Part shown: piece after piece, positions 1 to 64,000 of the stretch
How positions within the stretch are numbered: the stretch's first letter is position 1
Layout of the letters: each line of letters starts with the position of its first letter
Virus record (IMG/VR): IMGVR_UViG_3300020473_000011
Span: 186,001-250,000 of that record
Reading direction: 5' to 3' (one strand)
Length of the DNA stretch: 64,000 nt
The notes under the pieces: generated by a model
The model's input: only the letters and a program-made list of their open reading frames with translations
Told to the model about the DNA's origin: nothing
Database searches by the model: none
Position numbers and translations under genes: made by a program

Positions 1-2220
1 TAGCTCACGTAAGTGTGGAAGCTCTTCTGTGCGCTCTACCAAGTTCTGTTTAGTGTTAGAACCTGTAAGACGCGTCAGTGTCGACGCACTTGTATTAAAC
101 ATACGGCTAAACGTCGAAGAACGAACCCTTTCAGTACGCGTACGTGTTTGTGTGATCGTACGACGTAAGTTCTGCGATACCGTCCAGTTATCCAGCGCAG
201 GCGATAACTTAATCGCTGGCGGGATTGGGTCGAACGCTGAGTACGGGTTCACTTTCATCGACGATGACGAAAGATTCTGCGATAGAACTGTACGTAGCGT
301 GTAAGGCAGCATTGCTAGACCGTTAGGTGCATCGTTTTTACTGATGTCTTTCGTGTCCATCGTATGCACGTCAGAAGAAAGCGTAAGCTCGCCTGCTGCT
401 GAGTTAACCATCGCTGTTTGAATAGCGCCACCATCACGTTGACTGTCGTCGACAAACGCATCGACAAAGATACCACGCTTCGTACGTGGGTCGTCGCCTG
501 CTGCCATGCGAGCAATACGCTCTTCGGCCATCATATCGAATAAGTTCGTGATGTTCTGCTTCATAGCCGTCAGCTCATCAGCACGGATAGCAACTACGCC
601 TGTGTTCTGCACAGCTGGGTTAATGCCCGATGTCCAGTGATGGCCAAGCTCAGCAATCGCGAGTGTGCCCGCTGGTGCTTTCGGAGCCGATAATGCGCGA
701 GTGTCGCCTTTACCACGAATACGGTTAATCGCACCATTACGCTCAAGGACAATAAGGTCTTTACGCGGTAGTAGTGTTTCGTACTCAATGTGGAAGTTAG
801 ACCCAACAATGGCACCCTCAAAGGTAAAGCCTGACTCAAGTACATCACTTTCTGGGATTGTGCGCTCAACGATGTGCTCACAGTCAATTGTGAATAGTGA
901 CCCCGTTGGCGGCTCGGCACCTAGTGGTGACCAATCAATTAGGCTTCCCTTAATTAGGAAGTCTCGACCTTCTAAAAATGATGATGTACCGTAGCGAATG
1001 CTGTGTACCGTCAGTAAGTTTTCAACGATAAAGTCGCTAGTGCCTGACACTTGGCCACGCTCTATACCCAGCGTCGAACGCTTCGTATACGTCACCTTCA
1101 CAGGTTCGTGCGTTGCAATTGGCATATTATCAACGACAACACCCATCTGGCCTTTTTCATCTGGTTGGAACTGGTGAAGCTCTGCAACTACGCGCTCAGT
1201 ATCAGGGTCAAAGTTGTAAGTGCGCTCAACGATACGTGGCTGGTCTATCTCAGTACCATCAATGTGTGCTTTACCTTCACCGATCTGAACCACATAGTGG
1301 CTATCACCAGTCTCTGTAATGCGCACATCCATACCGTGTACGACGTAGCTACCGTTTGCATCGCGGTCATAACGCGCAACGCTCGTATGCACAGGCTCTT
1401 CTTTGATTGTCCCATCAGTTAGGGTCATCAAGAAGCCATCTTGGATAATGTGAACTTCATGATAGGCGTCGCCTGCTGCTGAGTAGCGTGTACCCCATGA
1501 CAGCGTCTCTTCGCCTTTCTCATCAACACCTGTCCAGATACCTAACGATACCGTGCCACTTAGCGGAATCGCGAAGCTTGCGGCTGGTACGCGTTTAAGG
1601 ATGCCCTTATGGTAGAACTTAGCGTCGTCCACTTGTGCTGTGCCACTTTTGCGGTCGATATAAACGGCACCGCCGCTTGATACTTGATTTTCCACAAGAA
1701 TAGCGTCACCCAGTGACTTGATCTGATCCGACAACGCACCGAATAGCTCTTGGTGAGCATCGCTGTTTTGGTTGTGGTCTTCAATGCTACGATGGCCTGC
1801 ATACTTAATTTCAAATACTTGTGAAGCCTGTACGTTCGCGAGTGTTACGTGCATACGCAACGTGATCGTACCGTCTTTAAAGTAAGTGATAGTGTCGGTT
1901 GGCTGGCCTACTGCAAGTAGAAATTCAGACTGGTCTTCTGAGTTCTCACCAAATAGGTAGATTTCATTGATGCGCTCGTCCGTCTCAATTACCTGTGGCG
2001 GTATTGTACAAACGAACTGAATTGTGTTTTCTGACACGACCGTTTGATCACTAATCGGTGCTTCATACCAAATTAACTTAGTGTCTTCTCGGGTCGGTCG
2101 TAGCTCACCGCTATCGGCTGAAACACCAAATCGAGTAGGGTGTATAGCCCAGCCTTTATTGCTGGATGCTTTAACCGATTCAGTCAAGCCTTTATTAGTG
2201 ACAACGCCTACAATTGCCAT
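1..2220 (-). CDS. Tail fibre / baseplate-attached protein, DUF4815-like (runs off the left edge of the window)
   Basis: Hand translation from ATG at 2220 (MAIVGVVTNKGL...) stays open to position 1; absent from the ORF track because it is truncated. Motifs DHNQNSDAH, ARYDRDANGSYVVHG, GEGKAHIDG, KRGIFVDAFVDD and VNPYSAFDP resemble DUF4815 tail proteins. Lies directly downstream of the wedge genes. Confidence 0.75.
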   Translation of the reverse strand, partial: MAIVGVVTNKGLTESVKASSNKGWAIHPTRFGVSADSGELRPTREDTKLIWYEAPISDQTVVSENTIQFVCTIPPQVIETDERINEIYLFGENSEDQSEFLLAVGQPTDTITYFKDGTITLRMHVTLANVQASQVFEIKYAGHRSIEDHNQNSDAHQELFGALSDQIKSLGDAILVENQVSSGGAVYIDRKSGTAQVDDAKFYHKGILKRVPAASFAIPLSGTVSLGIWTGVDEKGEETLSWGTRYSAAGDAYHEVHIIQDGFLMTLTDGTIKEEPVHTSVARYDRDANGSYVVHGMDVRITETGDSHYVVQIGEGKAHIDGTEIDQPRIVERTYNFDPDTERVVAELHQFQPDEKGQMGVVVDNMPIATHEPVKVTYTKRSTLGIERGQVSGTSDFIVENLLTVHSIRYGTSSFLEGRDFLIKGSLIDWSPLGAEPPTGSLFTIDCEHIVERTIPESDVLESGFTFEGAIVGSNFHIEYETLLPRKDLIVLERNGAINRIRGKGDTRALSAPKAPAGTLAIAELGHHWTSGINPAVQNTGVVAIRADELTAMKQNITNLFDMMAEERIARMAAGDDPRTKRGIFVDAFVDDSQRDGGAIQTAMVNSAAGELTLSSDVHTMDTKDISKNDAPNGLAMLPYTLRTVLSQNLSSSSMKVNPYSAFDPIPPAIKLSPALDNWTVSQNLRRTITQTRTRTERVRSSTFSRMFNTSASTLTRLTGSNTKQNLVERTEELPHLREL

Positions 2221-2381
2221 ATAGTAGTTACCCCTCTATCTCAAAGCGTACATGGTGGCAGGCGTGCCACCGTCAAATCTCGTCATAAAAAATTATGAAT
2301 GTCTCAATGTATTAGTTTAAATCATTGTACAAAGCTAAACCAGCTTTAATGGTGCAGACTGCTTGCGTTGTACAATGATTT

Positions 2382-4010
2382 CTAAGGTGCGTCGTTTATA
2401 TCCGCTATGATAGCCCCGTCATACGCTTGGTCTAGCATCCCACGAAGCATTAGCATCATAGGCGACTGGCCTTGTGCTGGTATCGAGCGCTTAACAAAGC
2501 CTTTTGTACCGTTAGCGACATGAAGAGAAAAGTCGATGGCTTGCTCAGTGGCCGTCTGCTTAAATTCCATGAAGACTTCGCGGTCGACTAAACCGCTGGT
2601 CTCAACTACGATAGGGCTGTCTGCGTGTCCGTGATAGCGCGCTATGCTGACACCCGCGATGCCTAGAAGAACCTGTGTTGTCGTTGAGCCTGTCACTTCC
2701 ATACGAGGAAGCACGTTAAAGCCCGTATTCAGTGTCTCGTTAACCATTTCGTAGGTAACGTCGGACTGCACGCTGTTCATTTCGACTTTGTATTCACGCT
2801 CGGTCAAACCGCTTATGCCCGCTACGACGGGTGATGAACTTGCAGCGGGGACTGTTTGATAGGGTCTAATAAGCGACGACAGTACTAGCGGTGACGATAC
2901 GTTACCATTGATAGTCTGGTGCGTTAGTACGTTATAGCCCGTCTTTAGGCGCTCATCGACGAAATTCATGATCAGCGCAAAGTCAGTCATAAGCGGGTAA
3001 ACGTACTGGCGCAAGAAGAGTCTCAGCGCCTGTAGACTGTTACCATCAAACTTCGTATTATCGCGTAGGTCAACCTCAGTGCGGTACGTCATTTCTTGCA
3101 CGGTTTCGCCTGTTGGGTCATCTTCCCACCACTCGATCAACTGAACGTAGTCACGTAACTTCAACAAGTCGAGCATCAGGTCTACGCCTTTGCGGGAACC
3201 TTTAAGCTGGTGGATAACCGTTATAAACGAGCGTATTAGTGCCACATCTAAGGCCGACATGCCCAGTGCATCAATAAGATACTGATAGCCGAACTCACTA
3301 ACAACCTGTGAGTTGCGCTCACGACTTAGGTCAAGCTCTACGGGATCATGGCGCTTACCATTTATACCCCAGTCGAAGCCATCTGCCGTCGCGTACACGT
3401 GATACGTGAAATCAGGCTCCATCGCGTAAAGGTCTGAGTCCCTTAGATTCTGGCTATCGTAGGTCAGGCCAAACATTGGCTCAATAATCTTATCTATCGG
3501 TGCCTGAGTGCCATGGCGTAGCCCTTTAAACTCAAAGTTAATAGGGTACTCGCATTCAATCTCGTAGAAACAGTTTTCCTCAAAGTAACCTTCTTTCATG
3601 TTACCAAATAACGGGGTCAGCTGCGTTATCGTAGCGCCACGTACGTTGTGAGCCTCAAAGATTTCCTCAATACTCTCTAGTGAAAGTACAGGTGAAGAAA
3701 ACTGGTGCTTGCCCGTCGCAAAGCTAAACTCAGCCACTTCGCGAACGATAAGGGGTTCAGCCATGTATATCGTTGGCGTGACCTCAGTCATGGCTGGGGC
3801 ACTTTTTATTTGAAAAGACTCTTTAGCATCTGTCTTGGCCAAAACAAGGTACGTCGTGTACTTGTCTTTAATCGCCTCAAGCTGCTGAGCAACGTTTTCG
3901 TCGCGTTCGTAGAACACGTGCTCAAGCGACTCTATACAGTCCTTCAATAACGGCTCATCGCGCAGACGCTCTGGGATGAGGTTGGGTATATCAATAAAAC
4001 GTTCTGTCAT
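2382..4010 (-). CDS. Baseplate wedge protein (P2 gpI / T4 gp7-like domain plus C-terminal extension)
   Basis: 542 aa; HQLKGSRKGVDLMLDLL...IEWWE resembles the gpI-type motif; follows a gp6-like gene. Confidence 0.65.
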   Translation of the reverse strand: MTERFIDIPNLIPERLRDEPLLKDCIESLEHVFYERDENVAQQLEAIKDKYTTYLVLAKTDAKESFQIKSAPAMTEVTPTIYMAEPLIVREVAEFSFATGKHQFSSPVLSLESIEEIFEAHNVRGATITQLTPLFGNMKEGYFEENCFYEIECEYPINFEFKGLRHGTQAPIDKIIEPMFGLTYDSQNLRDSDLYAMEPDFTYHVYATADGFDWGINGKRHDPVELDLSRERNSQVVSEFGYQYLIDALGMSALDVALIRSFITVIHQLKGSRKGVDLMLDLLKLRDYVQLIEWWEDDPTGETVQEMTYRTEVDLRDNTKFDGNSLQALRLFLRQYVYPLMTDFALIMNFVDERLKTGYNVLTHQTINGNVSSPLVLSSLIRPYQTVPAASSSPVVAGISGLTEREYKVEMNSVQSDVTYEMVNETLNTGFNVLPRMEVTGSTTTQVLLGIAGVSIARYHGHADSPIVVETSGLVDREVFMEFKQTATEQAIDFSLHVANGTKGFVKRSIPAQGQSPMMLMLRGMLDQAYDGAIIADINDAP

Positions 4011-4028
4011 GTCTCAGTCCCAAAGTAA

Positions 4029-5474
4029 TTAACTGGCCTGTACTGGCGCGCTGGTTTCTGTATAGAAGTCACTAGCTGTATCAAGCAGCTTCACGCGTGG
4101 CTGAAACTCAAAGTAATCATCCCAGCTAATGGCCAAGGGGTTCCAATCTTCTAGCTCTTCGTCACTGAGGTCAGGGTCAGCCGTTAGTGACACACGCACG
4201 GCCTTAGCGTAATCAAGACCGTCCCTGATGGCATCTTCAATGTCATAGAGGTCGACGCGCTTACCAAGCTTTTTCTCGTAGGGTTGCAGTGAGATCATCA
4301 CATCATCGACAACCGAGGCCGTTGTGATAAGCGAGTTACGTAGCACGACTTGAACGTCAAGCTTTACCTGCTTGCGGTTACCTGACGATAACGACGGCGG
4401 ACTAACACCCATTGGACGGTTAGCCGCATTAGAAATGTTGTTACGCACGGTGGCCAGCTCTACATCGGTTAAGTCTTTATCGCCTTCGATAATATAGGCT
4501 AATGCAAGGTTGGCTGAATCTAAGTCACGCGCATTAACATCAATTGCGTTGGGCAGCTCCTGTTTTAGGCGCTTCATGTAATCATCACGCCCACGGATAA
4601 CGCGGCCTGTTTCGTGGCGAAGAGGTGCCTTAACTTGGATCTCTTCGACCGTGTCAGGCTCTTGGTAGCGTAGACCAACTTGAACGTTCTCTAGTGACCC
4701 AATAGATAGATTCGTATTTGCTAAAAGCGGTTTTGCTATCTCTTTAAGTGGCACATAAATAACTTCGAGTTCATAGCCAGCTTGATACTTGTGCTCGTCG
4801 TCTAAGTAATCGTTCATTGCCATGATGTCTAGCGAGCCATGCGCGTTGGTCAGACATACGTACTTACCATTGATCAAGTCAATGACGTCCTCGCTGTGGG
4901 GCACGACTTTACCATTCAGTTTAAGGTAGAAGTGGTCGCTAATATGTTCTTGTGTATAGCGCAGGATCTGTGGCTTATGGCTCGGGAATACTTGGCTTGT
5001 TGAGGCCAGATTACCGATAACGGCGTTAACCGTCGACGGCATCGAGTTCGCGCTTGTCGGTGGGTCAAGTGTATAGTCATCAAGTGCTAGGATGTCATAG
5101 ACGCCCGAGTCATCTTCGTAATATCCGATTTTGTCTAAGCGTGAAATACTCGTTAGGCTGCTAACATGAATCGACATATCCAAACTTGTGTTATTACCAC
5201 GGTAGGCTGAGTAGCCCAATGGTGCCGCAATCGCACGAGCTGAGCTTGGTAGTACCGTCTGTGTAAGGTAGGCTTCTCGGCGGTTCGCTACCGCTGAGTA
5301 AGTTGTAAATGAACCAATACCTGCTAATAGCTCAAGAATGATTTGGCCTGTACCAAACGCATAAAAATCTTGCCACGCCGCATCAGTTTCGGAGTAACGT
5401 TCCTCAAGAACAGCCTTTAGCTCCTTTAGGATTTCTTCGTAACTAAAGCTAGCCTTGCTAATCATATCTGCCAT
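4029..5474 (-). CDS. Baseplate wedge subunit (T4 gp6 / gpJ-like)
   Basis: 481 aa; FSYEEILKEL...WQDF...G.GQIILELLAG...REAYL..A...LGY and EPDTVEEIQVKAP...R..RDDY are gp6-type motifs; follows gp25. Confidence 0.85.
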   Translation of the reverse strand: MADMISKASFSYEEILKELKAVLEERYSETDAAWQDFYAFGTGQIILELLAGIGSFTTYSAVANRREAYLTQTVLPSSARAIAAPLGYSAYRGNNTSLDMSIHVSSLTSISRLDKIGYYEDDSGVYDILALDDYTLDPPTSANSMPSTVNAVIGNLASTSQVFPSHKPQILRYTQEHISDHFYLKLNGKVVPHSEDVIDLINGKYVCLTNAHGSLDIMAMNDYLDDEHKYQAGYELEVIYVPLKEIAKPLLANTNLSIGSLENVQVGLRYQEPDTVEEIQVKAPLRHETGRVIRGRDDYMKRLKQELPNAIDVNARDLDSANLALAYIIEGDKDLTDVELATVRNNISNAANRPMGVSPPSLSSGNRKQVKLDVQVVLRNSLITTASVVDDVMISLQPYEKKLGKRVDLYDIEDAIRDGLDYAKAVRVSLTADPDLSDEELEDWNPLAISWDDYFEFQPRVKLLDTASDFYTETSAPVQAS

Positions 5475-5487
5475 TGTCTTTTACCTC

Positions 5488-5865
5488 TTAACCTACGCCT
5501 GCGCCTGCGCTCAATGTATCGTTGAATTGGAATTGCCTGTCACCCAAGCCTGTGATGCGGTAGTACATACTCAACTCGTATGTGTAATTGTCTGGGTCGG
5601 GTGTTACTACTATCTTTAAGATCTTGACGCGTGGCTCCCATTTCGTAATGGCTTGCTTTATACGCACTTCAAGCTCTAAGGCCACATCGTCAGTGACTAG
5701 CTCAAATAATAGGTACTCAATATCCAACCCGTACTCTGGGTGGTACACGCGTTCGCCTTTGCGGGTACGTAAAAGGTTGTATAGCGCCTGTTGTACACTA
5801 TCCTCGTCTGTTACGCGTTCTTTCGCAAAAGGGTTTGTTTGATTAACATCACTGTACAATGGCAT
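5488..5865 (-). CDS. gp25: Baseplate wedge subunit, gp25-like
   Basis: 125 aa; SVQQALYNLLRTRKGERVYHPEYG...AITKWEPRVKI. Confidence 0.92.
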   Translation of the reverse strand: MPLYSDVNQTNPFAKERVTDEDSVQQALYNLLRTRKGERVYHPEYGLDIEYLLFELVTDDVALELEVRIKQAITKWEPRVKILKIVVTPDPDNYTYELSMYYRITGLGDRQFQFNDTLSAGAGVG

Positions 5866-5888
5866 TAATAAAAACCTTCCTCGTTCGA

Positions 5889-6182
5889 TTAGGTTGTTGT
5901 GATAGTGCCAGCGGAACTGATAATCGACCCGACCATGGCACCTGCTACAGCATCACCAAGGCGTGCAGCGCCTGACCCTTCGGCTATCGTCAGGTCTGAG
6001 CTACTTACGACGACACCTGCATGACCACAGCCACCTATGACGACATCGCCAAATCGTGCTTTGCTTGATGCCTCGCCCTGTACGGTTCCTGCGCCTGTTA
6101 CAATTACGCCGACCATGGGCTTAGGCGTCTTATGAGCAAAACAAACGCCTGCCCAAACATCGAATATACGTGCTGCGCTCAT
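5889..6182 (-). CDS. PAAR-like spike tip protein
   Basis: 97 aa, Gly-rich; ARxxD repeats (AARIFD, KARFGD, AARLGD); Cys/His residues (CFAH, CGH); located in the baseplate cluster. Confidence 0.8.
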   Translation of the reverse strand: MSAARIFDVWAGVCFAHKTPKPMVGVIVTGAGTVQGEASSKARFGDVVIGGCGHAGVVVSSSDLTIAEGSGAARLGDAVAGAMVGSIISSAGTITTT

Positions 6183-6375
6183 CGCTTAACCTAAAGTCTC
6201 AATTAGTATTGGATTAATTGTACAACACTTCACCGCAGCACAGCACGTACTAAAAGAGAGCGTTGTACTACGATTTTCTAAAAGCATTGCGCCGCAGAGT
6301 ATTTACTGAATCCAAGATGTTGTGGTATAAAGGGGCAGAATTGTACAAAATAGCCAAATTAGGACTGCGTAGCTA

Positions 6376-6816
6376 ATGACACTGGATGATATTGAAAAGG
6401 CTGAGTTACCCGTGAAGGTAATGGTCACTGATGAACAACGCTTAATTAGCTACGATGGGACTGATTTTAACTTCTTGCTCGTCACGGAACTTTACGAGGA
6501 CGATGACTGGGTTCAACGCGCAATAACCGACAATGACCGTATTGTACACATCGTTGATACTTTCGTTGTTGCTAATAAGGCAACGCTGGCCTATAAAGAA
6601 CTTGCACACAAGGCAGGGTGCTTTGCGTTGGCCTTGAGACTTAATGAAGTTATCGCTAATGAGCTTAGCCGTCGTGAGAAAGAAAAGCGGGGCACTAAGC
6701 GTTGGCTAGACCGCGTACAAAGCGAAGTCAGGCAGCTCTTTATCTATGACTTTGATCTTTTAGATGAAGTGCTCGCAGACCCTGACTGGTTCATTAAAAA
6801 CAATATACTTGCCTGA
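6376..6816 (+). CDS. Hypothetical protein
   Basis: 146-aa ORF with AGGA upstream; no family recognised. Confidence 0.7.
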   Translation: MTLDDIEKAELPVKVMVTDEQRLISYDGTDFNFLLVTELYEDDDWVQRAITDNDRIVHIVDTFVVANKATLAYKELAHKAGCFALALRLNEVIANELSRREKEKRGTKRWLDRVQSEVRQLFIYDFDLLDEVLADPDWFIKNNILA

Positions 6817-6849
6817 AACTAGGCACCTACTAAAGAAATAGGAATACCA

Positions 6850-7176
6850 ATGGCCGAGCATAAGCCGTTAGTTGGCCAATTAGAGCCACACGTTGATAAA
6901 ATTATCCCAGTAAGTAAGGCCGAAAATGCCGAACAAGCTTTTGCGCAGCACTCTTACTCAGTCGGTGAGTTTTACTTTGTGATTGACCGTGCGTATGCCG
7001 ACGCATGTAAAACACGGACTAAATACTTTTATGTTGATAGTCGTTTTACGGATGAGATTTTCAATATTGACAGTGATAAGGGGTTCACGACACCCGAAGG
7101 TGCCGCGCGTTACATCGACAAACAAGTTCTTCAAGCGACTAAGCGTATGGCCAAAGTCGCCGCACTCTTTAATTAG
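6850..7176 (+). CDS. Hypothetical protein
   Basis: 108-aa ORF with AGGA RBS; follows the previous gene. Confidence 0.7.
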   Translation: MAEHKPLVGQLEPHVDKIIPVSKAENAEQAFAQHSYSVGEFYFVIDRAYADACKTRTKYFYVDSRFTDEIFNIDSDKGFTTPEGAARYIDKQVLQATKRMAKVAALFN

Positions 7177-8596
7177 TGTTGTCCGTGCGCTCAACAATGT
7201 GGAACGCAATACCTTGGCCTAGTGCTATAAAGCCTACGTTCTGTGTTGTGAGGGTTGCACGGGGAACTTGAAGCATATCAAACTTGTTCGTGTCAGCTGT
7301 ATCGTCTATATCGGCAGCATAAACTGTAAAGTACGTATCATCTGCCACGAGCCTCATTGCTACCGCTTTCGTATCAGCCCACGTCTCAAATACCTGTTCA
7401 CTACCATGGTCTGTCTCTGGCTCGTATGTGATCGGGGTATTCAATGTATTAGGCTCAAACTCAAATAACGCCAGCCCTGTCGTACCACGTTTAACAATAC
7501 CCACATAGTTACCGTTTGCTAGCGTACCCAGCACAAGACCCGCAGCATAACGGTGAGTGGCTTGTGAGGCGATGTTGAAATTAAGATGCCCCTGCCATGT
7601 AGTACGGCTAAGGTCTTCGTACTCTAAGATGCCCTTTTGCATGCGACTGCGAAGGCTTATGGCCACCGAGTTATTATCGTTCCATTGCCACTCGGCTAAG
7701 CGTGGCGTCCACTTATCAGACTCATAGTCATGCTCTACCACTGGGTCTACGATAGGGTCAGGTGTTTCAGTTCCCACGTTACCTAGACCACCGTCAGCAT
7801 TCTTGTCGTCTTCTTCTTTCTGCTGTACTTCGTAAGCTGCCATGTAGTCCTCTAAGGTGTCACGACTGCGCCCTATAGGCATCTGGTCTTGGGCTGCGAT
7901 AACACGTTCACTAAACAAGTTCTGCTTACGTGTGTTCTCACGGATCTTCAAAGGTAGCCGCGCTTTCGGAACAGTACCAGACCTTAGATCCGCAGCGAGG
8001 TCTGTAGCGATGTTATACGACTCACCGACACTCGGGCTGTGAACAGCGGCAACTTCAAAGCAATCTGAAAACGGTGTGAAGCCTTCGAGCGCTCCCCCTA
8101 TCATCATCATTATTTTGCTGACCTTTTCCATGATGTCCTTACCTAATTGTGAGAGGCCATCATTAACACGACTCGTACCGTCTACAAGCTCATCGAAAAA
8201 GTCTAAGGCTGACCGTGCTGCACTGATAAGTCCACTTAGTAGGGCACACTGACCATTACGTACAGCGCCTTCTATACTGTCGATACTGTCTAACAGCTCC
8301 TGTGAAAACTTACCGCTTGTAATGTCTTTGAGTAGGCGACCTACGCCGCCAATAGTGCGCTTTGCCTCGGCGTCTTCTTCCATACCCGAAGCAGCTGAGT
8401 AAAGTTTCATATCGCTGAACTGGTCGGCAAAGGTAGTCATTTTTAGTGAGTTGGCCTGCTCACTCGCGGCAACCATGTTGCGAAGGCTTGATAAGCTTAC
8501 GCCGCAGGTTGACACCGATAGGTTATTAATTGAATCAAGCTTAGCTTTCGCTGTTGCATAGCTTTGCGCCATGCCGTTTGGTATTGATGGTAGCAT
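7169..8596 (-). CDS. Hypothetical protein, probably virion/baseplate-associated
   Basis: 475 aa; helical N-terminal part, acidic linker, beta-rich C-terminal part; lies between the spike and PAAR genes. Confidence 0.6.
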   Translation of the reverse strand: MLPSIPNGMAQSYATAKAKLDSINNLSVSTCGVSLSSLRNMVAASEQANSLKMTTFADQFSDMKLYSAASGMEEDAEAKRTIGGVGRLLKDITSGKFSQELLDSIDSIEGAVRNGQCALLSGLISAARSALDFFDELVDGTSRVNDGLSQLGKDIMEKVSKIMMMIGGALEGFTPFSDCFEVAAVHSPSVGESYNIATDLAADLRSGTVPKARLPLKIRENTRKQNLFSERVIAAQDQMPIGRSRDTLEDYMAAYEVQQKEEDDKNADGGLGNVGTETPDPIVDPVVEHDYESDKWTPRLAEWQWNDNNSVAISLRSRMQKGILEYEDLSRTTWQGHLNFNIASQATHRYAAGLVLGTLANGNYVGIVKRGTTGLALFEFEPNTLNTPITYEPETDHGSEQVFETWADTKAVAMRLVADDTYFTVYAADIDDTADTNKFDMLQVPRATLTTQNVGFIALGQGIAFHIVERTDNTN

Positions 8597-8625
8597 CGTC
8601 GTTTATCTCTCAGTCTCAATCATAA

Positions 8626-8653
8626 ATAAAGGGGTGGCCAAGCGAGGCCACCC
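8626..8653 (-). terminator. Rho-independent terminator after the spike gene
   Basis: GGGTGGCC/GGCCACCC stem followed by a T-rich run on the minus strand. Confidence 0.6.
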
Positions 8654-10653
8654 TAGTTTTCCGCGATTGTCGGTGCCGTGATAACAACCATTGAGCCTCC
8701 CTCAACAGTATTAACAGCGCCTGCTTTCGTAGTCATATTTGCGCCAGCCTCAACCGTTGCGTTCGCGCCTGCTTTCGTATCTACATTTGCGCCTGCTTCT
8801 TGGCTCAAGTTCTGGCCAACGTCATACGACGCGTTTTGACCTATCGTGTACGACATATTTATGCCGACGTCACTCGTTAAGTTCTTGCCTATGACCCAGT
8901 CGGTATTCTCACCAACATTGATCCACAAGTTCTTGTCGATAACCCAGTCCATAGACTCTGTTACGTGCCAGCCTCTATTTGTCTTCGTTAGGTGACTTGA
9001 ACCGCTACCGCCTTCGAGTAGCATAAAGCCTGTATTCTTGACGTCGGAAGCGTTAACGTTACCAACTAGCACAATCCCTTTAACTGTTAGCACGCCACCA
9101 AAGGTATCACCGCCTAACGTCCCGAAACCAACATCTATATTCCCCGTACCATCAAACGTGTTACCGCCACTTTGGTAGTGTCCACCTGTTGCATCAAGCT
9201 TTCCGTTGGTCTGGGTTCCATAAATTTCCATAGCGGCCACGTTGCCTAATGAAATGTCACCGCCCACTGATACGTCACTTAGTCTCACATGACCACAGCC
9301 ATTACCTTGTAATGATTGTGCAAGAGAACCACCTTCCACCGTCAAGGAACCACCCTGTGCGAGCACGTCAGCGCCGTCTGAGGCGATGTCGAGTAGTTTT
9401 AGCGTCGTACTACAGTCTGTTAGTTTAAGCCCGCCCAGATTGCCCTGACAGGCTCCCTTGTCGAATGAAACGACTGTATCAGCCGCATCAAGGCAAATAC
9501 CTTCGCCTTTCATTGCGGTACTTGTACTTTCAAAGTGCGAGTCTTCCAGCGTGAAGGCAGGATCAGCCGCATCACAAACCAGCTCGGACTCCTTTAAGTT
9601 AACGCGTGCATTCTTCGCGTTGCCTAGTAAAACTGATGTCTTAACGTTTGCGTTGATCATCGACAGGCGGCTATCAGCATCCATGATTAAGTACCCCGCC
9701 TCCACAGTCGTCTTATTACCAAGGTAGATGCGACTCTGTGTTGGGGCGTTAAGCAAGCCTCCTGTGCCCGTCGTCGTTTTAATATGACAACCCGTTGCAG
9801 ACAGGACTGGCCGCTCTACCGTATCAAACATCCAATCTCGGAACGTCACCACGCTACTGTGTGATATTAAGGCAAGTCGGTTACACTTCTTGGCTATTGC
9901 TACGGCGGCTGTAATGTTGCTGTTGTGGTGCTGGGTAAGCACTTCGTGGCACTCATCAAACACAAGTGCTGACGGTAAGTTCATTACTAGTGCTGTGTGA
10001 TGCCACTGGAAGCGAAGTCGTTCGCTTCTTTGAGCTAAATAGTTACCGACACACACGACTTTTGCGCCATTTGTAAGTGCAATACTAAACCTAAGATTTC
10101 GGCAGTTTCGTATGTTATTTTCAGCGACCCAATCCTTGCTCTGTAGTAGGCGTATATTACCTTCTTTACAATTAAACAGCCCGCCGTTCCATGTGGTACG
10201 CCCGTGTAGGCTTAGGTAGAAATTATCGAAGTTCTCAACGCGCTCTAGCGTTGAGTCTACTAAAATTATCTTTGCTTGGCCTGTGGTGTTCTCGGATTCA
10301 TCCTGTAGCGCGTCGCCAGTAATGTGACGCACACTACTATTAACTAAAATGATAGTACAAACACTTTCAATCGTAAGACTACTGATCGAGCAGCCCACAA
10401 AGCGATAGGTACCATCACGGTCAGCCGTAAAGTTACCGTTCTTACCGTGTATCGAGTACGTCGGAAATTTAAGCGTACGCTCTTCGGCGTAAACTTCGCC
10501 ACCATCAAGCTCGTTAAGCACTGGCTTTGTCATCATATCGAGTGACTTGGAGATCTCTAAGTCCTCGGGAGCCAAGTCTGCTGGGTGCGGGTTGTTGTCT
10601 ATAACGCCTGCACTAACGTCGCGTCTGTGTAGCTTTCGGTTCTCATGTGCCAT
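8653..10653 (-). CDS. Spike-like protein: long beta-helix plus gp5/VgrG-type C-terminal repeats
   Basis: Start moved to ATG 10653 (AGGAGG RBS). The C-terminus VGENTDWVIGKNLTSDVG...VGQNLSQEAGANVDTKAGAN...ITAPTIAEN matches gp5/VgrG tip repeats. Confidence 0.7.
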   Translation of the reverse strand: MAHENRKLHRRDVSAGVIDNNPHPADLAPEDLEISKSLDMMTKPVLNELDGGEVYAEERTLKFPTYSIHGKNGNFTADRDGTYRFVGCSISSLTIESVCTIILVNSSVRHITGDALQDESENTTGQAKIILVDSTLERVENFDNFYLSLHGRTTWNGGLFNCKEGNIRLLQSKDWVAENNIRNCRNLRFSIALTNGAKVVCVGNYLAQRSERLRFQWHHTALVMNLPSALVFDECHEVLTQHHNSNITAAVAIAKKCNRLALISHSSVVTFRDWMFDTVERPVLSATGCHIKTTTGTGGLLNAPTQSRIYLGNKTTVEAGYLIMDADSRLSMINANVKTSVLLGNAKNARVNLKESELVCDAADPAFTLEDSHFESTSTAMKGEGICLDAADTVVSFDKGACQGNLGGLKLTDCSTTLKLLDIASDGADVLAQGGSLTVEGGSLAQSLQGNGCGHVRLSDVSVGGDISLGNVAAMEIYGTQTNGKLDATGGHYQSGGNTFDGTGNIDVGFGTLGGDTFGGVLTVKGIVLVGNVNASDVKNTGFMLLEGGSGSSHLTKTNRGWHVTESMDWVIDKNLWINVGENTDWVIGKNLTSDVGINMSYTIGQNASYDVGQNLSQEAGANVDTKAGANATVEAGANMTTKAGAVNTVEGGSMVVITAPTIAEN

Positions 10654-10660
10654 TGGTGCG

Positions 10661-11398
10661 TTAGCCTCCTGTACTCTCTTCAATGGCCTTGGCAATGCTC
10701 TCTATGTAAGAGCCGATACCATGACCATCAACCAAGCTACTCATGTCCATACCAGACCCAGAAAGCATGCTTAGCGCGTCTTCTGCATTAATCGTAAGCG
10801 ACGGTGTGTTTATGCTTACACCTTCTGGGCTTACTGTAATTTCTAGTCCACCAAACTTTGCAAAAAGGCGCTGGTTCGGCCTATCAATTTCGATCACAGT
10901 GCCATAGGGATCCGTGATTAACTGTGTACCCGTCACTGTATTATGGTAGTTTAAGCTACCGTCTTGCAGTCGTTCCTCTTTGCTGGAATGCCCCTCGCGC
11001 TTATTAATAACAAGCTTGTTTCCTTGACGGTCTTGACGCCCATAACGGTCAGGGTACTCTGAGTTAAAGTCCTTGGGGCGGGTCTTTCTGTTGACAGCGC
11101 GCCAGCGGTAGATAGGGTGATAGATGTCCTCAGTTGGGAACTCTACAAGAATAGTAGACCCAACCTCTGGCACGACTATCGAACTACCGTCGTGAAGGTT
11201 GCCGTGCTCTGTCGGGTACTGAGGCGAGATCCATGGTAGATTATCTATGCCGATAAACTTTATGTCTAGCAGACCCTCAATTGAGCACTTAACACGACCC
11301 ATCATACGCGGGTCGTCATTCTTAACGACCTCGGCTTCATATTGTCTGCGAAGCTCATGTCGTGGTCTTAGCCAATCCGCTTGTTTTAATAAACCCAT
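10661..11398 (-). CDS. Baseplate central spike protein, gp5 N-terminal OB-fold type
   Basis: VVKNDDPRMMGRVKCSIEGL...LPW...VPEVGSTILVEF...PIY is the gp5/VgrG OB-fold pattern. Confidence 0.85.
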   Translation of the reverse strand: MGLLKQADWLRPRHELRRQYEAEVVKNDDPRMMGRVKCSIEGLLDIKFIGIDNLPWISPQYPTEHGNLHDGSSIVVPEVGSTILVEFPTEDIYHPIYRWRAVNRKTRPKDFNSEYPDRYGRQDRQGNKLVINKREGHSSKEERLQDGSLNYHNTVTGTQLITDPYGTVIEIDRPNQRLFAKFGGLEITVSPEGVSINTPSLTINAEDALSMLSGSGMDMSSLVDGHGIGSYIESIAKAIEESTGG

Positions 11399-12570
11399 TA
11401 GCGTACGTCTCCGTCGATGTCGGTTAAGGTCTCACGACTAAGCTCGACCGTGGTAACAACCTTGTTCTTATTAAATTTGCGGCTTAACTTTGAAATGATG
11501 TACAAGCCTGTGTACGGGTTATCGTATTGCGCAGAGGTGCTATCCACCTCTGCGAAGTACACAAGGTCGAGTACTCGCATATTCTTATGCAAGATACTGT
11601 CATAGTTGAACTTAACCGTCACAGCACTGTACAAGCCTAATTGAGTCGTGTTCTGTTGGTAAGCATGCCAATAGCGCGGGTACATGTTGTCATTAACGTA
11701 GCGTGGTGTTCCTTTTCGGCCATGAACCTCTGAGTGCCTTGGGAACGAGCTGGCCTTGGCGAGTTGCGGCTCTGAGTGCTCTAACACGGCCTCGTACTCA
11801 CCGAGGTCTTGGTCTCGCATGTCGAGTTCGTTACCATAACCTAACCAGTGATTCATGAAGCCCGAGTTATTATCAATCACATAATCACCGTGGTACCAGA
11901 TCTTGTTATCCGAACCTTTATCGGTTTCATCGGCACGCTGGTAAAACTCCCATGTCGGCTTGCGGCCTTCTTCTTTCACCATTGTCTTGAGGTCACGCAG
12001 ACGGAATCGCCCGTCAGTCGTTACGGCTATCATTGGAAATGAGTCGGGGAGATCTGCGTGCATCCACGTATTGGCTATAAACTTCTTGTCAGTTACTGAC
12101 GCCTGCAACCACGTCATGCGGTCTTCTGAGCGTGAGATATTTGAGTCAATGTAGTCGGAACCAAAATGGTCTTTGGCCGCACCAAGGATGGCCTCTACTG
12201 CTGACATGTTAGCGAAGGCGCGCTGTTTGTGTGTTACAAGATAAGCTGGTGCATCGTATAGACCTGTGAACGTCACATTGTACTGGTGGTTCGTACGCGT
12301 CGCAGTCACACGGCTGAGCATAAAGCGCGTGTCGATAGTGTCGTCGCGGTCATCGTTGCCAATACCGTAACTTACTGTGATCTTATTACCTTCGTGGAAC
12401 TTTGCCCGTACGTGTGGCTCATTGATGATAATGTGACCCTGTACCATAGGCAAGCCTACGCCAGCCACCTCAATTAATTCGAGGTGTACAAGGTTTAGGG
12501 CATTCGTTTCTAAGTCATCCAACCCATCAAGGGTCAAGTTGATCTGGAATAGACCTTCTACTTTCAACAT
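11398..12570 (-). CDS. Baseplate hub protein (gp27 / gpD-like)
   Basis: 390 aa; directly upstream of the OB-fold spike gene; two-barrel hub-like pattern. Confidence 0.65.
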   Translation of the reverse strand: MLKVEGLFQINLTLDGLDDLETNALNLVHLELIEVAGVGLPMVQGHIIINEPHVRAKFHEGNKITVSYGIGNDDRDDTIDTRFMLSRVTATRTNHQYNVTFTGLYDAPAYLVTHKQRAFANMSAVEAILGAAKDHFGSDYIDSNISRSEDRMTWLQASVTDKKFIANTWMHADLPDSFPMIAVTTDGRFRLRDLKTMVKEEGRKPTWEFYQRADETDKGSDNKIWYHGDYVIDNNSGFMNHWLGYGNELDMRDQDLGEYEAVLEHSEPQLAKASSFPRHSEVHGRKGTPRYVNDNMYPRYWHAYQQNTTQLGLYSAVTVKFNYDSILHKNMRVLDLVYFAEVDSTSAQYDNPYTGLYIISKLSRKFNKNKVVTTVELSRETLTDIDGDVR

Positions 12571-12755
12571 ACTTCAAGTCTCATTTAGCTCATACCGCCA
12601 CAAAATGGCAGCCATTAGCCGTATTCTAACATTAAAGCATTGTACAAGGGAGTGGGGTGCTCGAAAAAAGAAACCCGAGACAGGGGTCAAGCTGTACTCG
12701 GGTTCGTTCTTTAAATTTGCTAGGTACAAATCAGCGGAGCACCTAACAAACTATG

Positions 12756-12847
12756 TGGTAGTGAGCTAGGGATTCGAACCCTAGGTACGCTATTAACGTA
12801 CGACGGTTTTCAAGACCGTTGCCTTAAACCAGCTCAGCCAGCTCACT
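12756..12847 (-). tRNA. tRNA-Ser(UGA)
   Basis: Cloverleaf AGTGAGC...ACGGT-CTTGAAA-ACCGT, long variable arm, GGTTCGAATCC, encoded CCA. Confidence 0.95.
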
Positions 12848-12879
12848 AAAAGTCTATAGAAATCAATTAAAAACTATGT

Positions 12880-12966
12880 TGGTACAGACGGAGAGACTTG
12901 AACTCTCACACCCTCACGGGTATCGGAACCTAAATCCGACGCGTCTACCAATTCCGCCACGTCTGC
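12880..12966 (-). tRNA. tRNA-Leu(UAG)
   Basis: GCAGACG...TCGGA-TTTAGGT-TCCGA, long variable arm, encoded CCA. Confidence 0.95.
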
Positions 12967-13159
12967 ATCATAGTTCTAACAAGGTTACTAACGTCACCGT
13001 ATCTGGGTAAGTCTTCTGCCTTGTCTCAATCAGGACGCCTATAGTAGTTTAGCGGGGCTACGTTGTACAGCACTTTTTGAAAATATTTATAAAAAACTTT
13101 AAGCAGCCCGATGATTGTACAATAAATTTAATGAGTTCGCACATGTGCACTTTTTTTAG

Positions 13160-13188
13160 TTGACTTGTGCACGGGTGTGCACTAAGCT
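13160..13188 (+). promoter_or_regulatory. Sigma70-type promoter with operator-like GTGCAC repeats
   Basis: TTGACT, 17-bp spacer TGTGCACGGGTGTGCAC, TAAGCT; a third TGTGCAC at 13144-13150. Confidence 0.7.
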
Positions 13189-13218
13189 GACGCTAATTAC
13201 TATTACAAGGAAAAATTC

Positions 13219-13902
13219 ATGATCATCGACCCAAACAGTCAACTAGCTGCTGATATGCGTAAAGCCCTAAAAGGCCATGACCTTGAGTCTGTCATTAGTA
13301 CGCTAGAAGGTCTTACAGTCGACTCTACGACCGAGCTATCAGGTCGAGAACTGGCAGCCCTTCGCATGCACCTTCAAATATCAGTGCCACAGGCCATTGA
13401 GTACATTGACGAAGTTAAGTCTAAGCGTGCGTGGTATTACTATGAGGAAGGCCGTAACCCTGTCCCAAAAGAGATTGCGAGCAAGATGCTCTTCCTTCTT
13501 AACATGCGACAAGCAACCTTCACCTCTTTTGTTAAGGGTGATTACGAGGTTGGCCAGTTCTCAAACTTTGATCAGTTTAAGAATGAGATCGAGTCCGCAA
13601 CTGAAATTCGATGGGCGCTCCATCAATCGGCAGAGGCTGAGTTCGTTGCAAAATCACTTAATAACGAAGTTGTTGCGACTGTCTCTGCGCCATGCTGTGC
13701 GACAGCGCTTTACCATGACGGACGTAACAACTTCCAGACAAATTATACGGGTGGTTCAGTAGGCAAGCTTAAAGCACGCTTTGTTGAGGAAATGAAACAG
13801 CGTAAGGCCGTTTGGGGCACACTGCACCGCGAGTCAGACGGGGCATTGATTGACACATACAAGCGTGAGGATGATGCCTGCGAGGTTAGTGGCAATGAGT
13901 AG
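13219..13902 (+). CDS. Aca2/DUF1870-like HTH regulator with N- and C-terminal extensions
   Basis: ELAALRMHLQISVPQAIEYI...RAWYYYEEGRNPVPKEIA...MRQ and F..F......IRWALHQSAEAE resemble the Aca2/YdiL pattern. Confidence 0.7.
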   Translation: MIIDPNSQLAADMRKALKGHDLESVISTLEGLTVDSTTELSGRELAALRMHLQISVPQAIEYIDEVKSKRAWYYYEEGRNPVPKEIASKMLFLLNMRQATFTSFVKGDYEVGQFSNFDQFKNEIESATEIRWALHQSAEAEFVAKSLNNEVVATVSAPCCATALYHDGRNNFQTNYTGGSVGKLKARFVEEMKQRKAVWGTLHRESDGALIDTYKREDDACEVSGNE

Positions 13903-14194
13903 TAAGGGTTGGCTTTACGGTGAGCCTATGAATGGTCGAGCTTTCCAACACAGCGCTAATGGTTTCGACTTCTTTAGCGAGCGATGTGACTTTAAGGACG
14001 GGCTTTACGTCGTCAAACCCGATACCTACGAGACCAGTGAGTCTGACCTCATCGCAGCAACCGCGCACGTTGTTGGGTACCATGCCTGCAACGTGCGACC
14101 TGAGCTTAACGGCTTTGCAGGCTATGATGCGATTACCTTTAAGGTTGTCTCAGCCGCAGAAGCTGGGGCGTTGAAGGCGAGCTTTGGTTTGTGA
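13895..14194 (+). CDS. Small hypothetical protein coupled to the Aca2-like gene (99 aa)
   Basis: ATG at 13895 overlaps the upstream stop; GAGGT RBS; terminator follows. Confidence 0.75.
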   Translation: MSSKGWLYGEPMNGRAFQHSANGFDFFSERCDFKDGLYVVKPDTYETSESDLIAATAHVVGYHACNVRPELNGFAGYDAITFKVVSAAEAGALKASFGL

Positions 14195-14218
14195 ATGTAG
14201 CAGACTATCCCACTTAAC

Positions 14219-14252
14219 AAAAAGCCCTGTCATTTGACGGGGCTTTCTTTTT
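14219..14252. terminator. Bidirectional rho-independent terminator
   Basis: AAAAGCCCTGTCA-TTT-GACGGGGCTTTCTTTTT between convergent genes. Confidence 0.8.
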
Positions 14253-14617
14253 TAGCGGCTTAGGCGCTTAGCTAGTGCTTGGCCAATAGGGCTGTTCTTA
14301 TCGAGGTCAGCTGCTGTGCCTTCTAGCTGTGATAAACGCAGGCGACTAACAATGTAAGAGCCTACCGTGTGCGAGTCGCGTTCATACGCGAAACGTAGAA
14401 TATCTTTGTCATTGCAACGTAAGTCACTAAACAACGTGCGAACCTTATTCGACGACTCAAAGAGAGCAGCGCGGAAACGTTTCTTATCGTCGTTCGCAAC
14501 CGCTTGGCAAAGTCTTTGCCCTAATGCTTCGGTTGTTACGGCCTTGGCGGGGTTCACGATTGATGACATCGCAAAAAGAATAGTTATTGCAGCGATTGCA
14601 GCTATCAGGTACTTCAA
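14252..14617 (-). CDS. DUF3718-like secreted/periplasmic protein
   Basis: Signal peptide, then LCQAVANDDKKRFRAAL...LRCNDKDILRFA (two conserved Cys). Confidence 0.7.
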   Translation of the reverse strand: MKYLIAAIAAITILFAMSSIVNPAKAVTTEALGQRLCQAVANDDKKRFRAALFESSNKVRTLFSDLRCNDKDILRFAYERDSHTVGSYIVSRLRLSQLEGTAADLDKNSPIGQALAKRLSR

Positions 14618-14666
14618 AGTAGCTCCTTGTGTCAGTTGTGTAAGTAATCAGCACAGCTAAAGGGAG

Positions 14667-14756
14667 TGGTAGCGAGCTTGGGATTCGAACCCAAGAAGGA
14701 CTTTCGCCCTTACACCCTTAGCAGGGGTGCGCCTTCGACCACTCGGCCAGCTCGCT
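14667..14756 (-). tRNA. tRNA-Ser(GCU)
   Basis: AGCGAGC...ACCCC-TGCTAA-GGGT anticodon arm, long variable arm, encoded CCA. Confidence 0.95.
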
Positions 14757-14875
14757 ATAATGGGGTTTTCGATAGAAAAGAAGGCTATAGCGTAAAAAGT
14801 GTTCCCACTCAACAGAGGCTATAGCGCTGTTATTTTAGTTTCGCACTTACGGTAGCGACTCTCCGTTTTTTTGTA

Positions 14876-14950
14876 TGGTACTCCCTAGGGGATTCGAACC
14901 CCTGTTTCCGCCGTGAAAGGGCGGGATCCTGACCGCTAGATGAAGGGAGC
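14876..14950 (-). tRNA. tRNA-Glu(UUC)
   Basis: GCTCCCT...CCGCC-CTTTCAC-GGCGG...GGTTCGAATCC, encoded CCA. Confidence 0.95.
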
Positions 14951-14958
14951 GTCAATAC

Positions 14959-15034
<76 letters not shown>

Positions 15035-15042
15035 ATACAATA

Positions 15043-15119
15043 TGGTTGCGAGAGACGGATTTGAACCATCGACCTTGTGGTTATGAGCCACACGAGCTGC
15101 CAGACTGCTCTATCTCGCA
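15043..15119 (-). tRNA. tRNA-Met(CAU), initiator-like scaffold
   Basis: TGCGAGA TAGAGCAGTCTGGCAGCTCG TGTGG-CTCATAA-CCACA...CGCAACCA. Confidence 0.93.
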
Positions 15120-15150
15120 TAAATTCTTTTCGTTACTACTTTGAAAGTAG

Positions 15151-15226
15151 TGGTGGAGCTAGGCGGGTTCGAACCGCCGACCTCTTGCGTGCAAGGCAAG
15201 CGCTCTCCCAACTGAGCTACAGCCCC
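15151..15226 (-). tRNA. tRNA-Ala(UGC)
   Basis: GGGGCTG with G3.U70; CTTGC-CTTGCAC-GCAAG; encoded CCA. Confidence 0.95.
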
Positions 15227-15402
15227 AAGCTTAACCCTTGGTGTCTGACAAGTGTACGGTTCAATACGTTACACTGCCACCTAGAGATAAGTAAGCCAAG
15301 CTGAGAGGCTTGGCTTAAACAGTACGGGAGATTATATAGAAAAGGGAAAGCGTTGTACAACCCTTTCCCTTAAAAATATTTAAACTTTTTCAAAAAGTTC
15401 AG

Positions 15403-15759
15403 TTATGTTTTTGGGGTAACCCAAACGAACGCGTTCTTTTTATCGCGCTGGTTCTTCTTTCGGTCAAGCACATCTTGGTAGAAGATTGATTGACGCCACT
15501 TGTTCGCTGAGCGCGTGATCCACATAATGATGTCATGAACTTTGACATTACCACGCGGGGCACGTAGTCCTGTTACCTTAGTCAGGTCTTTTACTGACAA
15601 GTTCCAGAACTCTGCTTCGCGGGGTAGCTGCCCCGCGACTAGACGTTGTGTAAGCTCATCGCGCTCGTTAACATCTTGCGTTGACTCAACTAACTGCTCT
15701 ACAGTCTGGCTAGTGTCGTATTCTTCAAAGCGTGCAAGGATTTGGTCTGCGCGTGTCAT
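15403..15759 (-). CDS. Hypothetical protein with shared N-terminal leader (MTRADQILARFEE)
   Basis: Start moved to ATG 15759 (AAGGTG RBS); basic C-terminus. Confidence 0.75.
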   Translation of the reverse strand: MTRADQILARFEEYDTSQTVEQLVESTQDVNERDELTQRLVAGQLPREAEFWNLSVKDLTKVTGLRAPRGNVKVHDIIMWITRSANKWRQSIFYQDVLDRKKNQRDKKNAFVWVTPKT

Positions 15760-15769
15760 ACGAGTCACC

Positions 15770-16603
15770 TTAAAATTCAAATTTCCAGTTAGCTACTAGG
15801 TTCTTGCGGTCTTTAGCTGGGATTGCATTAACGACCTTCGCTAAGTCAGCATCTAGTGCGACAGGCTCAATGTCAGTAACCATTTTCTTTGTGATTGCAT
15901 CGGTAGCATTTACAGCAACACGAAGGCGCGTAAAGGCTTCGGTGACGCCATCAGAGTTAGCCTGAATCTTCTCTAGTTCCATTAAGGCCACAAGCACCCA
16001 GTCTGGACGTCTACGCTTAATAGCTGTTGCAACACCTGCCACGTTGTGGTCGTTCGCGCCTTCGAAGTAGTCGACTAGTTCGTCAATCGCGACGGGTTCA
16101 TGCTTTCCGATGTCCATTGTATCGGCTAGCGCTTTCGCACCCTTTTTGTAACCGTTGGCTTTGGCCATTGTATGGAGTAAAAGCAGTGCTGCCTCATAGC
16201 TGTCGTCGGCGTCGTGGTCTAGTGCGCCTTCCGCAACATCAACACGAGATTCTACAACATCAATAGCATCACCCGACTGCTTTTCATCGGCGGCTTCGTC
16301 TAAGCCATCCTGTAGGTCTGCGATTTGAGCTTCAATGCCACGTAGGCTCTTAACTGCTTTTTCGAGGTCTTCTAGACTGTCGAAGAATCGGATCTGACCC
16401 ATGGTAGCCATGTTCTTACGCTTAGACCAAACTTCCCAGTCACCCTGTTTATTTTGGTGAATAGTGTATTGGGTCTGACGCACTGATGTCTGGTAGTAGG
16501 TGTGGTTACCTTCGGTAGATACTTCGATTTTAAGAAGTGCTGCTTCGTTTGAAGCTACAAGGGATTCGTCATGACGTGTGATTAATTGTCCAGCTCGGCT
16601 CAT
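15770..16603 (-). CDS. Hypothetical protein with shared N-terminal leader (MSRAGQLITRHDE)
   Basis: 277 aa; two apparent domains joined by an acidic linker. Confidence 0.8.
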   Translation of the reverse strand: MSRAGQLITRHDESLVASNEAALLKIEVSTEGNHTYYQTSVRQTQYTIHQNKQGDWEVWSKRKNMATMGQIRFFDSLEDLEKAVKSLRGIEAQIADLQDGLDEAADEKQSGDAIDVVESRVDVAEGALDHDADDSYEAALLLLHTMAKANGYKKGAKALADTMDIGKHEPVAIDELVDYFEGANDHNVAGVATAIKRRRPDWVLVALMELEKIQANSDGVTEAFTRLRVAVNATDAITKKMVTDIEPVALDADLAKVVNAIPAKDRKNLVANWKFEF

Positions 16604-16691
16604 CTTTGTCTCAGTCTTGGTTATTTTAGAAGCTCACTAGCCTAGCTTCTAAAAGACTAAGCCAGTCCTTTTAATCTTTTTATGCTTATAG

Positions 16692-16768
16692 TGGCGAGGA
16701 TGATGGGACTCGAACCCACGACCTCTTGCGTGACAGGCAAGTATTCTAACCAACTGAACTACATCCCC
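16692..16768 (-). tRNA. tRNA-Asp(GUC)
   Basis: GGGGATG...CTTGC-CTGTCAC-GCAAG, G73, encoded CCA. Confidence 0.95.
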
Positions 16769-16991
16769 AGCTAATAAGCACAATGGTTAGCACCATTGAG
16801 TAGACTTAGTTTACCGTATCGTTGTACAACTGGTCAACACTATAATTCAATCGTTGTACAACTTGTTTCTTGTGATTGGTCAGGACTTAATCGTTTACAG
16901 TGTAATTACACTCTGTATAATCCGTGGTACTGAGACCTGCACACGAATATACCTAGAGCACAGCTGTATTCGGTTACTTTGGAGAAACTTC

Positions 16992-17342
16992 ATGCTAGAC
17001 GCACTCTATTACTGGACGGGGGTTGTCGTCGTATATGCTTTAATCGGCGCTGTACTGCTTATCCCCCTGACGTTGTTGTACATCCATCTTTCTATTGGAT
17101 TCACGTATGTTTACCACATTACGAAAGCACAAACGCTCCACCCCTCGGAGCCAATCGTCGCCGATGAGTTTAAGGGTAAGCGCTTTTGGCGACTGCGGTT
17201 ATATTTTCATGTGATGTTCTCGCCTAAAATCTCATTTGGTCTGCTTGGGACAAAGCGAAGTTGCCAGTGGTACAGCATCGACTGCATGGGCTGGGTACCA
17301 CGTGGACGAGCTTACAAGAGTAATCCTTACTTTACATCCTGA
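16992..17342 (+). CDS. Hypothetical membrane protein (116 aa)
   Basis: ATG 16992 with GGAGA RBS; long hydrophobic N-terminal segment. Confidence 0.65.
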   Translation: MLDALYYWTGVVVVYALIGAVLLIPLTLLYIHLSIGFTYVYHITKAQTLHPSEPIVADEFKGKRFWRLRLYFHVMFSPKISFGLLGTKRSCQWYSIDCMGWVPRGRAYKSNPYFTS

Positions 17343-17347
17343 CAAAG

Positions 17348-17373
17348 AAAAGGGAAGCTCTGCTTCCCTTTTT
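17348..17373. terminator. Bidirectional terminator
   Basis: AAAAGGGAAGC-TCT-GCTTCCCTTTTT between convergent genes. Confidence 0.8.
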
Positions 17374-17379
17374 CATTCT

Positions 17380-18075
17380 TTAGCCTTCACCGTAGAAAAG
17401 GTTTGTAACATCATCGGCGTATAGCATTCGGTATGGGATGAACGTCGCTGTTACGTTGGCATATAAAGGGTTTCCTTGTGGTGTGACCTCTTTACTGAAC
17501 TCGGCCACGACGTCTTCAATAAGTAAGCCGTCTGCGCGGAACCAGCGCCCAATTTTGAGAGTAGCCGTGTTCTCAGCTGTATCGTCTTCACCCGCCTTCG
17601 CAATGTAACCCATCGGTGCTCGCATACCTACGCCGACGCCAAAACCCTCGCCAGCATTCCCTAGTGGGTACACGCAGCGTAGCAGCTTACTAACATCACG
17701 TCGAACGTCAATATCGTCTTTATAGGCGACCAACACAAAGTTTATAGGGAACTGTGCAGGTTCGCTCGACGTCCAGCGCCTCACCGTTGAAGCTCGCGAC
17801 GTCGTTGATACCTGACCAACGTTAGTAAGACCCACTGAGTTACCTGCCATGCCTAGTGTGTTCGCAACGCCATCAAGCATGCTGTTCTCACCAATTGCCT
17901 TACCTTCCCAAGAGGCTGATCCTTGAATAGAGAAGTTCTCTATTGTAAAGCCCGTGATGGTTCCTGTTTGACCAGCGGGCAGGGCTGTTTGAGGTATTAC
18001 GATAGAGACCTTTGCGTGTTCAAACTGACCTGACGCTAGTGCCTCTATATCCATTACTGCATTTTCTGTAGCCAT
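17380..18075 (-). CDS. Tail tube initiator / baseplate-tube junction protein (gp48-like)
   Basis: 231 aa directly after the tape measure; FPINFVLVAY and L.IG.WF...LIEDV...FS...G.P..A.VT.TF tube-fold pattern. Confidence 0.6.
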   Translation of the reverse strand: MATENAVMDIEALASGQFEHAKVSIVIPQTALPAGQTGTITGFTIENFSIQGSASWEGKAIGENSMLDGVANTLGMAGNSVGLTNVGQVSTTSRASTVRRWTSSEPAQFPINFVLVAYKDDIDVRRDVSKLLRCVYPLGNAGEGFGVGVGMRAPMGYIAKAGEDDTAENTATLKIGRWFRADGLLIEDVVAEFSKEVTPQGNPLYANVTATFIPYRMLYADDVTNLFYGEG

Positions 18076-18083
18076 AGGTATTC

Positions 18084-21000
18084 CTAATCAAAAAGAATTG
18101 AGTTCATGATTGCAATACCCGTGTCGTCCACATTGAACGAACCAGCATGCCCCGAACTAGATGGACGTGGCGAACTTACTGTTGTGCGGCGCTGGGCTTT
18201 TGGCCTTGACGCCGACACCACATTCGGGTTATTACGATCAGGTCGCTTACCTTGTCCACCTGTAGCTGCACCCGATAGCTGTGCTTGTACAGTTGGCGAC
18301 ATAAGCGTGTCATTCATCAATTTCTCATCGCGCAGTGTTGGTGGCATTTCAACGTGGGCATTAAGCTGGCCACCTGCCGTAGCAACTGTGGCTGCTCCTG
18401 CAAGTGTCCCGCCCATTGCGGTATTACCTTGGCTAAGCAGTGAGCCTATCGCACCTGTACTAAACGCACGGCTTGAAACATTGCTCTTGGACGATGTTGA
18501 CCCACCGATGTTAGTAAGGTTGCTATAACTCGCAAGGTTAGACACCTTCGACACACTTGACCCATCATTACTCAAGCCAAACGTTTTATTTATCACATTC
18601 CGTGCGTTTTGAAGATGTGCATCTAGTTGACTATCACCTGTACTTCTATTCGACAAGTCAGGCGCTCGCCCAACGATAGTTGCTGCCGAAGACAAGCCGC
18701 CTTTTGCAGTGTAACCATCACCCATAAATAGCTGGTCGGCACTACCGCCTTCGGCTAACGATGGGTTAAAGAACGTGCCATCTTTTGATGCGATACTTGA
18801 TGAGCTTGGTTTGCTCTCTGAGCCGAACATGCTCGACCACGCATTATATGCCAGACCCATTGGCGTATAAGACGCTGCCGTACCAATCGCACCACCTACA
18901 CGGCTTAGCAGTGAAGGGGAGTCAGCTGTCTTACCATGTAGGTTAATAGACCCTGTGTTGCCATCGCTAACAAGACTGCTAACGCCTTTGTAAGCTAAGC
19001 CCATCGGCGTGTAAGACACCGCTGTGCTTGCCGCATCTTTTAAGCGGTCAAACATGGATGGTGACTCGCTGACTTTGCCTGACGGTGTTGCAGCTGCTCC
19101 CGTATTACCGTCGCTTACTAGGCTGCTAACGCCTTTGTAAGCTAAGCCCATCGGTGTGTAAGACACAGCGGTGCTTGCCGCGTCTTTTAAGCGGTCGAAC
19201 ATTGATGATGGTTCGCTTGCTTTGCCTGACGGTGTTGCAGCCGCTCCCGTGCTGCCGTCGCTTACAAGGCTACTAACGCCTTTGTAAGCTAAGCCCATCG
19301 GTGTGTACGACACAGCGGTGCTTGCCGCATCTTTTAAGCGGTCAAACATTGATGGCGTCTTTTCTTCCTTGGCACTTAAAGGCACTGACCCCGACGCATC
19401 GCTACTGAATAGACTAGAAGCGCCTGTCGCTGCCATACCAATAGGTGTATACGACATAGCAGTACTTGCTGCGTCAGACATTCTGCTAAGTAATGACGGC
19501 TTTTCATCGTCATCGCTAGCACTCCCTAAGCCCAATAGACTTGAGACTCCTGATGCGGCTAACCCCAAGGGTGTATACGACGCTGCGGTTGATGCGATAC
19601 TCGATGCTTTGCTTAATAATGAACTAGACTCATTGTTTGAGCTTTTGCCAACGCTCGTCGCCAAGCTTTTCGCAGCTTGGCTCGCAATCGCACTAGATGA
19701 ACCTGTTTGTTTATTAACACGGTCTCGTGGCTTAAATAGGTCAAGTTCCTTACTATCGTCTTTCGCAAGACTAAGACCTGTCATTGCCGCAGTACCCGCC
19801 AGTGCACCTGATGTTGCTAAGCTTGGCAAGGCATCGTCTACTAACTCGTCAGCATTTGGCGCTAGTGCATCACTGCTAGTGCCTGCAATCTTGGCAGCGG
19901 CACTCTTAGCCTCTTCCTCATCGTCGTCGCCACCCCATAGACCAAAGGTCATACGGTTCATGAGCGAATTACCGACATCACCAAGCATACTGCCCGCCGA
20001 GTGTATTCCGCGAGAGACTGAGCCTTCATCTAACAAACCAAAAGAAAGCCCAGATACGATGCCACCTAATGCCGACGACATTTTCTGACCTGTTGTGGCC
20101 TCTTGACCTTCTTCTAATCCGAAGTTGCTGCCCGCATTGTTCCATCCATTGAAACCATCGTAAGCCGCCATCAGTGGGGCTAGTAATGGAACCTTACCAA
20201 GCACGCCTTTCGCTAGACTACCAGCGCCTTTTAGTAAACCACTCGCGCCACCTGCGACACTAGCAATGCCACCACCTACACCACCTAATAAGCCGCCAGC
20301 ACCTCCCAGTAGCCCAGCGCCTTTAGACGCAATATTACCTAGGAAGCCTTTACCTTTCGAAAGGGCACCGCCTACGCCGCCAGCACCTCCCAGTAACCCA
20401 GCGCCTTTAGACGCGATATTACCTAGGAAACCTTTCCCTTTCGAAAAGGCACCGCTAACAGCACCGCCTATTCGAGATCCTAGGCCACCTTTACGTCGGC
20501 CAGACCCTCGGCTACGGTCTCTATCTGACCCACCAAAGTCAAGGAAGTCACCCGCCATGTCAAGCAGACCACCGCCTTCACCGCCTGTCGCTAGGTTAAC
20601 CATGCCTGTAGCTGCACCACTAATCGCAGCCTTCGCTGTCGAAGCCATATTACCAAGGGCACTGCGTACGCGACCCCCACGTGTACCTCCACGGCGTCCA
20701 CGGCGACCGCTTTCTATGTCTTGATTGCCTACACGGTCACGTCGTCTGTTCTTTCGACCACCTAGGAAGTCATCAAACAGGTCACCCGCACCAAGTAGGT
20801 CACCGATACCACCGCCGCCACCGAGCAAGCCTCCAAGAAGGCTTTCATCGGGGAGTGCGCCCTCTACACGCTTCAAAGTCTTACGCATATCTTTGATCAG
20901 AATCATTTCCTGATCGATGACATCCATTTCCTCTTTGTTGAGCTTCAAGGTTGAGCCAACTAGCGCCTCGCCATCTTTACCAGCTAAAGGGTTTGTAGCC

Positions 21001-22988
21001 ACCTGCATCATAGGTGATAGCGTTTCAGCTTTCTTTGAGACGGCTGAGTTTCCATCACGCTTTGCTTGGCGCTGCTGTTTCTTACTTTGCTGTGGCGTAG
21101 GGTGTGCCATCAAGTCGTTTTTACGGTCTGTCTTACCGACTGCAATTGATGCCGTCGTTGAGCTTAGCTGACCTTTTACCTTACGCTGACTACCGATGCT
21201 CGTTCTACGCGTTTCTGCGGGGGCAGGTAATGCTAGTACGGGCGAAGTATTTCTACGAGACGTACGTGGCTGATCAGGCAGCGCCAGAGTACTTCCTGTA
21301 TTGTTGTAGTTAGCAATACTTTTAGAACCCGACACCGAACGACGGTTATCAGTGTTCGTGATATTCGTTACGTTGCTGTTGTTCGTTACGCTTTTCGCAG
21401 CGTTTGCAGCATCCTGTGCCGACTTTGCAGAATTGACTGCTATGGTCTCTAGAGCGTCTAGCGTCTTTTCTTGCGTACGGTCTTTCGGCGCAAACAAGTC
21501 TAATTCTGTTGTTTTCGATTGCCCTGCATTCAAGCCATCAATATGCGCTGTGGAAGTTACCTTACTTCCTGCACTTGGCAATCGTGGGACTTCGGTCTCG
21601 ACATCAGCGCTGTTTTGCTTGAAAGCGCCTAGAAGTCGGTCTTTTAATGGTGCGCGCTTTGGAGCAGGTAAGGCCAGTACTTCCTGTTTCTCTTCTTTCT
21701 GCTCAGCATGGCGCTGCTTTTTATCTTCAAGGTACTTGTCGACCTCTTCGGCTGCACCTTCAAAGCCAATTGACCCTAGTGCGGCAGAAACCACCTCACT
21801 GCGGATATGAGAAAATGCGCGTGAACCAAAATCGCGAAGCATCCCCTTTTCTTTTTCGTTAGGCTCATCCTCGAAGTCGGCATCAGGGCGCTGATCCCCC
21901 TTGCCATCTTTAGACGACGCCTTATTCGACGTGCCTAGCCGTGCGGCTTCTTCCTGCTTTTCTGCACGGCGCTCACCGCGCTCTTCTATAAAACTTGAGA
22001 CCTCTGCGGCAGCACCTTCAAATCCGACGGTACCTAGGACAGCACCTAGCGCTTCTTCACGAAGACCAGCAATGTCGCCTGTCATGATCTTAGTTAGGAA
22101 GCTTGTACCACCTTTTTCTGGGTCGTCTTTACCGAACTGCCCCTTAGAGTTCCGTTTTTGTTTAGAATTTGCCTTCTTCTCTTCGTTTTCCTTAGCTTTC
22201 TTTTCGCGGTCTTCTTTTGACTTTTCTTTTTCAGCCTCACGCAGATCAAAGTCACGCTGCTTGTTCTGCTCATCGTGTACTAAACGGTTATGTGTTAGCT
22301 GGTCTTGATTGACTGATAGAACCTCGTGAACACCTCGGCTTAGCGTACCATTCTCTGAGGCTGAACTGCGTAAAAGCTCTACGATGTTACCTAGCTGTTT
22401 TGTCTGGTGAACATTGATACGGGCTTCTTGCTCGGCGAGCTTACGAATAACCGCCATATCATCAGCATCGGCGGCCGTATGGTCACCCAGTGATGCAAGT
22501 TGCTTTAACAGGACTGCTTGTTGCTTTGTGCTGGTGGCATTTTCAATAGCTTGAAGATAACCGTCAGTTAAGTCACCAACCGTGATCGGTTTAGCTGCCT
22601 GTATGTCGGACAGCTGGCCAGCTAGTGTATTTAAGGCATTAGCGCTATCAGCCATTTCCTCTTTTGTTAGTGAGAGGCCATCGGCTAGCTTAGTAAGAGC
22701 AGGTGTTTGATTAAAAGCATTATCAGCAACGTCACCAACATCGTTACGTGCAAACGACATTGCGCGCAACTGTGCAACTAACTCGGCTAAGTCATCTGCA
22801 ATGCTATCACTTGCCATATTAGTCGTATTATTGGTAGCCGCTGTAGGTTGAGCCAAAGCAGCCAGCTGAGCTTCTAGGGTAGACGCCAGCGTGTCTGAAC
22901 TTGGAAGAGTTGATGACGGCTCTAGGTGGTCTCTGACCTTACCGTAGTCAGATAAGCGGTCAGCTGTTTTAGTAAAGCCAAGTGGCAT
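18084..22988 (-). CDS. Tape measure protein
   Basis: 1634 aa, Ala/Gly/Ser-rich with coiled-coil stretches; follows tube and chaperone genes; KVPLLAPLMAAYD...GGIVSGLSFGLLD segment. Confidence 0.8.
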   Translation of the reverse strand: MPLGFTKTADRLSDYGKVRDHLEPSSTLPSSDTLASTLEAQLAALAQPTAATNNTTNMASDSIADDLAELVAQLRAMSFARNDVGDVADNAFNQTPALTKLADGLSLTKEEMADSANALNTLAGQLSDIQAAKPITVGDLTDGYLQAIENATSTKQQAVLLKQLASLGDHTAADADDMAVIRKLAEQEARINVHQTKQLGNIVELLRSSASENGTLSRGVHEVLSVNQDQLTHNRLVHDEQNKQRDFDLREAEKEKSKEDREKKAKENEEKKANSKQKRNSKGQFGKDDPEKGGTSFLTKIMTGDIAGLREEALGAVLGTVGFEGAAAEVSSFIEERGERRAEKQEEAARLGTSNKASSKDGKGDQRPDADFEDEPNEKEKGMLRDFGSRAFSHIRSEVVSAALGSIGFEGAAEEVDKYLEDKKQRHAEQKEEKQEVLALPAPKRAPLKDRLLGAFKQNSADVETEVPRLPSAGSKVTSTAHIDGLNAGQSKTTELDLFAPKDRTQEKTLDALETIAVNSAKSAQDAANAAKSVTNNSNVTNITNTDNRRSVSGSKSIANYNNTGSTLALPDQPRTSRRNTSPVLALPAPAETRRTSIGSQRKVKGQLSSTTASIAVGKTDRKNDLMAHPTPQQSKKQQRQAKRDGNSAVSKKAETLSPMMQVATNPLAGKDGEALVGSTLKLNKEEMDVIDQEMILIKDMRKTLKRVEGALPDESLLGGLLGGGGGIGDLLGAGDLFDDFLGGRKNRRRDRVGNQDIESGRRGRRGGTRGGRVRSALGNMASTAKAAISGAATGMVNLATGGEGGGLLDMAGDFLDFGGSDRDRSRGSGRRKGGLGSRIGGAVSGAFSKGKGFLGNIASKGAGLLGGAGGVGGALSKGKGFLGNIASKGAGLLGGAGGLLGGVGGGIASVAGGASGLLKGAGSLAKGVLGKVPLLAPLMAAYDGFNGWNNAGSNFGLEEGQEATTGQKMSSALGGIVSGLSFGLLDEGSVSRGIHSAGSMLGDVGNSLMNRMTFGLWGGDDDEEEAKSAAAKIAGTSSDALAPNADELVDDALPSLATSGALAGTAAMTGLSLAKDDSKELDLFKPRDRVNKQTGSSSAIASQAAKSLATSVGKSSNNESSSLLSKASSIASTAASYTPLGLAASGVSSLLGLGSASDDDEKPSLLSRMSDAASTAMSYTPIGMAATGASSLFSSDASGSVPLSAKEEKTPSMFDRLKDAASTAVSYTPMGLAYKGVSSLVSDGSTGAAATPSGKASEPSSMFDRLKDAASTAVSYTPMGLAYKGVSSLVSDGNTGAAATPSGKVSESPSMFDRLKDAASTAVSYTPMGLAYKGVSSLVSDGNTGSINLHGKTADSPSLLSRVGGAIGTAASYTPMGLAYNAWSSMFGSESKPSSSSIASKDGTFFNPSLAEGGSADQLFMGDGYTAKGGLSSAATIVGRAPDLSNRSTGDSQLDAHLQNARNVINKTFGLSNDGSSVSKVSNLASYSNLTNIGGSTSSKSNVSSRAFSTGAIGSLLSQGNTAMGGTLAGAATVATAGGQLNAHVEMPPTLRDEKLMNDTLMSPTVQAQLSGAATGGQGKRPDRNNPNVVSASRPKAQRRTTVSSPRPSSSGHAGSFNVDDTGIAIMNSILFD
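18952..19352 (-). repeat. 147-bp (49-aa) tandem repeat inside the tape measure gene
   Basis: SMFDRLKDAASTAVSYTPMGLAYKGVSSLVSDG three times; three more degenerate SYTPxG units flank it. Confidence 0.9.
20292..20445 (-). repeat. 84-bp-period duplication inside the tape measure gene
   Basis: SKGKGFLGNIASKGAGLLGGAGG twice. Confidence 0.85.
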
Positions 22989-23027
22989 AGTCTATTCCTC
23001 GTTTTAAAGAAAAATAGATCCGAGCCG

Positions 23028-23201
23028 TTATTGACCCGAATCTAAATATTTCGCCAAGCGTTGCTGCAAGAGAATAGCTGTACCGTAATCAAAGCCAGCT
23101 AACTCGGCTGGCGACATGACTCCCTTAATCGCCAAACCGAACTCGACTTCCAGTAGCTGACTCAGATTTGCGAAAGGGTGTAATAAGGCTGGCCTCGTCA
23201 T
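23028..23201 (-). CDS. Small tail-assembly ORF (gp51 / GT-like, 57 aa) overlapping the chaperone; possibly reached by frameshift
   Basis: Hand translation (MTRPALLHP)FANLSQLLEVEFGLAIKGVMSPAELAGFDYGTAILLQQRLAKYLDSGQ; lies between chaperone and tape measure. Confidence 0.6.
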   Translation of the reverse strand: MTRPALLHPFANLSQLLEVEFGLAIKGVMSPAELAGFDYGTAILLQQRLAKYLDSGQ

Positions 23202-23898
23202 CCAGCGCAGCTAAAAATTGTGTCTCACACGCCTTACAAGTCGCCTTGGCAGGCTTCAAGTCGTGGAATAATAATTTGTCGATTTCACCCAGTAGGGCAG
23301 CATCATCACCAAGTGCGTCGTAGAACAATTCACGTGCTGCTTTAAAATCAAGAGACGATGTCATTGCTGCAATAGCGACTTCATCTTCTGCGATACCTAA
23401 GCGTGCAAGCTCCTTGTACTGACCAACTGTCAGAGGCATAAATTTCACGTCTTGATGACCACAAATATCCACAACAACAGGAAGCTTCGGAGCTGGCATA
23501 TCATCGAAGACCAAGCCTTCCCAACTGAATTGGTGCTTAACTGGCGCGCCACAGTTAGGGCAACCTACTGACAGCGTGAACTCAATCGCGTTCATAGTCG
23601 TTAGGCGGCGTAGTAGTGAGATATACACAAAGTCAAAGAAGGTAAGATCCTCTTTTGACATGCCCGTGATTTCCACACCGCTAAGGATCTGGTCGATGCG
23701 CTTAGCCATCGTCATCTTGCCTTGCGACTGTGAAAAACTTTTCACTTCACCGAATGTGTATGGCTTGTAATGGATTTCAACGCCATCAGGGTACGCCTTA
23801 CCCATCGACGGTAGCGTCGTTAACTTAACAGACGTCGAAGGTAAGTTTTTGTTTTCCGTTGACGCAGTATCGTGCGTCGAAGTGTTGTCAATAGACAT
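23125..23898 (-). CDS. Tail/baseplate assembly chaperone (T4 gp26-like) with two CxxC motifs
   Basis: LPSMGKAY, LTFFDFVYISLLRR, CPNCG, CKACE; located between tube and tape measure. Confidence 0.7.
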   Translation of the reverse strand: MSIDNTSTHDTASTENKNLPSTSVKLTTLPSMGKAYPDGVEIHYKPYTFGEVKSFSQSQGKMTMAKRIDQILSGVEITGMSKEDLTFFDFVYISLLRRLTTMNAIEFTLSVGCPNCGAPVKHQFSWEGLVFDDMPAPKLPVVVDICGHQDVKFMPLTVGQYKELARLGIAEDEVAIAAMTSSLDFKAARELFYDALGDDAALLGEIDKLLFHDLKPAKATCKACETQFLAALDDEASLITPFRKSESATGSRVRFGD

Positions 23899-23930
23899 AG
23901 GACTCACTCTCAGTTAGTTATAGCTTTGGA

Positions 23931-24215
23931 TTACTCATCACCATCAATAGCATCAACAGGCTTTACAGCCTCTTCGCGCTTACGAGGGATTGTTTTTAAA
24001 ACGTGCTCAGTTGTTTCGAAGATACCTAATGTTTGGAAGCCTAGGCTCTTCATTCGCTTTTCTTGCTGCTCTGCTGAGGTTTTAGAACGAACCCATGCAG
24101 GCTGTACTTTCGCAGAAGGGATGCGGTTACGGTAAAGTAGTACAAAGTTTGAATTTTCTGCGTCTGTACCGAAGCTACCGTGCTTAGTATTCACTGTAAA
24201 ACGTTGTTGTGCCAT
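23931..24215 (-). CDS. Hypothetical protein (94 aa)
   Basis: ATG 24215 with GGAGA RBS. Confidence 0.65.
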   Translation of the reverse strand: MAQQRFTVNTKHGSFGTDAENSNFVLLYRNRIPSAKVQPAWVRSKTSAEQQEKRMKSLGFQTLGIFETTEHVLKTIPRKREEAVKPVDAIDGDE

Positions 24216-24350
24216 TTCAATAATCTCCAAAGCAACTCACTGGTGCCAGCCCGAATGGCCGACAGTCTCTATTACATAAATTGTACAATTAAGTGCCCGT
24301 CAGCGTAAATCTTAATCTCATTTAATTGTACAACGATTTTTCGTTAACTC

Positions 24351-24869
24351 TTAATGGCCTTTACTGAATTGAATCCCAAGTACTTTGAATGACATGCTGT
24401 ATTCGTGGCTACCTGCCTCGCTGTGCCCCTCAAAGTCCAGATTCCCCTCTGGTATAACCCAATAAATTGTATCGGACAGTAGCTCGTGCTGTGCATTGAA
24501 CTTACGTATTTGCAAAAGTCGTCGTGCTGATTGTGCTGTCGATATGCAACGGCCGCCATTCAGTATGCCGTTGTTAATCCAGTCTGTTAGCCAGTACGTA
24601 ATAGAATGCTCAATGTCGTCGTAAAACGATAAATCAATTGTGAACTCGCTGCTATTCAACGGCACTGAGTATGATGACAAAAAGCCTTCAAACTCGTGGT
24701 TGTTGATGGTTGCTAAGTTCTCCACTACTGACGTTGCGGGGAACCAGTTCGTAAACTGGCCAATCGGGTTCTTATTGCTGTCCATTAGGCGCGCGTCCCA
24801 CAAATGGTCTTGCGCGAAATCGACGCTACGCATTTGCTCGATGGTTAGTACATCTGTTAGCTGTGCCAT
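24351..24869 (-). CDS. Tail tube-like protein 2 (gp54 / gp19-type fold)
   Basis: 172 aa next to the tube gene; HLWD..., FTIDLSFYDD...WL.DW pattern similar to the tube protein. Confidence 0.7.
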   Translation of the reverse strand: MAQLTDVLTIEQMRSVDFAQDHLWDARLMDSNKNPIGQFTNWFPATSVVENLATINNHEFEGFLSSYSVPLNSSEFTIDLSFYDDIEHSITYWLTDWINNGILNGGRCISTAQSARRLLQIRKFNAQHELLSDTIYWVIPEGNLDFEGHSEAGSHEYSMSFKVLGIQFSKGH

Positions 24870-24958
24870 GAAACATGCCCATTAAAAGTTAAACTCTACT
24901 ACCCAAAAAGGGGCGTACCTCTCGGCACTCCCCTGTAGATTTGATTGCTCAGACGGGA

Positions 24959-25489
24959 TTAACCGCCTGCGCCTGCACCCATGGTGAAGTAGTCGTAACT
25001 AAGCGTCATTACTGGGCGCATGATGTCTGACGTGTCACCGCCAAGTTCACCACCCCAGTCGATACCCTCTAGGTACGCACCGATAACCTTGTAGTGCCAG
25101 ATTACTTCGTCTTGTTGGTTAAGGCGCTGTAGTAAGAAGTCCGTTTGGTACTCCGAACGTTTAACCTGACGACCTACACCTGACTCCCAGATAGCTTCAC
25201 GCCAGTTGTGCAACATAGTGTGAACTACGTTATCAACCGTTTCGGCCATGGTTAGTGTGATTGTGTGCTCGTCGTCACTGATACCAGCTTGCTTGATGTG
25301 GTGACCACGAATTTGAATGTCGATACTTTGTACTGCCGACGTTGGTAGTGCACTCGACAAACAGCGTACGTTGATGTCTTCTGACGACGGGAACTCTACA
25401 CCCGACGGCGCAGCGAACTGTACGTCCCACTTGTACAAGACTGCAAAGTCATCTAACTTACGGATGTCTTCAATATTTAGACCTGCCAT
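24959..25489 (-). CDS. Tail tube protein
   Basis: 176 aa directly after the sheath; YKWDVQF, RG.HIKQAG, ITLTMAET..., LEGIDWG, TLSYDYF. Confidence 0.85.
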   Translation of the reverse strand: MAGLNIEDIRKLDDFAVLYKWDVQFAAPSGVEFPSSEDINVRCLSSALPTSAVQSIDIQIRGHHIKQAGISDDEHTITLTMAETVDNVVHTMLHNWREAIWESGVGRQVKRSEYQTDFLLQRLNQQDEVIWHYKVIGAYLEGIDWGGELGGDTSDIMRPVMTLSYDYFTMGAGAGG

Positions 25490-25542
25490 TTCAGGATTCT
25501 CCTATCAAAAATTAAGTACGAGAACTACTTAAAGGGGAGCGC

Positions 25543-27420
25543 TTACGCGCCACCCAGTAGTTGTTCAGCTAGGCCGAAATCAAGACCCGTCGGCAAGATC
25601 GCTGTCGTGAACGGGATGTACTCAACCGAACGCGTCGGCTTAACGAATAACCACAAGTTCATACGACCTGCGTCGATGTCTGTCGCAGAGTTGTTCGTCT
25701 CGTCACAAACAACCTTAAAGTCAGAAACACCACGGCGCGCCTTGATGTTGTTCATGTACGACGTAACCATCATTGACGCGATAGAACGCGTTGACTCGTC
25801 GTTCAAGTCGAATAGGAAGCCTTCTAGGGCATCACGGATTGCAGGCTCGATAGTGATCAACATCATACGAACGTTGATGCGGTCTAACGCGCTTGGCACC
25901 GATGCAAGAGTCTTCTGACCCCAGATAAGAACACCCTTACCAGCCGCGAAACGAATAGGGTTGATACCCGCATCGTACAGTAAGTCCATTTCACCCTTAT
26001 CGAAGCGACGACGTGCATCAAGTACCTTGATAACACCACGGTTTAGACCAGCGGCTGGGTACCATACTTCTGAGTTCATCGCAGTCTTGCTCAGTGCTAA
26101 AGCGGCGTACGCTTCTGGTGAGACAAACACACTACGATTGTTGAACTTGTCGTAGATCTTACAGTGAGGGCTATAGATAGCGCCGTACGAGCTGTTCGCG
26201 TTAAGAACAAGGTTGCGGTAGTCCTTGATCTCGTTAAGGTACGAGCTTGAAGACTCGGCGCTGTAAGGCGTCGATAGCATCGCAAAACAGTCCTTACGTT
26301 TCTCAGCTAACGCTAAAAGCGCTTTCTGGTACGACGGTAGCGTGTAGCCGCCATCCATCAGGATTGTGATCGGGAAGCTGTCTTCGTTTTCCAGCTCTTT
26401 CAGTGCAGCTTGCATGTGGCCTGCCATTACGGCACCACCTAAGTCACCGCCTGCTAGGAACTGGCCTTCGAATACGTCGGCTGGCGCACCCGAATAGAAC
26501 GGGTTAACGAACGCACGAATGTATTCCGATTGTTCAAGCTGGTTCTCGATAAAGATGTTACGGTTGAAGCCGTCAACAGCACCTTCATCTAATGAACACG
26601 TGAAAGTCTCGCGAGGGTCGCGCTCGTTGTCCAAGTACACTTGAACTTCAAACGTGTTCGGCGTCTTCGCAACCTGACGGTATAGACCCATCATGATCTT
26701 GCCGTCGCCTTGGTCAGTCAGCGCCAAGAACTCACCGTCTTTCATTTTGTCTTCCGACTCAGATAGCCACAGCTTGCCGTCGACGTCACGAGTAACCCAA
26801 TAGGCTGTATCGGCTTTAATACCCGTAGGTAGTGCGCCAATGGTGCCATCTTCTTTGATCACACTGAAACGTACGACACTGCCTGTGCTGAACTCTTGAG
26901 TCGCACTTAGGCTGCCATCTGGGATCATTACGCCACTGCCGTCGTCGACTTCGTTAAAGCTCACAGCTTCAACTTGACGATAGTTATGAACTTGGATGTT
27001 CACGCGATTAGCCCAATCACCTTGGTCTACGGCTGTAACGATGAACGCTTCATCGTCGTCTGCTTCAACTGACGCTAGGTCATCGAAACCGTCGGCAATC
27101 GCAGCTGTTGCTGCTTCTTTACCAAGCTGACCGATAGCTGCTGCGGCGAACTTTGCGTCGTCTGCTAGGACACGCTTAACCCATAGCTTATCGGCACCGC
27201 CAAGGTACGTAAGCGCTGAGAAGTATGCGTTATCAAAACCAATTTTGATTTTGTTGTCGATTGTGTAACGAGATAAGAACATGTTCTCGTTGGTGTTAAG
27301 CTGCGCTTCCACTGAACCGCGCTCTGCACGAGGGATTAATACGCATGCGTAAATACCTTCACTACCGCCCACGCGCTGTGAAAGATTCACTTCTTTCAAG
27401 ATAACTTGTGCTGATGACAT
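25543..27420 (-). CDS. Tail sheath protein
   Basis: 625 aa; WYPAAGLNRG, LYDAGINPIR, LIWGQKTL, ALDRINVRMMLI are gp18-type sheath motifs. Confidence 0.97.
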   Translation of the reverse strand: MSSAQVILKEVNLSQRVGGSEGIYACVLIPRAERGSVEAQLNTNENMFLSRYTIDNKIKIGFDNAYFSALTYLGGADKLWVKRVLADDAKFAAAAIGQLGKEAATAAIADGFDDLASVEADDDEAFIVTAVDQGDWANRVNIQVHNYRQVEAVSFNEVDDGSGVMIPDGSLSATQEFSTGSVVRFSVIKEDGTIGALPTGIKADTAYWVTRDVDGKLWLSESEDKMKDGEFLALTDQGDGKIMMGLYRQVAKTPNTFEVQVYLDNERDPRETFTCSLDEGAVDGFNRNIFIENQLEQSEYIRAFVNPFYSGAPADVFEGQFLAGGDLGGAVMAGHMQAALKELENEDSFPITILMDGGYTLPSYQKALLALAEKRKDCFAMLSTPYSAESSSSYLNEIKDYRNLVLNANSSYGAIYSPHCKIYDKFNNRSVFVSPEAYAALALSKTAMNSEVWYPAAGLNRGVIKVLDARRRFDKGEMDLLYDAGINPIRFAAGKGVLIWGQKTLASVPSALDRINVRMMLITIEPAIRDALEGFLFDLNDESTRSIASMMVTSYMNNIKARRGVSDFKVVCDETNNSATDIDAGRMNLWLFVKPTRSVEYIPFTTAILPTGLDFGLAEQLLGGA

Positions 27421-27475
27421 CAGTTAGTCTCCACTTTGATTAAGTCAGATAAGTAAAATCGTTGTACAACGATAT

Positions 27476-27646
27476 TTATTTCGCGCGAACGCCTTTAGGA
27501 AGGGCACCAAGCTTTGAAGGCTCAATGTTTTTAACCTTACCGCGAGGTGCAAGCATTAAAGCTTCGCCGTCGTACGAAATAGTTACTGGGTGATCAAGGG
27601 TGGACGCTAGCGTCACCAACTGAGGTGTAGCTGATTTTTTAGCCAT
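27476..27646 (-). CDS. Small hypothetical protein (56 aa)
   Basis: ATG 27646 (MAKKSATPQLV...) with GGAG RBS. Confidence 0.6.
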   Translation of the reverse strand: MAKKSATPQLVTLASTLDHPVTISYDGEALMLAPRGKVKNIEPSKLGALPKGVRAK

Positions 27647-27912
27647 AATGCTATGCTCCAAATATAAAGTAAAATAAGTCGCCTTGGACGCGACGACGCA
27701 GCGTGATAGCTGCTTACTCAACTCACATAGCTCAGGTCTCGGCTGATTGCAGAGGGTGCAACCAGTAAACTAATAGTACAAAGATGTGCTACCAGTTCCA
27801 AACAATTGTACAACAAATTTTAAGCGTGTTGCTAGCTCGTATTTTAAACTAATTGAAAATAAACAAGGTGACCCTTGTACAATGAATGTAGTCGGGGTCA
27901 CCTAATCCAGTG

Positions 27913-28554
27913 TTAGGCAGGCTCTTTTATGTGAATTTGCACAGCACCACCCGTGAAGATGTTTTTTATGCGAGCAAGACTTTCACCCGTTGAAACGATA
28001 AAGGCACCCCTGACTTTGGCTTGGGCACCGATTGTCTTGTAGTAGCCCTCGTCAATAGAAAGCTGAAAGTCCTCTAGCGACTCCCACTCAACCTTGTACT
28101 CAAGGTAATCGTCGAGTGCAGGTATGTGCAGTTTGAAGCGTTTCTCGTTCTTCACGGCCGAACTGGTTGAATAGAGCATTTCAAACCGTTCTAGCTCTTC
28201 CATCTGTGTTGTCACGTACAAGAAGCGGAAATCAAACTCACCCATGAGTACCTTTAGCTGAGTGTGATCCGTGCCGCTATCATCTTTAGGATGGATGATT
28301 TTTTGACGTGATCGCTTACCAAAGACCTCATTACTTCGCAGTGTACTGCGGTTGAAAAGAAGTAAGGGCAGGGCTGTTGTATCGAAAACCTGCTTTTTAT
28401 CATTCTGTGCACGCAGCGCCTCAAGCCCGTCACGGTAGCTCAGGTTCGGCTGGAATAAAGCCGTTGCATTAGGTAAGTGCTGACCCAATTCTTGTAGCAG
28501 TTGCCAAACAACCATAGAGGGCGTTGAGTAAACGTCTATCTTATCGGCGGCCAT
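27913..28554 (-). CDS. Putative tail completion / terminator protein
   Basis: ATG 28554 with AAGGAG RBS; upstream of the sheath; function inferred from position. Confidence 0.5.
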
Positions 28555-29236
28555 GACTGTCTTCTCCTTCAATCGGCGTTAAGTACGTTTTAGTTAACAG
28601 CTCTTCTGTAATGCCCAGTGTCTTCTCATGTAGAACACGGTAATGGAACAGGGCACCGTCTGAGCGCTTAAATGTGATCTTGTCATCTGGTAGCAGGTCA
28701 TTATTGGCAAACACTTCTACGGCCTCAAAACCACCGATGTTTCGTGTACCCGCCGTGACCCAATCTCGACGTGGTGGAATGATCACCGTTTCGAAGGTTT
28801 CCTCACGGTACTTAGGATTTTCGTCCTGTATCGTAATATCGCCCGCCATTGAGCCATAAACTTCTTCGACGGCTTCTTGGACAGTGACCTCTTGGACTGG
28901 CTCAGGCTCTGGCTCAGGTTCTGGCTCAGGTTCTGGCTCAGGTTGTGGGTTACTCAACGAGATAGCACCCCCGTAGAGGCCACCCATAAAGCCCGCTGGT
29001 GCCGTCGGTGCAGGTGGTACGTATTCTTCCTCTTCTTCTACTGGTTCAGGCTCTACTACAGGCTCAGGGGTTGGTTCTGGGACTGGCGCAGGTTCGACTA
29101 CGGTACTATCATCGTCGGTGTCTTCGATGGCCACCTGACGTATCACTGTGACTGGGACACCAAATAGCTTAATGAGTACAGGTAGGCTATTACGGCTCCA
29201 ACCTGCAACAGCGCCTTCAATAGCGTTGTACAACAT
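28541..29236 (-). CDS. Putative head-closure/neck protein with Pro-Glu-rich insertion
   Basis: 231 aa; G.PVTVIRQ N-terminus and LLPDDKITF...YRV C-terminus around a low-complexity insert. Confidence 0.5.
28897..28944. repeat. Four copies of a 12-bp tandem repeat (CTGGCTCAGGYT) encoding (EP)n
   Basis: Read directly from the sequence. Confidence 0.9.
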
Positions 29237-29287
29237 AAGGAATAATCTCCAAAGTTTGGTTTATAGGTCTCAGCCTCAGTCTCACAG

Positions 29288-29755
29288 TTACGTATTTTCG
29301 TTACCCACAAATATCTTGAAAGTGAAGGGGTGACCCGTGAAGCCTCGGCGGGGCACTACAGGTCTAACAGTAAACGAGTCTTGACCTTCATAACCAATAG
29401 CAGGTATGTACACCAGCTTGTCGTACATGGGCATAAACTCAACAACCCGCAGTGTGCCGAACTCAGGTAGGCGCGTCACCTCAAATGTACAACGGAACTT
29501 TTCTGAAAAGTCTTTCTCAAGTTCCTTTTGGTCAATGAAGTGCATGTCGTAGTAAGTACGCTGATAGTCATACGTCCAATAGTCGATCTGCCTGTGCAAC
29601 CAAAGACCACCTGCACTGAAACGACTGTCTTGTGTGTGGTCTAAGAATGAGAACCACACTTCTTGGTCTTTTCTAATGGCTGTTTCGTACGGGTCAAATA
29701 TGCGTACGTAAGCAGGGCGTCTGTTTGGCTCTACAGGTGCAAACATTGTTAGCAT
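29288..29755 (-). CDS. Hypothetical protein with C-terminal Ig/cadherin-like (Big_9-type) motif
   Basis: VTRLPEFGTL...LVYIPAIGYEGQDSFTV. Confidence 0.55.
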   Translation of the reverse strand: MLTMFAPVEPNRRPAYVRIFDPYETAIRKDQEVWFSFLDHTQDSRFSAGGLWLHRQIDYWTYDYQRTYYDMHFIDQKELEKDFSEKFRCTFEVTRLPEFGTLRVVEFMPMYDKLVYIPAIGYEGQDSFTVRPVVPRRGFTGHPFTFKIFVGNENT

Positions 29756-29764
29756 TATTTAGTC

Positions 29765-30196
29765 TCACTCATCTAATAGCTTTACGGGGTCGAGCACTAT
29801 CATTAGGCCATGTTCCTGATGTCGTACGACACCACTCACGGCAGGGTTCTTTGACCATTCGTAAGGCTCAATCATTGTGCGGTCAAGATGTAAAACATCA
29901 ATAAATTCAGTTACAGCAAGCGCGTAGGATTGGTCGGCCAAGTCAAACACAATAAAGTAGCCCTGTGTTGTCGCAAGGTCTTTCGGGTAGTCTAGCCCAA
30001 GCCTAAGTACACCGTTTACAACGCAAAGTGCCTGACCCCTGTGAAGCGTTAAGCCTTCGGTTCCGTCCGACGTTAAGTTGTCGGCTTGCACTGCTTGTCG
30101 TCGAATCAATTCACGAATATAGCTGGCATTAATCGCATAGGTTTCATAGCCAATCTTCACGGAAAGCCATTCGTCTTGTAGCGCTGTGGTGCTCAC
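29765..30196 (-). CDS. cheW: CheW-domain protein
   Basis: WLSVKIGYETYAINASYIREL / GLTLHRGQALCVVN / YALAVTEFIDVL / VSGVV...MIVLDPVKLL reproduce the CheW block pattern; GTG start. Confidence 0.8.
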   Translation of the reverse strand: MSTTALQDEWLSVKIGYETYAINASYIRELIRRQAVQADNLTSDGTEGLTLHRGQALCVVNGVLRLGLDYPKDLATTQGYFIVFDLADQSYALAVTEFIDVLHLDRTMIEPYEWSKNPAVSGVVRHQEHGLMIVLDPVKLLDE

Positions 30197-30342
30197 AACA
30201 TCACCTCGTATCTGTCCTGTTTGGCCAGCGTCAGGCCAGCAAGTCTCAATTAGATAGTATTGTACAAAGTATTGGCTGTATTGTCATCGAACCTTGATGG
30301 CGTTAGACTTCATTGGTGATTAATTGAGACAGGTGAACTCGT

Positions 30343-31080
30343 ATGAGTGCTGAGATAGAAACAACCGATGATAATGCTGCATCACGTGCAGATAAGATTA
30401 TTAGCCGTGCCTCGTTGGTCGGCTTGTTTAGCAGTAATGAAGCCAAGGTGGTTGCTGGTAACTTCATTAAGACACACGGTGGTGCCTACGATGGTGATTG
30501 GCACCTCGTAAAGTACGTGTACCTTGAGGGCAGTGATAACGTCGTTAACCAAAAGATGATGTCATGTATTGGTATAGGTAAGTCTTACGAGTACCCCATA
30601 TCTATGAGAAAGGCTTCTATTGTGCGTGAGCACGAGTCTGCCCTCCATAAGTTTCATGGCAACCGCACGGTAATTTGGGTGGATGACTTAGGCAACGTAT
30701 TTACGACGCGACCTGAGCTAGGATTAGAAGACGATAAGCCTATCAAGAACGTGTATGTTAAGACACGATACCTCTTGGACAATGGAAGCTTTACGGTTAA
30801 TGACCTGCCGTTCTCTCCCGTGGGCTTCGACTGGCACATCATGGGTAAGGCCGAAAAAGCATATATCATTGGCAGCCTGCCTTATAAAGGGTCGTTACTT
30901 AATGAACTCAACGCTGAGTTCGATGCTGTAATGAAGCTGCGCGAAAAGGCCATGAAAGGTTTATTTAAGCCTAATGAGGTCGAATCGTTCGAGTTTATCG
31001 CCGAGGATGAGTGTGACACGAGTCTTGTAGGTGAGGAACGCTACTTCTTCGAGCTGAATACTTTGCTATTCAGTCAGTAG
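30343..31080 (+). CDS. Hypothetical protein
   Basis: 245-aa ORF; leader-like SRADKII motif near the N-terminus. Confidence 0.75.
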   Translation: MSAEIETTDDNAASRADKIISRASLVGLFSSNEAKVVAGNFIKTHGGAYDGDWHLVKYVYLEGSDNVVNQKMMSCIGIGKSYEYPISMRKASIVREHESALHKFHGNRTVIWVDDLGNVFTTRPELGLEDDKPIKNVYVKTRYLLDNGSFTVNDLPFSPVGFDWHIMGKAEKAYIIGSLPYKGSLLNELNAEFDAVMKLREKAMKGLFKPNEVESFEFIAEDECDTSLVGEERYFFELNTLLFSQ

Positions 31081-31081
31081 C

Positions 31082-31108
31082 AAAAAGCCCGCATTACGCG
31101 GGCTTTTT
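31082..31108. terminator. Bidirectional terminator
   Basis: AAAAAGCCCGC-ATTAC-GCGGGCTTTTT. Confidence 0.85.
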
Positions 31109-31114
31109 AATGGA

Positions 31115-31855
31115 TTAACCAAGCGCTAGATTTACTTCGCACGTACGGTGGTCGCCCGTACTGATACCGTAAACTATCGTGGCTTCGGTTGCGCTGCGTC
31201 GGTCATAGCTTATGATCGTAGGGTTACCGCCCAAGAGGTGGGCTACCTCGTTCAACACATCTGTAATACGTGCACGGTTATCCTTCGCTGACAAATGACT
31301 ATACTGGCCATTCACCAAAATGTTACGCAATTCTTTTACCGACATATCGTTCACTGACGGCAATTTACGAAGCCGTGGTAGTTCCGCCGCTACATGCGGG
31401 CTAAATACATTGGCGGCACGTACCGTACGAACCACAATGTCGACTTCGCCCACTGTTTCAACACCGTTCCCCTCTCTAGTCATGGCCTTCATAAAGGCTT
31501 CAATACTTGGGTATTTGCTATCGTTTTCTTTGAGGTAATCAAAGACCGCTTCTTCATTACGACCGTTGACGTTTTCAAGTGTGACACGGTCTAGTTTTTT
31601 CCCTTTTTCCATAGCGCCATCAAGCGCTGTAATCGTGACCTCATCGTACATAAAATCCCACTCAAGTAGGAATTTACCGTCGGCCGTGTAAACATCTTCC
31701 GTCGCGGTTCGCTCACCATTTTTAAGCTCAGCCACTTCGCTAAGCTTAGTATAGGGCTTGATTAGAATTGTTGTGCTCTTCATCGGGTCGCGACGTGCTT
31801 CTGTTAACGCGTCATAATTACCCTGACATTCATGAAGTCTCTTAAATGCACTCAT
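31115..31855 (-). CDS. Paralogue family A, member 5 (unknown function)
   Basis: FSP...LPRLRKLP...NGQY motif shared with four neighbours. Confidence 0.8.
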   Translation of the reverse strand: MSAFKRLHECQGNYDALTEARRDPMKSTTILIKPYTKLSEVAELKNGERTATEDVYTADGKFLLEWDFMYDEVTITALDGAMEKGKKLDRVTLENVNGRNEEAVFDYLKENDSKYPSIEAFMKAMTREGNGVETVGEVDIVVRTVRAANVFSPHVAAELPRLRKLPSVNDMSVKELRNILVNGQYSHLSAKDNRARITDVLNEVAHLLGGNPTIISYDRRSATEATIVYGISTGDHRTCEVNLALG

Positions 31856-31871
31856 TGATTTGTTCCTTCTG

Positions 31872-32570
31872 TTATCTTAGGCCGAGGTCTACTTGCAGGC
31901 GGCGTGTGGTGTAGCGTAATAATCCCGCTGTGCGGCTAGACGCCTCAAACTTCATGCGGTCGATAAAACGGCCTTTTTCAAACAGGCTCTCTAACTCACT
32001 TAACACATCGGAGATACGATCCTTTCTGAGATTTGCAAAGTAGCTGAACTGGCCATTGGCAAGTATGCGCATGACGTCTCGATGGCTCCAAGTAGTCGGG
32101 ATCTTTGTTAATCGTGGTAGATTGGCCATGGCCATAGGGCTGAACGTTTTTGATGCCTCGACCTCGTAGACTCTGATTTCAAAGTCATCAAAGTTCTCGT
32201 CTTTCACGCGTTCAATAAAGTCATCGAGTGTTCCAAATTCTGCATCGAGGTCAGCGATAGCCGCTGCCATGTCGTCACCCTCATACTCCACTAAGATGTC
32301 CCGTAGCCTCTTATCAGCGTCAGGGTCATCGTACAGCTCTGTCACATAGAGTGATTCTGAATGCCAGTTTACGCGGTAATTACCATCTTCGGAGTAGATG
32401 TCGACACCGTCGTCGTAGTCTTTAAGTGCCATAAGGTCAGTTAAGGTCTCGAATTTCTCGAAACGTAGTGCCGTTGGCTGTTTTAGTAGGTCGAAGCGCT
32501 CATCTAGGCTTCTGTGTGCCATGGCTTCATAGCGCGCGTGGCATTCGTGTAATTCATTAAATGCTGTCAT
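31872..32570 (-). CDS. Paralogue family A, member 4
   Basis: FSP...LPRLTKIP...NGQF. Confidence 0.8.
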   Translation of the reverse strand: MTAFNELHECHARYEAMAHRSLDERFDLLKQPTALRFEKFETLTDLMALKDYDDGVDIYSEDGNYRVNWHSESLYVTELYDDPDADKRLRDILVEYEGDDMAAAIADLDAEFGTLDDFIERVKDENFDDFEIRVYEVEASKTFSPMAMANLPRLTKIPTTWSHRDVMRILANGQFSYFANLRKDRISDVLSELESLFEKGRFIDRMKFEASSRTAGLLRYTTRRLQVDLGLR

Positions 32571-32578
32571 GACTACCC

Positions 32579-33310
32579 CTAACCTAGCCCTAGGTTTACT
32601 TCACAGATACGGCGTCTATTGTGCTGGTTATAGTACTCAACCATCGCGCGTGTGGTGTCTTTGTTGTCTGCCATGATGATAGAGCCATCACCTTGCACAA
32701 GACCCTGTACCTCTGCTAAGAAGTCGGTAACGCGCTTTTGATTGCCTGTCGCCAGTGACTTAAATTGGCCGTTTGCAATCACGCGAGCAAGTATATCGAC
32801 GCTCCAACGGTTAGGGAGCCGCGCCACGCGCTTTAGCTTTGAAGCAGTGACAGGGTTGAAGATGTTCTTACCTTTTTGGATGCGTACAGCAAGGTCAAAA
32901 TCGTCAATACGCGCGTCATCCGTAAGCGAGTTCATGAACGCTTCAATAGTTCCATGTTCCTCGGCCATACGACCCAAATAGATGATAATAGAGTCAAGGC
33001 TCTCGTAGCCGTTTTGGTCAAGCTCAACGTACTTAACCGATTTACCTGCCTGCATTGCATCTGTAATGTCTGTGATTGCGAGACCCCATGGATCCCACTT
33101 CACCATGTACTTACCATCAGCACTGTAGACATTAAAGTTGTAATTTTTGAATTTAAGTAGGTCTTCAACACGCTTGAAGTCTTCAATGTGGATGTTTGTT
33201 TTGCTCTTCATTAAAGCGAGGCGACGTTCGTTAAGCTCTGCGCTTTCATCAAAGTCCAAGCCCGTGATGAAGTCTTCTGTGCTCTCTAGTAGGGTAGCAA
33301 TTACGGTCAT
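32579..33310 (-). CDS. Paralogue family A, member 3
   Basis: ESAELNERR; FNP...LKRVARLP...IANGQF. Confidence 0.8.
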   Translation of the reverse strand: MTVIATLLESTEDFITGLDFDESAELNERRLALMKSKTNIHIEDFKRVEDLLKFKNYNFNVYSADGKYMVKWDPWGLAITDITDAMQAGKSVKYVELDQNGYESLDSIIIYLGRMAEEHGTIEAFMNSLTDDARIDDFDLAVRIQKGKNIFNPVTASKLKRVARLPNRWSVDILARVIANGQFKSLATGNQKRVTDFLAEVQGLVQGDGSIIMADNKDTTRAMVEYYNQHNRRRICEVNLGLG

Positions 33311-33377
33311 TGTATTCTCACGCTCAAAAGGAAAGATTAGGGCTGCCTTATTTGCAGCCCTATACGGTTACTTGGTC

Positions 33378-34157
33378 TTAATTTTGTAGGTTAACGATAC
33401 ACGTGCGTGAGTCGTTTGAGTGTGCACGGTAACGTACACGAACTTCATGCGAGTCTTCGATTTCTTCGTGATAGCGGCTAACTTCAACATCTTTATTCAC
33501 GATGTCTTTAAGCTCGCCTAGCGGGCTAAGACGCGCATTTCGAAGGTCTTCACGGTCTGTCGGCTCGTCGTAGCCCATGTAGAAGTTCTGCTTTAGAACC
33601 GAGAACTGGCCATTAGCGATGACCTTAGCTAACGCGTCTAACGTCCACTTATTAGGAAGCTTTGTAAGGCGCTTTAACTTAGCAGCTGCAAATGGGCTAA
33701 ATGTACTTTTCGCCTTGTCTTCAACTACTGTAATAGTTACTTGGTCAACGTCAGCACGCTCTGTTGTTGCGTCCATGAACTTCTCAATGGTGCCATGCTC
33801 TTCTTCGATGGCCACCAAGAAATTATGGATAGCTGCTGCACCACCTTGCCATGAGTCAAGCGTCACGGTCTTGCACGTCTTGCCTACGCGCATTGCGTTT
33901 TTAATTTCAGTGATGCTGATCTGCATACCTGAACCACGGTAAATTTTAATGCTGAACTTCTCGTCTTTTGTGAAGTAGTCATAGCCCGATGTTTGGTTGA
34001 TGAAATCCGTTGGCTTAGTCCAGTTTTCGAACTTCATGCTGTGCGGTAGGTTCTCTTTCAGTAGATTGAATCGACGCTCGTAAAGCTCTGCTGATTCGCA
34101 GAAATCGTCTGTCATTACTGTGTCTAGTGCTTCTAAAGCATTATTAATACGTGTCAT
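33378..34157 (-). CDS. Paralogue family A, member 2
   Basis: DFCESAELYERR; FSP...LKRLTKLP...IANGQFSVLKQ. Confidence 0.8.
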   Translation of the reverse strand: MTRINNALEALDTVMTDDFCESAELYERRFNLLKENLPHSMKFENWTKPTDFINQTSGYDYFTKDEKFSIKIYRGSGMQISITEIKNAMRVGKTCKTVTLDSWQGGAAAIHNFLVAIEEEHGTIEKFMDATTERADVDQVTITVVEDKAKSTFSPFAAAKLKRLTKLPNKWTLDALAKVIANGQFSVLKQNFYMGYDEPTDREDLRNARLSPLGELKDIVNKDVEVSRYHEEIEDSHEVRVRYRAHSNDSRTCIVNLQN

Positions 34158-34216
34158 TGCAATACCCTTAAAATGGAAAAGAGGGTTAGCCCCTCTTATA
34201 ATTTTGAAAAAATGGA

Positions 34217-34996
34217 TTAACGGCCACCAGCCATGTTAAACACCATGCTACGTGAATCGTTTGAGTGCGCGCCGTAGTTGATCACAACACGGCCATCATC
34301 AAGCTCTTTGGTGTAGTCGACTTTCAGGCGCTTCTCTGCAAACCCTTTGATTTCTTCCATCGGGTCAAGGCGCATGTCCGTCTTGTTCGGATCGTTCGTC
34401 GGCTCGTCGTAGCCCATGTAGTAATCTTGCTTTAGAACAGAGAACTGGCCGTTAGCAATAGCCTTCATCATTGCATCTGCATTCCAACGCTTAGGAAGCT
34501 TAACAAGACGCTTTAGTTTTGCTGCGTTAAATGGGTTAAAGACTTCTTTAGACTTCTGCTCGTAGACATGAATATCAACGCGGCCGCTCTCGGTCTCGAC
34601 GCTGCTTGTTTCAATGTGGTTTACGAAGTCTTCTAATGAACGGTATTCACCACTTGTCGCCAGCTTGTGAAGGTATTCTGATGTAGGCTCATAGCTGCGA
34701 GGAACCGCTGATAGTGAGATTTTCTTACAGGTTTTACCTGCTTTCATACCGTGTTCGATGTCCATGATTTCGATTGAACCCATGTACGCGTGAATACGAT
34801 GCTTACCGTCTTTTGTGTAGATAGTTTGACCGACGCTGATGTCATCAATCTCAGTCAATTCTACGTCTTTGATAATAAGCTTTGAGCTTTGCTTTAGAAG
34901 GTCAAAACGGCGTTCATTTAGTTCTGCTGATTCGCAGAAATCATGAGCTTCTAACTGTTCGGTGACAGCTAGAACCTGTGCGATTCTTGTGGTCAT
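34217..34996 (-). CDS. Paralogue family A, member 1
   Basis: DFCESAELNERR; FNP...LKRLVKLP...IANGQFSVLKQ. Confidence 0.8.
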   Translation of the reverse strand: MTTRIAQVLAVTEQLEAHDFCESAELNERRFDLLKQSSKLIIKDVELTEIDDISVGQTIYTKDGKHRIHAYMGSIEIMDIEHGMKAGKTCKKISLSAVPRSYEPTSEYLHKLATSGEYRSLEDFVNHIETSSVETESGRVDIHVYEQKSKEVFNPFNAAKLKRLVKLPKRWNADAMMKAIANGQFSVLKQDYYMGYDEPTNDPNKTDMRLDPMEEIKGFAEKRLKVDYTKELDDGRVVINYGAHSNDSRSMVFNMAGGR

Positions 34997-35075
34997 ATCT
35001 CAGTCCCAATTGTTTAAGTTTATGACGGTAGGAGTCCCAGCCCGTCGGCTAAACTCATTGTACAACGATGCACCT

Positions 35076-35103
35076 GTGACAGCAACGACCAATGGAGTAT
35101 AAT
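35076..35103 (+). promoter_or_regulatory. Sigma70-type promoter upstream of arfA
   Basis: GTGACA, 16 bp, TATAAT. Confidence 0.5.
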
Positions 35104-35138
35104 GGTGCATTATGTAACGAAAAATTGGAGTAATACAC

Positions 35139-35369
35139 ATGTCGAAAAGTAAGAAAATGTCGGTCGATGCTGGCCGTGGGACTATTAATGACTGCGCCTT
35201 GGCAGCCCTTGTAACCAGTAAGGTTTTCCGTACTCAAGTTGTAAAAGCGAAGAAAGGGAAAGGCTCGTACAAGCGTAACGGAAAGCATAAGCTAAAAGCT
35301 TATCCAGTAGCTTCTTTAATTAAGAAGTTAGCGGATAGCCTTTTAGCGCGTATTTCATTACTGCGATAA
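35139..35369 (+). CDS. arfA: Alternative ribosome rescue factor A homologue
   Basis: GRGTINDCALAALVTSKVFRTQVVKAKKGKGSYKRNGKH matches the ArfA signature (G.I.DNA..AL....LFR.......KGKGSY.RK.KH); GGAG RBS. Confidence 0.88.
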   Translation: MSKSKKMSVDAGRGTINDCALAALVTSKVFRTQVVKAKKGKGSYKRNGKHKLKAYPVASLIKKLADSLLARISLLR

Positions 35370-35418
35370 CTGTTGTACAATGATTTTCGATTAATTGAGA
35401 CACTTTTGAGGAAAACTA

Positions 35419-35955
35419 ATGACGACCCCTTCTCGCGCAAGCGCCGTACTAGCAAAGTACGAAGGCATGAAAGCCCCTAAGAAAATTGAAACAATCACGA
35501 ACAAAAACGGCGACGAGGTTATTCTCGTTAAAGCGGGTGAGTGGGATTACCACCGCAAAGCTCCAAATGCTGACAACTCTCCAATTAAGCTTGTTTCTAT
35601 GGTTGGTGGCCGTAACGGTGCAGACTATGAAATCGTTTACCGTGACCATTCGTCTCAGCTGTTCAAGTTTGAGGAAGGTCTTACCGTGGACGAAGCACTG
35701 TCAGACCGCGACTTTGCTATCCGTGAGGTGGCTATCGAGACACCGTCTAAGAGTTTCATGGATATTCCTAACGGTGATGATGTTGCCGATGAGTTGCTTA
35801 AAATTGATGGCGTGAGCGACGTTCAGCACTATGCGTCGTTTGTTGTGACATGCAGCCCTGACGGTGTTAGTGACCGTAACGTTATTCGTGACTTGCAACG
35901 CATCCGCGCTGAAATCTTCCATGTACTAAAAGCACATGACGCGCTTGAGTCGTAA
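35419..35955 (+). CDS. Hypothetical protein with leader-like N-terminus (MTTPSRASAVLAKYE)
   Basis: 178 aa; GAGG RBS. Confidence 0.75.
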   Translation: MTTPSRASAVLAKYEGMKAPKKIETITNKNGDEVILVKAGEWDYHRKAPNADNSPIKLVSMVGGRNGADYEIVYRDHSSQLFKFEEGLTVDEALSDRDFAIREVAIETPSKSFMDIPNGDDVADELLKIDGVSDVQHYASFVVTCSPDGVSDRNVIRDLQRIRAEIFHVLKAHDALES

Positions 35956-35972
35956 GACCAACGCAGCTAAAG

Positions 35973-35998
35973 AAAAGGCGTCGTATGACGCCTTTTTT
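35973..35998. terminator. Bidirectional terminator
   Basis: AAAAGGCGTCG-TAT-GACGCCTTTTTT. Confidence 0.85.
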
Positions 35999-36018
35999 GT
36001 TGAGTCCAGTTTAGAGTG

Positions 36019-36585
36019 CTACTCGAAAAGCAGTGCGTTGTACCAACGCACAGTTATCTTCTCTACGTAATCAATCGTCTCTTTGCTATGACGGCCTGTT
36101 ACATCAGGTAAACACTTTATGATCTCGTCGTATAAGACGGCCATACCACACTTTTTCTGTGCTTTAGTGATATTGCCTGCGCCTGCATTATAGCTCGCGA
36201 GTGCAAGCTTGTAGCGGTCTTCTTGTGGCCTTTCCGACAACCAGTAGTTGTTAAGCTGGCGCATATAAAGCGCTCCCGCGTTAATCGACACGGCTGGTAA
36301 CCAGAAGTCATCAAGATGGTCGTACTTGCTTTGCATATCCTTCGCTGTTGCAGGCATGAACTGCATAACACCTCGTGCACCTACGGGAGACACTGCAAAC
36401 GGGTCAAATCTTGACTCTTGCCATGCCTGAGCTTTCAAGTAGCGCCAGTCCGTGCCGAACGGCAGTAGCAGGGCGTACTCTTTAAACTCTTTGTCGTAAG
36501 TGCTTGGGATAATGCTAGCCGAGTGCGCAACCGATAATGACAGAAATTGCCAAAAAACGACCAGCATAATAAATAGCCTTTGCAT
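36019..36585 (-). CDS. Lytic transglycosylase (SLT domain), putative endolysin with N-terminal signal
   Basis: AQAWQESRFDP.AVSPVGARGVMQFMPATA, LASYNAGAG, ETIDYVEKI; start probably 36585 or 36567. Confidence 0.88.
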   Translation of the reverse strand: MQRLFIMLVVFWQFLSLSVAHSASIIPSTYDKEFKEYALLLPFGTDWRYLKAQAWQESRFDPFAVSPVGARGVMQFMPATAKDMQSKYDHLDDFWLPAVSINAGALYMRQLNNYWLSERPQEDRYKLALASYNAGAGNITKAQKKCGMAVLYDEIIKCLPDVTGRHSKETIDYVEKITVRWYNALLFE

Positions 36586-36736
36586 TGTCACCCGCCTGTT
36601 TAATCCAGTTTGAAAAAGTGGTTTCTCGCTTCTCAATCAGGTTGTCCATCCAAAACAGTGCCAGTCGGCCAAAGCCAATGCCAACGAGTGCCAGACAGAT
36701 TTTAAACAGCCCTTGGGCAATTGCAGTCTCTAACAT
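36515..36736 (-). CDS. Putative holin (73 aa, two hydrophobic segments)
   Basis: MLETAIAQGLFKICLALVGIGFGRLALFW...AIYYAGRFLAISVIIGCALG; upstream of and overlapping the SLT gene. Confidence 0.6.
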   Translation of the reverse strand: MLETAIAQGLFKICLALVGIGFGRLALFWMDNLIEKRETTFSNWIKQAGDNAKAIYYAGRFLAISVIIGCALG

Positions 36737-36863
36737 AATAAAGCCTCTTAGATTCGTGTTAACGTATCGCGGCTCAAGTCTCAACGATTGGATTATATCA
36801 CTAGAAGTATTCGGGTAGCAAAAAGGCGTCACATGGACGCCTTTGGCAGGATAGGGCACAAGC

Positions 36864-37172
36864 CTAAATAAGGTTGCCCAAGTCGTCGACCATGTCGACA
36901 AAAGCTTCTAGCGGCTCTTCTGAGCGGTCTACAAAGGCTTTAAGATAAGCGTGATGCTTCTCTAGGCGCTCAACCTCATCTTTCGTCAGTTCTTGCTGGT
37001 TGTTTAGGTGATTACCTACACGGTCAAGCTCAGCTTTTACATCACGCATTAGGTTCGACACCTCACGGTAATGCTTAAAGTGTTTGCGTTGGATGTCTTT
37101 TAGCTCATCCTTGCCAATGTTTGTTTGTACTGTGATTTTTGCTTCGTTTAATAGGCCAGCTGCGCGTGACAT
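36864..37172 (-). CDS. Coiled-coil hypothetical protein with leader (MSRAAGLLNE)
   Basis: ATG 37172 with GAGG RBS. Confidence 0.7.
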   Translation of the reverse strand: MSRAAGLLNEAKITVQTNIGKDELKDIQRKHFKHYREVSNLMRDVKAELDRVGNHLNNQQELTKDEVERLEKHHAYLKAFVDRSEEPLEAFVDMVDDLGNLI

Positions 37173-37235
37173 GACGTTTTCCTCAATAGTTCGATTAGTT
37201 AACAGCCTAAAGAATAGCATCGTTGTACAATGATG

Positions 37236-37430
37236 TTAAGGCACAAAAGCAACGTCGGCAGTTTTATCTTCATCGTCGACCAGTGGGACATCGTCTTTCA
37301 GGCAAAAACCGTAGTTGCCGTGATTCATAGTCAGGTGATAATCACCTTTCCCCTCAGCGCTTATTTCCTGCAACATCGCGATAGCTTCGTCCACCGTCAT
37401 TATTTCTTCGTTTTTGTGAAGATAGGGCAT
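37236..37430 (-). CDS. Small acidic hypothetical protein
   Basis: 64 aa; AAGGA RBS. Confidence 0.6.
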   Translation of the reverse strand: MPYLHKNEEIMTVDEAIAMLQEISAEGKGDYHLTMNHGNYGFCLKDDVPLVDDEDKTADVAFVP

Positions 37431-37668
37431 TTGTTGTTTCCTTTAGGGTCTCGTCATTATCACCGTTAGTGTTGCCCGCCAGTTTAGTTGGGATAAACCA
37501 GCTAGGCAACACTAATCGTTGTACAATGACTAGAGCGCGCCCCATCAGTGTTGACAGTTTTCTATGGGAATAAATATGGAAACCCTATTGTAATGGGCTT
37601 TATCGGGCGTTTTAGGCGTTTTCCATAGGTTTCCATAGAAATGTGTGGTTTTCGTCAGGATTTTCCAT

Positions 37669-37694
37669 AAAAAAGCCAGTCGTTGTGACTGGCT
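37669..37694 (-). terminator. Rho-independent terminator of the recombinase operon
   Basis: AAAAAAGCCAGT-CGTTGTG-ACTGGCT. Confidence 0.65.
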
Positions 37695-37700
37695 CGTTTA

Positions 37701-37874
37701 CTATTGCTTTTTGGGCTGAGCTAACTTAACGGCTCGTTGTACAATCAAATCGGCTCTCGATGGGGTCACACCATTGGCTTCCTTTGGCTCTACGCCTTTT
37801 ATGTGTGAATGACTATCTACCTCCAAGCTGATACCTGTTAGACTGTCTGTCACGTCGTAAATGCCCTTACTCAT
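37701..37874 (-). CDS. Small ORF (57 aa) missed by the ORF track
   Basis: MSKGIYDVTDSLTGISLEVDSHSHIKGVEPKEANGVTPSRADLIVQRAVKLAQPKKQ; GAGG RBS at the end of the upstream gene. Confidence 0.5.
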   Translation of the reverse strand: MSKGIYDVTDSLTGISLEVDSHSHIKGVEPKEANGVTPSRADLIVQRAVKLAQPKKQ

Positions 37875-37879
37875 ACTCT

Positions 37880-38311
37880 CTACCTCAAGGCTACTACATT
37901 AGCATGTCTCATCTGTGACTCTAGGTCTGACACCTGACGGCGGCTTACCCATAGCTGATAGACTAGGTTAGCCTCGCGTGTCACTGACTTATCCAGTTCG
38001 GCTTTGTACTCGTCGCGCTCTTCGCGGTAGCGTTCCTTAGCGCCTTCCTGTTCCTTAATATTACTACGATACTTCTCCTTTTGGGTAGGTGTGGCTTGCC
38101 CTGCTTTTTGTTTCGCAGCGTTCTTCAAGTCTTTTATACGCTGAATGACGCTAGGGTAGTGGTAAGCTGTACTTAGGCCAACGCCTGCTTCCTCTTCCAC
38201 TGCCTTAGCCGATAGCTTCCGTTTAGCTTCCACGCGAATAGGCGTACCGCTCTGTATGCGCGTAATCGCGTCAAATAGTTCTCTTTCAGTAGATTCACTC
38301 ATCTTTACCAC
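37880..38311 (-). CDS. HTH plus coiled-coil accessory protein (TnpC-like)
   Basis: LSAKAVEEEAGVGLSTAYHYP HTH, then a long coiled coil; last large gene of the operon. Confidence 0.6.
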   Translation of the reverse strand: MVKMSESTERELFDAITRIQSGTPIRVEAKRKLSAKAVEEEAGVGLSTAYHYPSVIQRIKDLKNAAKQKAGQATPTQKEKYRSNIKEQEGAKERYREERDEYKAELDKSVTREANLVYQLWVSRRQVSDLESQMRHANVVALR

Positions 38312-38315
38312 CTAA

Positions 38316-40391
38316 TTAGTTCGTGAAAGGTTCAAAAGCTACGTTGGCTTTCTGTAGCATGTGTTCAATCATTTTGATCTGCATCGTGCCTGAGTACATG
38401 ATCAAGTTACCGCCTGCAAAGTCTTCGGCATTCTTTTGGTCGTCACATAGCTCTTTATGAAGGTCTAGTAACAGTTCGAAGCTTTCGTCAGTATAAATCT
38501 GGCTGTCGCAATCCATACAAAGAGCAGGGTTGCTCTCATTGTCCATGTTGCACTTGTAGCCGCTTGAGCAGTAGCCTGCACCTGCCGCATGAATGCTTAT
38601 CTCGCCTTTCTTGATAAGCTTTTTCAGACCTTCCACTGACTGGTACATTTTGGGCATTTTATCACGTGAAGCTACGATGGACTCGCCTTTTTTGCCGTAC
38701 AAGGGCTTGTCTGTATTATACAAGTTGTCTGCAATTTTAGCCTGCATGTTCAAGCGTTCATCTAGGATTTGACTAATAAGCTCTAACTGCGACTTACTAT
38801 CCTTATTCGCGTCAAAGAAACCCGCGAAGGCTGCGTGGTTTGCATAGTGACGCGACATGTCTGCACAAAGATGTTTGAACTGTTGCTTTATGGCAGACAC
38901 CGACGCTAAGTCATGGCGAACTGCAAATACAGCTAAGCTACGGCGCAGTTGATGTAGCGATAATTGCCATACACTACCAACGAGAATTGGGTCTGATGCC
39001 AAAGTTGGATTCAAACGCTTGTACTCTTCTACGTCATCAGCTGTAACGCGGTAGCCGCACGCGTCGCTCACTGCTTGTGTATACTGGCTATTGTGCGCAG
39101 GCAACTCTGTAGGCGGCACACCTGCCCGTTGATTCGCTACCCATAAATGGTCGCGTAGCGTTTCAATCTCCGCAGCTTTAGGGTGACCTTCATCAATGAA
39201 TTTTTGGCAACGGCCTTGAATGGGCTTTGCTAAGATAGCCGCAGTTTCTATGGCCTTTTTAGTGATAGGCGCTGTCACCCAAACATCAGGCGTACCCTGA
39301 TGTGAGTTAGACATCTTATGTGTTACCGACTTAATCAAAGGGACGTTTGTGTTGTTGTAATTTGCGATGTAGTAGCTGTCTGGTTTAATCTCATAGGCGT
39401 CACTACTGCGCATACCCGTATACGCCACACAGGCCACAAAACAAGTTACTTGCGCTCTGTTGTAAAGTACTGTGTAAGCACGGAATAACGCATTAGGTGC
39501 ATTTATCGGTGCTGCAATAGCTTTTAGCTCTTCGTAAAGCTTTGTGCCTTTTAGACCGTCCTCAATGATAGCGCGTGATTCACGGGGTGTACGACTGTTA
39601 ATTGCACGCGCCTTAACCTCGACCCCTTTTTCAATACAAGCAGTTACGCCCGCATCATAATTCTGGTACAGTTCCGCTTGAACACGTGCTAGCACTGAGG
39701 CTTCTGCCCAGTAGCGTTCGATTGAATCGTCTAAGTGATTCAAAAGACTTGCGTAAACGTTCGTAGGCAAGGCAGGGTACTGCCTAATTAGCTGCTTATC
39801 GTCTGCGCCAATTGCCTTGGCGCTCAACGGGTTTACACCTAGTGTTGGAACGCGAAACGGTAATAAGCTCTCTAGGTTCTCTAGGTGCGATAACAGTGCG
39901 TTATAGCCACTTATTGATTGGGCTGATAAGTTCTTACTGGCCAAGTGTACTGCTAGGTTATCAAACACCTGCGTATTGCAAAGGGCTGCAAACGACGAGT
40001 GCTGTTCCTTGTCTAAGAAGGATGCCATGCTTTTAGCGTTAGAAAGCAGCCCTGAGATAGAACCCGCTTTAAGCAGGCGCGTCGATCCCGCTGGTGCTCG
40101 AAGAAACGTGTAGATGATTGACTTAACTTCGGCTCTAAGTGCTGGGTTCTTAATCTTCTCAAAGCGAAAGATCAGCTTATTTCCATTTTTCAGCGATTTC
40201 TGCTGATTCAAGTCCCATATATCATCTGCAAACGTAACTACTTCGCCATTGGGGAAAGCGGCTACGGTGATGCTCTTTTGCTTGTCGTCACTCAGTGGGC
40301 TTTTTAGCTCACCAAGGTTGATAAAATCAACCTTGCCCTCAAAGACTACATTTGCGTCATCTGTGACGTGAAGCTGTGTGGCTGCACCCAT
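38316..40391 (-). CDS. Tyrosine recombinase, large (TnpB-like)
   Basis: TGMRSSD (R), HKMS (K), HQLRRSLA (HxxR), FKHLCADMSRHY (H...Y); C-terminal Cys cluster. Confidence 0.85.
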   Translation of the reverse strand: MGAATQLHVTDDANVVFEGKVDFINLGELKSPLSDDKQKSITVAAFPNGEVVTFADDIWDLNQQKSLKNGNKLIFRFEKIKNPALRAEVKSIIYTFLRAPAGSTRLLKAGSISGLLSNAKSMASFLDKEQHSSFAALCNTQVFDNLAVHLASKNLSAQSISGYNALLSHLENLESLLPFRVPTLGVNPLSAKAIGADDKQLIRQYPALPTNVYASLLNHLDDSIERYWAEASVLARVQAELYQNYDAGVTACIEKGVEVKARAINSRTPRESRAIIEDGLKGTKLYEELKAIAAPINAPNALFRAYTVLYNRAQVTCFVACVAYTGMRSSDAYEIKPDSYYIANYNNTNVPLIKSVTHKMSNSHQGTPDVWVTAPITKKAIETAAILAKPIQGRCQKFIDEGHPKAAEIETLRDHLWVANQRAGVPPTELPAHNSQYTQAVSDACGYRVTADDVEEYKRLNPTLASDPILVGSVWQLSLHQLRRSLAVFAVRHDLASVSAIKQQFKHLCADMSRHYANHAAFAGFFDANKDSKSQLELISQILDERLNMQAKIADNLYNTDKPLYGKKGESIVASRDKMPKMYQSVEGLKKLIKKGEISIHAAGAGYCSSGYKCNMDNESNPALCMDCDSQIYTDESFELLLDLHKELCDDQKNAEDFAGGNLIMYSGTMQIKMIEHMLQKANVAFEPFTN

Positions 40392-40392
40392 C

Positions 40393-42141
40393 CTATACCT
40401 CCAAACTTAGTGTAGATTTCGCGTAGGAACGCCAAAATTTGTGGATTCCTTCGCTGAACAGCTTAGATTCTGCGGCTTTTACGTTATCTTTAACGAACAA
40501 AGCAAGCAGGCTCTCAATTCTTGCCAACAACTTACCCTTTGATTTCTCGAAGTGGTCGGCATCCTTGTACTTACTTGAAGACGCAAGAACGACTTCTTTG
40601 TAAGACAACAATTGGTAGGCATCGTCGATAGTGTCAACTAGCGCATAGTTGCTGCACGTTAGGCAGCTATCAAACATCGTACACGGCATTTCCTCAGCAC
40701 TGGCTAGACCAAGCTTCTCAAGGATAGGCGCATGTTTGCGTTGTGATTTAGTTGGGTTTGCACCCTCATACGGGTTAGAACAACGACCGCCCGATGGTAC
40801 AGCCTCATTCTTTTTGTACTTCTGGTTTATGGCATCCAGCGGTAGTAGCTCAATACCAAGCTCGTCAGCAAGTTCTTGCTTGGCCTCGTCGACCGTCAAA
40901 CCCTTACCGAGTTTACTTAATACTGTGATGGCTGCGTGTGACTGCTCGTAGTTCTCCGCTTCGTTACCACTGCCGAGGTAGTGCTCAACTGCGACGCCTG
41001 TTGAGTGCCCAGCGTCTTTTGCAGCGGCTACGATACCTGCTGCTCTGGTAGCTGTTTGGAAACGGTTTTTACGGAAGCGCTCGGCACTAAGCATTAGCTT
41101 GGAACCATCGTCAGCCTGTACCTTAAAATGTCTGAATAACATATCAGACACAGCGGTGATGAAGTTCATCACAGGCTGAACAATCTTGCCGTTGACTTGT
41201 AAGAAACTAAATAACTTCCCATCAGCTGCGGGATTATGCTTTGTATTCTCTAACAGTAGCTCTACCAGTGCTATCTCACGAGGTGTAGACATTAAGCGCG
41301 AAACATCATGGTTCGCACGTGCTTTATGCGCATTGATCTCATAGACTGTGCTCGACTTAGATTTTTTGCGCGTGATACAGTCAATTGTTAGGCTCTGCAA
41401 TACAGCCGTATTTAGACCTGTGTATAGCGATAAGCGGAACATGCCTAGGGTACTTAATAGCCACCAAGCTGTCCCTTTAGCCTCTGGTACGTTATAAGAA
41501 AAATTGCGGTCATTAGCCCTCAAACTAAACGTGCTACCGTTAGGGTTGGCTTTCAATTGCTTAGACAGCTGGTCGTGCAAGTCACAAACCGCTTTCTTTA
41601 GGCAGCGTTGCTCGGTCTGAGAGTAAGCGCGGCGTACCTCACGACCACCACGTTTAACAAAAGGCGGCGTGGCTCCTATGATCGGCTTAGGGTCAATACC
41701 CGCGACCACCAGTAGCTTCTTGTAAGCTGACCAGTCCCCCCATGCGGTTGATTGCTTGTAGCGTACCCGAGGGTCACGTACTTTTTGAGTCCAGTACTCA
41801 ATGACCGCGTTACCACCTTCTGGTGAATCTAGGCTTACTTCTAATTCGTCACTTAGGGCTGTGAGTTTGCACCAGCGCTTATACGTTGACTTAATAGTGC
41901 TTGCGCTATTTGTCGCTGTCGTAACCCATTCCCATAATGCGTTAACGATGTGCTGGCGTGCTGGCACAAGCTCAGCATGCACGTCGCAATTTAGATGGTA
42001 AAGATGTGATACAGCCACTTCGTAATTTTCCCCGCTTGGAAGCGTTACCTTACGCGATTGTGCGTGCATTGGTAAAGCCAGCGCTGTAGGCTTACTCGGG
42101 GCTTTTAAACTTGATGCACGTGATCGACTAATTCTTCGCAT
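40393..42141 (-). CDS. Degenerate tyrosine-recombinase-like protein
   Basis: TGLNTAVL (catalytic R replaced), KARAN, ERFRK, AGHSTGVAVEHY; C-terminal Cys cluster. Confidence 0.65.
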   Translation of the reverse strand: MRRISRSRASSLKAPSKPTALALPMHAQSRKVTLPSGENYEVAVSHLYHLNCDVHAELVPARQHIVNALWEWVTTATNSASTIKSTYKRWCKLTALSDELEVSLDSPEGGNAVIEYWTQKVRDPRVRYKQSTAWGDWSAYKKLLVVAGIDPKPIIGATPPFVKRGGREVRRAYSQTEQRCLKKAVCDLHDQLSKQLKANPNGSTFSLRANDRNFSYNVPEAKGTAWWLLSTLGMFRLSLYTGLNTAVLQSLTIDCITRKKSKSSTVYEINAHKARANHDVSRLMSTPREIALVELLLENTKHNPAADGKLFSFLQVNGKIVQPVMNFITAVSDMLFRHFKVQADDGSKLMLSAERFRKNRFQTATRAAGIVAAAKDAGHSTGVAVEHYLGSGNEAENYEQSHAAITVLSKLGKGLTVDEAKQELADELGIELLPLDAINQKYKKNEAVPSGGRCSNPYEGANPTKSQRKHAPILEKLGLASAEEMPCTMFDSCLTCSNYALVDTIDDAYQLLSYKEVVLASSSKYKDADHFEKSKGKLLARIESLLALFVKDNVKAAESKLFSEGIHKFWRSYAKSTLSLEV

Positions 42142-43399
42142 GACCTTCCCCTAGTAAAGCTATTTCAAGTTCACGGTCACGAGCCTCAGCGATGTATCGT
42201 GCTGCGTCGTTACCATTTACGAAGTCTAGGTAGTCCATTAAGGTTTTAACGTCCTCGTGACCCATCCAGCGCTGTAGAACACTAAGCGCACTGCCACTGT
42301 TCATTGTTTCCAATAGCTCAGATAGGCGGTGTGTTGCATACGTCGAGCGTAAATCGTGGAATGAATACTCGAATGGGTTTGAGGTTTCGGCGCGTATCAG
42401 GTCAACCACGCGACGAAAGCCTTTGTACGCAGCTGACTGACCGAAGCCTAGACCTTTCTGAGTAATGAATAATGGTATGTTACCGCCGTCAAACGCGTCG
42501 CTTGCTTCAAATAGCGCACGGCGCTTCTTGTGTTTCTCTGATGAGCGGTAATCTAAAAGTTTGTTGTTTAACCAGTCAGGCATTTCGATTGGGCGGTCTT
42601 TGTTGCCCTTAGTTTCGTTACCACCTGTACTTAAACCAATCCAGACTTCGTTACCACCTGATAGCTTAGCGTCGACTAATTTCTCTGTGTACGTAGCAAC
42701 TTCGGTAATACGCATGCCTGTAAACAACGACAGCTGAACCATCAATTGAGTTTCTTCGTTTGCACGTACTAGGTAATCCCCCAATAAGCGTAGGTCTGAC
42801 AAGGTTAAAGGACGTAGCACACGACCCCCTTGTTTCTTACCACCGACAATACGTAGGTCAGTACTATCAACCACAATTTTCTTAGTGGCCATCGTATCGC
42901 TTTTAAGGTTGTGGGTGAGTGATTCACAGCGGAATGGGGCGCGGCGTTGGTCATATTCGAATACGCCCTCATACAGCGCCCATTTGTAAAAACTCACGAC
43001 AACATTCATGTAGCTTTTAGCTGTAGACGCAGCTAACGTACCGCCATCAACGGCAGCTTGCAGCGTATCTCTGAAAACGTAAGTAGGGCGCGTAGACGGC
43101 GTCGTACCAAACGTAAACCAATCAAAGTTGTTAATCTCTAAGAATCGGCAGTAGAAGAGTAAAGCTGTAGCTGTACTAGATAAACTCTTTAGGTTCTTAC
43201 GCAGCTTACGGTCGAAGAAGTACATCACCGCCTCTTGAACGATTTCACCTTCTCCATTGAATAAAACTGGGAACCTATCAATCGTACGTGATACCTCATC
43301 GCTGAACACGGCCAACAGTTCGCCAGCGTCTTCTGTGATCTCAACCGATTTATGCAACGGCATATCGGTAATCCAATGTAGGTAAGCTTCTTGTGTCAT
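42128..43399 (-). CDS. Tyrosine recombinase / integrase
   Basis: TGMRITEV, KGNKDR, HDLRSTYA, MGHEDVKTLMDY: complete R-K-H-R-H-Y set. Confidence 0.93.
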   Translation of the reverse strand: MTQEAYLHWITDMPLHKSVEITEDAGELLAVFSDEVSRTIDRFPVLFNGEGEIVQEAVMYFFDRKLRKNLKSLSSTATALLFYCRFLEINNFDWFTFGTTPSTRPTYVFRDTLQAAVDGGTLAASTAKSYMNVVVSFYKWALYEGVFEYDQRRAPFRCESLTHNLKSDTMATKKIVVDSTDLRIVGGKKQGGRVLRPLTLSDLRLLGDYLVRANEETQLMVQLSLFTGMRITEVATYTEKLVDAKLSGGNEVWIGLSTGGNETKGNKDRPIEMPDWLNNKLLDYRSSEKHKKRRALFEASDAFDGGNIPLFITQKGLGFGQSAAYKGFRRVVDLIRAETSNPFEYSFHDLRSTYATHRLSELLETMNSGSALSVLQRWMGHEDVKTLMDYLDFVNGNDAARYIAEARDRELEIALLGEGHAKN

Positions 43400-44523
43400 A
43401 CTACTGCTGCCTTTTTAAAGTCGTCTAGTGTCCAAGTATCAAAGTAGCCTTCGTTACCGTCACCCTCACAGGCCGCATAGGCCATCTGGCCGTAGCCATA
43501 ACAGTTGAACTCACAATTAACGAGGTCGGCACTATCGGCAAGGTCAGTGTGTGTTTTACGGTCGTATTCTTCCATGCCCATTGCTTGGATGGGGCACTCT
43601 TCGTCACAGCCTTCTGGCGTTATTAAATGGTTATCTTTTACGTAGGTTTCCATGACGCGTTGCGTGGCGTCGCCGAAGACTCCCGCTACGAACTCTTCGC
43701 GCGTTTCAGTACGCATACCGCTGCCTGATTCAAAGGTTGGAACGTCTAAGCCTGTGTTAGATTCGAAGAACTCAAGGTACGTCGTTATGTTGTCTTTTAG
43801 CGGCTCACCTGTACGCTTGGCGTAAGTCGATTTGTCGTAACCTGTGTCACGAAAGTCGCTCTCTACGTACTCAGCGCCTGACCATTCTTTAATAACGGCG
43901 AGTATAAATTTTTGACGGAAGCCGTCTTTGTTTTCGGGATCGACGTACTTAGTAAGGATTGCGTGCAGCTCGTCGAAATGGTCTGCCGTGACTTCAATAG
44001 GCTGCTCACTTGCTGCTTGAAAGTCGTTGAATGTCCAGTCTTGAAAGTCAGCATTCTCAACAAAGCTATCCCGTAGGGCAGTGCCTAGTTGCGTGTAGCC
44101 CACAAAAATTGACTCTAACGCTAATTCTTCGGCATCTGTTTCAGCTTCGGCTCCCATAATGTACTTGTGAGCTTCTTCGTGATTTAAAGGACGCTTTTTG
44201 TCGTATGACATGCCCAAAAAGTTTTTACGCACATAGTGCTGAACAAAGCTACTCGTTAGTGAATGTAGGAACTGGTAGACCGCCTCGTCGTAGCGTAGGT
44301 ACTGACGGCATAGGTCTGTGAGATATACGTCGGGACGTACGTCACTTTCCATTAAGCATAGTTCTTTGAATGTCGTAGCATCGTCGGCATCTGGCCATAC
44401 TTCTGTAACGTAGCTAACAAACTTTTGGAATGCGAAGCCTTTCTTACCTGTTTCGTAAAACTTAGCTAGTCCAGCTTCTATCTTTTCTAAATCTTCTAAC
44501 GTAACGACTCTTAACGTGGTCAT
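43396..44523 (-). CDS. Acidic hypothetical protein, first gene of the recombinase operon
   Basis: 375 aa; ATGA overlap with the integrase gene. Confidence 0.75.
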   Translation of the reverse strand: MTTLRVVTLEDLEKIEAGLAKFYETGKKGFAFQKFVSYVTEVWPDADDATTFKELCLMESDVRPDVYLTDLCRQYLRYDEAVYQFLHSLTSSFVQHYVRKNFLGMSYDKKRPLNHEEAHKYIMGAEAETDAEELALESIFVGYTQLGTALRDSFVENADFQDWTFNDFQAASEQPIEVTADHFDELHAILTKYVDPENKDGFRQKFILAVIKEWSGAEYVESDFRDTGYDKSTYAKRTGEPLKDNITTYLEFFESNTGLDVPTFESGSGMRTETREEFVAGVFGDATQRVMETYVKDNHLITPEGCDEECPIQAMGMEEYDRKTHTDLADSADLVNCEFNCYGYGQMAYAACEGDGNEGYFDTWTLDDFKKAAVV

Positions 44524-44608
44524 AGGAATACTCTAAAGCTACATCAATAACTTTATTATATTCCATACTTTCCATAATTACAATAAGGCTACATTACTTT
44601 CCATAGAA

Positions 44609-47600
44609 TTAGGCTAGGTTACCCCATATAACGTACCCGTATTCGGTATCTCCCAGCGTATAACGGCGATATAGCCAGCTACCGTCATCAGGGTCTCTGT
44701 ACAGGATAGGCTCAACCACACCGTTTCGTATTGCCTCGATCATAGCTGCACGTGGTGAGTAAGTTCCTCGTGCTGTTCCGTTTTGCACTTTCTCGATCAA
44801 CTCTTCACGGTACTTAGTACGCAAGTCACGTAACCACTGCATCAGGTCAATCTGAACGATACCTGCCTTATAGCGTCGGAAGTCCTCACTTCGGAACTTA
44901 ATAGGCAAGTTAACATCAACCCTGTCATGGAACGGCAATGGCTTCATAAGTGAGTAGTCGATGCTATCAAGCACAGTGGCCATATCAACAGCATACTCTA
45001 CAAACAGGTCATCAGACTTAGCCACGGCCGCTTGCTTATAGCGGTCAATAATATCGAACGTTGGAAGAATATTACCGACTAGCTTCGCGTAGTCAGCCGT
45101 GTCCATCGGCTTCATCATACGGTAGTGCATGTTCGCAACAGGGTCACTGAGCAGGTACTGCTCGTAAGCTTGGCCAACGGCATTCACCATATCTTGGTAA
45201 CTCGCGTACTTAGAGTGCAGCACGCCACCTGCTTCGGCACCTGTTGCCTGTGCGTACGCTTCATCAATACGCGCGTCACTCAAGCCCATTGCCTTCAATG
45301 AACTGTAGAGCGAAGCAAGACCTTGCTCGTACTGCTCGTACAGACGGTCTAAGCGTTTTGCACTCACAGACTCTTGGTCATACTCGTCGTACAACGCAGT
45401 GTCACCTAGGTTAGACTGATCGAACTTATTGTAGCTCTCCGTGTCGCCTAGCCCTGCTTGTGCTACATCGGCGAATAGCTCGCCTTGCCCTAGCTGATAC
45501 TGTTTCAGGCGCATGTAGTGTGCCTTTGACACCTCTTTTGCTTGTGCAAAGAACATATCAGCTTGTGTAACGCTTAACCCAGCTTGCAGTAGTGCATTGT
45601 AGATTTCAGGCGCAACCAAGTCAGACTGTACTAGCTTGTTGTAAATAGCGCTGTCGCTTTCCAGTGATTGCTTGTAGCTCTGGTATGAGTCTGTTGTCTC
45701 TGCCAGCGCTTGACGCATAGCATGGTAGAACTCCGTCATACTCTCAGGCTTTTGTGCATACCACTGATTACCAAACCAGTTCTCGCGCATGACCTTAACG
45801 ACCTCGTCGTGCTCTTTCTCAGACAAGGCGACCTTTTGTTGTTTGAAGTCCCAGTGGTCGATAGCCACTTCGGTCAAGTTTGCGACCCACTTCTGGTATA
45901 GCTGACTTTCGCTCGGCGCAGCAAGTCTCTCAAAATCAAGACTATCAGCCAGCTTTGTGATCGTCTTGCGTAGCACAATCTCAATCTTCTTCGCGATACT
46001 CGACACATTCTGTGGATTAATACGCTTCATATCTGTAATGCGTATATCCGACGATGATACCTTGTCCCGCAACCCGATTGGTCGGTCGTTCAACAGACTG
46101 TAGCCACGGCCATCACGTCGCATCGCTATCCAAAAGTCGGTCGACACTATATCGCGTATTGGTACATACGCCTTGTTGGCTGCATGACCCAGTGGCACAC
46201 CCACTGGGAGTGATAAGCTATAGGCCGTTGACGTTGGACGTACATGCGGTGTAAAGCGCTTTTTAATGTCCGTCTTTGTCGCCATTTCTGACGTCAGTGT
46301 TTGATAGAACTTAGTGTGTGTTGCGTAACGGCTTTCACTTAGCTGGTGGTAGCCCGTACCACTAAATACTTCGCTGTAGTTGTCCAGCTGTTCAAAATGG
46401 ATCGCGTTAGAGAATACGTCGAACGGTGACCACTTCGTGTAGGTCACATCAGCATTAACATACTCTGACTCTATGCGGATAAAATCTTTATTCACGTAGT
46501 CATGCGCTTGTGCATTACGCAAGCGTATTACATCGGTAATTTTCACGTCTGGACGCGTCCGTACATCTTGGTCATACCGACGGTTCACGTCGACAGCTGA
46601 GACCTCAAGCTGCACCGAGTGGATAATACGACTTAACGTATGTTGGTCGTAGCGCTGTGTCCATTTTGGTAAACGGTAGTTCTCCACAAATGTTCGGGTA
46701 GGGATGACCCAGCGGTCAGTCTCAACCGTAACAGGTATACGTTGACCCATCGCACTTTGTTTGTACAGTACGGATGAACCCACGCCTTTTATTTGGTCGA
46801 GCATCTTAACCCACGCACTACCTACAATGCTGATTGATGGCGCTGTCGGCATCATAACTTGATGGTAGCGTGCGCCCTGCATCATTGGTGCCGCATGCTG
46901 CTGAGGTTTGACCCATTGCTCACCCGTCATACGCACAGCTGTGCTGGTGGTCGGATTAACCTGCTTAGTCAGAATATCTTGTGACAAACTCAATGAGTCC
47001 GTTTTCTTCTTGATAAGCTCAAGCTCTTGGGTTCCCATTATCTGGTCTGTACTTGCACGGTACGGCGACTGTATATGACTGCGCCCTAAGCTCTGCGAGA
47101 TATGACCGTAGTCTTGCAACCAGTTCGGCAGCCCATAAGGGAACGTATGGCGGAATTTAGGGAACCAGTACTCAGCCTTTTGAGACAGCGTACTTCTAAA
47201 GCCCGTCAGTGAATCGAACTTAACTTCTTGTAGGTTAAGACTCGCCTTAGCAACTTTCATTTCAATACTTTTCAGACGCATAGAGTCTGCTTGCGACCAC
47301 GGGGTCAGCTCTATTCGCTGAGTTACATAGCGCGTCAGTGCCTTTCGGCCATTGATGAGCTGTAGTGACCCCGATACATGGAAATCACTCTTAGTCATCG
47401 TCAGTGCAAACGGCTGGAACTTCGACATGTATGTCGTGCTCATGAATTTACCGTCACGTGGCTTATAACCCTTCACGGTCTTAACGCGCATGTGTCGCCC
47501 AAGTGCATCAGTCACACTCGGGATCTTCATGTGCTTGTAATGCTCCGTCGTTGCTTTCTCCATCTGAGCACCTGCCATCGCTAAGTGGAAGTCCGTTGCT

Positions 47601-50600
47601 TTTGCAAGGTCAACCGCTGCAAACTTTGGATTAAACCCACGCAGTACTTCAAGTGCTACATCAGTCAGGACAGGATTCTCGGCATAGCCTTCCTTCACGG
47701 CCATCGTTTCGTGCAAGTTGATCAGGGGCTGCATTACTTTTGAGTGTGCGTCGGCTAAGCGTATCGTCGTTCCAAACACTTCACTTGTCGTGTCAATTTT
47801 TGGCACGTTGTCCATCGTGATCTTAATCAATTCGACGGCAGTCTCCATCGTGTTGATTTGCAGCTTAGTGCCCGTAACATCAGCTAAATACTTAGCCCAG
47901 CGCATAACAACCGACTCGACATGCTTCATTGCAAGGCTGTGCGGTTCCATCACAAGCATAGCAACGTCGTTCATGATGGCATTGTATGAGGTTTCCGATT
48001 GCATTAGCACATCATTCATCGCCTTGATTTGACTACCTGCAATATTAAAGTTAGCCACTTCTGGTAACTGCTCTACAAAGTTGTCCATCAGCCTCATGTG
48101 AGTTGTTTGAAGTCCTGCTATCTCCATTGAAGACTCTTTACTCAGCGTCACCTTATTTTGCAGCGCACGTTGTGCAAGTCTATTTAGTAATACAGCCTGT
48201 TCAAGTATAGTAAGAGCATCTTGGTTTTGGTAGTTAACGCCAATTTCTTTCGTGAGCTGACGGTCGCGAACAAGCAGCAAGCGCTCGCCTAAGTGTGCTG
48301 CATAGCTCGTTAGGCTCGCCAGCGACACATTGTTTAGCTCTGTACGAATGTGACCACCACGCGTTAGTTTTGCACTGCCCTGTAGCTCAGTTGTTTTGAC
48401 TGTGCTTAACGGCAAACCATCCTCATAATGCGTCTGGCCACCTGCAACGCGTGTGTACAACAAGCCATCGGCCGTCGTGTCTTGTGACATTACGACGGTA
48501 GACGCGACGCCGTGCTCAATCGCTTGTCGTAGCGTCTGGTACTCGACAGTTGTCTCGACTAAATTTGACGCATAGTCAGTGCCTGCCACGACTGAGGCAT
48601 CGCTACTTAGGCGCGACGTACGCTGAACGGCCGAAGTTTCAATACGGTCTACCCAATAGCGCACCGATGGCTCTGACGTTAGTGTGACCGCCTTAACGTG
48701 TTTACGGTTAAGGTCATGACCTTGACGGTGATAGATGTCCTGCTGTGTGCTACTAAGTTTAGACGTAACCAGCTGTGTACCAACTTGCACATTAGTCCAT
48801 GATGCTTTCGTAAATGGCAGCTCTTCGCGGTGTGCTGATATTGAATCGGCCGTAACCAGCTTAATTAGCTCATCAATCGTAATACCGACTTTATCTAGCT
48901 TGAAGTTAACTAAGTCAGAGAGCACGCGGCTATTCTTGTCGACCTTAGTGAAGACACCTTTTGGTATGGCTTTCAGTTGGCTAAACGCCCAATCGACTAG
49001 ATTAGACTTTACAGCTTTAAGCCAGTCATTCGTATTGTAGGCGACTGCCTCAGCCTCAATATTGCTAACAGCATCGCGGCCAATCAGCACCGCATTTATC
49101 TGTGTTGAGGTATTTGATTTAGTCTCAAAATCAACACCATTCAATACACGCGTAATCCCTGAGTCTATGGCTAGTTGGGCACTGTCCATTAAAGTTGTGG
49201 ATGCGTGCAGGGCAGTGTCTAGTGTCTGTGTGTTCTTTGGCGAAATTGCTTGCGAGCGTATCAGTTTCACAAGGTCTTGGTAGTACGTTGACCCCGAAAT
49301 CACGTCCATACCCACAGGTTGTGGGAACATCGGCACGCCAGCTCTTTGAACATCAAAGTTACTTGCTGTTAGTGAATAGTTCTCGACCTCTATGATACGC
49401 AGGTCTACCTTGTTCTCTACGCGGGTGAATGGCTGTAGCGTGAACGCCTGACCCTTAACAAGTTCAGCACCTGTCTTAGCGCCACGCGCCACAAGCGTTG
49501 ACGACTTACTCGTGCCTAGGAAGCCCTGCACGCGCAGTGGTACCGTGCTAAAGCGGTTAATGGAAGTCTGCGCCATGTAGTATTCTAGAACGCTCTCAGC
49601 CTCACTACGGGCTTCGGTAAGGCGCAGAGGAACCACATTAAGTGACACCTTCGTTTCACCCATAGCAAAAGGTACTGCGTCCATAAAGCCACTACGGCTC
49701 TTTTCAACAGTGAACGTTAAGCGGTCAGTCCTTGTGCTCATACCACTGACTTTATGCAGTTGCAGCGTATTCTCTTTGGTTGACGCTTTGTGCTTCCCGA
49801 ATGGGATCAGGCGTGCTTCACTTGAGAACAGATAGCCCATCTTATTTAGGTCTATCGTTGTGGCGAACTTCTTAATCGTGTGGTTAACGTAACCTAGCCC
49901 TTTTGCTTGCGCTAAGGTTGAGCGGTGTACACGGCTGGGTATTTTTAACCCATCGCTATAATTCCACGCCGATCCTGATTGCATTTCAAAGGGTACAACC
50001 TGTGCTTGTGCTACACGATTGCCCGTGCCCACATCAAACGCTGCGCGCTGCCACTTGTAGGCTGCATCACGGAAAAGTCGCAGGGCGACTGTCGAGATAA
50101 AACCGCTTTGACTGTTCAGTGTAAAGGTGACATCGTCGTCAGCGACTGACGACCGAGCTAACGCATTGTATAACAGCTCAATTGTGCTTGAGAATGCGTT
50201 ACTCTCGCGTGCATCATAGCTTACCGTTTCAGGTAGACTGCTTGTAAGGTACGCTGCCGTTAAAAACTTGACTAGTTCCGCCGCAGGGACATCCTGATCG
50301 TCTCTAACGAGATTGATTATGTCTGTCCCAGCGGTGCTCAAGCGTGACATTAAGTAGCTCACGTCCTCGGCACTATCAGACGACAACAATGCCCGTGTGA
50401 AGCGTACTTTATCGACCCCCGAGTCAATTGACCAATTGCTCAGTACTTCGTAAAAAAGCTCAGCTACGTCACTTGTTCCTTTTGCTTGAGAAAAGACCAG
50501 CTTTTGTGCAGCTGGCATATTGCCGCCATTATCCAGACGGGTATTAATCCCCACCACATCATTTGAGGTGCCCACAGGCTTAGGCACTAGCGGATCAGTC

Positions 50601-53600
50601 GGTGCTGATGTTCGTGGTGCATTACGGCCATTCATAGGGTCGGCCGCCGCAGAGGTCGGAAACCCTCTGTTAGCCAGTATCGCATCGGCCATCGACGCTG
50701 TTGTGCTGCCTACTAAGTTGAAATTGAAGGATAGCGGGGCTTCCATCATGATGCGGTCAAGCGCATAACGTATAGCATACTTTAGCTCTTGTAATGCGTT
50801 TTGATTCGTCACTATATAGCGTAGTGTGTCGGCTATATGCGATTTAGTAGCACTTACCTTGAAGAGCTGAACCAAGTGGTTTGACGCATGAAGCGACAAG
50901 GCACTTGTTGGCGCATAGCCAAGTGCGTCGGGTGCCGTGAAAGTATAGAGCTGCACAGGGTACGCCAGCATAGGCTCCGCGTATTGCATGCCACGACCTG
51001 TCACCGTCATGTTAACGTGCTTAGCGTCTCTCATGCGGTTAGCCGTCACTTGTAGGGCACTCATCGGCGCGCCTACCTTTGAGGTTAGGTGGCTTAGCTC
51101 TGCCATGGTCAGCTTTGTCGAGGCAAATGCGCGGTTGCTTTCTACGTACGAAGCTAACCAGCGGTCTATTTTATCTTTCCCAGACCAGACACTACGTGTG
51201 GCATACGTACTATCAAAACCAGCTAGCGGTGCTTTAACACGCCATGATTTAATAACTTGTGAAAGTCCCAGTCTGTTCGTCTTAGTGAATGCCGAGCGTA
51301 GAGCCTCTAGCACGGTTTCCCCATGCGAAGAGGCTGACGAGGTGCCCTTTGTATCACCTTGAAAGTCTGAACTACGGTGGAGTGATGCAAGCACTGTGTC
51401 ATACCCCATCGCGATATGACGGCGAGCATGCGTGTAGTACTGCTGGTCGTAACCTAATACCTCTTTTCGCTGGTATTGGCCAGCCACAAAAAGGCCATCA
51501 AAGGCTTGAAAGGGTACCTGATAGCGAATACCCCTCATATCTTCGTCAGCAATAGAGATTGCACGCTTATCGCCTGTGAATAAAGCTGCTTGAGTCATGC
51601 TCTTTCGTGACGGGTAGGCCGCGCCGTATGACGCATTAGCACCCTCGTGGATAGACCTCGATACAAACGTAAAAGTCCATGTCTTGTAGGCAAGTCTACC
51701 CGCCAGCGTATTCAGTCCAATAAAGTACTGAACATCCGAATACGTCATCACGTTATGATAAGTACGTGATGCAATTGTTCGATTGGTTTCACCGTTAGAC
51801 AGTGCGCGACTGTAGTCAATATCTTGTGAAAAGCTGGTGCCTCGTTGCATTCCCTCAGAGTTAAGTAACTGGCGCTGAGCCGAGCGACTGTAGAGCATCA
51901 TCATGCGCATGAACGGATCAGCCGTTGCTGCTTGCGTACCATGTATACCTGTTTTTGTGCTGTAACCCGAACGTGAAGTAAATTGACGCGCTAGGTAGGC
52001 GTGAGCCGTGTTTGCCCAGTTCCGAATGCTTGTCTGCTGGATCTCAAACTTAAAGTTACCCACGGACAAGTCAACGTTCGACCTTAATAGCTTGTAGGAC
52101 GCATCCATCGTGCGCACTGTTACGGTACTACCCAAGGCGTAGTTATGTTTGTTCGCATGGTGTGCTGAACTACTTTGCATTACACGTGCTGAGTTATCAT
52201 TTGTTTCATGGGATGTCTGGTAAAGGCCAACCATTGCATTTGTGTTCGTACTCGCACGCGTAGACGGGGCGGAGATACCCACACGTTGAGGCTTAGCCTT
52301 GTAGTTGTCCCAAAAACCAGTCGTTAGCCTGACGTGGCGAACTTGGTCAACAGCGAAGCTTGGGATCTCAGGCGTCTTGTTCAAATCAGACGTCGACAGG
52401 TAGCATCGTATTTGATAACCCGTAAGTGTTCCATCTGCTGGTAACTGCTGTGGCTCGTTAGAGTATTCGGTGTACTTAGTTGTTAAAGACGATTGGTCAC
52501 GATACTGTAGGCGGAACTCCGTAAGTACCGAGGTGCCCGTCGGTATGACTGAATACAACGACGGTTCAACGCTCTGAATAACACGAAGAGACTCTACCTT
52601 AATGACATCAGATTCAAAGCTACCCACCCAGAAGCCACTCGCTTCCACAGGGTCTGATAGAAATAGGCGCTTTTGGCCATCGCTATCATACTGGAAGTCT
52701 GTGCCTTTCATTTCACCGTGAATGTCATCATGTAACGCTACTTCATCAACAGGCTCGTAGACTTCGACTCGGCTCCTGAAATGAAGGCCATCCATCACGT
52801 TGTACTGACGCTCAAGTCGCAATTCTTCATCAGTTACCCATGCAACCTGCGTGCTTGACTCCGTACCTTCGCTATCGGTAACAACCAATGTGCTGCCGTC
52901 ACTAACAACCAATAATGGGTCACCGTCATGCCCTAGTGAAAAAGATTGGCTCTCGTAGTGCTCGCCCACAAGGCAATCACTAACACTCGGTAGATTAAAA
53001 TAATCCGCCTTTTCTTCAAATAATATAACGGTCTCTGGTTGCTCACTATTAACTGCACCGTTAGTCTTCTCAATAGACTGGATGACCGTTGAGACCTCTG
53101 CACCATCAGGCTCGCTGATGGCGACCATCGTCACGACATAATTACCATGCCATGTGCTGTAGTAACCTTTGCGCTGCACGACGATTGGGTCTTCGTTTAG
53201 GGTCTCTGATTCTACGCTGTATAAATCAACAAGTAGCGAGCTGGCAAGGTCTAAGCAGTAAACTTCACCCGTAACCCGTGCCGAGAAAACAACTAAAGAA
53301 TTGTGAGCGTAAGCATGACCCACCTCGAAAGGAAGGGGCACCTCTTCAACGGTAAACTCGTCAAATGAAATAAAGTAAACAGCCGTCGTTGATACCGCAA
53401 CAATGCTACGAGAATAACCAAGCCACATTACGTGGTTTATATCGGCAACACCCTCTACGTAACGAAATGGCGCAAAGACAAGGCAGCCATCAGGATCTTG
53501 CTGTACATAGAATACATCAATATGATTGCGAGTATTTCCTACCACCCACAACAGGTCTTCTGCCCACACGACATCGGTTGCAGGGTCGGAGAGGGTGATC

Positions 53601-53935
53601 GTTTGTTGATGCTCAAGGGTTGGAGAGAAGACCTCAATGGTTCCTCGGTCGGTCAGGACTAAGACAACCTCTTTGCCTTCAATTGTACCGCTTATGGCAC
53701 GCTTAGGGGCGTCGACCTCGACCACATAAACAATGTCATGGCCAAGCGGTGTTACGGCAACCACGTAGTTCTCAGCATGGTTATGCAGATACACGAGTCC
53801 TCTGTTATCGGGTATAACAGGCGCAACAAGCTGGTCTTTTTTATTAGACCACCATGACCACTTACGGTCTAAATCGTCTACAAACGCTCTTAATTGAAGC
53901 GCGTCAATGCTTTCTCTTACACTCAAACTCGTCAC
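44609..53935 (-). CDS. Giant putative virion protein (3108 aa), tail-fibre/appendage-like
   Basis: Acidic N-terminus with propeller-like repeats; a Q.R..L.T.D...TP domain near aa 500; long Ser/Thr/Ala-rich middle; helical quasi-repeats at the C-terminus; GTG start. Confidence 0.6.
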   Translation of the reverse strand: MTSLSVRESIDALQLRAFVDDLDRKWSWWSNKKDQLVAPVIPDNRGLVYLHNHAENYVVAVTPLGHDIVYVVEVDAPKRAISGTIEGKEVVLVLTDRGTIEVFSPTLEHQQTITLSDPATDVVWAEDLLWVVGNTRNHIDVFYVQQDPDGCLVFAPFRYVEGVADINHVMWLGYSRSIVAVSTTAVYFISFDEFTVEEVPLPFEVGHAYAHNSLVVFSARVTGEVYCLDLASSLLVDLYSVESETLNEDPIVVQRKGYYSTWHGNYVVTMVAISEPDGAEVSTVIQSIEKTNGAVNSEQPETVILFEEKADYFNLPSVSDCLVGEHYESQSFSLGHDGDPLLVVSDGSTLVVTDSEGTESSTQVAWVTDEELRLERQYNVMDGLHFRSRVEVYEPVDEVALHDDIHGEMKGTDFQYDSDGQKRLFLSDPVEASGFWVGSFESDVIKVESLRVIQSVEPSLYSVIPTGTSVLTEFRLQYRDQSSLTTKYTEYSNEPQQLPADGTLTGYQIRCYLSTSDLNKTPEIPSFAVDQVRHVRLTTGFWDNYKAKPQRVGISAPSTRASTNTNAMVGLYQTSHETNDNSARVMQSSSAHHANKHNYALGSTVTVRTMDASYKLLRSNVDLSVGNFKFEIQQTSIRNWANTAHAYLARQFTSRSGYSTKTGIHGTQAATADPFMRMMMLYSRSAQRQLLNSEGMQRGTSFSQDIDYSRALSNGETNRTIASRTYHNVMTYSDVQYFIGLNTLAGRLAYKTWTFTFVSRSIHEGANASYGAAYPSRKSMTQAALFTGDKRAISIADEDMRGIRYQVPFQAFDGLFVAGQYQRKEVLGYDQQYYTHARRHIAMGYDTVLASLHRSSDFQGDTKGTSSASSHGETVLEALRSAFTKTNRLGLSQVIKSWRVKAPLAGFDSTYATRSVWSGKDKIDRWLASYVESNRAFASTKLTMAELSHLTSKVGAPMSALQVTANRMRDAKHVNMTVTGRGMQYAEPMLAYPVQLYTFTAPDALGYAPTSALSLHASNHLVQLFKVSATKSHIADTLRYIVTNQNALQELKYAIRYALDRIMMEAPLSFNFNLVGSTTASMADAILANRGFPTSAAADPMNGRNAPRTSAPTDPLVPKPVGTSNDVVGINTRLDNGGNMPAAQKLVFSQAKGTSDVAELFYEVLSNWSIDSGVDKVRFTRALLSSDSAEDVSYLMSRLSTAGTDIINLVRDDQDVPAAELVKFLTAAYLTSSLPETVSYDARESNAFSSTIELLYNALARSSVADDDVTFTLNSQSGFISTVALRLFRDAAYKWQRAAFDVGTGNRVAQAQVVPFEMQSGSAWNYSDGLKIPSRVHRSTLAQAKGLGYVNHTIKKFATTIDLNKMGYLFSSEARLIPFGKHKASTKENTLQLHKVSGMSTRTDRLTFTVEKSRSGFMDAVPFAMGETKVSLNVVPLRLTEARSEAESVLEYYMAQTSINRFSTVPLRVQGFLGTSKSSTLVARGAKTGAELVKGQAFTLQPFTRVENKVDLRIIEVENYSLTASNFDVQRAGVPMFPQPVGMDVISGSTYYQDLVKLIRSQAISPKNTQTLDTALHASTTLMDSAQLAIDSGITRVLNGVDFETKSNTSTQINAVLIGRDAVSNIEAEAVAYNTNDWLKAVKSNLVDWAFSQLKAIPKGVFTKVDKNSRVLSDLVNFKLDKVGITIDELIKLVTADSISAHREELPFTKASWTNVQVGTQLVTSKLSSTQQDIYHRQGHDLNRKHVKAVTLTSEPSVRYWVDRIETSAVQRTSRLSSDASVVAGTDYASNLVETTVEYQTLRQAIEHGVASTVVMSQDTTADGLLYTRVAGGQTHYEDGLPLSTVKTTELQGSAKLTRGGHIRTELNNVSLASLTSYAAHLGERLLLVRDRQLTKEIGVNYQNQDALTILEQAVLLNRLAQRALQNKVTLSKESSMEIAGLQTTHMRLMDNFVEQLPEVANFNIAGSQIKAMNDVLMQSETSYNAIMNDVAMLVMEPHSLAMKHVESVVMRWAKYLADVTGTKLQINTMETAVELIKITMDNVPKIDTTSEVFGTTIRLADAHSKVMQPLINLHETMAVKEGYAENPVLTDVALEVLRGFNPKFAAVDLAKATDFHLAMAGAQMEKATTEHYKHMKIPSVTDALGRHMRVKTVKGYKPRDGKFMSTTYMSKFQPFALTMTKSDFHVSGSLQLINGRKALTRYVTQRIELTPWSQADSMRLKSIEMKVAKASLNLQEVKFDSLTGFRSTLSQKAEYWFPKFRHTFPYGLPNWLQDYGHISQSLGRSHIQSPYRASTDQIMGTQELELIKKKTDSLSLSQDILTKQVNPTTSTAVRMTGEQWVKPQQHAAPMMQGARYHQVMMPTAPSISIVGSAWVKMLDQIKGVGSSVLYKQSAMGQRIPVTVETDRWVIPTRTFVENYRLPKWTQRYDQHTLSRIIHSVQLEVSAVDVNRRYDQDVRTRPDVKITDVIRLRNAQAHDYVNKDFIRIESEYVNADVTYTKWSPFDVFSNAIHFEQLDNYSEVFSGTGYHQLSESRYATHTKFYQTLTSEMATKTDIKKRFTPHVRPTSTAYSLSLPVGVPLGHAANKAYVPIRDIVSTDFWIAMRRDGRGYSLLNDRPIGLRDKVSSSDIRITDMKRINPQNVSSIAKKIEIVLRKTITKLADSLDFERLAAPSESQLYQKWVANLTEVAIDHWDFKQQKVALSEKEHDEVVKVMRENWFGNQWYAQKPESMTEFYHAMRQALAETTDSYQSYKQSLESDSAIYNKLVQSDLVAPEIYNALLQAGLSVTQADMFFAQAKEVSKAHYMRLKQYQLGQGELFADVAQAGLGDTESYNKFDQSNLGDTALYDEYDQESVSAKRLDRLYEQYEQGLASLYSSLKAMGLSDARIDEAYAQATGAEAGGVLHSKYASYQDMVNAVGQAYEQYLLSDPVANMHYRMMKPMDTADYAKLVGNILPTFDIIDRYKQAAVAKSDDLFVEYAVDMATVLDSIDYSLMKPLPFHDRVDVNLPIKFRSEDFRRYKAGIVQIDLMQWLRDLRTKYREELIEKVQNGTARGTYSPRAAMIEAIRNGVVEPILYRDPDDGSWLYRRYTLGDTEYGYVIWGNLA

Positions 53936-54113
53936 CGTCTCAATAGAACCTGCTTAGTTAGCTTGCAGGCTGTCAGCTCAAATCTTGTCTCACATATATT
54001 CACTATTGTACAGTGCATCGCCAGTTGTAGCCAGTATTGTACAATGATTTGAAGGTCTGAGGGCTTCGCAGGTAGCGTGGGGCAGGCTAGACGATGGGCA
54101 GGTAATGCTGCAC

Positions 54114-54141
54114 AAAAAAGCCCGCGCGGGGCGGGCTTTTT
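54114..54141. terminator. Terminator hairpin
   Basis: AAAAAAGCCCGC-GCGGG-GCGGGCTTTTT. Confidence 0.8.
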
Positions 54142-54153
54142 AACGAGCTGCGT

Positions 54154-55374
54154 CTACTTCTTCTTTTTAACTTCTGACTCTGGAATACCAGCGTCAACAA
54201 GATGAAGCATAATCAACTGCGTGTTGTATGGACCTGTCGGTTGGATGGCCACATAACGACGGTACAGCTTCTCGCCAGAATCTGGGTCAGTCTCACCATA
54301 CACGTGTACGTTAACTGGTAAGCCTGAGCTGATCACGTCTGCTGAGGTGAACGCAACCATATCCATTTCTGATTTGAAGCGGAAACGTGCCGTGTTCAAG
54401 CGTGATGGGAATAAGATGGCGTAACGAGAACCCGCTTTTTCCACACTTGCAACACCGATGTCACGCATTTCGATACGTGCTTGTTGTTGACGTAAGTTAA
54501 CCACGGCGTTCGAGTCGCGGCTATTACGCCATGCGTCAGCTTGACGTGAAGGTGCATTTACATCCTTCTCGCGTACAACAAAGCGCTTAACACAGATCGC
54601 ACCGTTCTTAGTTGCGCCACTAATAGGCACATTATGCTGCTCAGCATACTCTTCGAAGAATTGCTGGTGGGCAGGCGTACGCTGGTTAGCCTCGTTAGAG
54701 ATACCATACAACGCAAAGATCGGGTTACGACTACCAACAGGGTCAGCATCGCGAAGAGGCTCACCTGATGACTGGTCAACAGGGCGCTGAATAACGAACC
54801 AGCTTTGTGTCGGTGGATCACGCTGCTCGTCACCTTCTAACCACATACATAAGAAGATACCGTAGTCTGTCACCGAGCCACGCCATGAAACAGGGTGTGC
54901 ACGAAGGCGGCCTTTAACCACTGACGTATCGAAAAACGCACCTTGGCCGTTTTCAGAACGCTTAGTTTCAACGGTATCAATATATGAGTACTCGTCGGCA
55001 TGGCCTAGGTTACCCGATGGAATACCACGTGCATCCTGAATTACACCACCGTTACCTAAATCGCACTGTAGTAAGGTCGTTACCTGTGTCGAAATAGTTT
55101 GGTAGTTAAAGCTTGAATCAGCATGACCAGACTGGAACTGATTATTGCTGCTCATCTTGAGTGCAATCGGCTCATCTTCAAATAGATTTGTGCTATCACC
55201 AAGCGGCATGGCTAGGAAAGAGTAATCACTGTTATCAGTGAACTTCTCAAGCGAGTTCGGGAACTCATGTTTAATTTCCCAGCCCACAGTTTCCAACCAG
55301 CGCGCGATGTCGAATAACATCACGCGTAGGTCGCTGTAGCCGTATTTTACTGTACTGTCTACAGAAATTGACAT
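54154..55374 (-). CDS. Paralogue family B member (406 aa), putative virion protein
   Basis: SWFVIQRPVD / FVVREKDV / RLNTARFR / AFTSADVI. Confidence 0.75.
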   Translation of the reverse strand: MSISVDSTVKYGYSDLRVMLFDIARWLETVGWEIKHEFPNSLEKFTDNSDYSFLAMPLGDSTNLFEDEPIALKMSSNNQFQSGHADSSFNYQTISTQVTTLLQCDLGNGGVIQDARGIPSGNLGHADEYSYIDTVETKRSENGQGAFFDTSVVKGRLRAHPVSWRGSVTDYGIFLCMWLEGDEQRDPPTQSWFVIQRPVDQSSGEPLRDADPVGSRNPIFALYGISNEANQRTPAHQQFFEEYAEQHNVPISGATKNGAICVKRFVVREKDVNAPSRQADAWRNSRDSNAVVNLRQQQARIEMRDIGVASVEKAGSRYAILFPSRLNTARFRFKSEMDMVAFTSADVISSGLPVNVHVYGETDPDSGEKLYRRYVAIQPTGPYNTQLIMLHLVDAGIPESEVKKKK

Positions 55375-55388
55375 TGTCTCACCTCAAC

Positions 55389-57305
55389 TTAAATTTGGTT
55401 ATCTTTAATGGTACCTAGACGACCACCGTACCAACGCATTAGCATACGCATGCCTGTGTTGTACTTACCCGTCGAAGGTAGACCTTTATAAAGACGCGTC
55501 GTGCTTTCCCACTCACCGCCGTTTGCTTCACACGAAGCTTGGTCGGCATGGCCTGTCACTGAACACACGCCTTCGTCGTACATAGCAAACTCAGAAAGTG
55601 CACCATTACTGATAACGTCCGCTGAGGTGTAGCCAATTAAGTCGGCTTCTTCTAGGTACAGGTAGCGCTGCGTTGTTAAGCCTGACGGTACCGTGATTAC
55701 GTACTCGTAATCTTCTGATACAGCAACTTGCTCAAACGTATTCAGCACCGCATTTGAATCTGGCGCGTCTTCACCTGCGTTCAGCTCTTCACTTGGACGG
55801 TGGATGTCCGATTCACGTACCACGAAGTACATCGACTTCTGGAATTTCTCGTGATAAACACCATACATACAGAAAAGTGGGCAGAATGACTTATTCTGGT
55901 CAACGAGTGGTGCACCTGTGTCCTTATCAACTAGACGTTGGATATTCAGCCAGCTAAAGCGGTGACCTTCATTCGTTTCGTATTGGTCAACAGCCTGATC
56001 CCATACTGCTAGAACAATACCGTGGTCAGACACAGTTAATGCGTAAGACATCGGAACGTTTAGCGCGCCTTCCCGTGGATCACGTGCTTCACCATCGGTA
56101 TCAAATGAGTTTTGCGCCATAGGGATCAACTCATAACGGCTGTTGTCATAAACTTCAACACCGATGTTAGCTGTATCATCAATCGTCGTTAGATCCGTGA
56201 TGGCGTGCTCTGTTAGCGTCCATACAGCATCACGCGCAGAGTCGTTAGCGAATTTAACGCGCCAATCGAAGCTAAAGGCTGTGCCCGCATTCTTAACATC
56301 AATGCGCCAACCTTTTAGCTCTGAGTAGCTACCCTTCACAGTGAAGGCCACCTGCTGTGCTAGACCGTTTTCGTCACGTTCAGTACCTACTATAGCATCG
56401 GCGTCGATTGACGGTGGTAGGTCGCCCACTACTTTATAAGTAATGTAGCGCTGACCATCTAGGTCTGCTAGGGTCTGGCTACCGTACTCTTTAAAGTAAA
56501 GCGTACACTTTCTTGGCTCGTATACAGGTTTCTTTAAGAGGTGGCCATAATCCGCGTCAGAAGGTGGCGTACGTTGTGAGTAACGACCTGATTCAGGGAA
56601 AGTCGCATTTAAGTCAACTTCCGATGCGTTCGTCATTTCGAACCATTCGATGTCAAGCTCGTACGTCACGCGACCCGATGTATCAAGACCCGCGACAGGT
56701 TCGATACGACGGCTGCCCCATACTTCTTGTGGTAGGCCACCACCTGATAACGGCTTTAAGTACCATTTAAGATTACCGTATGGGTCAGTTGATTGAACTT
56801 GAGTAACACGCGTATGATAAACCGCACGGTTAATAAAGCCATTTTCTTTATAGGCTTCATCAGTCATACGTAGACCGACAAAACCTAGCGTGCCCATCGT
56901 TGAGACTTGGTCAGCAAGATATTCTGTGTTCGGTGGAATATACGGAATTGCTGGTGCTTTTTTCTTGCCCCAGTCAATTTGCAGTGGTGTGGTTACGTTA
57001 ATGTGACCCATACCATGGCCAATGCTATGTTGTGTATCAAAGCGGATAACCCAAGGTTGCTTCGCTTCAACACCATCCACACAAGCGTCGATATGCGGTG
57101 TAGCCTGAATAATGATCACGTCATTCGCAGGGCTGTTTGGATTTGTAAAGTCTAAGTCACTAATATCGGTAGGATAAGTGATCTCAAATGCGTTGTTATC
57201 TGCGCCATCGTAGAACTCTGTCAGGTCTTTTACAACAGACGTGAATAGCTCTCTTGGCGTCGCAAAACCGCCACGTGTGACGGAATACGGCTCAAATGCT
57301 GCCAT
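55389..57305 (-). CDS. Paralogue family B member (638 aa, with large insertion)
   Basis: SWLNIQRLVD / FVVRESDI / GLTTQRY / GYTSADVI. Confidence 0.75.
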   Translation of the reverse strand: MAAFEPYSVTRGGFATPRELFTSVVKDLTEFYDGADNNAFEITYPTDISDLDFTNPNSPANDVIIIQATPHIDACVDGVEAKQPWVIRFDTQHSIGHGMGHINVTTPLQIDWGKKKAPAIPYIPPNTEYLADQVSTMGTLGFVGLRMTDEAYKENGFINRAVYHTRVTQVQSTDPYGNLKWYLKPLSGGGLPQEVWGSRRIEPVAGLDTSGRVTYELDIEWFEMTNASEVDLNATFPESGRYSQRTPPSDADYGHLLKKPVYEPRKCTLYFKEYGSQTLADLDGQRYITYKVVGDLPPSIDADAIVGTERDENGLAQQVAFTVKGSYSELKGWRIDVKNAGTAFSFDWRVKFANDSARDAVWTLTEHAITDLTTIDDTANIGVEVYDNSRYELIPMAQNSFDTDGEARDPREGALNVPMSYALTVSDHGIVLAVWDQAVDQYETNEGHRFSWLNIQRLVDKDTGAPLVDQNKSFCPLFCMYGVYHEKFQKSMYFVVRESDIHRPSEELNAGEDAPDSNAVLNTFEQVAVSEDYEYVITVPSGLTTQRYLYLEEADLIGYTSADVISNGALSEFAMYDEGVCSVTGHADQASCEANGGEWESTTRLYKGLPSTGKYNTGMRMLMRWYGGRLGTIKDNQI

Positions 57306-57493
57306 TGCTCATTTCCTCGTTACTTTAGTCTCAGCACCATTGATACGGCGATACTGCAATCTCAGGTGTAGTTATGATTGTACAACGGATGTGCAGGCGT
57401 TGTACAACGGAGACTATAAAAAACTTACAAGAAGCAACCTAGGGAAAAACTGCACACTAGGCCACTTCGTCAATTAATACCTTAAAACGTTCT

Positions 57494-58840
57494 TTAGTTT
57501 TGAGGCGGTGCGTCAGCGTCGATCTCAGTCAGCATTAGAACCGTCATATTCGTGTTGTACGAGTTATTCGGTGTTAACGCTGTGTACTTACGATAGCGCG
57601 CTTGGTTCTCAAGTACCTTACCGTCGGCATCTTTCGCACCTTCGTTGTAAACATTTACACGAATAGTAAGCTGTGGCGCGATAACGTCACTACTTGTATA
57701 CGCGATCATGTCAAGGTCATGCTGATAGCGGAAGCGCTTAGTGTTTAAGCGGTTAGGGTACAAGATAACGTACTTTGCACCCGCCAAAATAAAGCTACCT
57801 TGGTTGGTGGTCTCTGAGCTAGCTCGGAACTCAACACGCGTCTGCTGTTGCACTTCGTTTAACCACGCATTCGAGTCACGCGTATTACGAGTGGCATCTT
57901 CTGGGTAAGTTGGTTTAAGTACGTCTTTTTCGCGCACAGTAAATTTCTGTACGATACCCGATAGCGGACGTAACGACACAGGTGTTGCCATACCGATTGG
58001 CACTTGGCCATTCATATCGTAGGTGTACGTCGTGCGGTCGTCAGTAAAGCCATACGTATCATAGATGTGTTTGTTGTAGATACCGTACATACAGAACACA
58101 GGGTTACGACTGCCTAGTGGATCAGGGTCTTGTAGGGCGTTACCTGTCTTTTGGTCAACAGGACGCTGCACACAAACCCAAGATTGCGTAGGTGAGTCAC
58201 CCGCTGATTGGTCGTCAGACTCAATCCAATAAGCGAACACAAAGCCACGGTTTGATACTGATAAACGGAAGCTCATTGGGTAAGCTCGTAGCATTCCGTT
58301 GAACTCACGCACGTCGATGAAGTTCAACGTTTGGATATTGAAGCCATGCGCAGGGATCGGGTCGTTCTTGATTGAGTTCACTGCTGATGACGCGCCCATC
58401 ACAACCACATCGCGGTAGTTGTGTGGTACTGTATGCGGTGATTCACCTACGTGGCCACACACATAGCCGCGAAGGTTAGGGATAGCCTCATCATAGTCAT
58501 CACCTAATTGAAGTGGGGTTGCCACTTGGATCTGACAGGTGTACTGGCTATCGGCCGTCACACGAATACGCCAAGGTTCTTCATCGTGAAGCATGTTAAC
58601 TGCATCAGTCGTTTCAAGCACGGCTTCGATGTTTTGTGGATTAGCTGGATCGAATGTGATTGGCGTACGTGTGATTAACGTAAAGCCATTCGCAATCATG
58701 AGTTGCAGCCAATCCGAGACCATTTCACGTACGTCGGTAAAACCGTCACGCGTCACAGTCGTTACAAATTGCGTATCACCACTTGTTAGTGGTGCTGCTA
58801 GGGTTGACGTGTAAACGTCACCGTTGATGTTTAGTGCCAT
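57494..58840 (-). CDS. Paralogue family B member (448 aa)
   Basis: SWVCVQRPVD / FTVREKDV / RLNTKRFR / AYTSSDVI. Confidence 0.75.
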   Translation of the reverse strand: MALNINGDVYTSTLAAPLTSGDTQFVTTVTRDGFTDVREMVSDWLQLMIANGFTLITRTPITFDPANPQNIEAVLETTDAVNMLHDEEPWRIRVTADSQYTCQIQVATPLQLGDDYDEAIPNLRGYVCGHVGESPHTVPHNYRDVVVMGASSAVNSIKNDPIPAHGFNIQTLNFIDVREFNGMLRAYPMSFRLSVSNRGFVFAYWIESDDQSAGDSPTQSWVCVQRPVDQKTGNALQDPDPLGSRNPVFCMYGIYNKHIYDTYGFTDDRTTYTYDMNGQVPIGMATPVSLRPLSGIVQKFTVREKDVLKPTYPEDATRNTRDSNAWLNEVQQQTRVEFRASSETTNQGSFILAGAKYVILYPNRLNTKRFRYQHDLDMIAYTSSDVIAPQLTIRVNVYNEGAKDADGKVLENQARYRKYTALTPNNSYNTNMTVLMLTEIDADAPPQN

Positions 58841-58854
58841 TAGTCAGCCCCTTC

Positions 58855-60195
58855 TTAATTTCCGCCCGCAGGAATGATGCCCGACACGCCAATGTTGTCT
58901 TGCGTCATAATCGCGTTGTTATACCAGCGCATTAAGATGCGTAAGCCCGTATTGTACTCACCCGTTGCACGTAAGCCTTTGTAGCGCTTCTTCGTACCGT
59001 CTTCGTACATAGATAGCTCGGCGATGCCGTCTTGTGAAATGATGTCTGCTGAGCAGTAGCCCATCAAATCCATTTCCTCTAAGTACATGTAACGTTGCGT
59101 GTTCAAACCAGACGGGATAGTTACAACGTACTCGTAGTTCTCCGTCACGCTGATCTGTTCAAGCGGGTTGATTAGGGCAACACTATCTCGCGTGTTGATT
59201 GTCGCGTCTAAGTCTTCACTTGGACGATGCACGTCTGATTCACGCACTACGAAGTAGCGTGTCTCATTCAGTGTTTGGTTTTGAATGCCGTACATACAAA
59301 CAAGCGGCGCGTGGCTCTCTGCTTGGTTGATTAGTGGTGCACCTGAGTCTTTGTCGACTAGACGTTGTGCTGCGAACCAGCTGTGACGACAACCTGTATG
59401 GTCGTACTGGTCGGTTGCTTCTTCCCAGATAGCTAACATAATACCGTGGTCTGATACAGTTAATGCGTAAGACATTGGAATGTTAGGCGTACCCGCAACG
59501 GCAACCTGTGCTGTATCAGGGAACTTGTCTTCGAACTCACGCTTTGCATCATATAGTGGACGACGGCAGAAAAAGCCTTTGTCTTCAATTTCTAGACGTA
59601 GCTGGTCGTTAGGGTCACACCACGAAACTTGCTTGTCGATAACGGGAATACGTCGACCTAAGAAACCCAGTGTACCTTCAACAACAGGGTCGTCATTCTT
59701 GCCGCCTTTGTTCGGTGGCGTGTAGTCATAGAGCTGCCAGTCACCTTGTGCAGGTTTAAATAACTGTAACGGCGTCGATACGTTAATGTGAAGGTTACCA
59801 ATCTCTGGTGCCTTATCATTACGGTCTTCACGACGGTTATTATGACTCGGGTGACATTGCTTACCTACACCTGAATCAAAGCGAATGATCCATGGTTGCG
59901 GTACGACTGATACACCGTGAGTCGCGCGCTCAGGGTCTGCACCTGCTAGGTGGTCTACGAAGCCAGTAGCTTCGATAACGAACACCGATGAATCAAACGA
60001 CAATGGGTCGCTCAGATCAGGGTTGTCCGATGGGTATAAAAGTTTGAAAGCATTCTCTGATGCCGTAGGGTCATCAGGGTGCTCATAATAATCTGTTAAA
60101 TCACGGACAACCGACGTAACCAGCGCTTTAAGCGTAGTGAAACCACCACGTTCAATGCTGTACGGTTGGAAATCCGCTCTCATTTCAAATGCCAT
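58855..60195 (-). CDS. Paralogue family B member (446 aa)
   Basis: SWFAAQRLVD / FVVRESDV / GLNTQRY / GYCSADII. Confidence 0.75.
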   Translation of the reverse strand: MAFEMRADFQPYSIERGGFTTLKALVTSVVRDLTDYYEHPDDPTASENAFKLLYPSDNPDLSDPLSFDSSVFVIEATGFVDHLAGADPERATHGVSVVPQPWIIRFDSGVGKQCHPSHNNRREDRNDKAPEIGNLHINVSTPLQLFKPAQGDWQLYDYTPPNKGGKNDDPVVEGTLGFLGRRIPVIDKQVSWCDPNDQLRLEIEDKGFFCRRPLYDAKREFEDKFPDTAQVAVAGTPNIPMSYALTVSDHGIMLAIWEEATDQYDHTGCRHSWFAAQRLVDKDSGAPLINQAESHAPLVCMYGIQNQTLNETRYFVVRESDVHRPSEDLDATINTRDSVALINPLEQISVTENYEYVVTIPSGLNTQRYMYLEEMDLMGYCSADIISQDGIAELSMYEDGTKKRYKGLRATGEYNTGLRILMRWYNNAIMTQDNIGVSGIIPAGGN

Positions 60196-60333
60196 AAGTT
60201 GTTAACTCCGTCACATCGGCAGCCATTGCTGCGATTAAAAGCCCAGTTACATGTCCGCGACGAGCGCGGTCTAGCACCATTGTACAATGAATGTGCAGAG
60301 TATTACAGTTTCATTGTACAACCATTGATGCCG

Positions 60334-61230
60334 TTATGCTGTGCGAAACATCACACTGATCCCCGCGTTGTCTGCCTCAGTACTAACCATACTGTGGTAG
60401 ATGCGCTGGGAGTTGAAAACTTCCATGTTCAAATTGGCGTTAGCCGATACGAGGTCAGTATTAGCAAAGCCAATAATGTCGAATACACCCTCGTAGCTAA
60501 AGCGCTCCGTAGAGAAATTGTTCGGAAACTGGATTATGTAATCACGGTTCTCCGCAATCTCCTTCAACTTAACAGTGTGCATGACACTGTTTCGGTTGTA
60601 GACGTAATCAATTGCGGTAGTGGCTGGGGCAGGGACGGGTATATCACTCTCCCGAACCAGCAATTGCTTTATGTCAGCTGTAAAACGGTTAAACGTACCA
60701 CTCAATGCCAGTACAGGGTTGTGTACCGTTGGGATAACAATACCTGTTTCCCAATCGACAGGTTTTTGTACGCAAAGCCAACTCAGCTGACGTTCGGGGC
60801 TATCCACCACGGCATGCTCCCATATCGCGATAGCAAACCCATGGCTGTCAGCCGTGAATAGAAGAGAGAAGGGGCGGTTATACTTGCCGTGGGTACCGAG
60901 TCGGTCTCGACGGAACCAGTACCCCAACTCATTCGGCGTGTCTGAGGTATTTAGACTTCCGACAACCCGTGCGTATAAGTCACCCGTCGTGCTTTCTACC
61001 TGCATTGGCGTCGCAATGTTCAAGCGTAAGCGCTGTTCGTCACTCGATAGCTCGAAGCGAACTACCCACTCTTGGTCGTACGAGTTTACGTCCAAGGCGA
61101 TTCGAGGCTTCATAAGCAAGACACGACCGTCTTGCTTCTCTATGATCTCAAAATGGTAGTTGGCCTTCTCTTTGAGAGCTTCAAAAACTTCCCTCAAGTC
61201 GACAAGGCCATGTCGGAAAAAGCTAAACAT
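60334..61230 (-). CDS. Paralogue family B member (298 aa)
   Basis: SWLCVQKPVD / LLVRESDI / NFSTERF. Confidence 0.75.
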   Translation of the reverse strand: MFSFFRHGLVDLREVFEALKEKANYHFEIIEKQDGRVLLMKPRIALDVNSYDQEWVVRFELSSDEQRLRLNIATPMQVESTTGDLYARVVGSLNTSDTPNELGYWFRRDRLGTHGKYNRPFSLLFTADSHGFAIAIWEHAVVDSPERQLSWLCVQKPVDWETGIVIPTVHNPVLALSGTFNRFTADIKQLLVRESDIPVPAPATTAIDYVYNRNSVMHTVKLKEIAENRDYIIQFPNNFSTERFSYEGVFDIIGFANTDLVSANANLNMEVFNSQRIYHSMVSTEADNAGISVMFRTA

Positions 61231-61238
61231 GCTCTGCC

Positions 61239-61895
61239 TTACACGCCTGTGAAACCGTTACCGATTGCGTTCATATCTAGGTTACTCGTGTCGTCTAACG
61301 AAAAGGTACTTGAGACTGTTTCCATGCCATCACTGACCATACCAACTGATTCACTTTCTAGGCCATCAGTGCCACTTGCTTTCTTACCTAGCGACTCAGT
61401 CTGCTTCACGGTTGTGAAACCTGCGTCTTTAAGCCCGCTAAGTTGTACTGTAGCCGTCGCGAAGTCGATGTCGCCTTCACCGTCTTCTTGTGGGAATGAC
61501 TTGCGCTCAAGCTCGGCGGTAACGCTAAAAGCATCGCTTTCGAACTCAGCGTCAACAGCTGGGATCAACGTTTCTTCTGCCCACGTTACAAACTCACCTA
61601 CGAACTCGTCACCGTTAGACTCGCTATTTACTGTCACTTCCCACTCAAGGTCGTCACTGTTTAATTGACGTAGTGACGGTGTCAGTGTTGGCCAGTCCCA
61701 CTTCATCATCGCGTTAAAGCCTTTGATAGTATCAGTTAGAAAGCCCTGAACACGCGATACGGTCTCTGTGCCTGCGTCGGTCAGTGTTAGGTTTTCGAGT
61801 TCTTCGCCAATATTCGATGAACCGCCACCAATACTTGATGAACCACCACCTACAAGGGCTTCATAACGTTCTAGGATTGTATTTGCTCGTGTCAT
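61239..61895 (-). CDS. Acidic hypothetical protein with leader (MTRANTILERYE) and Gly/Ser linker
   Basis: ATG 61895; GGGSSSIGGGSSNIG follows the leader. Confidence 0.75.
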   Translation of the reverse strand: MTRANTILERYEALVGGGSSSIGGGSSNIGEELENLTLTDAGTETVSRVQGFLTDTIKGFNAMMKWDWPTLTPSLRQLNSDDLEWEVTVNSESNGDEFVGEFVTWAEETLIPAVDAEFESDAFSVTAELERKSFPQEDGEGDIDFATATVQLSGLKDAGFTTVKQTESLGKKASGTDGLESESVGMVSDGMETVSSTFSLDDTSNLDMNAIGNGFTGV

Positions 61896-61927
61896 TATCA
61901 CAGTCTCACTTTAGTTGTTGTTTAAGG

Positions 61928-63007
61928 CTACGACATCATTGCCGTTAGCCAGTTACTTGATTCGTCTTGTACACTACGAACGTGTTCGCGTATCTCTGAA
62001 CCGTTGATCATGATAAACATGATCGTCCCTGATGTTTCTTGTGCATGGTTGATAACCGATTTGTACTTACGGGCTATCTGCTCACGAAACACCTTAGAAA
62101 ATTCTATGTTTTGCATGCTGCCAAACAGACGGGCTTCACTGAATGCGACTAAGTCCATTACATGCCTGTAACGGTATCGCCGAGTGTTGAGGTTGTGCGG
62201 GAAAAAGACCTTGGCCGTGTTTTCTTCGGTGTAGTAATTCACCTCTGCATCCCAGTGCGGCATGATGGCATTTTCCATGCGCTTAAACTGCCACGCGGGT
62301 TGTGACTTAGTCGGCACCACCACGTCAGATTCACGAACAACAAACTTATTGCGCTTATGGCCAAAACCATTTTTTATCTCATAGGCTGCAAAGACAGGTG
62401 ACATTTCGCTAACTAGTGGCTCACCTGATTCGGGGTCAACTGGGCGCTGTACGCACAGCCAGCTAAACCATGAACCATCATGCCACACGCTGGCATCATC
62501 GAACGTCTCTTCATACGTAAAGAACACAAAGCCTCTGTCGGTAAGCGTTAATACGTAGCCCATCGGATAAGCAGGCGCTGCTTTGCTTAGGTACGTTCGG
62601 TCAATAAATGGAATACCCACATTACCAATGTCACTGCCAATAACACCAACATGATCCCAGCCGAGCAGCTGTTCGTATTCCCCAAGCACTTCTGTTAAGA
62701 ACCCCGTATCAGGTAGCTGTAAGTCAGGTGCGACATAGACGCGCGCCTGATCCCATTCAACCTTAAACATGATACGGTACGAGTACTGCTTACCTGCCAG
62801 CATTGCGTTACCCTCGGGCAACACTTCGAGCAGACAAGAGAAGGGGATGTCATCTTCGAGCAGCTTCGGATGTAGTAGGAAGTCGTTCTCGCCTTGTTGA
62901 ATAGTTACCGACGTAAATGAGCCAGCCTCGACCATGTCGATGACTAGTTCTTTCATCATTGTAACGTGGCTTTTAAAACCGCTACGGTGGAACGAGTAAC
63001 CTGCCAT
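61928..63007 (-). CDS. Paralogue family B member (359 aa)
   Basis: SWLCVQRPVD / FVVRESDV / NLNTRRYRY. Confidence 0.75.
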   Translation of the reverse strand: MAGYSFHRSGFKSHVTMMKELVIDMVEAGSFTSVTIQQGENDFLLHPKLLEDDIPFSCLLEVLPEGNAMLAGKQYSYRIMFKVEWDQARVYVAPDLQLPDTGFLTEVLGEYEQLLGWDHVGVIGSDIGNVGIPFIDRTYLSKAAPAYPMGYVLTLTDRGFVFFTYEETFDDASVWHDGSWFSWLCVQRPVDPESGEPLVSEMSPVFAAYEIKNGFGHKRNKFVVRESDVVVPTKSQPAWQFKRMENAIMPHWDAEVNYYTEENTAKVFFPHNLNTRRYRYRHVMDLVAFSEARLFGSMQNIEFSKVFREQIARKYKSVINHAQETSGTIMFIMINGSEIREHVRSVQDESSNWLTAMMS

Positions 63008-63013
63008 TGGTGC

Positions 63014-63253
63014 CTACTCCTGCTCAAGACTGAGCGGGGATTCAAAGTCTATTCTGGCTGCACGTGAGTTAACCCACTTGATAGTCGTCAAACGTAGAGC
63101 TTCATGACCAATGTTACTCGCAGCCGCAAGTGCACTCATGAATAACAGTGATTGTTCGGCGGGTGTTAGCGTGCTTCGTCCATTCGTTGCGCGTGTGGCC
63201 ATGCTTTTTACATAGCGCGCAAGCGTAGAGTCAGCTGCAAATGTTAATGCCAT
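63014..63253 (-). CDS. Small hypothetical protein
   Basis: 79 aa; GGAGG RBS. Confidence 0.7.
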   Translation of the reverse strand: MALTFAADSTLARYVKSMATRATNGRSTLTPAEQSLLFMSALAAASNIGHEALRLTTIKWVNSRAARIDFESPLSLEQE

Positions 63254-63361
63254 TTAATTGCCTCCCAGTCAGGCGGTCTCAACTCAGTATCAATGCTACA
63301 ATTATAAACCATTGTACAAGAGTTTCATACTACCCGAAAGTGAGGCTAATTGGCACCTAAT

Positions 63362-63571
63362 TTAACGTTGGGGGTCTTGTTTGTTTTGTCGCTTAAAGCG
63401 CTGCATTTTGTTCCACAGGCGATACGAGTCACCGTCATTCACCTTGGCCATTCGTATACAGGCGTCATTCATCGCATCAAGGTCTTTGCTTTCCAGCGCT
63501 TTGTTAAAGTCGCGCTCTATGTAGCGTTTTAAGTCGCTCCCTTTCATAACAACGACGTCGGTTTGTCTCAT
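63362..63571 (-). CDS. Small basic hypothetical protein
   Basis: 69 aa; AGGT RBS. Confidence 0.6.
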   Translation of the reverse strand: MRQTDVVVMKGSDLKRYIERDFNKALESKDLDAMNDACIRMAKVNDGDSYRLWNKMQRFKRQNKQDPQR

Positions 63572-63586
63572 AGTTCTACCTATTTT

Positions 63587-64000
63587 TTAGCGTGCAGCTA
63601 TACGACCACCCGTATAGGCGACGTATACTTCTAAGTTGTGGTGCTTGGCACGTGCAATCATGTCCCGCGTTCCAGCGGAGTGTCCGTCCCAAAGGGCGAT
63701 TAAGCCACCTCGTGACTGCGCCGCATAGCAAGCCATGTCTTCGTTTCGTAAGAAGCCCGCTTCTAAGTTCGGGTCTTCTGAGTCACCCCAGTCAGGCTCA
63801 AAGTCTTCCACATGGATGCCGTGTGCTTTGGCATATTTAACACCGAGTGCATCGCCCCCTAAAGCCGTTCCGTTTACGACCTCCGTGATGTCCCAGCCGA
63901 ACTTGGTAACAGCCTTAGCGACTGCGCGTTCAAGCAGCGGGTAGTCCCGCATCGTTAGATGACGTGAGCCTGCTATTATCAAACGAGTAGTCTTTATCTT
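63587..64000 (-). CDS. SLOG-family (YspA / DUF2493-like) protein; start lies beyond the right edge
   Basis: IIAGSR...VVNGTALGGDALG..YA...F..DW...AG..RN..M...LIALWDG.S.GT..MI..A. Confidence 0.85.
   Translation of the reverse strand, partial: KIKTTRLIIAGSRHLTMRDYPLLERAVAKAVTKFGWDITEVVNGTALGGDALGVKYAKAHGIHVEDFEPDWGDSEDPNLEAGFLRNEDMACYAAQSRGGLIALWDGHSAGTRDMIARAKHHNLEVYVAYTGGRIAAR

What the first reader, a model, noticed from the sequence alone, without database searches (positions are those of the whole stretch)
13144..14252. Aca2-like autoregulated operon inserted in the tRNA array: candidate anti-CRISPR/anti-defence locus
Seen: a self-contained plus-strand unit. It has a sigma70 promoter (TTGACT-17-TAAGCT) whose spacer is TGTGCACGGGTGTGCAC, a third TGTGCAC at 13144, a 227-aa protein with an Aca2/DUF1870-like core, a translationally coupled 99-aa gene and a terminator. 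Established: Aca2 is an HTH repressor of anti-CRISPR operons that binds inverted repeats in the acr promoter and can also bind the mRNA; acr genes are small and adjacent to aca genes. Inference: an early-expressed anti-defence operon with GTGCAC as operator.
Basis: partly seen in the sequence, partly recalled or inferred. Interest (0 to 1): 0.85.

Follow-up and report, generated by a model that had tools for sequence, protein, structure and literature searches.

The report
Self-repressed Aca2-like operon in jumbo phage
A giant marine phage carries a small two-gene unit whose first protein, an enlarged relative of the anti-CRISPR regulator Aca2, very probably switches off its own promoter, while the second is a small phage-only protein of unknown function, so it is a reasonable but unproven lead for a new anti-defence or host-takeover gene.

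Summary
At 13160-14253 (+) there is TTGACT-17-TAAGCT, a 227-aa gene, a 99-aa gene whose ATG overlaps the first gene's stop by 8 nt, and a hairpin/T-run terminator. The 227-aa protein passes Pfam's Aca2_YdiL threshold (46.7 bits against a cutoff of 23.8) and matches solved Aca2 structures (E about 1e-8). New here: five divergent orthologous loci (51-65% protein identity) keep the same promoter. GTGCAC-N4-GTGCAC fills the 17-nt spacer exactly, and four of them keep a second copy about three helical turns upstream. The exact 16-mer occurs once in 64 kb. Autorepression is therefore well supported in silico.

The anti-CRISPR reading is not supported. The gene order is the reverse of the canonical one (regulator first). 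The regulator is twice the usual size, with an extra conserved C-terminal domain. The operator differs from TTCG-N6-CGAA, and there is no conserved 5'UTR motif. The 99-aa protein matches no Pfam, PHROG, PADLOC, PDB or BFVD entry. It belongs to a broad phage-only family (250 representative clusters) that usually stands alone behind unregulated sigma70-like promoters. This argues against a toxin and for an early accessory gene.

Verdict: a new variant of a known regulator kind, with uncharacterised cargo.

The parts
13135..13150 (.). Distal operator copy (GTTCGC-ACAT-GTGCAC). It is degenerate in this phage.
   Evidence: It is the only 2-mismatch match to GTGCAC-N4-GTGCAC next to the exact copy. 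Orthologs L013, L015, L018 and L019 carry a better copy 7-9 nt upstream of their -35.
13160..13165 (+). -35 hexamer TTGACT
   Evidence: Read directly from the sequence. TTGAnn is invariant at this position in six loci.
13167..13182 (.). Proximal operator GTGCAC-GGGT-GTGCAC. It is a perfect inverted repeat and fills the promoter spacer.
   Evidence: It is the only exact match in 64 kb. The half-site positions are conserved in all six loci while the N4 varies.
13183..13188 (+). -10 hexamer TAAGCT (consensus TAnnCT)
   Evidence: It lies 17 nt after the -35 in all six loci, and T1, A2, C5 and T6 are invariant. The consensus scanner did not call it, because it matches TATAAT at only 3 of 6 positions.
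13207..13211 (+). Ribosome-binding site AAGGA of ORF1
   Evidence: Read directly from the sequence; it lies 7 nt before the ATG.
13219..13902 (+). ORF1, 227 aa: a long-form Aca2/YdiL-family HTH repressor. It has a variable N-terminal extension (1-40), the Aca2 core (42-150) and a conserved extra C-terminal beta-beta-alpha-beta-beta domain (about 158-215).
   Evidence: Pfam PF08965 at 46.7 bits. PDB Aca2 at E 1e-8. Foldseek's top hits are Aca2, YdiL and SO3848. In the AlphaFold2 model the C-terminal domain has pLDDT 81-88. Ortholog alignment.
13895..14194 (+). ORF2, 99 aa: a small alpha/beta protein of an uncharacterised phage-only family (motifs RCDF, GYHA and ELNGFxGYD). It is the regulated cargo.
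   Evidence: Alignments. The profile search gave 250 representatives at E<=1e-3. The model has pLDDT 80.9 and pTM 0.75. There is no fold or family match.
14221..14253 (.). Intrinsic terminator (11-pair stem and T-run). It is probably bidirectional and shared with the convergent DUF3718 gene.
   Evidence: Terminator scan. The A-run before the stem and the T-run after it are visible.
14252..14617 (-). Convergent neighbour: a 121-aa DUF3718 protein with a hydrophobic N-terminus. It is not part of the operon but belongs to the same accessory island, and its presence varies among relatives.
   Evidence: Pfam PF12514, E 8.8e-14. It is present in L013 and absent from the short gap in L018 and L020.

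Best explanation
This is a conserved two-gene accessory operon of an uncultured marine jumbo myovirus. The same locus lies on contigs of up to 419.5 kb.

Proposed mechanism:
1. Host RNA polymerase transcribes the operon from a sigma70-type promoter (TTGACT-17-TAAGCT), probably early in infection.
2. The first product is a long-form Aca2/YdiL-family helix-turn-helix protein. It dimerises and binds the inverted repeat GTGCAC-N4-GTGCAC that fills the promoter spacer. A weaker copy about 32 bp (three helical turns) upstream may help.
3. Binding occludes RNA polymerase and shuts the operon off once enough protein has been made.
4. This limits the dose of the tightly coupled second product. It also limits plus-strand transcription running against the surrounding minus-strand tRNA and structural genes.
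5. The second product is the cargo. It is a small phage-only protein that related phages express from unregulated early promoters. Its most likely role is an early host-directed function (host takeover or counter-defence), with the target unknown.

Shown here: family membership, the promoter and operator architecture and its conservation, the operon structure, and the distribution of both genes.
Inferred: DNA binding, repression, timing of expression, and any function of ORF2.
For: - Family: PF08965 above threshold, solved Aca2 chains at E 1e-8, and Foldseek top hits Aca2, YdiL and SO3848.
- The key DNA-contact Arg is conserved.
- Operator: the exact 16-mer occurs once in 64 kb. Three of the six TGTGCAC copies fall within 39 nt.
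- Six loci whose ORF1 proteins are 51-65% identical to the window's keep -35, one base, GTGCAC-N4-nTGCAC and TAnnCT in register, while the N4, the 5'UTR and the flanks diverge.
- The operator position and its 10-bp centre-to-centre spacing equal those of ZF40 Aca2 IR1 (PMC6765145).
- ORF2 starts between -8 and +20 nt from the ORF1 stop in all six loci. A terminator follows.
- The surrounding genes are minus-strand baseplate, sheath and tRNA genes preceded by a different, phage-specific motif.
- ORF2 homologs in other large marine phages stand alone behind TTGACA-17-TTAAGT, or lie in arrays of small genes in Vibrio phages.
- Neither gene was found in 185,579 species genomes.
Against: - The -10 is a poor consensus match and the scanner did not call it.
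- No binding or expression data exist, because the phage is known only from metagenomes.
- The distal operator is degenerate in this phage and absent in L020.
- Only 64 kb of a genome of at least 419 kb was searched for further operators, so ORF1 might also regulate other loci.
- The dimerisation part of the model (residues 126-154) has low confidence.
- ORF2's role is a guess from context alone.
Confidence: 0.62

Rival explanations
1. It is a genuine acr-aca locus. ORF2 is a new anti-CRISPR, or an inhibitor of another defence system, and ORF1 is its Aca.
For: - ORF1 is an Aca2-family regulator with a promoter-embedded operator.
- ORF2 is small, phage-only, lacks any known domain, and lies in early-gene contexts.
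- Aca2-regulated operons are reported to hold many unannotated candidate anti-defence genes (PMC13551039).
Against: - ORF2 resembles no solved Acr or any other structure.
- The order is regulator first, whereas most acr genes lie upstream of aca (PMC8633003).
- ORF1 always pairs with the same partner, rather than one aca pairing with varied acr genes.
- Most ORF2 relatives have no Aca2 neighbour.
- Aca2-fold regulators also occur in contexts unrelated to acr, such as YdiL and SO3848 (PMC8434428).
Confidence: 0.15
2. ORF1 is bifunctional. Its conserved extra C-terminal domain is itself an effector, as in regulator-inhibitor fusions such as AcrIF24 or AcrIE10, or it is a sensor. ORF2 would then be a second cargo.
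For: - The C-terminal domain (about 158-215) is as conserved as the HTH, with 28 invariant positions in six sequences, and it folds confidently (pLDDT 81-88).
- Fused Acr-Aca proteins are documented (titles and abstracts of PMC9638941 and PMC13530269).
- There is a weak fold resemblance to the T4 antitoxin Dmd (TM 0.75 over 59 columns, E 0.29).
Against: - No stand-alone homolog of the domain was found.
- The Dmd lead fails a profile-profile test (probability 0.5%), and the aligned sequence segment does not fit the predicted secondary structure.
- The domain could equally be an oligomerisation module that bridges the two operators.
Confidence: 0.1
3. It is a type II toxin-antitoxin-like module, with an HTH antitoxin first, a small toxin second, and autoregulation at the promoter.
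For: - The gene order, tight coupling and operator-in-promoter layout resemble antitoxin-toxin operons.
- The HTH also resembles the DNA-binding domain of the antitoxin MqsA.
Against: - ORF2 homologs stand alone, with no HTH partner, in many phages and on more than 140 contigs.
- There is no match in PADLOC or Pfam toxin families.
- Neither gene was found in bacterial genomes.
Confidence: 0.04
4. ORF1 is a general phage transcription regulator with targets elsewhere in the genome of more than 400 kb, and ORF2 is a co-factor that modulates it (co-repressor or anti-repressor).
For: - Only 64 kb of the genome could be scanned.
- An extra domain on ORF1 could dock a partner.
- The ORF1-ORF2 pairing is strictly conserved within the lineage.
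Against: - No further good operator exists in the 64-kb window, and near-matches are fewer than in shuffles (23 against 36.9).
- ORF2's family functions without ORF1 in most phages.
Confidence: 0.09

Closest known systems
Aca2 of Pectobacterium phage ZF40 (acrIF8-aca2 operon; PDB 7b5j, 7vjo, 7vjq)
   Same: - Same Pfam family, with about 29% identity over the core.
- Same HTH with the essential Arg.
- The inverted-repeat operator lies between -35 and -10 with half-sites 10 bp apart, and there is a second, weaker site. Autorepression is the likely function (PMC6765145).
   Different: - 227 aa against 116 aa, with a variable N-terminal extension and a conserved extra C-terminal domain.
- Operator GTGCAC-N4-GTGCAC instead of TTCG-N6-CGAA.
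- The second site lies upstream of the promoter rather than in the 5'UTR, and there is no conserved RNA motif.
- The regulator gene is first in the operon.
- The partner is not a known Acr.
- The host element is a jumbo myovirus known only from metagenomes, not a temperate phage.
SO3848 of Shewanella oneidensis (PDB 2ox6) and YdiL of Salmonella (PDB 1s4k)
   Same: - Both have the Aca2 fold and are found outside known acr loci.
- SO3848 is also a longer form, with a C-terminal helical extension (PMC8434428).
- Both were recovered by Foldseek.
   Different: - They are chromosomal bacterial genes of unknown function.
- Their extensions are helical, not the beta-beta-alpha-beta-beta domain predicted here.
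Aca1-type control of strong early acr promoters (general Aca logic)
   Same: A self-made repressor damps a strong early promoter. This limits both the product and the run-on transcription into neighbouring genes. Here the operon runs against the local minus-strand genes.
   Different: That logic has been demonstrated only for acr operons. Here it is an inference from layout.

Membership tests
Aca2/YdiL structural family (Pfam PF08965) | Sequence match above the curated Pfam threshold over the whole domain | tested here: met
   46.7 bits against a cutoff of 23.8; residues 42-150 cover profile positions 3-117 of 118. All five database orthologs also carry PF08965.
Aca2/YdiL structural family (Pfam PF08965) | Fold: an N-terminal HTH plus the family's own dimerisation domain | tested here: inconclusive
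   Foldseek's best hits are Aca2 (E 1.6e-4), YdiL and SO3848. However, the residues that correspond to the dimerisation domain (126-154) have pLDDT below 50.
Aca2/YdiL structural family (Pfam PF08965) | Recognition-helix Arg (R30 in ZF40 Aca2) required for repression | tested here: met
   It aligns to R70, which is invariant in seven sequences. The requirement is shown in PMC6765145.
Functional anti-CRISPR-associated Aca2 | Shares an operon with a known or verified acr gene | tested here: not met
   ORF2 matches nothing in Pfam, PHROGs, NCBIfam, PADLOC, the PDB (by sequence or fold) or BFVD. No dedicated Acr database was available.
Functional anti-CRISPR-associated Aca2 | acr upstream and aca downstream in the operon | tested here: not met
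   The regulator is the first gene in all six loci.
Functional anti-CRISPR-associated Aca2 | Inverted-repeat operator overlapping the promoter | tested here: met
   GTGCAC-N4-GTGCAC fills the -35/-10 spacer and is conserved.
Functional anti-CRISPR-associated Aca2 | Family operator TTCG-N6-CGAA, and a structured RNA motif (IR2) in the 5'UTR | tested here: not met
   The half-site sequence differs. The 5'UTR is about 23 nt and is not conserved apart from the RBS. There is no Rfam match and no significant fold. Reference features from PMC6765145 and PMC13551039.
Functional anti-CRISPR-associated Aca2 | Represses its own operon by binding DNA | not testable with these tools
   This needs an EMSA or a reporter assay.
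Type II toxin-antitoxin module | The toxin gene is always accompanied by its antitoxin | tested here: not met
   ORF2 homologs occur without any HTH neighbour.
C-protein-controlled restriction-modification operon | The controller gene is followed by a restriction endonuclease, with a methyltransferase nearby | tested here: not met
   ORF2 is 99 aa with no nuclease match. The neighbours are tRNA genes, a DUF3718 gene and structural genes.
Dmd antitoxin of T4-like phages (for the ORF1 C-terminal domain) | Detectable homology to the Dmd family | tested here: not met
   Dmd is the top but non-significant hit of a profile search against the PDB (E 0.64). Profile-profile comparison gives probability 0.5% and E 0.13. 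Only a generic small-domain fold resemblance remains.

The most novel reading that the evidence does not exclude
The ORF2 family has at least 250 clusters at 50% identity, is confined to phages, and is common in large marine phages. It could be a new, widespread early effector against a host defence or a core host process. The lineage studied here would then have placed it under a dedicated long-form Aca2 repressor because its dose matters. ORF1's unique C-terminal domain could add a second activity or a sensing input, which would make this the first Aca2-type circuit described in a jumbo phage.
Probability: 0.25. Interest if true: 0.7.

Novelty: new variant of a known kind. Interest (0 to 1): 0.5.

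Why it matters
Aca-type regulators are used as beacons for finding anti-defence genes. This locus shows a version those searches would probably miss or mis-score. The regulator is double-length and comes first in the operon, its operator sequence is different, and the element is a giant lytic-type marine phage.

The locus gives a concrete, testable operator-repressor pair, and the orthologs provide natural sequence variants of it. It also singles out a broad, wholly uncharacterised family of small phage proteins for functional tests. If ORF2 proves to be inert, or simply a host-takeover factor, the locus still documents that Aca2-fold autorepressors are used outside anti-CRISPR operons.

Tried and rejected
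- **Dmd-like C-terminal domain.** Foldseek and a profile search of the PDB both pointed to T4 Dmd. I built a Dmd family alignment from T4-like phages. hhalign gave probability 0.5%, and the aligned stretch disagrees with the predicted secondary structure. Rejected as homology.
- **TTGTACAA as a variant -35 element.** No enrichment of -10-like hexamers was found 16-18 nt downstream. Rejected. The motif instead pairs with ATTGAGAC.
- **Aca2-style RNA control.** There is no Rfam hit, the upstream RNA fold has z = -0.77, and the 5'UTR is short and not conserved.
- **Recent insertion.** No GC or skew anomaly was seen, and the position is conserved in relatives.
- **Searches for more relatives of ORF1.** The IMG/VR, JGI metagenome and species-genome scans returned only the same phage or nothing.
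- **ORF2 in bacterial genomes.** None was found.
- **A near-identical or closely related deposited phage.** None was found.
- One alignment was too diverse to scan with.

Full report
**What is there**

The window is part of the structural module of a very large tailed phage.
- PHROG matches identify a baseplate hub at 10661-11398 and three tail-sheath paralogs.
- The same locus, with identical ORF2, lies on metagenomic contigs of 147-419.5 kb from marine samples, including TARA.
- No deposited phage is close at the DNA level.

Within a minus-strand run of structural genes and eight tRNA genes sits a plus-strand unit:
- -35 TTGACT at 13160-13165
- a 17-nt spacer
- -10 TAAGCT at 13183-13188
- RBS AAGGA
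- ORF1 at 13219-13902 (227 aa)
- ORF2 at 13895-14194 (99 aa), with its ATG 8 nt inside ORF1
- an 11-pair hairpin with a T-run at 14221-14253

A DUF3718 gene converges on the same hairpin.

**Is it more than chance?**

- TGTGCAC occurs six times in 64 kb, where shuffles give 14.5, and three of the six lie within 39 nt.
- Read as GTGCAC-N4-GTGCAC, the spacer element is a perfect inverted repeat and is unique in the window. The only 2-mismatch copy close to it lies 32 bp upstream.
- The consensus scanner did not call the promoter, because the -10 matches TATAAT at only 3 of 6 positions. The sequence alone therefore left the promoter in doubt.

**Comparative evidence**

- The large protein database holds five ORF1 relatives at 51-65% identity, all carrying PF08965.
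- Their contigs give five independent upstream regions.
- In all of them TTGAnn, one base, GTGCAC, four variable bases, nTGCAC and TAnnCT lie in exactly the same register. The N4, the 5'UTR and the flanks differ.
- Four of the five also keep a second GTGCAC-N4-GTGCAy copy 7-9 nt upstream of the -35. In the window this distal copy has a degenerate left half.
- This is a phylogenetic footprint of a promoter with an operator in its spacer.
- In all six loci ORF2 begins between -8 and +20 nt from the ORF1 stop. The bicistron is therefore conserved even though the overlap itself is not.
- The unit also keeps its place between tRNA-Leu(tag) and tRNA-Ser/Glu in relatives, and it shows no compositional anomaly.

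**ORF1**

- Residues 42-150 match Pfam Aca2_YdiL over the whole model, at 46.7 bits against a cutoff of 23.8.
- They also match solved Aca2 chains at E about 1e-8 and YdiL at 3e-4.
- The AlphaFold2 model is of moderate quality overall (pLDDT 63.8). The HTH is acceptable, and a C-terminal beta-beta-alpha-beta-beta domain is confident.
- Foldseek's best hits for the model are Aca2, YdiL and SO3848.
- The Arg needed for repression by ZF40 Aca2 (R30; PMC6765145) aligns with R70, which is invariant.
- ZF40 Aca2 binds TTCG-N6-CGAA between -35 and -10 and uses a weaker second repeat in the 5'UTR. The operator here has the same location and the same 10-bp half-site spacing, but a different sequence, and its second copy lies upstream of the promoter.
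- The protein is twice the canonical length. The N-terminal 27-40 residues vary and are absent in L020. Residues 158-215 are as conserved as the HTH.
- That C-terminal domain has no stand-alone relatives.
- A tempting link to the T4 antitoxin Dmd did not survive a profile-profile test.

**ORF2**

- There is no match in Pfam, PHROGs, NCBIfam, PADLOC or PDB sequences.
- A confident model (pLDDT 80.9, pTM 0.75) has no significant neighbour in the PDB or BFVD.
- A profile search of 1.84 billion representatives found 250 relatives at E<=1e-3, mostly 75-100 aa. They share the motifs RCDF, GYHA and ELNGFxGYD. None has a Pfam or PHROG annotation.
- One relative is fused to an RNA polymerase alpha C-terminal domain.
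- Relatives lie in arrays of small genes in Vibrio phages of about 130 kb, in another tRNA region without ORF1, and as a lone gene on more than 140 marine contigs of up to 365-385 kb. In the locus examined (L025) that lone gene sits behind TTGACA-17-TTAAGT with no GTGCAC site.
- Neither ORF1 nor ORF2 was found in one genome each of 185,579 bacterial and archaeal species.

**Interpretation**

The best-supported reading is a self-repressed early accessory operon.
1. Host RNA polymerase fires the promoter.
2. ORF1 accumulates, binds the spacer operator, and closes the promoter.
3. The dose of ORF2, and the antisense transcription into the tRNA and structural genes, are thereby capped.

The family assignment, the architecture and its conservation are shown. 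Binding, repression and timing are inferred.

The surrounding genes carry a different and highly over-represented motif. TTGTACAA occurs 29 times against 1.7 expected and is often followed by ATTGAGAC. This fits a separate, phage-specific transcription programme and sets the sigma70-like operon apart.

'Aca2-like autoregulated operon with a GTGCAC operator' is supported. 'Candidate anti-CRISPR/anti-defence locus' is a legitimate hypothesis without evidence, for these reasons:
- The gene order is reversed relative to most acr-aca operons (PMC8633003).
- The regulator, not the partner, is the lineage-restricted element.
- Aca2-fold regulators are known from contexts unrelated to acr (PMC8434428).
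- No RNA motif is present.

The stand-alone ORF2 copies argue against a toxin-antitoxin reading. The small size of ORF2 and the absence of a methyltransferase argue against a controller-protein restriction system.

**Novelty and score**

This is a new variant of a known kind. It is a long-form Aca2-family autorepressor with a new operator and a new extra domain, in a jumbo phage, controlling a member of a broad uncharacterised family. I found no paper linking Aca2 to jumbo phages beyond a review that mentions both. Interest is moderate at 0.5. The regulatory part is solid but expected of the family. The cargo is the open and potentially valuable part.

Noticed in passing
window, 29 sites (for example 2325/2368, 16822/16854, 24281/24326, 57378/57400, 60280/60314, 13115); composite sites 1982-2011, 2301-2332, 6196-6225, 30243-30267, 35373-35401, 63276-63319: The palindrome TTGTACAA occurs 29 times against 1.7 expected. 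Most copies I checked lie in gaps between ORFs, and they are often paired 22-45 bp apart. Six copies are followed 9-29 nt later by TTGAGAC (0 expected). ATTGAGAC occurs nine times against about 2 expected, and where checked it lies 12-46 nt before a start codon. One copy, on the minus strand at 13023-13030, faces tRNA-Leu. This is probably the phage's own promoter or regulator site. It is not a sigma70 -35 variant. It is conserved upstream of ORF1 in the ortholog loci.
   Followed up: partly
window 14252-14617 (-): A 121-aa DUF3718 protein (E 8.8e-14) with a hydrophobic, signal-like N-terminus is encoded inside the phage's tRNA region. It is present in L013 but apparently absent in L018 and L020. 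It may be a host-derived secreted or periplasmic accessory gene, and it could hint at the host group.
   Followed up: no
L013:290-325 and L020:265: In ortholog L013 the codon that corresponds to the ORF1 ATG reads ATA, while the conserved N-terminal peptide is still encoded in frame. In L020 the protein really lacks the first 27 or so residues. The N-terminal extension of ORF1 is therefore dispensable, or it starts at an unusual codon in some relatives.
   Followed up: partly
protein P0019 (148 aa, ENA contig of 1205 bp): An ORF2-family domain is fused to a bacterial RNA polymerase alpha-subunit C-terminal domain (PF03118, E 2.9e-12). Other relatives carry unannotated extensions, one with Cys pairs (P0043). 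This hints that the family may act on transcription or DNA, but it rests on a single short contig.
   Followed up: partly
L010:4700-4900: Upstream of the ORF2 homolog in another large phage contig there are two sequences with tRNA-like T-arm and acceptor 3' ends. ARAGORN does not call them. They may be tRNA remnants or atypical tRNAs. This ORF2 homolog also sits in a tRNA region.
   Followed up: no
window 25543-27420, 55389-57305, 57494-58840 (all -): There are three tail-sheath-like paralogs in one 64-kb stretch (PHROG E-values 3.9e-73, 9e-58 and 2.6e-59). Two giant ORFs of 1634 aa (18084-22988) and 3108 aa (44609-53935) were not analysed.
   Followed up: no
window 12737-12857 (-) and 14180-14253 (+): Sub-threshold Rfam matches were seen: sX4 sRNA over tRNA-Ser at 37 bits (gathering score 70), and rnk leader over the terminator at 29 bits (gathering score 55). 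Both are most likely side effects of the tRNA and hairpin structure.
   Followed up: no

What the first reader, a model, noticed from the sequence alone, without database searches (positions are those of the whole stretch)
13895..14194. 99-aa orphan coupled to the Aca2-like gene: Acr candidate
Seen: start overlaps the regulator's stop; small, Asp/Glu- and aromatic-rich (FDFFSERCDFKDG...YETSESD), no recognised family, last gene before the terminator. Inference by association only.
Basis: inference. Interest (0 to 1): 0.6.

Follow-up and report, generated by a model that had tools for sequence, protein, structure and literature searches.

The report
Repressor-controlled small phage protein, unknown role
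The 99-residue gene is real and sits in a self-repressed two-gene unit behind an Aca2-type regulator in a marine jumbo phage, but it belongs to a widespread, strongly conserved family of small phage proteins with an unmatched fold, and the evidence for an anti-CRISPR role is weak.

Summary
A 99-aa ORF (13895-14194, +) starts 8 nt inside the stop of a 227-aa gene, whose residues 42-150 are a true Aca2/YdiL domain. It ends before a strong terminator and matches no Pfam, PHROG, NCBIfam or PADLOC model.

It is not an orphan. A profile search finds 217 representative clusters, almost all from uncultured phages, sharing the motif N..PF.H..G..F...RCDF...GYHA.NI.P.LNGF.GYD. The AF2 model is very confident (pLDDT 96.5) and has no clear match in PDB, BFVD or the ESM Atlas.

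The link to the regulator is real but narrow. All six relatives of the extended regulator whose contig reaches the next gene carry a family member directly downstream, behind a conserved promoter with two GTGCAC-N4-GTGCAC operators. In 18 other independent loci, none of 66 neighbours is an Aca or Cro/C1-type HTH protein.

Reversed gene order, broad conservation, near-absence from bacterial genomes and no likeness to solved Acrs argue against a CRISPR-specific inhibitor (about 0.1).

Best reading: a dose-limited phage effector of unknown target under a dedicated autorepressor. The regulator's extra C-terminal domain has a Dmd-like fold, which is a lead only.

The parts
13135..13150 (+). Upstream operator-like site O2 (GTTCGCACATGTGCAC), a 2-mismatch copy of GTGCAC-N4-GTGCAC
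   Evidence: An equivalent site lies 30-32 bp upstream of O1 in L030 and L032.
13160..13188 (+). Candidate sigma-70-type promoter: -35 TTGACT (13160-13165), 17-nt spacer, -10 TAAGCT (13183-13188)
   Evidence: Read from the sequence. GTTGA and TA..CT are invariant in the alignment with L030, L032 and L033. The simple scanner did not call it because the -10 is weak.
13167..13182 (+). Operator O1 (GTGCACGGGTGTGCAC), filling the promoter spacer
   Evidence: It is the only match with at most 1 mismatch in the 281,557-bp phage record. It is kept with at most 1 mismatch at the same place in L030, L032 and L033.
13219..13902 (+). Regulator gene, 227 aa: N-terminal about 40 aa, Aca2/YdiL HTH plus dimerisation domain (42-150), extra C-terminal beta-beta-alpha-beta-beta domain (158-217)
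13882..13885 (+). GAGG Shine-Dalgarno-like site, 9 nt before the ATG of the small gene and inside the regulator gene
   Evidence: Sequence.
13895..14194 (+). The 99-aa gene. It belongs to an uncurated family of small phage proteins with a core of about 75 aa (residues 12-85), plus subfamily-specific N-terminal (W-L-Y-G-E-P) and C-terminal helix (L-K-x-x-F-G-L) extensions
   Evidence: AF2 model pLDDT 96.5.
14221..14256 (.). Intrinsic-terminator-like hairpin (11 pairs) with T-run. It lies between the module and the convergent gene 14252-14617
   Evidence: Similar hairpins follow the small gene in L030, L032 and L033.

Best explanation
The locus is a self-contained, self-repressed two-gene transcription unit. 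It sits on the opposite strand to the surrounding tail and tRNA genes of a marine jumbo phage.

The first product is an Aca2-family helix-turn-helix dimer with an added small C-terminal domain. It most likely binds two GTGCAC-N4-GTGCAC sites, one filling the -35/-10 spacer and one just upstream, and so shuts off its own promoter once it accumulates.

The second product is the 99-aa protein. It is made from the same mRNA by coupled translation, so its dose is capped by the repressor. It is the unit's cargo: a compact alpha/beta protein of a widespread phage family, probably acting as a dimer on a broadly conserved host or phage component. A part of the nucleic-acid or transcription machinery is the best guess.

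Its role is therefore a dose-sensitive phage effector (host take-over or general counter-defence) rather than a CRISPR-specific inhibitor.

Shown: the gene, its family, the regulator's identity, operon anatomy and conservation of the pair.

Inferred: operator binding, autorepression, dimerisation, target class and effector role.
For: - The regulator is Aca2-family.
- The perfect operator is unique in the 281-kb record and lies in the promoter spacer. Promoter and operators are conserved in L030, L032 and L033.
- Of the 7 relatives of the extended regulator, the 5 distinct pairs examined (window, L003, L030, L032, L033) and a duplicate of L030 (L031) have a family member directly downstream. 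The two proteins diverge in step: regulator 54-70% identity, small protein 57-90%.
- A terminator closes the unit.
- Metatranscriptome contigs identical to the window lie on the regulator gene and bridge the gene junction at 13847-14026.
- The family has 217 representative clusters, a near-invariant polar/aromatic motif and a very confident fold.
- Members stand alone among small genes of large phages, near tRNA and nucleotide-metabolism genes.
- Fusions exist to an RNAP alpha-CTD domain and to CxxC-rich tails. Two members are tandem duplications, consistent with a dimer.
- Published work shows that Aca repressors exist to limit harmful over-expression of their cargo, and that many Aca-regulated genes are of unknown function (PMC13551039, PMC6765145).
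Against: - No experiment or known homologue assigns any activity.
- The target class rests on a single alpha-CTD fusion and on sequence-pattern tails.
- Conserved D, H, R, C and N residues could equally mark an enzyme or metal site.
- The RNA evidence comes from assembled contigs of an RNA library, and DNA carry-over is not excluded.
- The -10 element is weak and was not called by the scanner.
- The regulator model is only moderately confident (pLDDT 67.5).
Confidence: 0.45

Rival explanations
1. Anti-CRISPR proper: the 99-aa protein binds and blocks a host CRISPR-Cas effector, and the Aca2-like gene is its Aca.
For: - It is linked in one operon with a true Aca2-family gene.
- It is a small, mildly acidic phage protein with no known family.
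- The unit is autorepressed, as in acr-aca loci (PMC6765145).
- Aca-regulated genes of unknown function are proposed anti-defence candidates (PMC13551039).
Against: - The order is aca-then-gene, whereas most acr genes lie upstream of aca (PMC8633003).
- None of 18 independent homologue loci has an aca or Cro/C1-type HTH neighbour, and no neighbour is conserved across them.
- The cargo is fixed, not variable, across relatives of the regulator.
- The family spans 217 clusters from varied samples with near-invariant residues, unlike narrowly distributed, fast-changing Acrs.
- Only 3 hits appear in 185,579 species genomes and only 5 Vibrio phages among 50,697 phage records.
- There is no sequence or fold match to solved Acrs.
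- The Aca2 5'UTR RNA motif is absent.
- Aca2-like regulators occur in non-Acr contexts (PMC8434428).
Confidence: 0.1
2. Regulator-partner or toxin-antitoxin-like pair: the 99-aa protein binds the regulator's extra C-terminal domain. It would act either as a growth-inhibiting protein neutralised by the regulator or as a co-repressor/anti-repressor that tunes the operon.
For: - The anatomy is that of a type II TA operon. A DNA-binding protein with an added domain comes first, a gene of about 100 aa comes second with overlapping stop and start, and palindromic operators lie in the promoter.
- The extra C-terminal domain co-occurs with the small gene in every relative.
- Aca2's HTH resembles the antitoxin MqsA (PMC6765145, rows 8 and 11).
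Against: - The family stands alone, without the regulator or any conserved partner, in 18 other loci.
- It shows no likeness to any known toxin.
- The Dmd likeness is fold-only. hhalign gives P 0.13, and the sequence alignment is out of register with the structural one.
Confidence: 0.2
3. Small enzyme or metal/nucleotide-binding protein serving phage tRNA or nucleotide metabolism, with the regulator merely adjacent.
For: - Near-invariant polar residues (R30, D32, H63, Y77, D78, with H19 and C31 common) suggest a site rather than a surface.
- Family genes sit beside tRNA clusters, PTH2, GTP cyclohydrolase I, pseudouridine synthase, thymidylate synthase, NUDIX and nucleoside deoxyribosyltransferase genes.
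Against: - A core of about 75 aa is very small for an enzyme.
- Such neighbourhoods are typical of accessory regions of large phages in general, and no neighbour is conserved.
Confidence: 0.15
4. Chance ORF or mis-called start, not a gene.
For: None beyond its small size.
Against: - Homologues reach E 1e-32 and share the start and length.
- The AF2 model has pLDDT 96.5.
- A Shine-Dalgarno-like site and a terminator are present.
Confidence: 0.01

Closest known systems
acrIF8-aca2 operon of Pectobacterium phage ZF40 (Aca2, PF08965/DUF1870)
   Same: - Two similar inverted-repeat sites lie at the promoter.
- A small gene of unknown family sits in the same operon.
- The unit is closed by a terminator.
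   Different: - The gene order is reversed.
- The operator is GTGCAC-N4-GTGCAC, not TTCG-N6/8-CGAA (PMC6765145).
- There is no structured 5'UTR motif.
- The regulator has an extra 40 N-terminal and about 75 C-terminal residues.
- The phage is a jumbo myovirus-type phage with a tRNA cluster, not a temperate phage.
- The cargo family is broad and mostly found without any aca.
SO3848 (PDB 2OX6) and YdiL (PDB 1S4K), Aca2-like proteins of unknown role
   Same: - SO3848 also has a C-terminal extension and a non-Acr-looking neighbour (PMC8434428).
   Different: - They are chromosomal, not phage-borne.
- The SO3848 extension is helical, not beta-beta-alpha-beta-beta.
- They have no family member downstream.
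Fused Acr-Aca proteins (AcrIF24, AcrIIA1)
   Different: No inhibitory activity is shown for the extra domain here, and there is no homology.
T4 Dmd, phage antitoxin against RnlA/LsoA
   Different: - There is no sequence support (hhalign P 0.13).
- The weak HMM alignment is about 12 residues out of register with the structural one.
- This concerns the neighbouring gene, not the 99-aa protein.
Gelsolin-like domains (best fold matches of the 99-aa protein)
   Different: The score is below any meaningful level, and no sequence or functional link exists.

Membership tests
Anti-CRISPR (acr gene of an acr-aca operon) | Same operon as an aca gene | tested here: met
   Aca2_YdiL domain in the upstream gene, with an 8-nt overlap, one promoter and one terminator.
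Anti-CRISPR (acr gene of an acr-aca operon) | acr lies upstream of aca (the usual order) | tested here: not met
   The small gene lies downstream of the regulator in the window and in all relatives. The usual order is given in PMC8633003.
Anti-CRISPR (acr gene of an acr-aca operon) | Homologues recur next to aca or known acr genes in unrelated elements | tested here: not met
   In 18 independent loci, 66 flanking genes include no Aca2 or Cro/C1-type HTH family, and no neighbour is conserved. Only the window's own lineage keeps the pair.
Anti-CRISPR (acr gene of an acr-aca operon) | Sequence or fold likeness to a characterised Acr | tested here: not met
   [not shown]
Anti-CRISPR (acr gene of an acr-aca operon) | Inhibits a CRISPR-Cas system | not testable with these tools
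   Needs plaque or transformation assays. The host is unknown.
Aca2/YdiL regulators (for the upstream gene) | Pfam PF08965 above the gathering score, and the Aca2 fold | tested here: met
   [not shown]
Aca2/YdiL regulators (for the upstream gene) | Inverted repeats at its own promoter | tested here: met
   O1 lies in the spacer and O2 32 bp upstream. Both are conserved in relatives, and O1 is unique in the genome record. Binding itself was not tested.
Aca2/YdiL regulators (for the upstream gene) | [quoted passage not shown] | tested here: not met
   The UTR is about 25-30 nt. The fold z-score is +1.36 and there is no Rfam match.
Type II toxin-antitoxin module | DNA-binding antitoxin first, small toxin second, coupled, with operator in the promoter | tested here: met
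Type II toxin-antitoxin module | The toxin family is always accompanied by a neutralising partner | tested here: not met
   The family stands alone in 18 loci.
Type II toxin-antitoxin module | The two proteins form a complex | tested here: inconclusive
   Complex prediction gave no verdict.
Dmd (for the regulator's C-terminal domain) | Dmd fold | tested here: inconclusive
   [not shown]
Dmd (for the regulator's C-terminal domain) | Sequence homology to Dmd | tested here: not met
   HMM against PDB: E 0.64. hhalign against 7 Dmd sequences: P 0.13, probability 0.45%.

The most novel reading that the evidence does not exclude
The unit is a two-part counter-defence locus of a new kind. The first part is an Aca2 repressor fused to a Dmd-like toxin-neutralising domain. 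The second part is the first regulated member of a large, new-fold family of small phage proteins that disarm a widely conserved host function or defence. If so, hundreds of uncultured phages carry an unrecognised anti-defence or host-takeover family.
Probability: 0.2. Interest if true: 0.7.

Novelty: new variant of a known kind. Interest (0 to 1): 0.45.

Why it matters
Guilt-by-association with aca genes is the main way new anti-CRISPRs are found, and this case shows its limits. The regulator is a true Aca2 relative, yet the cargo's own family distribution argues against a CRISPR-specific role.

The work also defines three things:
- an uncurated, widespread family of small phage proteins with a confident and apparently unmatched fold;
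- a new Aca2 architecture with an extra domain and a new operator sequence;
- a clean, compact regulatory unit that can be tested directly.

Five cultured Vibrio phages, including 1.063.O on Vibrio lentus, carry a family member, so the family is open to genetics.

Tried and rejected
- **Curated libraries.** Pfam, PHROGs, NCBIfam and PADLOC scans of the protein, and Pfam and PHROGs scans of 99 family members, found nothing.
- **Word search.** The word-based protein search found only 2 relatives. The profile search was needed to see the family.
- **Fold searches of the 99-aa model.** There was no clear match in Foldseek PDB, VIA-align wide, BFVD or the Atlas. The Atlas feature search returned only unnamed clusters scoring under 0.9.
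- **Collection scans.** IMG/VR with the close alignment gave no confirmed locus. A 15-sequence alignment gave 4 loci, a degenerate DNA pattern gave 3, and the genome collection gave 3.
- **Complex prediction.** Complex prediction of the regulator with the 99-aa protein gave no verdict (score 0.06), which counts neither for nor against binding.
- **Dmd homology of the regulator's C-terminal domain.** The top PDB sequence hit was Dmd, but at E 0.64. hhalign gave P 0.13, and the alignment is out of register with the structural one. It is rejected as sequence evidence and kept as a fold lead.
- **Aca2 operator and RNA motif.** The TTCG-N6-CGAA operator is not present. TTCG occurs at 13136, but its partner is TGCA (PMC6765145). 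No RNA motif or structure was found in the leader.
- **Composition.** The unit shows no foreign-DNA signal.
- **Raw RNA reads.** Run X24 laid nothing.
- **Residue mapping.** Model coordinates are not exposed, so conserved residues could not be mapped in 3D.

Full report
**What is there**

The window is part of a 281,557-bp IMG/VR virus record judged 67% complete. It is a jumbo phage with tail and baseplate genes on the minus strand. Eight minus-strand tRNA genes lie between 12756 and 16768.

Inside this region lies a short plus-strand unit.
- **Genes.** A 227-aa gene (13219-13902) is followed by the 99-aa gene of the finding (13895-14194).
- **Coupling.** The ATG of the second gene lies in ATGAGTAG and overlaps the first gene's TAG by 8 nt. 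GAGG lies 9 nt upstream.
- **Terminator.** An 11-pair hairpin with a T-run follows at 14221-14246. It is shared with a convergent DUF3718 gene at 14252-14617.
- **Composition.** It does not differ from the flanks.

**The regulator**

Residues 42-150 match Pfam Aca2_YdiL (E 4e-12, above the curated cut-off). They also match solved Aca2 chains (E 1e-8).

The protein is about twice the size of Aca2. It has roughly 40 extra N-terminal residues and a conserved C-terminal beta-beta-alpha-beta-beta domain at 158-217.

**Promoter and operators**

Upstream lies TTGACT (13160-13165), a 17-nt spacer and TAAGCT (13183-13188). The spacer is filled by GTGCACGGGTGTGCAC (13167-13182). A degenerate copy, GTTCGCACATGTGCAC, lies at 13135-13150.
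- The perfect site is the only match, allowing one mismatch, in the whole 281-kb record.
- The same layout is kept in three diverged relatives.
- The site differs from the TTCG-N6/8-CGAA repeats of ZF40 Aca2 (PMC6765145).
- The leader is short and unstructured, with no Rfam match.

The simplest reading is a dedicated autorepressor. Binding itself is inferred, not shown.

**The 99-aa protein is not an orphan**

No curated library matches it. The word-based search found only two relatives.

A profile of three sequences was scored against 1.84 billion representatives. It found 217 proteins at E<=1e-3 and 55 at E<=1e-10.
- The core of about 75 residues (12-85 here) carries N13, F17, H19, G23, F26, R30, C31, D32, then H63, I67, L71, N72, G73, F74, G76, Y77 and D78.
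- D32, H63, F74, G76 and Y77 are present in 97-100% of 99 aligned sequences.
- The N-terminal W-L-Y-G-E-P and the C-terminal helix are specific to the closest subfamily.
- None of the 99 members matches Pfam or PHROGs, and sources call them 'hypothetical'.

The AF2 model is very confident (pLDDT 96.5, pTM 0.86). It has three strands, a long helix (49-70), a strand and a helix. Nothing clear matches it:
- Foldseek PDB gave no match with E<=0.001.
- BFVD and the ESM Atlas gave only weak rows.

**Who carries the family**

Almost all carriers are uncultured phages.
- Among 50,697 phage records, only five Vibrio phages have a member. There it lies in an array of small unnamed genes next to a divergent junction.
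- Only three hits appear in one genome each of 185,579 species, all on MAG contigs.
- Many members lie on contigs of 50-950 kb.
- Neighbours include tRNAs and genes for PTH2, GTP cyclohydrolase I, thymidylate synthase, NUDIX, pseudouridine synthase and nucleoside deoxyribosyltransferase.
- One member is fused to an RNA polymerase alpha C-terminal domain (PF03118, E 3e-12). Several have CxxC-rich tails, and two are tandem duplications.

**The association test**

- **For the link.** The extended regulator has five relatives in the 5.8-billion-cluster set (54-65% identity), plus the partial copy in L003.
  - Every one whose contig reaches the next gene has a family member directly downstream (L003, L030, L031, L032, L033).
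  - The two proteins diverge in step.
  - The pair is therefore a conserved module, and its cargo is fixed rather than variable.
- **Against the link.** In 18 other independent loci the family gene has no relative of the regulator nearby.
  - No neighbour is conserved across those loci.
  - Among 66 flanking genes there is no Aca2 or Cro/C1-type HTH family; the only DNA-binding match is one weak Fe_dep_repress hit.

**Expression**

The stretch occurs in about 11 studies, mainly seawater metagenomes. In one marine metatranscriptome sample, contigs identical to the window lie on three stretches:
- the regulator gene (13340-13582);
- the gene junction (13847-14026);
- the DUF3718/tRNA-Ser region.

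This fits co-transcription. However, these are assembled contigs of an RNA library, and DNA carry-over is not excluded.

**The regulator's extra domain**

A sequence profile of the domain also ranks Dmd first in the PDB, but only at E 0.64. Two checks weaken this:
- hhalign against seven Dmd sequences gives P 0.13.
- The weak sequence alignment (offset 168) is about 12 residues out of register with the structural one (offset 155-158), so the two do not corroborate each other.

The Atlas shows similar small folds in 62-aa viral proteins and in DUF6894. I keep this as a lead. The regulator may be a fusion of an Aca2 module with a small protein-binding domain, as in AcrIF24 or AcrIIA1. Dmd inhibits the HEPN RNases RnlA and LsoA (PMC8266594).

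**Weighing**

| Reading | Points for | Points against | Probability |
|---|---|---|---|
| CRISPR-specific Acr | The Aca2 link, small size, unknown family | Reversed order (PMC8633003), fixed cargo, breadth and conservation of the family, near-absence from prophages, no likeness to solved Acrs, documented non-Acr contexts of Aca2-like proteins (PMC8434428) | about 0.1 |
| Dose-limited effector under a dedicated autorepressor, target unknown (nucleic-acid or transcription machinery is the best guess) | See Best explanation | No activity shown | about 0.45 |
| Partner of the regulator, or TA-like pair | Operon anatomy; extra domain co-occurs with the small gene | Family stands alone in 18 loci | about 0.2 |
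| Small enzyme or ligand-binding protein | Near-invariant polar residues; tRNA and nucleotide-metabolism neighbours | Very small core; no enzyme fold match | about 0.15 |

The complex prediction gave no verdict. It is listed only among things tried.

**Constraints**

Noticed in passing
[not shown]
   Followed up: partly
window 12756-16768: Eight minus-strand tRNA genes (Ser-tga, Leu-tag, Ser-gct, Glu, Thr, Met, Ala, Asp) are interleaved with the plus-strand unit, inside a tail/baseplate gene region.
   Followed up: partly
window 14252-14617 (-): A DUF3718 protein (E 9e-14) with a signal-peptide-like N-terminus converges on the same terminator. A DUF3718 gene also follows the module in L030, with a weak relative in L003.
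   Followed up: partly
P0017 (locus L029 755-1201): A family member is fused to an RNA polymerase alpha C-terminal domain (PF03118, E 3e-12). P0104 and P0108 are tandem duplications of the domain, and several members have CxxC...CxxC tails.
   Followed up: partly
window 18084-22988 (-) and 44609-53935 (-): Two very long ORFs of 1634 aa and 3108 aa. The first matches only a PHROG of unknown function, and the second was not examined.
   Followed up: no
L001 4120-5977: About 1.8 kb upstream of a stand-alone family gene holds one tRNA-Lys and no convincing ORF. It may contain decayed tRNA genes or other RNAs.
   Followed up: no
window 12900-14700 in runs X18/X19: Marine metatranscriptome contigs identical to the window cover parts of the regulator gene, the gene junction, the DUF3718 gene and flanking tRNAs. 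The phage DNA also occurs in about 11 studies, mostly seawater.
   Followed up: partly
P0201: One JGI record names a family member 'methyl coenzyme M reductase subunit D', which looks like a mis-annotation.
   Followed up: no

Follow-up and report, generated by a model that had tools for sequence, protein, structure and literature searches.

Unrelated proteins of a large marine phage share an N-terminal leader that may load them into the phage head

Results

Genes with a common leader in the window

We analyzed a 64,000-nucleotide stretch of DNA (the window). It is part of a marine phage of ~419.6 kb, whose head module is located on a second IMG/VR contig. The window encodes a set of proteins, referred to here as carriers, with a similar short peptide (the leader) at or near the N-terminus:

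15403..15759, minus strand: c118, 118 aa, basic (pI 9.3); leader MTRADQILARFEE, residues 1-13, nt 15759-15721
15770..16603, minus strand: c277, 277 aa, acidic; leader MSRAGQLITRHDE
30343..31080, plus strand: c245, 245 aa; leader-like SRADKIISRA from residue 14, behind a 13-residue acidic extension
31115..34996, minus strand: five family-A paralogues of 246, 232, 243, 259 and 259 aa, identified by alignments
35419..35955, plus strand: c178, 178 aa; leader SRASAVLAKYE behind MTTP (MTTPSRASAVLAKYE)
36864..37172, minus strand: c102, 102 aa, coiled-coil-like; leader MSRAAGLLNE followed by A, with L-N-E at residues 8-10
61239..61895, minus strand: c218, 218 aa, pI 4.05; leader MTRANTILERYE, directly followed by the Gly/Ser linker ALVGGGSSSIGGGSS
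63014..63253, minus strand: c79, 79 aa, borderline carrier; MALTFAADSTLARYV resembles RADxxLARF

The N-termini of c118, c277, c178, c102 and c218, and SRADKII in c245, were all found where the initial annotation had placed them. The start of c102 is probably at 37172 rather than at the upstream in-frame ATG at 37220, as a GAGG 10 nt before 37172 favors the shorter form. The leader is retained as MSRADEILARFKE in a c118 orthologue on another contig, and as MSRAxxxxTRHD[ED]S in three c277 orthologues (~70% identity). c178 scores 14.4 with a position-specific scoring matrix (PSSM) trained on other phages only. The copy in c245 is weaker and displaced, with a leader PSSM score of 14.4 at residue 14. 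c79 is weak, with a long-leader PSSM score of 5.7 (control rate 0.27%).

The carriers in the window are located in the tail module, among sheath-like genes, and in a block inserted between the neck genes and the sheath. c277 and c118 are found between a gp48/PmgG-like gene and baseplate hub genes, c277 following the former within a tRNA cluster. c218 and c79 are located among six sheath-like paralogues. Other carriers have different neighbors: c52 and c126 are near RNase H and DNA polymerase-like genes, and on the L014 contig two carriers lie beside a PAPS-reductase-like gene. Scans of the carriers, family A and a 3108-aa ORF of the window against Pfam and PHROG gave no informative matches; the 3108-aa ORF has no recognizable domain and no clear leader.

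The leader is enriched at gene starts

The consensus of the leader is M-[STN]-[KR]-A-x-x-[LI]-[LI]-x-x-(F/Y/L)-[ED]-[ED], 12-14 residues long and usually followed by a flexible stretch. It contains three to four hydrophobic residues with the spacing of an amphipathic helix, and is rich in Asp, Glu, Arg and Lys. A secretion signal peptide (Sec, Tat or lipoprotein) is excluded, since there is no hydrophobic core of ~10-15 residues after a basic N-region.

The core [ST]R[AI]..[ILVA][LI] begins within the first seven residues in 11 of 199 genes (156 kb of the phage). Internal positions contain three matches in 44,285, a rate at which 0.09 gene starts would be expected (binomial P~1e-19). The leader is thus far commoner than chance. 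When the window is translated in all six frames, a strict leader regex matches six times, five of these at gene starts. The core is offset from the start by 1-4 residues in this phage, and by 13 in c245. With a PSSM derived only from 46 leaders of other phages, seven carriers of this phage are found in the top eight of its 199 N-termini. The model is somewhat leaky, as the sheath N-terminus MSSAQVILKEV scores 9.0.

The initial annotation described the carriers as otherwise unrelated. In an all-against-all BLASTP comparison of leader-trimmed proteins (E<=0.05), the members of family A alone match one another, in agreement with that description. The leader Ser codon is AGC in one carrier and TCA in another. 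The nonapeptide MTTRIAQVL is identical on two unrelated proteins, in which six of nine codons differ, all synonymously. Identical leader peptides are therefore written with different codons, and we conclude that the amino acid sequence is under selection. The leader is a portable signal, encoded at the protein level and carried by unrelated proteins.

The number of tagged proteins, first put at ten or more, proved conservative. There are ~12 carriers in the window and at least six more in a further 100 kb; at least 18 were counted in the ~165 kb of the ~420-kb genome covered by the census. In the ~45 kb of this phage devoted to metabolism and replication that were surveyed, none was seen. We also searched IMG/VR and JGI metagenomes with RAxx[LI][LI]ARFE[DE] as a degenerate DNA pattern. 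An N-terminal match was found in the same phage only, and the remaining matches are internal, GC-rich and due to chance.

A palindrome, TTGTACAA, is located upstream of several carriers. It is real, with 41 matches to TTGTACAAYGA at up to one mismatch against 3.5 expected. We considered it as a late promoter joining the carriers to the structural genes and rejected this, as it is equally dense before helicase, CCA-adding enzyme, SNase and similar genes. Its density is 4.5-8 per 10 kb everywhere, and it therefore carries no timing information. The T4 late promoter TATAAATA was not found.

Family A and the leader as a separate element

As had been noted, the five family-A paralogues have related leaders: the quoted N-termini and the motif L-x-E-[RA]-R were confirmed in all five, the latter conserved at about residues 20-30. 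Their N-termini range from clear leaders (MTTRIAQVLAV, MTRINNALEAL, MTVIATLLES) to degenerate ones (M[ST]AF..LHEC). P0017, a distant family-A homologue in another phage, begins with the canonical leader MSTVSRAAALIARFEE, and we therefore place the degenerate N-termini in the same class. P0017 contains ~130 extra residues between the leader and the family-A domain.

An AlphaFold2 (AF2) model of family A (pLDDT 83) contains a leader helix at residues 4-15, a stretch with pLDDT below 50 at residues 15-21, and then a globular body. Compared with the PDB, the model has no fold match; one unnamed viral match was found. The AF2 model of c118, of low confidence, contains a helix at residues 3-11 followed by a loop. 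From the predicted helix and low-confidence linker, the Gly/Ser linker in c218 and the extra residues in P0017, the tag looks detachable.

A candidate cleavage site

The initial annotation proposed that the leaders end in (I/L)xE, which holds for part of them. This ending is found in c102 (LNE), c218 (ILE), A243 (LLE) and family A (L-x-E-[RA]-R). It is not found in c118 (FEE), c277 (HDE), c178 (KYE) or others (VDE), and c178 has no hydrophobic-x-E near the leader.

A broader pattern is enriched. E[AGS] occurs in residues 8-32 of 10 of 12 carriers in this phage, compared to 59 of 187 other proteins (p=5e-4), and across the clade in 32 of 61 carriers compared to 194 of 565 (p=0.004). The control dipeptides DA and AE show no such enrichment. 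Glu is enriched at positions +1, +4 or +5 after the leader core. A Glu and a small residue just after the leader are as expected for a putative gp21-type cut. We also tried to derive the cut rule of the clade protease from an alignment of the major capsid protein (MCP) with T4 gp23. This was abandoned, as the alignment is ambiguous at the cut site, with L-E-N opposite T4 L-T-E.

The head module of the same phage

The head genes were not found along ~100 kb walked from the window. They were located by a scan with an MCP profile, on the second IMG/VR contig. The two contigs were assigned to one genome from length sums and shared large contigs. A 592-aa protein in the head module matches PF03420 Peptidase_S77 with 36.1 bits (cut-off 27) and phrog_207, and a coiled-coil tail follows the matching region; the S77 domain spans about residues 1-200. 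It is a prohead protease of the T4 gp21 type fused to a coiled-coil scaffold. The MCP belongs to the Gp23 family (PF07068). The sheath, neck and MCP have their closest relatives among the gp23-type phages of the TM30 group, the sheath and neck being nearest to Rhizobium phage TM30. The T4-type machinery needed for the analogy drawn in the initial annotation, a Peptidase_S77 protease-scaffold and a Gp23-family capsid protein, is therefore present.

Three carriers are located downstream of the MCP gene. c147 (MSTESRAGKLLANVDE) is two genes after it, and c97 and c276 are 10 kb downstream.

The leader in related phages

We examined head-module loci of uncultured relatives, selected by MCP similarity alone. 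The leader opens 59 of 728 genes in these loci, compared to 1.5 expected, and 16 loci contain carriers. Its form in the clade is M-[SNT]-[KR]-A-x-x-[LI]-[LI]-x-x-hydrophobic-x-E. The core begins at residue 2 in 46 of 61 carriers and within seven residues in the rest. These 61 carriers fall into 49 clusters, and no two within one locus are related. Their median length is 96 aa. They are interspersed among portal, protease, MCP, neck and sheath genes, many of them between the neck genes and the sheath, and a head module of 16-18 kb contains up to 9-12. A leader-like N-terminus is also found on a gp284-like neck/head-completion homologue in two phages (L067 13689, L078 16265).

No leader was found near the head genes of Rhizobium phage TM30 and two Pseudoalteromonas contigs, which are close head-gene relatives. 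The tag is therefore not obligatory for this head type. None was found in the cultured jumbo phage Lu11, a distant relative, in TM30, or in E. coli phage EP_H11. Leader-like genes were seen in two cultured phages, Vibrio phage 1.031.O._10N.261.46.F8, whose host is an environmental Vibrio lentus, and Vibrio phage 150E35-1; their small proteins encoded between the neck and the sheath start with MKTAQDILTICES, MKTAEQILSICES, MATTGAKLLEICEA and similar peptides.

Discussion

A possible head-loading tag

Our analysis suggests, with a probability of roughly 0.55, that the leader is a capsid-targeting propeptide working like the capsid-targeting sequence (CTS) of T4. It would most likely be a new sequence version of a T4-type head-loading tag. 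The leader helix would dock its protein onto the prohead core, formed by the Peptidase_S77 protease fused to the coiled-coil scaffold, during head assembly. The cargo would thereby be trapped in the closing Gp23-type shell. The tag is then probably cut off by the protease at a Glu-(Ala/Gly/Ser) bond that lies 9-30 residues into the protein. Once free, the cargo would remain with the DNA and could exit together with it when the phage infects. Docking, cleavage, incorporation into the virion, ejection and the function of the cargo are all inferred. The further proposal that the cargo proteins are early anti-defense effectors is pure conjecture, because no carrier has a recognizable domain.

A broader version of this idea is, in our view, doubtful. 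The leader could be an ancient cargo-loading code, retained by a clade of distant T4-like phages, that copies the capsid-contact peptide of the scaffold, and would package dozens of fast-evolving small proteins as an effector arsenal delivered by the virion. The basis for it is SRAGSLTETLMKQF in the tail of the protease-scaffold; in many relatives the scaffold ends in a related ESRGxxLMxxFSK. The leader PSSM matches SRAGSLTETLMK, 48 residues from the C-terminal end of the protease-scaffold, with 13.2 bits, which corresponds to a p of about 0.03-0.04 over this protein. A PSSM from six distant scaffold tails did not retrieve cargo N-termini, and the leader PSSM did not pick the tail on distant scaffolds. 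The N-terminus of the protease, MSQRDLFVDAFE, was considered as a leader as well. Its register is alike by eye, but it ranks 28 of 199, which is not significant.

Next in rank, and in our view unlikely, is docking to a virion structure other than the prohead core. The helix would be a tag for the neck, collar, tail lumen, baseplate or an extra sheath-like layer, and would recruit accessory, decoration or tail-delivered proteins. The positions of c277 and c118 near the baseplate hub genes, and of c218 and c79 within the sheath-like paralogues, agree with this, as do the many carriers of relatives between neck and sheath. The gp284-like homologue with a leader-like N-terminus in two phages and the resemblance of the sheath N-terminus to the leader point the same way. 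Contractile injection systems load cargo via N-terminal signals, a precedent for such docking. However, carriers are also located directly between the portal and protease genes and immediately behind the MCP gene, and the lumen of a phage tail is filled by the tape measure protein. The enrichment of Glu followed by a small residue fits the prohead protease, and we know of no prohead-type protease that acts in tails. The sizes of the cargo proteins and their number per genome also resemble the T4 internal proteins.

It is quite improbable that the helix binds a non-structural partner, such as a chaperone, degron protease, transcription or replication factor or host target, or serves as an oligomerization handle. 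N-terminal amphipathic helices are common recognition elements, which is compatible with a partner of this kind, and c52, c126 and the two L014 carriers are outside obvious structural clusters. The tag is nevertheless strongly concentrated in the head-neck-tail modules of 16 independent phages and co-occurs with the S77/Gp23 head type, and the metabolic and replication regions surveyed in this phage, ~45 kb, contain none.

The absence of any common function, with the similarity due to chance, hidden whole-protein paralogy, a DNA element (promoter, ribosome-binding site or recombination site) or M-S-K translation bias, is in effect refuted by the statistics. Bacterial and phage proteins often start with M-S-K or M-T-R, and TTGTACAA precedes several carriers, but the enrichment over internal positions, the synonymous codon differences and the unrelatedness of the trimmed proteins argue against it, as do the 0 matching genes in Lu11, TM30 and the two Pseudoalteromonas contigs, the hydrophobic pair and later Phe/Tyr-Glu, which start-codon context does not explain, and the position of the palindrome 25-120 nt upstream, outside the coding leader and evenly spread over all gene classes.

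Significance

The T4 CTS has so far been treated largely as a speciality of the T-even phages, and is the basis of protein-packaging tools. If the leader is a head-loading tag, loading heads with diverse small proteins would be a widespread phage strategy; a single head module of these phages can contain some twelve small genes with the tag. A simple sequence rule could then pick candidate virion-delivered proteins from metagenomes, and the question of what phages inject besides DNA would become testable. It would also provide a new short tag to package foreign proteins in non-coli phages. The cargo proteins, without known domains, are a pool of unexplored functions. Should the leader copy a scaffold peptide, it would be a viral counterpart of encapsulin cargo-loading peptides and a transferable 14-residue packaging tag.

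Comparison with known systems

The cargo-loading peptides of encapsulins and the capsid-targeting tail at the C-terminus of the HK97 protease are short helical peptides that bind the interior of an HK97-fold shell. Such a peptide is enough to load foreign cargo, is usually C-terminal, and binds the shell protein directly. In contrast, the leader described here is N-terminal. The sole hint of a similar link is the weak SRAGSLTETLMKQF in the C-terminal tail of the protease-scaffold.

In phiKZ, 201phi2-1 and SPN3US, dozens of head-internal proteins are cut after Glu by a diverged gp21-type protease (PMC9026906; see also PMC5694885 and PMC7411985), and the propeptides of phiKZ-like phages are thought to help incorporation (PMC9026906). 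Unlike the leader, those propeptides are long and heterogeneous, follow an (S/A/G)-x-E cut rule and have no single common leader. Membership of the phiKZ type was rejected for this phage, as its sheath, neck and MCP find their nearest relatives in the TM30 group and its leader is one short common motif.

The Dar anti-restriction system of P1 is similar in another respect. Fewer than 30 N-terminal residues of DarB suffice to send a foreign protein into the capsid (PMC9024508). Like the leader, this signal is N-terminal, and the P1 cargo is an anti-defense protein delivered with the DNA (PMC9024508). However, it is defined on one giant protein, its incorporation needs other Dar proteins, and P1 has no gp23/S77 head.

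The closest parallel is T4, in which the CTS is an N-terminal propeptide of 10-19 residues that is cut after Glu; residues 4 and 7 function in targeting, and residues 8 and 10 in processing (PMC9026906). The leader PSSM gave no support for homology between the two. With it, T4 ipIII, ipII and ipI reach -7.5, -9.2 and -20.8, values equalled or exceeded by 13-84% of background N-termini; among the T4 N-termini, that of gp24 ranks best, with 0.8. The relation to T4 is thus an analogy, since the T4 CTS does not match the leader model. Several differences are apparent. The sequence here is M-[STN]-[KR]-A-x-x-L-L-x-x-F-E-E rather than the T4 decapeptide, and the L/I-x-E rule holds for some leaders. 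There are at least 18 carriers in 165 kb, and up to 9-12 per head module in relatives, whereas T4 has four. The protease is fused to the scaffold, and the leader system is known from sequence alone.

The similarities are in the organization of the system. As with the T4 CTS on IPI, IPII, IPIII and the Alt propeptide, a short N-terminal peptide is common to unrelated, mostly small proteins. Both phages have a gp21-family (S77) protease, a scaffold core and a gp23-family shell. Like the CTS, which has hydrophobic residues at positions 4, 7 and 8, then Glu and a Glu-Ala type junction, the leader has hydrophobic or small residues at positions 4, 7 and 8, and its Glu is 1, 4 or 5 residues past the core. 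As in T4, related phages differ strongly in their cargo genes (PMC9026906, PMC3012670).

Identification of the leader

The initial annotation proposed a common leader on otherwise unrelated proteins, and all the N-termini quoted there are present in the window. When the window was translated in six frames, the strict leader pattern matched six times, five of them at gene starts. By walking from one public contig to the next, we covered 156 kb of the phage without overlap. [ST]R[AI]..[ILVA][LI] starts within the first seven residues in 11 of 199 genes, with 0.09 expected from its frequency at internal protein positions (P~1e-19), so the leader is indeed commoner than chance. Carriers, the proteins opening with this leader, are also found outside the window, and include:

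186 aa, starts MTTRIAQVLESL
126 aa, starts MNNAVSRALHALD
52-57 aa, Cys-rich, contains MTRIATVLADLD
c147 (147 aa), head-module contig, MSTESRAGKLLANVDE
c97 (97 aa), head-module contig, MSKSRAELILEK
c276 (276 aa), head-module contig, MSRAQNILDTYNALYE

The leader is real and reaches well beyond the window. Related head-module loci were fetched by alignment of the major capsid protein (MCP) alone. Of 728 genes there, 59 have the relaxed pattern [STN][KR]A..[LIVMF][LIVMC] starting within nine residues, compared to 1.5 expected; the 59 are spread over 16 loci. The logo reads M-[SNT]-[KR]-A-[QSK]-[KED]-[LIF]-[LI]-x-x-[LIVF]-x-E. When the 199 N-termini of this phage were ranked by a leader PSSM trained on 46 leaders, all from other phages, seven of the top eight were carriers. 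Carriers in the clade have a median length of 96 aa and lie interspersed among the portal, protease, MCP, neck and sheath genes, reaching 8-12 per 16-18 kb in some related phages. They are not always small: a 948-aa protein (L070 2452-5298, MSRAKSLLNTFNE) and a 331-aa protein (L078 1825-2820, MTRAKDILNSLNE) of related phages have ATPase- or terminase-like PHROG matches and directly adjoin the portal gene. The cultured Vibrio phages 1.031.O._10N.261.46.F8 and 150E35-1 contain a run of small genes located between the neck genes and the sheath. These open with MKTAQDILTICES, MKTAEQILSICES, MIKAVELLEICEA and MATTGAKLLEICEA, the best-scoring N-termini of those loci. No leader was found in Rhizobium phage RHph_TM30 (TM30), two Pseudoalteromonas-associated contigs, Lu11 or E. 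coli phage EP_H11.

The leader as a modular tag

Judged by sequence, the leader acts as a signal at the level of protein, and its carriers are otherwise unrelated. Its copies are encoded by different codons. MTTRIAQVL, common to a member of family A (five paralogues, 31115-34996, minus strand) and the unrelated 186-aa protein, has six synonymous differences in nine codons. Once the leader was trimmed, BLASTP among the carriers of this phage related only family-A members to one another. Across the clade, 61 trimmed carriers fell into 49 clusters, with no two from one locus related. The leader is kept in orthologues about 70% identical from other metagenomes. P0017, a distant family-A homologue of 376 aa from another phage, opens with MSTVSRAAALIARFEE and has about 130 extra residues before the family-A domain; an unrelated neighboring gene opens with MTTRAGSLIARFED. 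The tag is thus modular, and the degenerate N-termini of family A fall into this leader class. In the AF2 model of a family-A member, the leader helix spans residues 4-15; pLDDT is <50 in the next segment, and the globular body beyond it is modeled with confidence. In the 218-aa carrier c218, a Gly/Ser linker directly follows the leader.

Genome and head machinery

The window covers positions 186,001-250,000 of IMG/VR contig IMGVR_UViG_3300020473_000011 (281,557 bp). The head module is carried by contig _000020 of the same sample (IMG/VR; 138,059 bp), and together the two measure 419,616 bp. Window proteins are also encoded on single contigs of 416-419.6 kb, with independent assemblies of 416,263, 419,531 and 419,624 bp, and a protein of _000020 is found on four contigs >200 kb. 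From these we infer one phage genome of about 419.6 kb that includes the head module. IMG/VR splits this phage into two 'viral genomes', 3300020473_000011 and _000020. One genome copy is binned in an Aestuariibacter sp. MAG, either a clue to the host or a binning error. No close relative was found among deposited phages; the tail sheath shares 39% identity with the sheaths of TM30 and its kin.

The head-module locus encodes, in order, the portal (625 aa), a 236-aa protein, a 592-aa protein, a Gp23-family MCP, a DUF7487 protein and c147. The N-terminal part of the 592-aa protein matches Peptidase_S77, the T4 gp21 family (36.1 bits, cut-off 27), and phrog_207. The remainder is a repetitive, acidic, coiled-coil, scaffold-like tail. 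By homology, the head machinery is T4-type. At L083 4465-6243 in this phage, and in 20 related loci, the prohead protease and a long, internally repetitive (LGTVE...) coiled-coil scaffold form one fused protein. The scaffold ends in a conserved peptide, ESRGxxLMxxFSK across the clade and SRAGSLTETLMKQF here, which may be a capsid- or portal-contact element. SRAGSLTETLMKQF is leader-like (p about 0.03-0.04), a weak hint that the tag is a copy of this scaffold peptide; reciprocal tests failed.

A palindrome, TCRTTGTACAAYGA (core TTGTACAA), has 29 copies in the window, almost all intergenic and 25-120 nt 5' of start codons of every gene class (examples: 27459-27472, 35055-35068, 37220-37233, 37516-37529, 60277-60324). 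TTGTACAAYGA with at most one mismatch has 41 matches, compared to 3.5 expected. The palindrome also occurs in loci L014, L047, L048 and L083, and is common to a distant relative and two Pseudoalteromonas-associated phage contigs. Found genome-wide, it is likely to be a promoter or operator of the phage itself, and it carries no timing information. No T4-type late promoter was found in this phage.

Tail, neck and accessory genes

The window encodes a contractile-tail module on the minus strand, together with other genes:

12756-16768, minus, eight tRNA genes (Ser x2, Leu, Glu, Thr, Met, Ala, Asp) flanking carriers c277 and c118 (277 and 118 aa)
13219-13902, plus, 227-aa protein, precomputed Aca2_YdiL match (anti-CRISPR-associated regulator-like HTH)
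14252-14617, minus, 121-aa DUF3718 protein, signal-like N-terminus
17380-18075, minus, gp48/PmgG-like protein
18084-22988, minus, likely tape measure, 1634 aa
24959-25489, minus, tube
25543-27420, minus, sheath
tail module, minus, hub, gp5-like and gp25-like genes
27913-28572, gp288-like gene (TM30 neck homologue), adjoins sheath
38316-44523, minus, four co-oriented genes (375, 423, 582, 691 aa); the 423-aa gene matches Phage_integrase (tyrosine recombinase)
44609-53935, minus, 3108-aa ORF between the integrase block and the sheath-like paralogues, no Pfam or PHROG family match
54154-63007, minus, six paralogues (406, 638, 448, 446, 298, 359 aa), PHROG 'tail sheath' (phrog_12249)

The phrog_12249 paralogues come on top of the true sheath, and might build appendages or a further layer of the tail. 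Their nearest cultured homologues are in the jumbo phages Lu11, Erwinia Y3, Alexandra and Dickeya AD1. The phage is large and looks lytic; the integrase block within its structural region may be an inserted mobile element. The tRNA region, located among tail genes, also holds the Aca2_YdiL-match and DUF3718 proteins. The T4 internal-protein gene ipI likewise adjoins a tRNA cluster, which may be coincidence.

Homologues of the TM30 neck and head-completion genes lie in two places. The gp286- and gp284-like genes are at L006 7699-8954, immediately beyond the right end of the window and about 35 kb upstream of the gp288-like gene. Most window carriers lie in between, as do family A, the giant ORF, the integrase block and the sheath-like paralogues. 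This stretch looks like an expansion of the structural module, with accessory genes apparently inserted into the head-to-tail joining module. The head genes proper are on another contig.

Comparison with T4 internal proteins

Internal proteins of T4 are directed to the prohead core by N-terminal propeptides of 10-19 residues, in which residues 4 and 7 are important for targeting and 8 and 10 for processing (PMC9026906). T4 gp21 cleaves after L/I-x-E; a glutamyl-alanyl bond was the first observation. The leader matches this format: residue 4 is small or hydrophobic, residues 7-8 are a hydrophobic pair, and Glu comes 1, 4 or 5 residues on. E[AGS] within residues 8-32 is enriched in carriers of this phage (10/12, compared to 59/187 other proteins; p=5e-4) and of the clade (32/61, compared to 194/565; p=0.004), and DA and AE controls showed no enrichment. 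An L/I-x-E end is present in only some carriers, and the clade's cut rule is not readable from the MCP sequence. T4 leaders do not match the leader model, so the likeness to T4 is one of analogy.

Together with the modeled helix and flexible segment, the c218 linker, the S77/Gp23 machinery and the gene positions, the T4-like format and E[AGS] enrichment make a capsid-targeting propeptide the best-supported reading, at a probability slightly above one half (about 0.55). The leader would then be processed like the T4 capsid-targeting sequence. Docking to the tail or neck is a live alternative, because several carriers lie in tail modules. The anti-defence role suggested for the carriers is conjecture, since no recognizable domain was found in any of them. 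As a capsid-targeting propeptide, the leader is best regarded as a new sequence variant of the T4-type capsid-targeting sequence system; the small proteins that bear it in this uncultured clade are unusually numerous and diverse.

What the first reader, a model, noticed from the sequence alone, without database searches (positions are those of the whole stretch)
29765..30267. Phage-encoded CheW with the phage's own regulatory motifs
Seen: a stand-alone CheW-pattern protein (keeps the Arg of the NLRG-type motif as LHRG), preceded by TTGTACAA (30260) and TGAGAC (30243) and heading the neck/tail operon; no receptor or CheA gene is in the window. Established: CheW couples chemoreceptors to CheA in polar arrays. 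Inference: the phage may rewire or jam host chemotaxis/motility (dispersal of infected cells, exclusion of flagellotropic competitors) or use polar arrays as a landmark. I do not recall this as a standard phage gene.
Basis: partly seen in the sequence, partly recalled or inferred. Interest (0 to 1): 0.72.

Follow-up and report, generated by a model that had tools for sequence, protein, structure and literature searches.

The report
CheW adaptor gene in jumbo phage
A very large marine phage, whose relatives are carried by Pseudoalteromonas isolates, encodes its own fast-evolving copy of CheW, the adaptor that wires bacterial chemoreceptors to their kinase; this may let the virus interfere with how infected cells navigate, but that is not yet tested.

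Summary
Window 29765-30196 (-) is a 143-aa ORF that matches Pfam CheW (70.7 bits, cut-off 23.5). It folds with high confidence (pLDDT 92) into the CheW two-barrel fold (TM 0.81-0.82 to E. coli and T. maritima CheW). Both upstream motifs are real and enriched.

The window lies in a 281.6-kb fragment of a roughly 416-420-kb myophage. Relatives sit in Pseudoalteromonas isolate assemblies. No receptor, kinase, Hpt or response-regulator gene was found in the 281 kb.

The gene defines a tiny family: 6 clusters among 5.8 billion proteins. Wherever context is known, it sits just before a conserved Ig-like gene and the neck and sheath genes. It evolves far faster than they do (33-50% against 59-92% identity). 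It is missing at that spot in a 69%-sheath relative and in more distant phages.

The Arg62/Glu38 pair and most of the receptor-groove residues are kept. The kinase-contact residues are mostly changed and the array-linking loop is deleted.

My best reading (confidence about 0.4) is a receptor-tip binder that uncouples or disperses host chemoreceptor arrays. The main rival is an exapted virion or assembly protein. Function is inferred, not shown.

The parts
29765..30196 (-). CheW-family gene, 143 aa, GTG start at 30196, TGA stop at 29765-29767
   Evidence: ORF. (Pfam CheW, 70.7 bits). (AF2 pLDDT 92.3; TM 0.81-0.82 to CheW in 6S1K and 2CH4). (groups with stand-alone CheW).
30202..30207 (-). GAGGTG Shine-Dalgarno-like site, 5 nt before the GTG start
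   Evidence: Read from the sequence.
30243..30250 (-). ATTGAGAC motif, 46 nt upstream of the start codon
   Evidence: There are 32 copies in the record against 9.6 in shuffles, most of them just before start codons (often ATTGAGACtATG). The motif is kept upstream of the CheW gene in L006, and as CGAGAC in L004.
30260..30267 (.). TTGTACAA palindromic core. Here the flanks are non-consensus. It overlaps a -10-like TACAAT at 30259-30264.
   Evidence: 149 copies; 20-bp palindromic consensus aaAATCgTTGTACAAtGATTTt. (sigma-70-like site).
30282..30287 (-). -35-like ATGACA, 17 nt upstream of TACAAT (10 of 12 match to the sigma-70 consensus)
   Evidence: ATGACA is conserved at the same place upstream of the CheW gene in L004 and L006.
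30324..30330 (+). Second TTGAGAC copy, facing the divergent 245-aa gene and 12 nt before its ATG
30343..31080 (+). Divergent 245-aa gene of unknown function. It is lineage-specific and silent in the RNA libraries.
   Evidence: no family hit. (zero depth over 30153-31137 in both RNA runs). (the upstream neighbour differs in each lineage).
29288..29755 (-). 155-aa gene, 9 nt downstream of the CheW gene, with a Big_9/cadherin-like Ig domain. It is the most conserved neighbour.
   Evidence: Atlas score 0.94, Big_9. (74-86% identity across lineages). (kept in L073 without CheW).
27476..29236 (-). Neck-type genes of 231, 213-219 and 56 aa, homologous to gp287, gp288 and gp289 of Rhizobium phage RHph_TM30
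   Evidence: BLASTP 2.7e-6, 6.5e-24 and 1.1e-4. (annotation of RHph_TM30).
24959..27420 (-). Tail sheath (625 aa, 25543-27420) and tail tube (176 aa, 24959-25489)
   Evidence: phrog_23 at 3.9e-73; Phage_sheath_1 and 1C; tail tube phrogs.

Best explanation
The gene encodes a diverged, stand-alone CheW-family adaptor carried by a roughly 420-kb jumbo myophage whose relatives are carried by Pseudoalteromonas. It was captured from a cellular CheW before this phage subclade diversified, and it has since evolved quickly under purifying selection. It is transcribed during infection together with the virion genes. Proposed mechanism (inferred): the protein still docks on the hairpin tips of host chemoreceptors. 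It uses the conserved hydrophobic groove, stabilised by the Arg62-Glu38 pair. But it has lost most of the contacts that canonical CheW makes with the CheA P5 domain (interface 1), and it lacks the loop that links core units into the hexagonal lattice (interface 2). Made in quantity, it would compete with host CheW and CheA-P5 for receptor tips. That would uncouple the kinase and loosen or disperse the polar arrays, so infected cells would stop steering. CheA output would fall, leaving few reversals and no gradient tracking. Shown here: identity, fold, phage context, restricted distribution, synteny, evolutionary rate, residue pattern and transcription in nature. Inferred: binding to receptors, failure to couple CheA, and any effect on behaviour.
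For: Family and fold:
- Pfam CheW 70.7 bits.
- AF2 pLDDT 92.3.
- The top 18 PDB matches are all CheW or CheA-P5, with TM 0.81 to E. coli CheW in the core signalling unit 6S1K.

Origin:
- The five phage proteins form one clade (support 100/99) that joins stand-alone CheW (85/85). They are apart from CheV, CheA-P5 and ParP of five marine gammaproteobacteria.

Accessory, host-facing behaviour rather than a core structural part:
- CheW is 50/33/32% identical between lineages, while every neighbour is 59-92% identical.
- Between two near-identical genomes CheW has 2 non-synonymous and 3 synonymous changes, against 0 and 19 in the sheath gene.
- The gene is absent at this position in the P. citrea-associated relative, which keeps the 155-aa gene, the 56-aa gene and the sheath. 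It is also absent in a 43%-sheath relative and in Rhizobium phage RHph_TM30, whose neck genes are homologous.
- The upstream neighbour differs in every lineage.

Still functional:
- The frame is open and CheW-like in six lineages. pN is 0.23 against pS 0.76.

Residue pattern, using the E. coli interface lists in PMC13098124:
- E38 and R62 are invariant.
- 9 of 12 receptor-contact positions are kept in kind.
- At interface 1 the host-invariant P52, N60 and V97 are replaced, and the C-terminal contacts E155, M156 and L158 have no counterpart in 4 of 5 proteins.
- The interface-2 residues E121 and F122 fall in a 4-residue deletion shared by all five proteins.
- Engineered E. coli CheW R117D/F122S disperses arrays while core units still signal (PMC5181776).

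Transcription:
- Marine metatranscriptome contigs 100% identical to the window cover 29766-29976 (depth 28 and 4) and the neck and sheath genes. The adjacent stretch 30153-31137 has zero depth, which argues against DNA carry-over.

Host:
- The P. umbrosa assembly that carries the related phage has its own CheA, CheW, CheV and ParP sets, so targets exist.
- From my own knowledge: excess CheW impairs chemotaxis and array formation in E. coli (Liu and Parkinson 1989; Cardozo et al. 2010).
Against: - No binding or phenotype data exist.
- The gene sits at the head of the virion module and is translationally close to a conserved Ig-like gene, which would also suit a structural or assembly role.
- Several receptor-groove positions are also core positions, so their conservation may reflect fold maintenance only.
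- The R62-E38 pair has a structural role as well (PMC3828127).
- The phage proteins are only 18-29% identical to any CheW-domain protein in the P. umbrosa assembly that carries the related phage, and they sit on a long branch of length 1.57. The binding partner could therefore have changed altogether.
- Timing of expression is unknown. The promoter has a sigma-70-like -35 element that the sheath promoter lacks.
- The host of this exact phage is inferred from relatives, not shown.
Confidence: 0.4

Rival explanations
1. Exapted fold: the CheW-like double barrel has been recruited for a phage-internal job. It could be a neck or tail assembly chaperone, or a minor virion component working with the neighbouring Ig-like 155-aa protein. 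On this view it has nothing to do with chemotaxis.
For: - It is always the first gene of the block 155 aa, neck genes, sheath, tube in every lineage with known context.
- The gap to the 155-aa gene is 9 nt here, 3 nt in L006, and a 7-nt overlap in L009.
- It is transcribed alongside the neck and sheath genes in metatranscriptomes.
- Canonical CheW motifs are lost (P52, P67, D70N, G99A, D103T) and it sits on a long branch.
Against: - It evolves two to three times faster than every structural neighbour, including the 155-aa protein it would have to fit.
- The P. citrea-associated relative keeps the 155-aa gene next to the 56-aa gene and the sheath, with no CheW there, and no CheW of this family came up from that assembly in the searches.
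- Phages with homologous neck genes (RHph_TM30, L075) have no CheW-like gene.
Confidence: 0.25
2. Landmark use: the protein binds host polar chemoreceptor arrays not to disable them, but to place a phage process or cargo at the cell pole.
For: The fold and receptor-face evidence is the same as for the main explanation. Arrays are polar in these bacteria, and the host assembly encodes a ParP-type CheW-domain protein next to cheW.
Against: The protein is a bare 143-aa single domain with no extra domain to hold a cargo. No evidence was found for polar steps in this phage.
Confidence: 0.12
3. Virion-delivered effector: the protein is made late, packed in the particle, and injected to act on the arrays of the next host at the start of infection.
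For: It is placed in the virion gene block and co-transcribed with it. Jumbo phages are known to package ejection proteins (own knowledge; see also PMC5694885, listed).
Against: There are no proteomic data. A few injected copies could hardly titrate thousands of receptors. No packaging signal was identified.
Confidence: 0.08
4. A different host partner: the fold is kept to bind something other than array proteins. One candidate is RecA, which binds CheW in Salmonella.
For: RecA-CheW interplay is reported in PMC4718596 (listed). The kinase-binding surfaces have diverged.
Against: Nothing in the sequence points specifically to RecA or any other partner. The receptor-face residues are the best-kept surface.
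Confidence: 0.05
5. A hitch-hiking remnant with no present function.
For: It is the fastest-diverging gene of the block.
Against: The frame is intact with a full-length confident fold in six lineages. 19 residues are invariant across the five lineages aligned with the window's own protein. pN is far below pS, and the gene is transcribed.
Confidence: 0.05

Closest known systems
Canonical CheW (E. coli CheW in PDB 6S1K/8C5V; T. maritima CheW in 2CH4)
   Same: It has the same two-subdomain barrel fold (TM 0.81-0.82) and is a single-domain protein. The Glu38, Gly57, Arg62 and Gly63 equivalents are kept, and most receptor-groove residues are kept in kind. On the tree it groups with stand-alone CheW.
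   Different: It is about 20 residues shorter. Identity is 19-22% to E. coli and Thermoanaerobacter CheW chains, and 21-25% to the stand-alone CheWs of the P. umbrosa assembly. The interface-1 residues P52, N60 and V97 are replaced, and the C-terminal CheA contacts are missing. The interface-2 loop is shortened by 4 residues. It is encoded by a phage with no che genes around it.
Engineered interface-2 mutant CheW-X2 (R117D/F122S) of E. coli
   Same: Both lack the CheW determinants of the contact that links core signalling units. In E. coli this disperses arrays and lowers sensitivity and cooperativity (PMC5181776). This is the closest functional analogy for what the phage protein may do.
   Different: The phage protein has a natural deletion rather than point changes, and its interface 1 has also diverged. 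Whether it enters core units at all is untested.
Other CheW-domain proteins of marine gammaproteobacteria: CheV, the CheA P5 domain and ParP
   Same: All share the Pfam CheW domain.
   Different: On the tree the phage clade lies outside the CheV group (100/97), the P5 group (90/95) and the ParP group (100/99). It has no receiver, kinase or ParC-binding part.
BFVD entry A0A248SKJ8 (139 aa, unnamed viral protein)
   Same: It is the only other viral protein with a CheW fold in the BFVD library (E 5.8e-10, TM 0.82).
   Different: It is only 22% identical. Its virus and gene context could not be looked up here, and it is not a member of the six-cluster family.
Phage proteins that switch off host motility machines (for example Tip and Aqs1 of Pseudomonas phages, which block the pilus ATPase PilB; own knowledge)
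   Same: The concept is the same: a small phage protein aimed at a host motility or behaviour apparatus.
   Different: The target and fold differ. Those proteins are early superinfection-exclusion factors, whereas this gene sits with the virion genes.

Membership tests
CheW family (Pfam PF01584; stand-alone adaptor) | Sequence match to the family profile above the curated threshold | tested here: met
   70.7 bits against a cut-off of 23.5, E 1.2e-19, covering profile positions 2-135 of 138. The six-frame search of the record gives 70.9 bits.
CheW family (Pfam PF01584; stand-alone adaptor) | Two intertwined five-stranded barrels (the CheW/P5 fold) | tested here: met
   AF2 pLDDT 92.3 and pTM 0.86. 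Foldseek TM is 0.81 to 6S1K_C and 0.82 to 2CH4_Y. All 18 matches with E<=0.001 are CheW or CheA-P5.
CheW family (Pfam PF01584; stand-alone adaptor) | Conserved Arg62-Glu38 pair (E. coli numbering) | tested here: met
   R53 and E29 are invariant in the five phage proteins and align with R62 and E38. The role of the pair is described in PMC3828127.
CheW family (Pfam PF01584; stand-alone adaptor) | Single-domain architecture, and closer to CheW than to CheV, CheA-P5 or ParP | tested here: met
   It is 143 aa with one domain. The phage clade joins stand-alone CheW with 85/85 support, though the branch is long.
CheW family (Pfam PF01584; stand-alone adaptor) | Receptor-tip binding surface | tested here: inconclusive
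   9 of 12 E. coli MCP-contact positions are kept in kind (L20, I33, V36, Q37, E38, I39, V105, D107, V108). Binding itself was not tested.
CheW family (Pfam PF01584; stand-alone adaptor) | CheA-P5 binding surface (interface 1) | tested here: inconclusive
   Only about 5-6 of 17 contact positions are kept in kind. The host-invariant P52, N60 and V97 are replaced, and E155, M156 and L158 have no counterpart in 4 of 5 proteins. The sequence argues for weakening, but binding was not measured. The co-fold job gave no answer.
CheW family (Pfam PF01584; stand-alone adaptor) | Array-linking surface (interface 2: R117, E121, F122) | tested here: not met
   E121 and F122 fall in a 4-residue deletion shared by all five phage proteins. 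The R117 position reads E, S, A, Q and Q. The interface is defined in PMC5181776 and PMC13098124.
CheW family (Pfam PF01584; stand-alone adaptor) | Encoded with chemotaxis partners (cheA, cheY, MCP genes) | tested here: not met
   No MCPsignal, HATPase_c, Hpt or Response_reg match was found in the 281-kb record, which is about 67% complete.
CheW family (Pfam PF01584; stand-alone adaptor) | Couples receptors to CheA kinase control | not testable with these tools
   This needs biochemistry or genetics.
Conserved neck/tail structural genes of this myophage lineage | A homologue is present in related phages that share the neck and sheath genes | tested here: not met
   None is found in RHph_TM30, at the same spot in L073, or in L075.
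Conserved neck/tail structural genes of this myophage lineage | Evolves at the pace of its structural neighbours | tested here: not met
   33-50% identity against 59-92% for eight neighbouring genes.
Conserved neck/tail structural genes of this myophage lineage | Present in purified virions | not testable with these tools
   No proteome is available.

The most novel reading that the evidence does not exclude
This is the first viral protein aimed at the bacterial chemosensory array. It would be a naturally evolved, dominant-negative CheW: it caps receptor tips but cannot couple CheA or link core units. A roughly 420-kb Pseudoalteromonas phage would use it to switch off steering in infected (or carrier-state) marine bacteria. 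That could change where infected cells go in particle-rich seawater and how the virus spreads.
Probability: 0.35. Interest if true: 0.8.

Novelty: new variant of a known kind. Interest (0 to 1): 0.6.

Why it matters
Chemotaxis governs how marine heterotrophs such as Pseudoalteromonas find particles, algae and surfaces. A virus that rewires or silences it would add host behaviour to the list of things phages manipulate. It would also affect encounter rates and carbon flow at the microscale.

For the chemotaxis field, the family offers a natural experiment. It is a CheW that has kept the receptor face while shedding both kinase-side interfaces. That makes it a ready-made probe of array assembly.

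The work is directly testable. The gene is small. Culturable Pseudoalteromonas isolates whose assemblies contain related phages are named in the databases. The assays (swim plates, foci imaging, pull-downs, cryo-ET) are standard.

If it turns out to be a virion or assembly protein instead, it would be the first CheW fold used as a phage building block. That would also be new, though of narrower interest.

Tried and rejected
Searches and tests that gave nothing usable:
- The co-fold of the phage CheW with the P5 domain of a Psychromonas CheA returned 'no answer' (score 0.01; controls were not run). It counts neither for nor against binding.
- The sequence search of the PDB with the single protein found nothing. 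Only the profile and the fold search did.
- NCBIfam gave no hit. PHROGs gave only a weak hit to an unnamed family.
- Two pattern scans of IMG/VR found no relative other than the window's own record. Two further attempts failed for lack of conserved stretches.
- The GTDB genome scan with the protein found none.
- tblastn against GenBank phages found none at 1e-5. At E<=10 the only hits covering more than 80% of the query were two unannotated faecal contigs. A host CheW finds six records, mostly fragments.
- Literature searches for phage-encoded CheW returned only author names and host gene lists.

Ideas considered and dropped:
- That the CheW and 155-aa genes are diverged versions of the Rhizobium-phage genes at the same positions. 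There is no similarity.
- That the nearest cellular relatives are the triple-CheW proteins ranked high. Their rank comes from summing three domains at about 25% identity each.
- The short matches to Vibrio anguillarum phages lie in a Pro-Glu repeat and say nothing about the host.
- dN/dS could not be computed between lineages because synonymous sites are saturated.
- That TTGTACAA is a late-gene-only signal. It is spread evenly over the record and has no fixed distance to start codons, so promoter, operator and terminator-loop roles remain unresolved.

Full report
**What is there**

The minus-strand ORF at 29765-30196 encodes 143 aa. It has a GTG start preceded by GAGGTG. It matches Pfam CheW over nearly the whole profile (70.7 bits, cut-off 23.5). 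NCBIfam and a single-sequence PDB search gave nothing, which shows how diverged it is.

An AlphaFold2 model built on 34 aligned sequences is confident (pLDDT 92.3, pTM 0.86). Its 18 significant PDB matches are all CheW or the homologous P5 domain of CheA. The best are E. coli CheW in the core signalling unit (6S1K_C, TM 0.81) and T. maritima CheW (2CH4, TM 0.82).

**The genome**

The window is bases 186001-250000 of a 281,557-bp IMG/VR virus record judged about 67% complete. Near-identical copies of the protein lie on contigs of 416 and 420 kb. GC content is 47.7% and the record has 14 tRNA genes.

Downstream of the gene lie a tail sheath, a tail tube and a T4-type baseplate hub. The closest described phages by sheath are the roughly 200-kb Rhizobium phages of Kleczkowskaviridae, at 39% identity.

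Sheath homologues of 69-86% identity are annotated in assemblies named Pseudoalteromonas umbrosa, P. citrea and Pseudoalteromonas sp. J010. The 50%-identical CheW homologue is annotated 'chemotaxis protein CheW [Pseudoalteromonas umbrosa]'. The host is therefore most probably Pseudoalteromonas. This is inferred from relatives. The phage's TnpB points only to marine gammaproteobacteria in general.

The phage is widespread in seawater metagenomes.

**No partner genes**

No MCP signalling domain, histidine-kinase ATPase, Hpt or receiver domain is found in the 281 kb.

**Distribution and context**

A search of 1.84 billion representative proteins found four close clusters. After those, only ordinary cellular CheW-domain proteins appear, at about 25% identity. 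A profile search of 5.8 billion clusters found six family members in all.

Where flanks are known (window/L002, L006, L009/L074, L010), the order is always the same: CheW, a 155-aa gene, about 231 aa, about 213 aa, 56 aa, sheath, tube. The 155-aa gene follows within 9 nt here, 3 nt in L006, and overlaps by 7 nt in L009. It carries a Big_9/cadherin-like Ig signature.

The 231-, 213-, 56- and 172-aa genes are homologous to gp287, gp288, gp289 and gp292 of Rhizobium phage RHph_TM30. That phage has no CheW-like or 155-aa homologue.

A relative with a 69%-identical sheath, in a P. citrea assembly, keeps the 155-aa gene, the 56-aa gene and the sheath. It has a toxin-antitoxin pair where CheW would be. 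A relative with a 43%-identical sheath also lacks CheW.

Upstream of CheW every lineage has something different: a 245-aa gene on the other strand, a 201-aa gene, an AcrVA2-like gene, a 206-aa gene or a 284-aa gene. The gene thus sits on the seam between a variable island and the conserved tail block.

**Rate of change**

Between three lineages CheW is 50, 33 and 32% identical. Its eight neighbours are 59-92% identical, and the adjacent 155-aa gene is 86, 81 and 74%.

Between the window and a near-identical genome, CheW has 3 synonymous and 2 non-synonymous codon changes. The sheath gene has 19 and 0.

Against the 64%-identical homologue, pN is 0.23 and pS is 0.76 (saturated). The gene is therefore constrained, but loosely.

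**Origin**

In a maximum-likelihood tree I compared the phage proteins with the CheW, CheV, CheA-P5 and ParP domains of Psychromonas, Shewanella, Vibrio, Vreelandella and Photobacterium. The five phage proteins form one clade (100/99) on a long stem. That clade joins the stand-alone CheWs (85/85).

Against the P. umbrosa assembly that carries the related phage, identity is 18-29% to any of that assembly's own CheW-domain proteins. It is an old capture, not a recent host copy.

**Surfaces**

I used the E. coli contact lists compiled from 6S1K and 8C5V (PMC13098124). I mapped them through the profile alignment and a Vreelandella CheW that is collinear with the E. coli protein.

| Surface | Finding in the five phage proteins |
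|---|---|
| Arg62-Glu38 pair | Both invariant |
| Receptor contacts | 9 of 12 positions keep their character |
| Interface 1 (CheA-P5 within a core unit) | About 5-6 of 17 positions kept in kind; host-invariant P52, N60 and V97 replaced; C-terminal contacts E155, M156 and L158 without counterpart in 4 of 5 |
| Interface 2 (links core units into arrays) | Residues E121 and F122 lie in a 4-residue deletion common to all five |

Other family-wide changes are D70N, G99A and D103T. In E. coli, the double change R117D/F122S at interface 2 disperses arrays while core units keep signalling (PMC5181776).

**Expression**

Two marine metatranscriptome libraries contain contigs identical to the window.

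| Region | Depth in X9 / X11 |
|---|---|
| Sheath | 226 / 58 |
| Neck genes | about 17-51 / 2.5-15.5 |
| 3' half of CheW (29766-29976) | 28 / 4 |
| 30153-31137 (intergenic region and divergent 245-aa gene) | 0 / 0 |

DNA runs cover the silent stretch evenly. That internal silent stretch argues that the signal is RNA. These are unstranded assembler contigs, so the depths are rough.

The sheath-side contigs end at 27784 and 27798. That is 8-22 nt downstream of the TTGTACAA at 27806-27813, which is consistent with transcripts starting after that motif.

**The motifs**

TTGTACAA is the core of a 20-bp palindrome (aaAATCgTTGTACAAtGATTTt). It has 149 copies in the record, and about half of them lie in the roughly 10% of sequence that is non-coding. 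It shows no -35 signal and no fixed distance to start codons.

ATTGAGAC is enriched threefold and mostly lies 0-50 nt before start codons, often as ATTGAGACtATG.

The copy before CheW has non-consensus flanks. It overlaps a sigma-70-like promoter (ATGACA, 17 nt, TACAAT). The -35-like ATGACA and a -10-like hexamer are kept at the same place in L004 and L006. TTGTACAA itself is absent in L006, L008 and L009.

The motifs are therefore real phage signals. The CheW gene, however, may have its own host-type promoter, and its timing is open.

**Interpretation**

The data fit an accessory, host-facing protein better than a core structural one. The retained receptor face with degraded kinase faces suggests a competitor that occupies receptor tips without coupling CheA or networking units. 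I put this at about 0.4.

The main rival is an exapted assembly or virion protein (0.25). It rests on position and co-transcription. It is weakened by the evolutionary rate, by the gene's absence in relatives, and by the 155-aa gene standing without it.

Variants are use of arrays as a polar landmark (0.12), virion delivery (0.08), another partner such as RecA (0.05), and no function (0.05).

**Novelty**

CheW itself is textbook. A phage-borne, interface-trimmed CheW family has not, as far as the surveys here show, been described:
- No match in 50,697 GenBank phage records at 1e-5.
- Six mostly fragmentary records with a host CheW query.
- One CheW fold in BFVD.
- No paper found.

I rate it a new variant of a known kind, with interest 0.6.

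Noticed in passing
window 35139-35369 (+): The phage encodes an ArfA homologue (alternative ribosome-rescue factor A; Pfam PF03889, 74 bits). An ATTGAGAC-led 178-aa gene follows it. The gene is also present in the near-identical genome L002.
   Followed up: partly
whole record; for example window 27462-27469, 27806-27813, 30260-30267: A 20-bp palindrome, aaAATCgTTGTACAAtGATTTt, has 149 core copies in 281 kb, against 17 for the next commonest 8-bp palindrome. About half the copies are in non-coding DNA, and some sit in hairpin loops (15353, 27875). RNA contigs end 8-22 nt downstream of the 27806 copy. Whether it is a promoter, operator or terminator element is not resolved.
   Followed up: partly
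whole record; window 30243-30250 (-), 30323-30330 (+), 35394-35401 (+): ATTGAGAC occurs 32 times against 9.6 expected, and is usually 0-50 nt before a start codon, often as ATTGAGACtATG. This suggests a conserved mRNA 5' end or translation-start signal, and possibly near-leaderless messages.
   Followed up: partly
window 42224-42760 (inside ORF 42128-43399, -); also G000:C1:60733-61239: The phage record carries tyrosine recombinase genes (Phage_integrase, 44 and 101 bits), and relatives sit in Pseudoalteromonas isolate assemblies. This hints at a temperate, episomal or carrier-state lifestyle for a roughly 420-kb phage.
   Followed up: no
window 54154-60195 (-): Three consecutive genes of 406, 638 and 448 aa match a tail-sheath family (phrog_12249), in addition to the main 625-aa sheath. 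A neighbouring 446-aa gene (58855-60195) was not scanned. The Rhizobium relatives also have a second 'sheath' gene.
   Followed up: no
window 31115-34996 (-): Five tandem genes of 232-259 aa lie here. At least the first two share N-terminal sequence motifs. Three were scanned and had no family match. The two whose region was laid (31115-32570) are covered by RNA-library contigs. The array is absent from the corresponding place in L006 and L009.
   Followed up: no
window 44609-53935 (-) and 18084-22988 (-): There are giant ORFs of 3108 and 1634 aa. I did not scan them against any family library; Pfam families precomputed for the homologous genes in relatives list none. In L006, L009 and L073 the homologous giant gene lies only 1-3 kb upstream of the CheW or 155-aa position. 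About 14 kb has therefore been inserted in this lineage.
   Followed up: no
G000:C1 about 19217-20455 (outside the window): An IS605-type TnpB gene (412 aa) lies in the phage. It is 69-70% identical to copies in Psychromonas and 55-60% identical to copies in Halomonas, Vreelandella and Shewanella.
   Followed up: partly
L009 8533-9807; L074 3606-4880: In the 75%-sheath relative, the gene directly upstream of CheW is AcrVA2-like (an anti-CRISPR family). This underlines that the position is an accessory-gene hotspot.
   Followed up: no
window 28541-29236 (-), repeat at about 28890-28944: The 231-aa neck-type protein carries a Pro-Glu repeat insert. That insert causes spurious 43-bp matches to Vibrio anguillarum phages and breaks short-read contigs.
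   Followed up: partly
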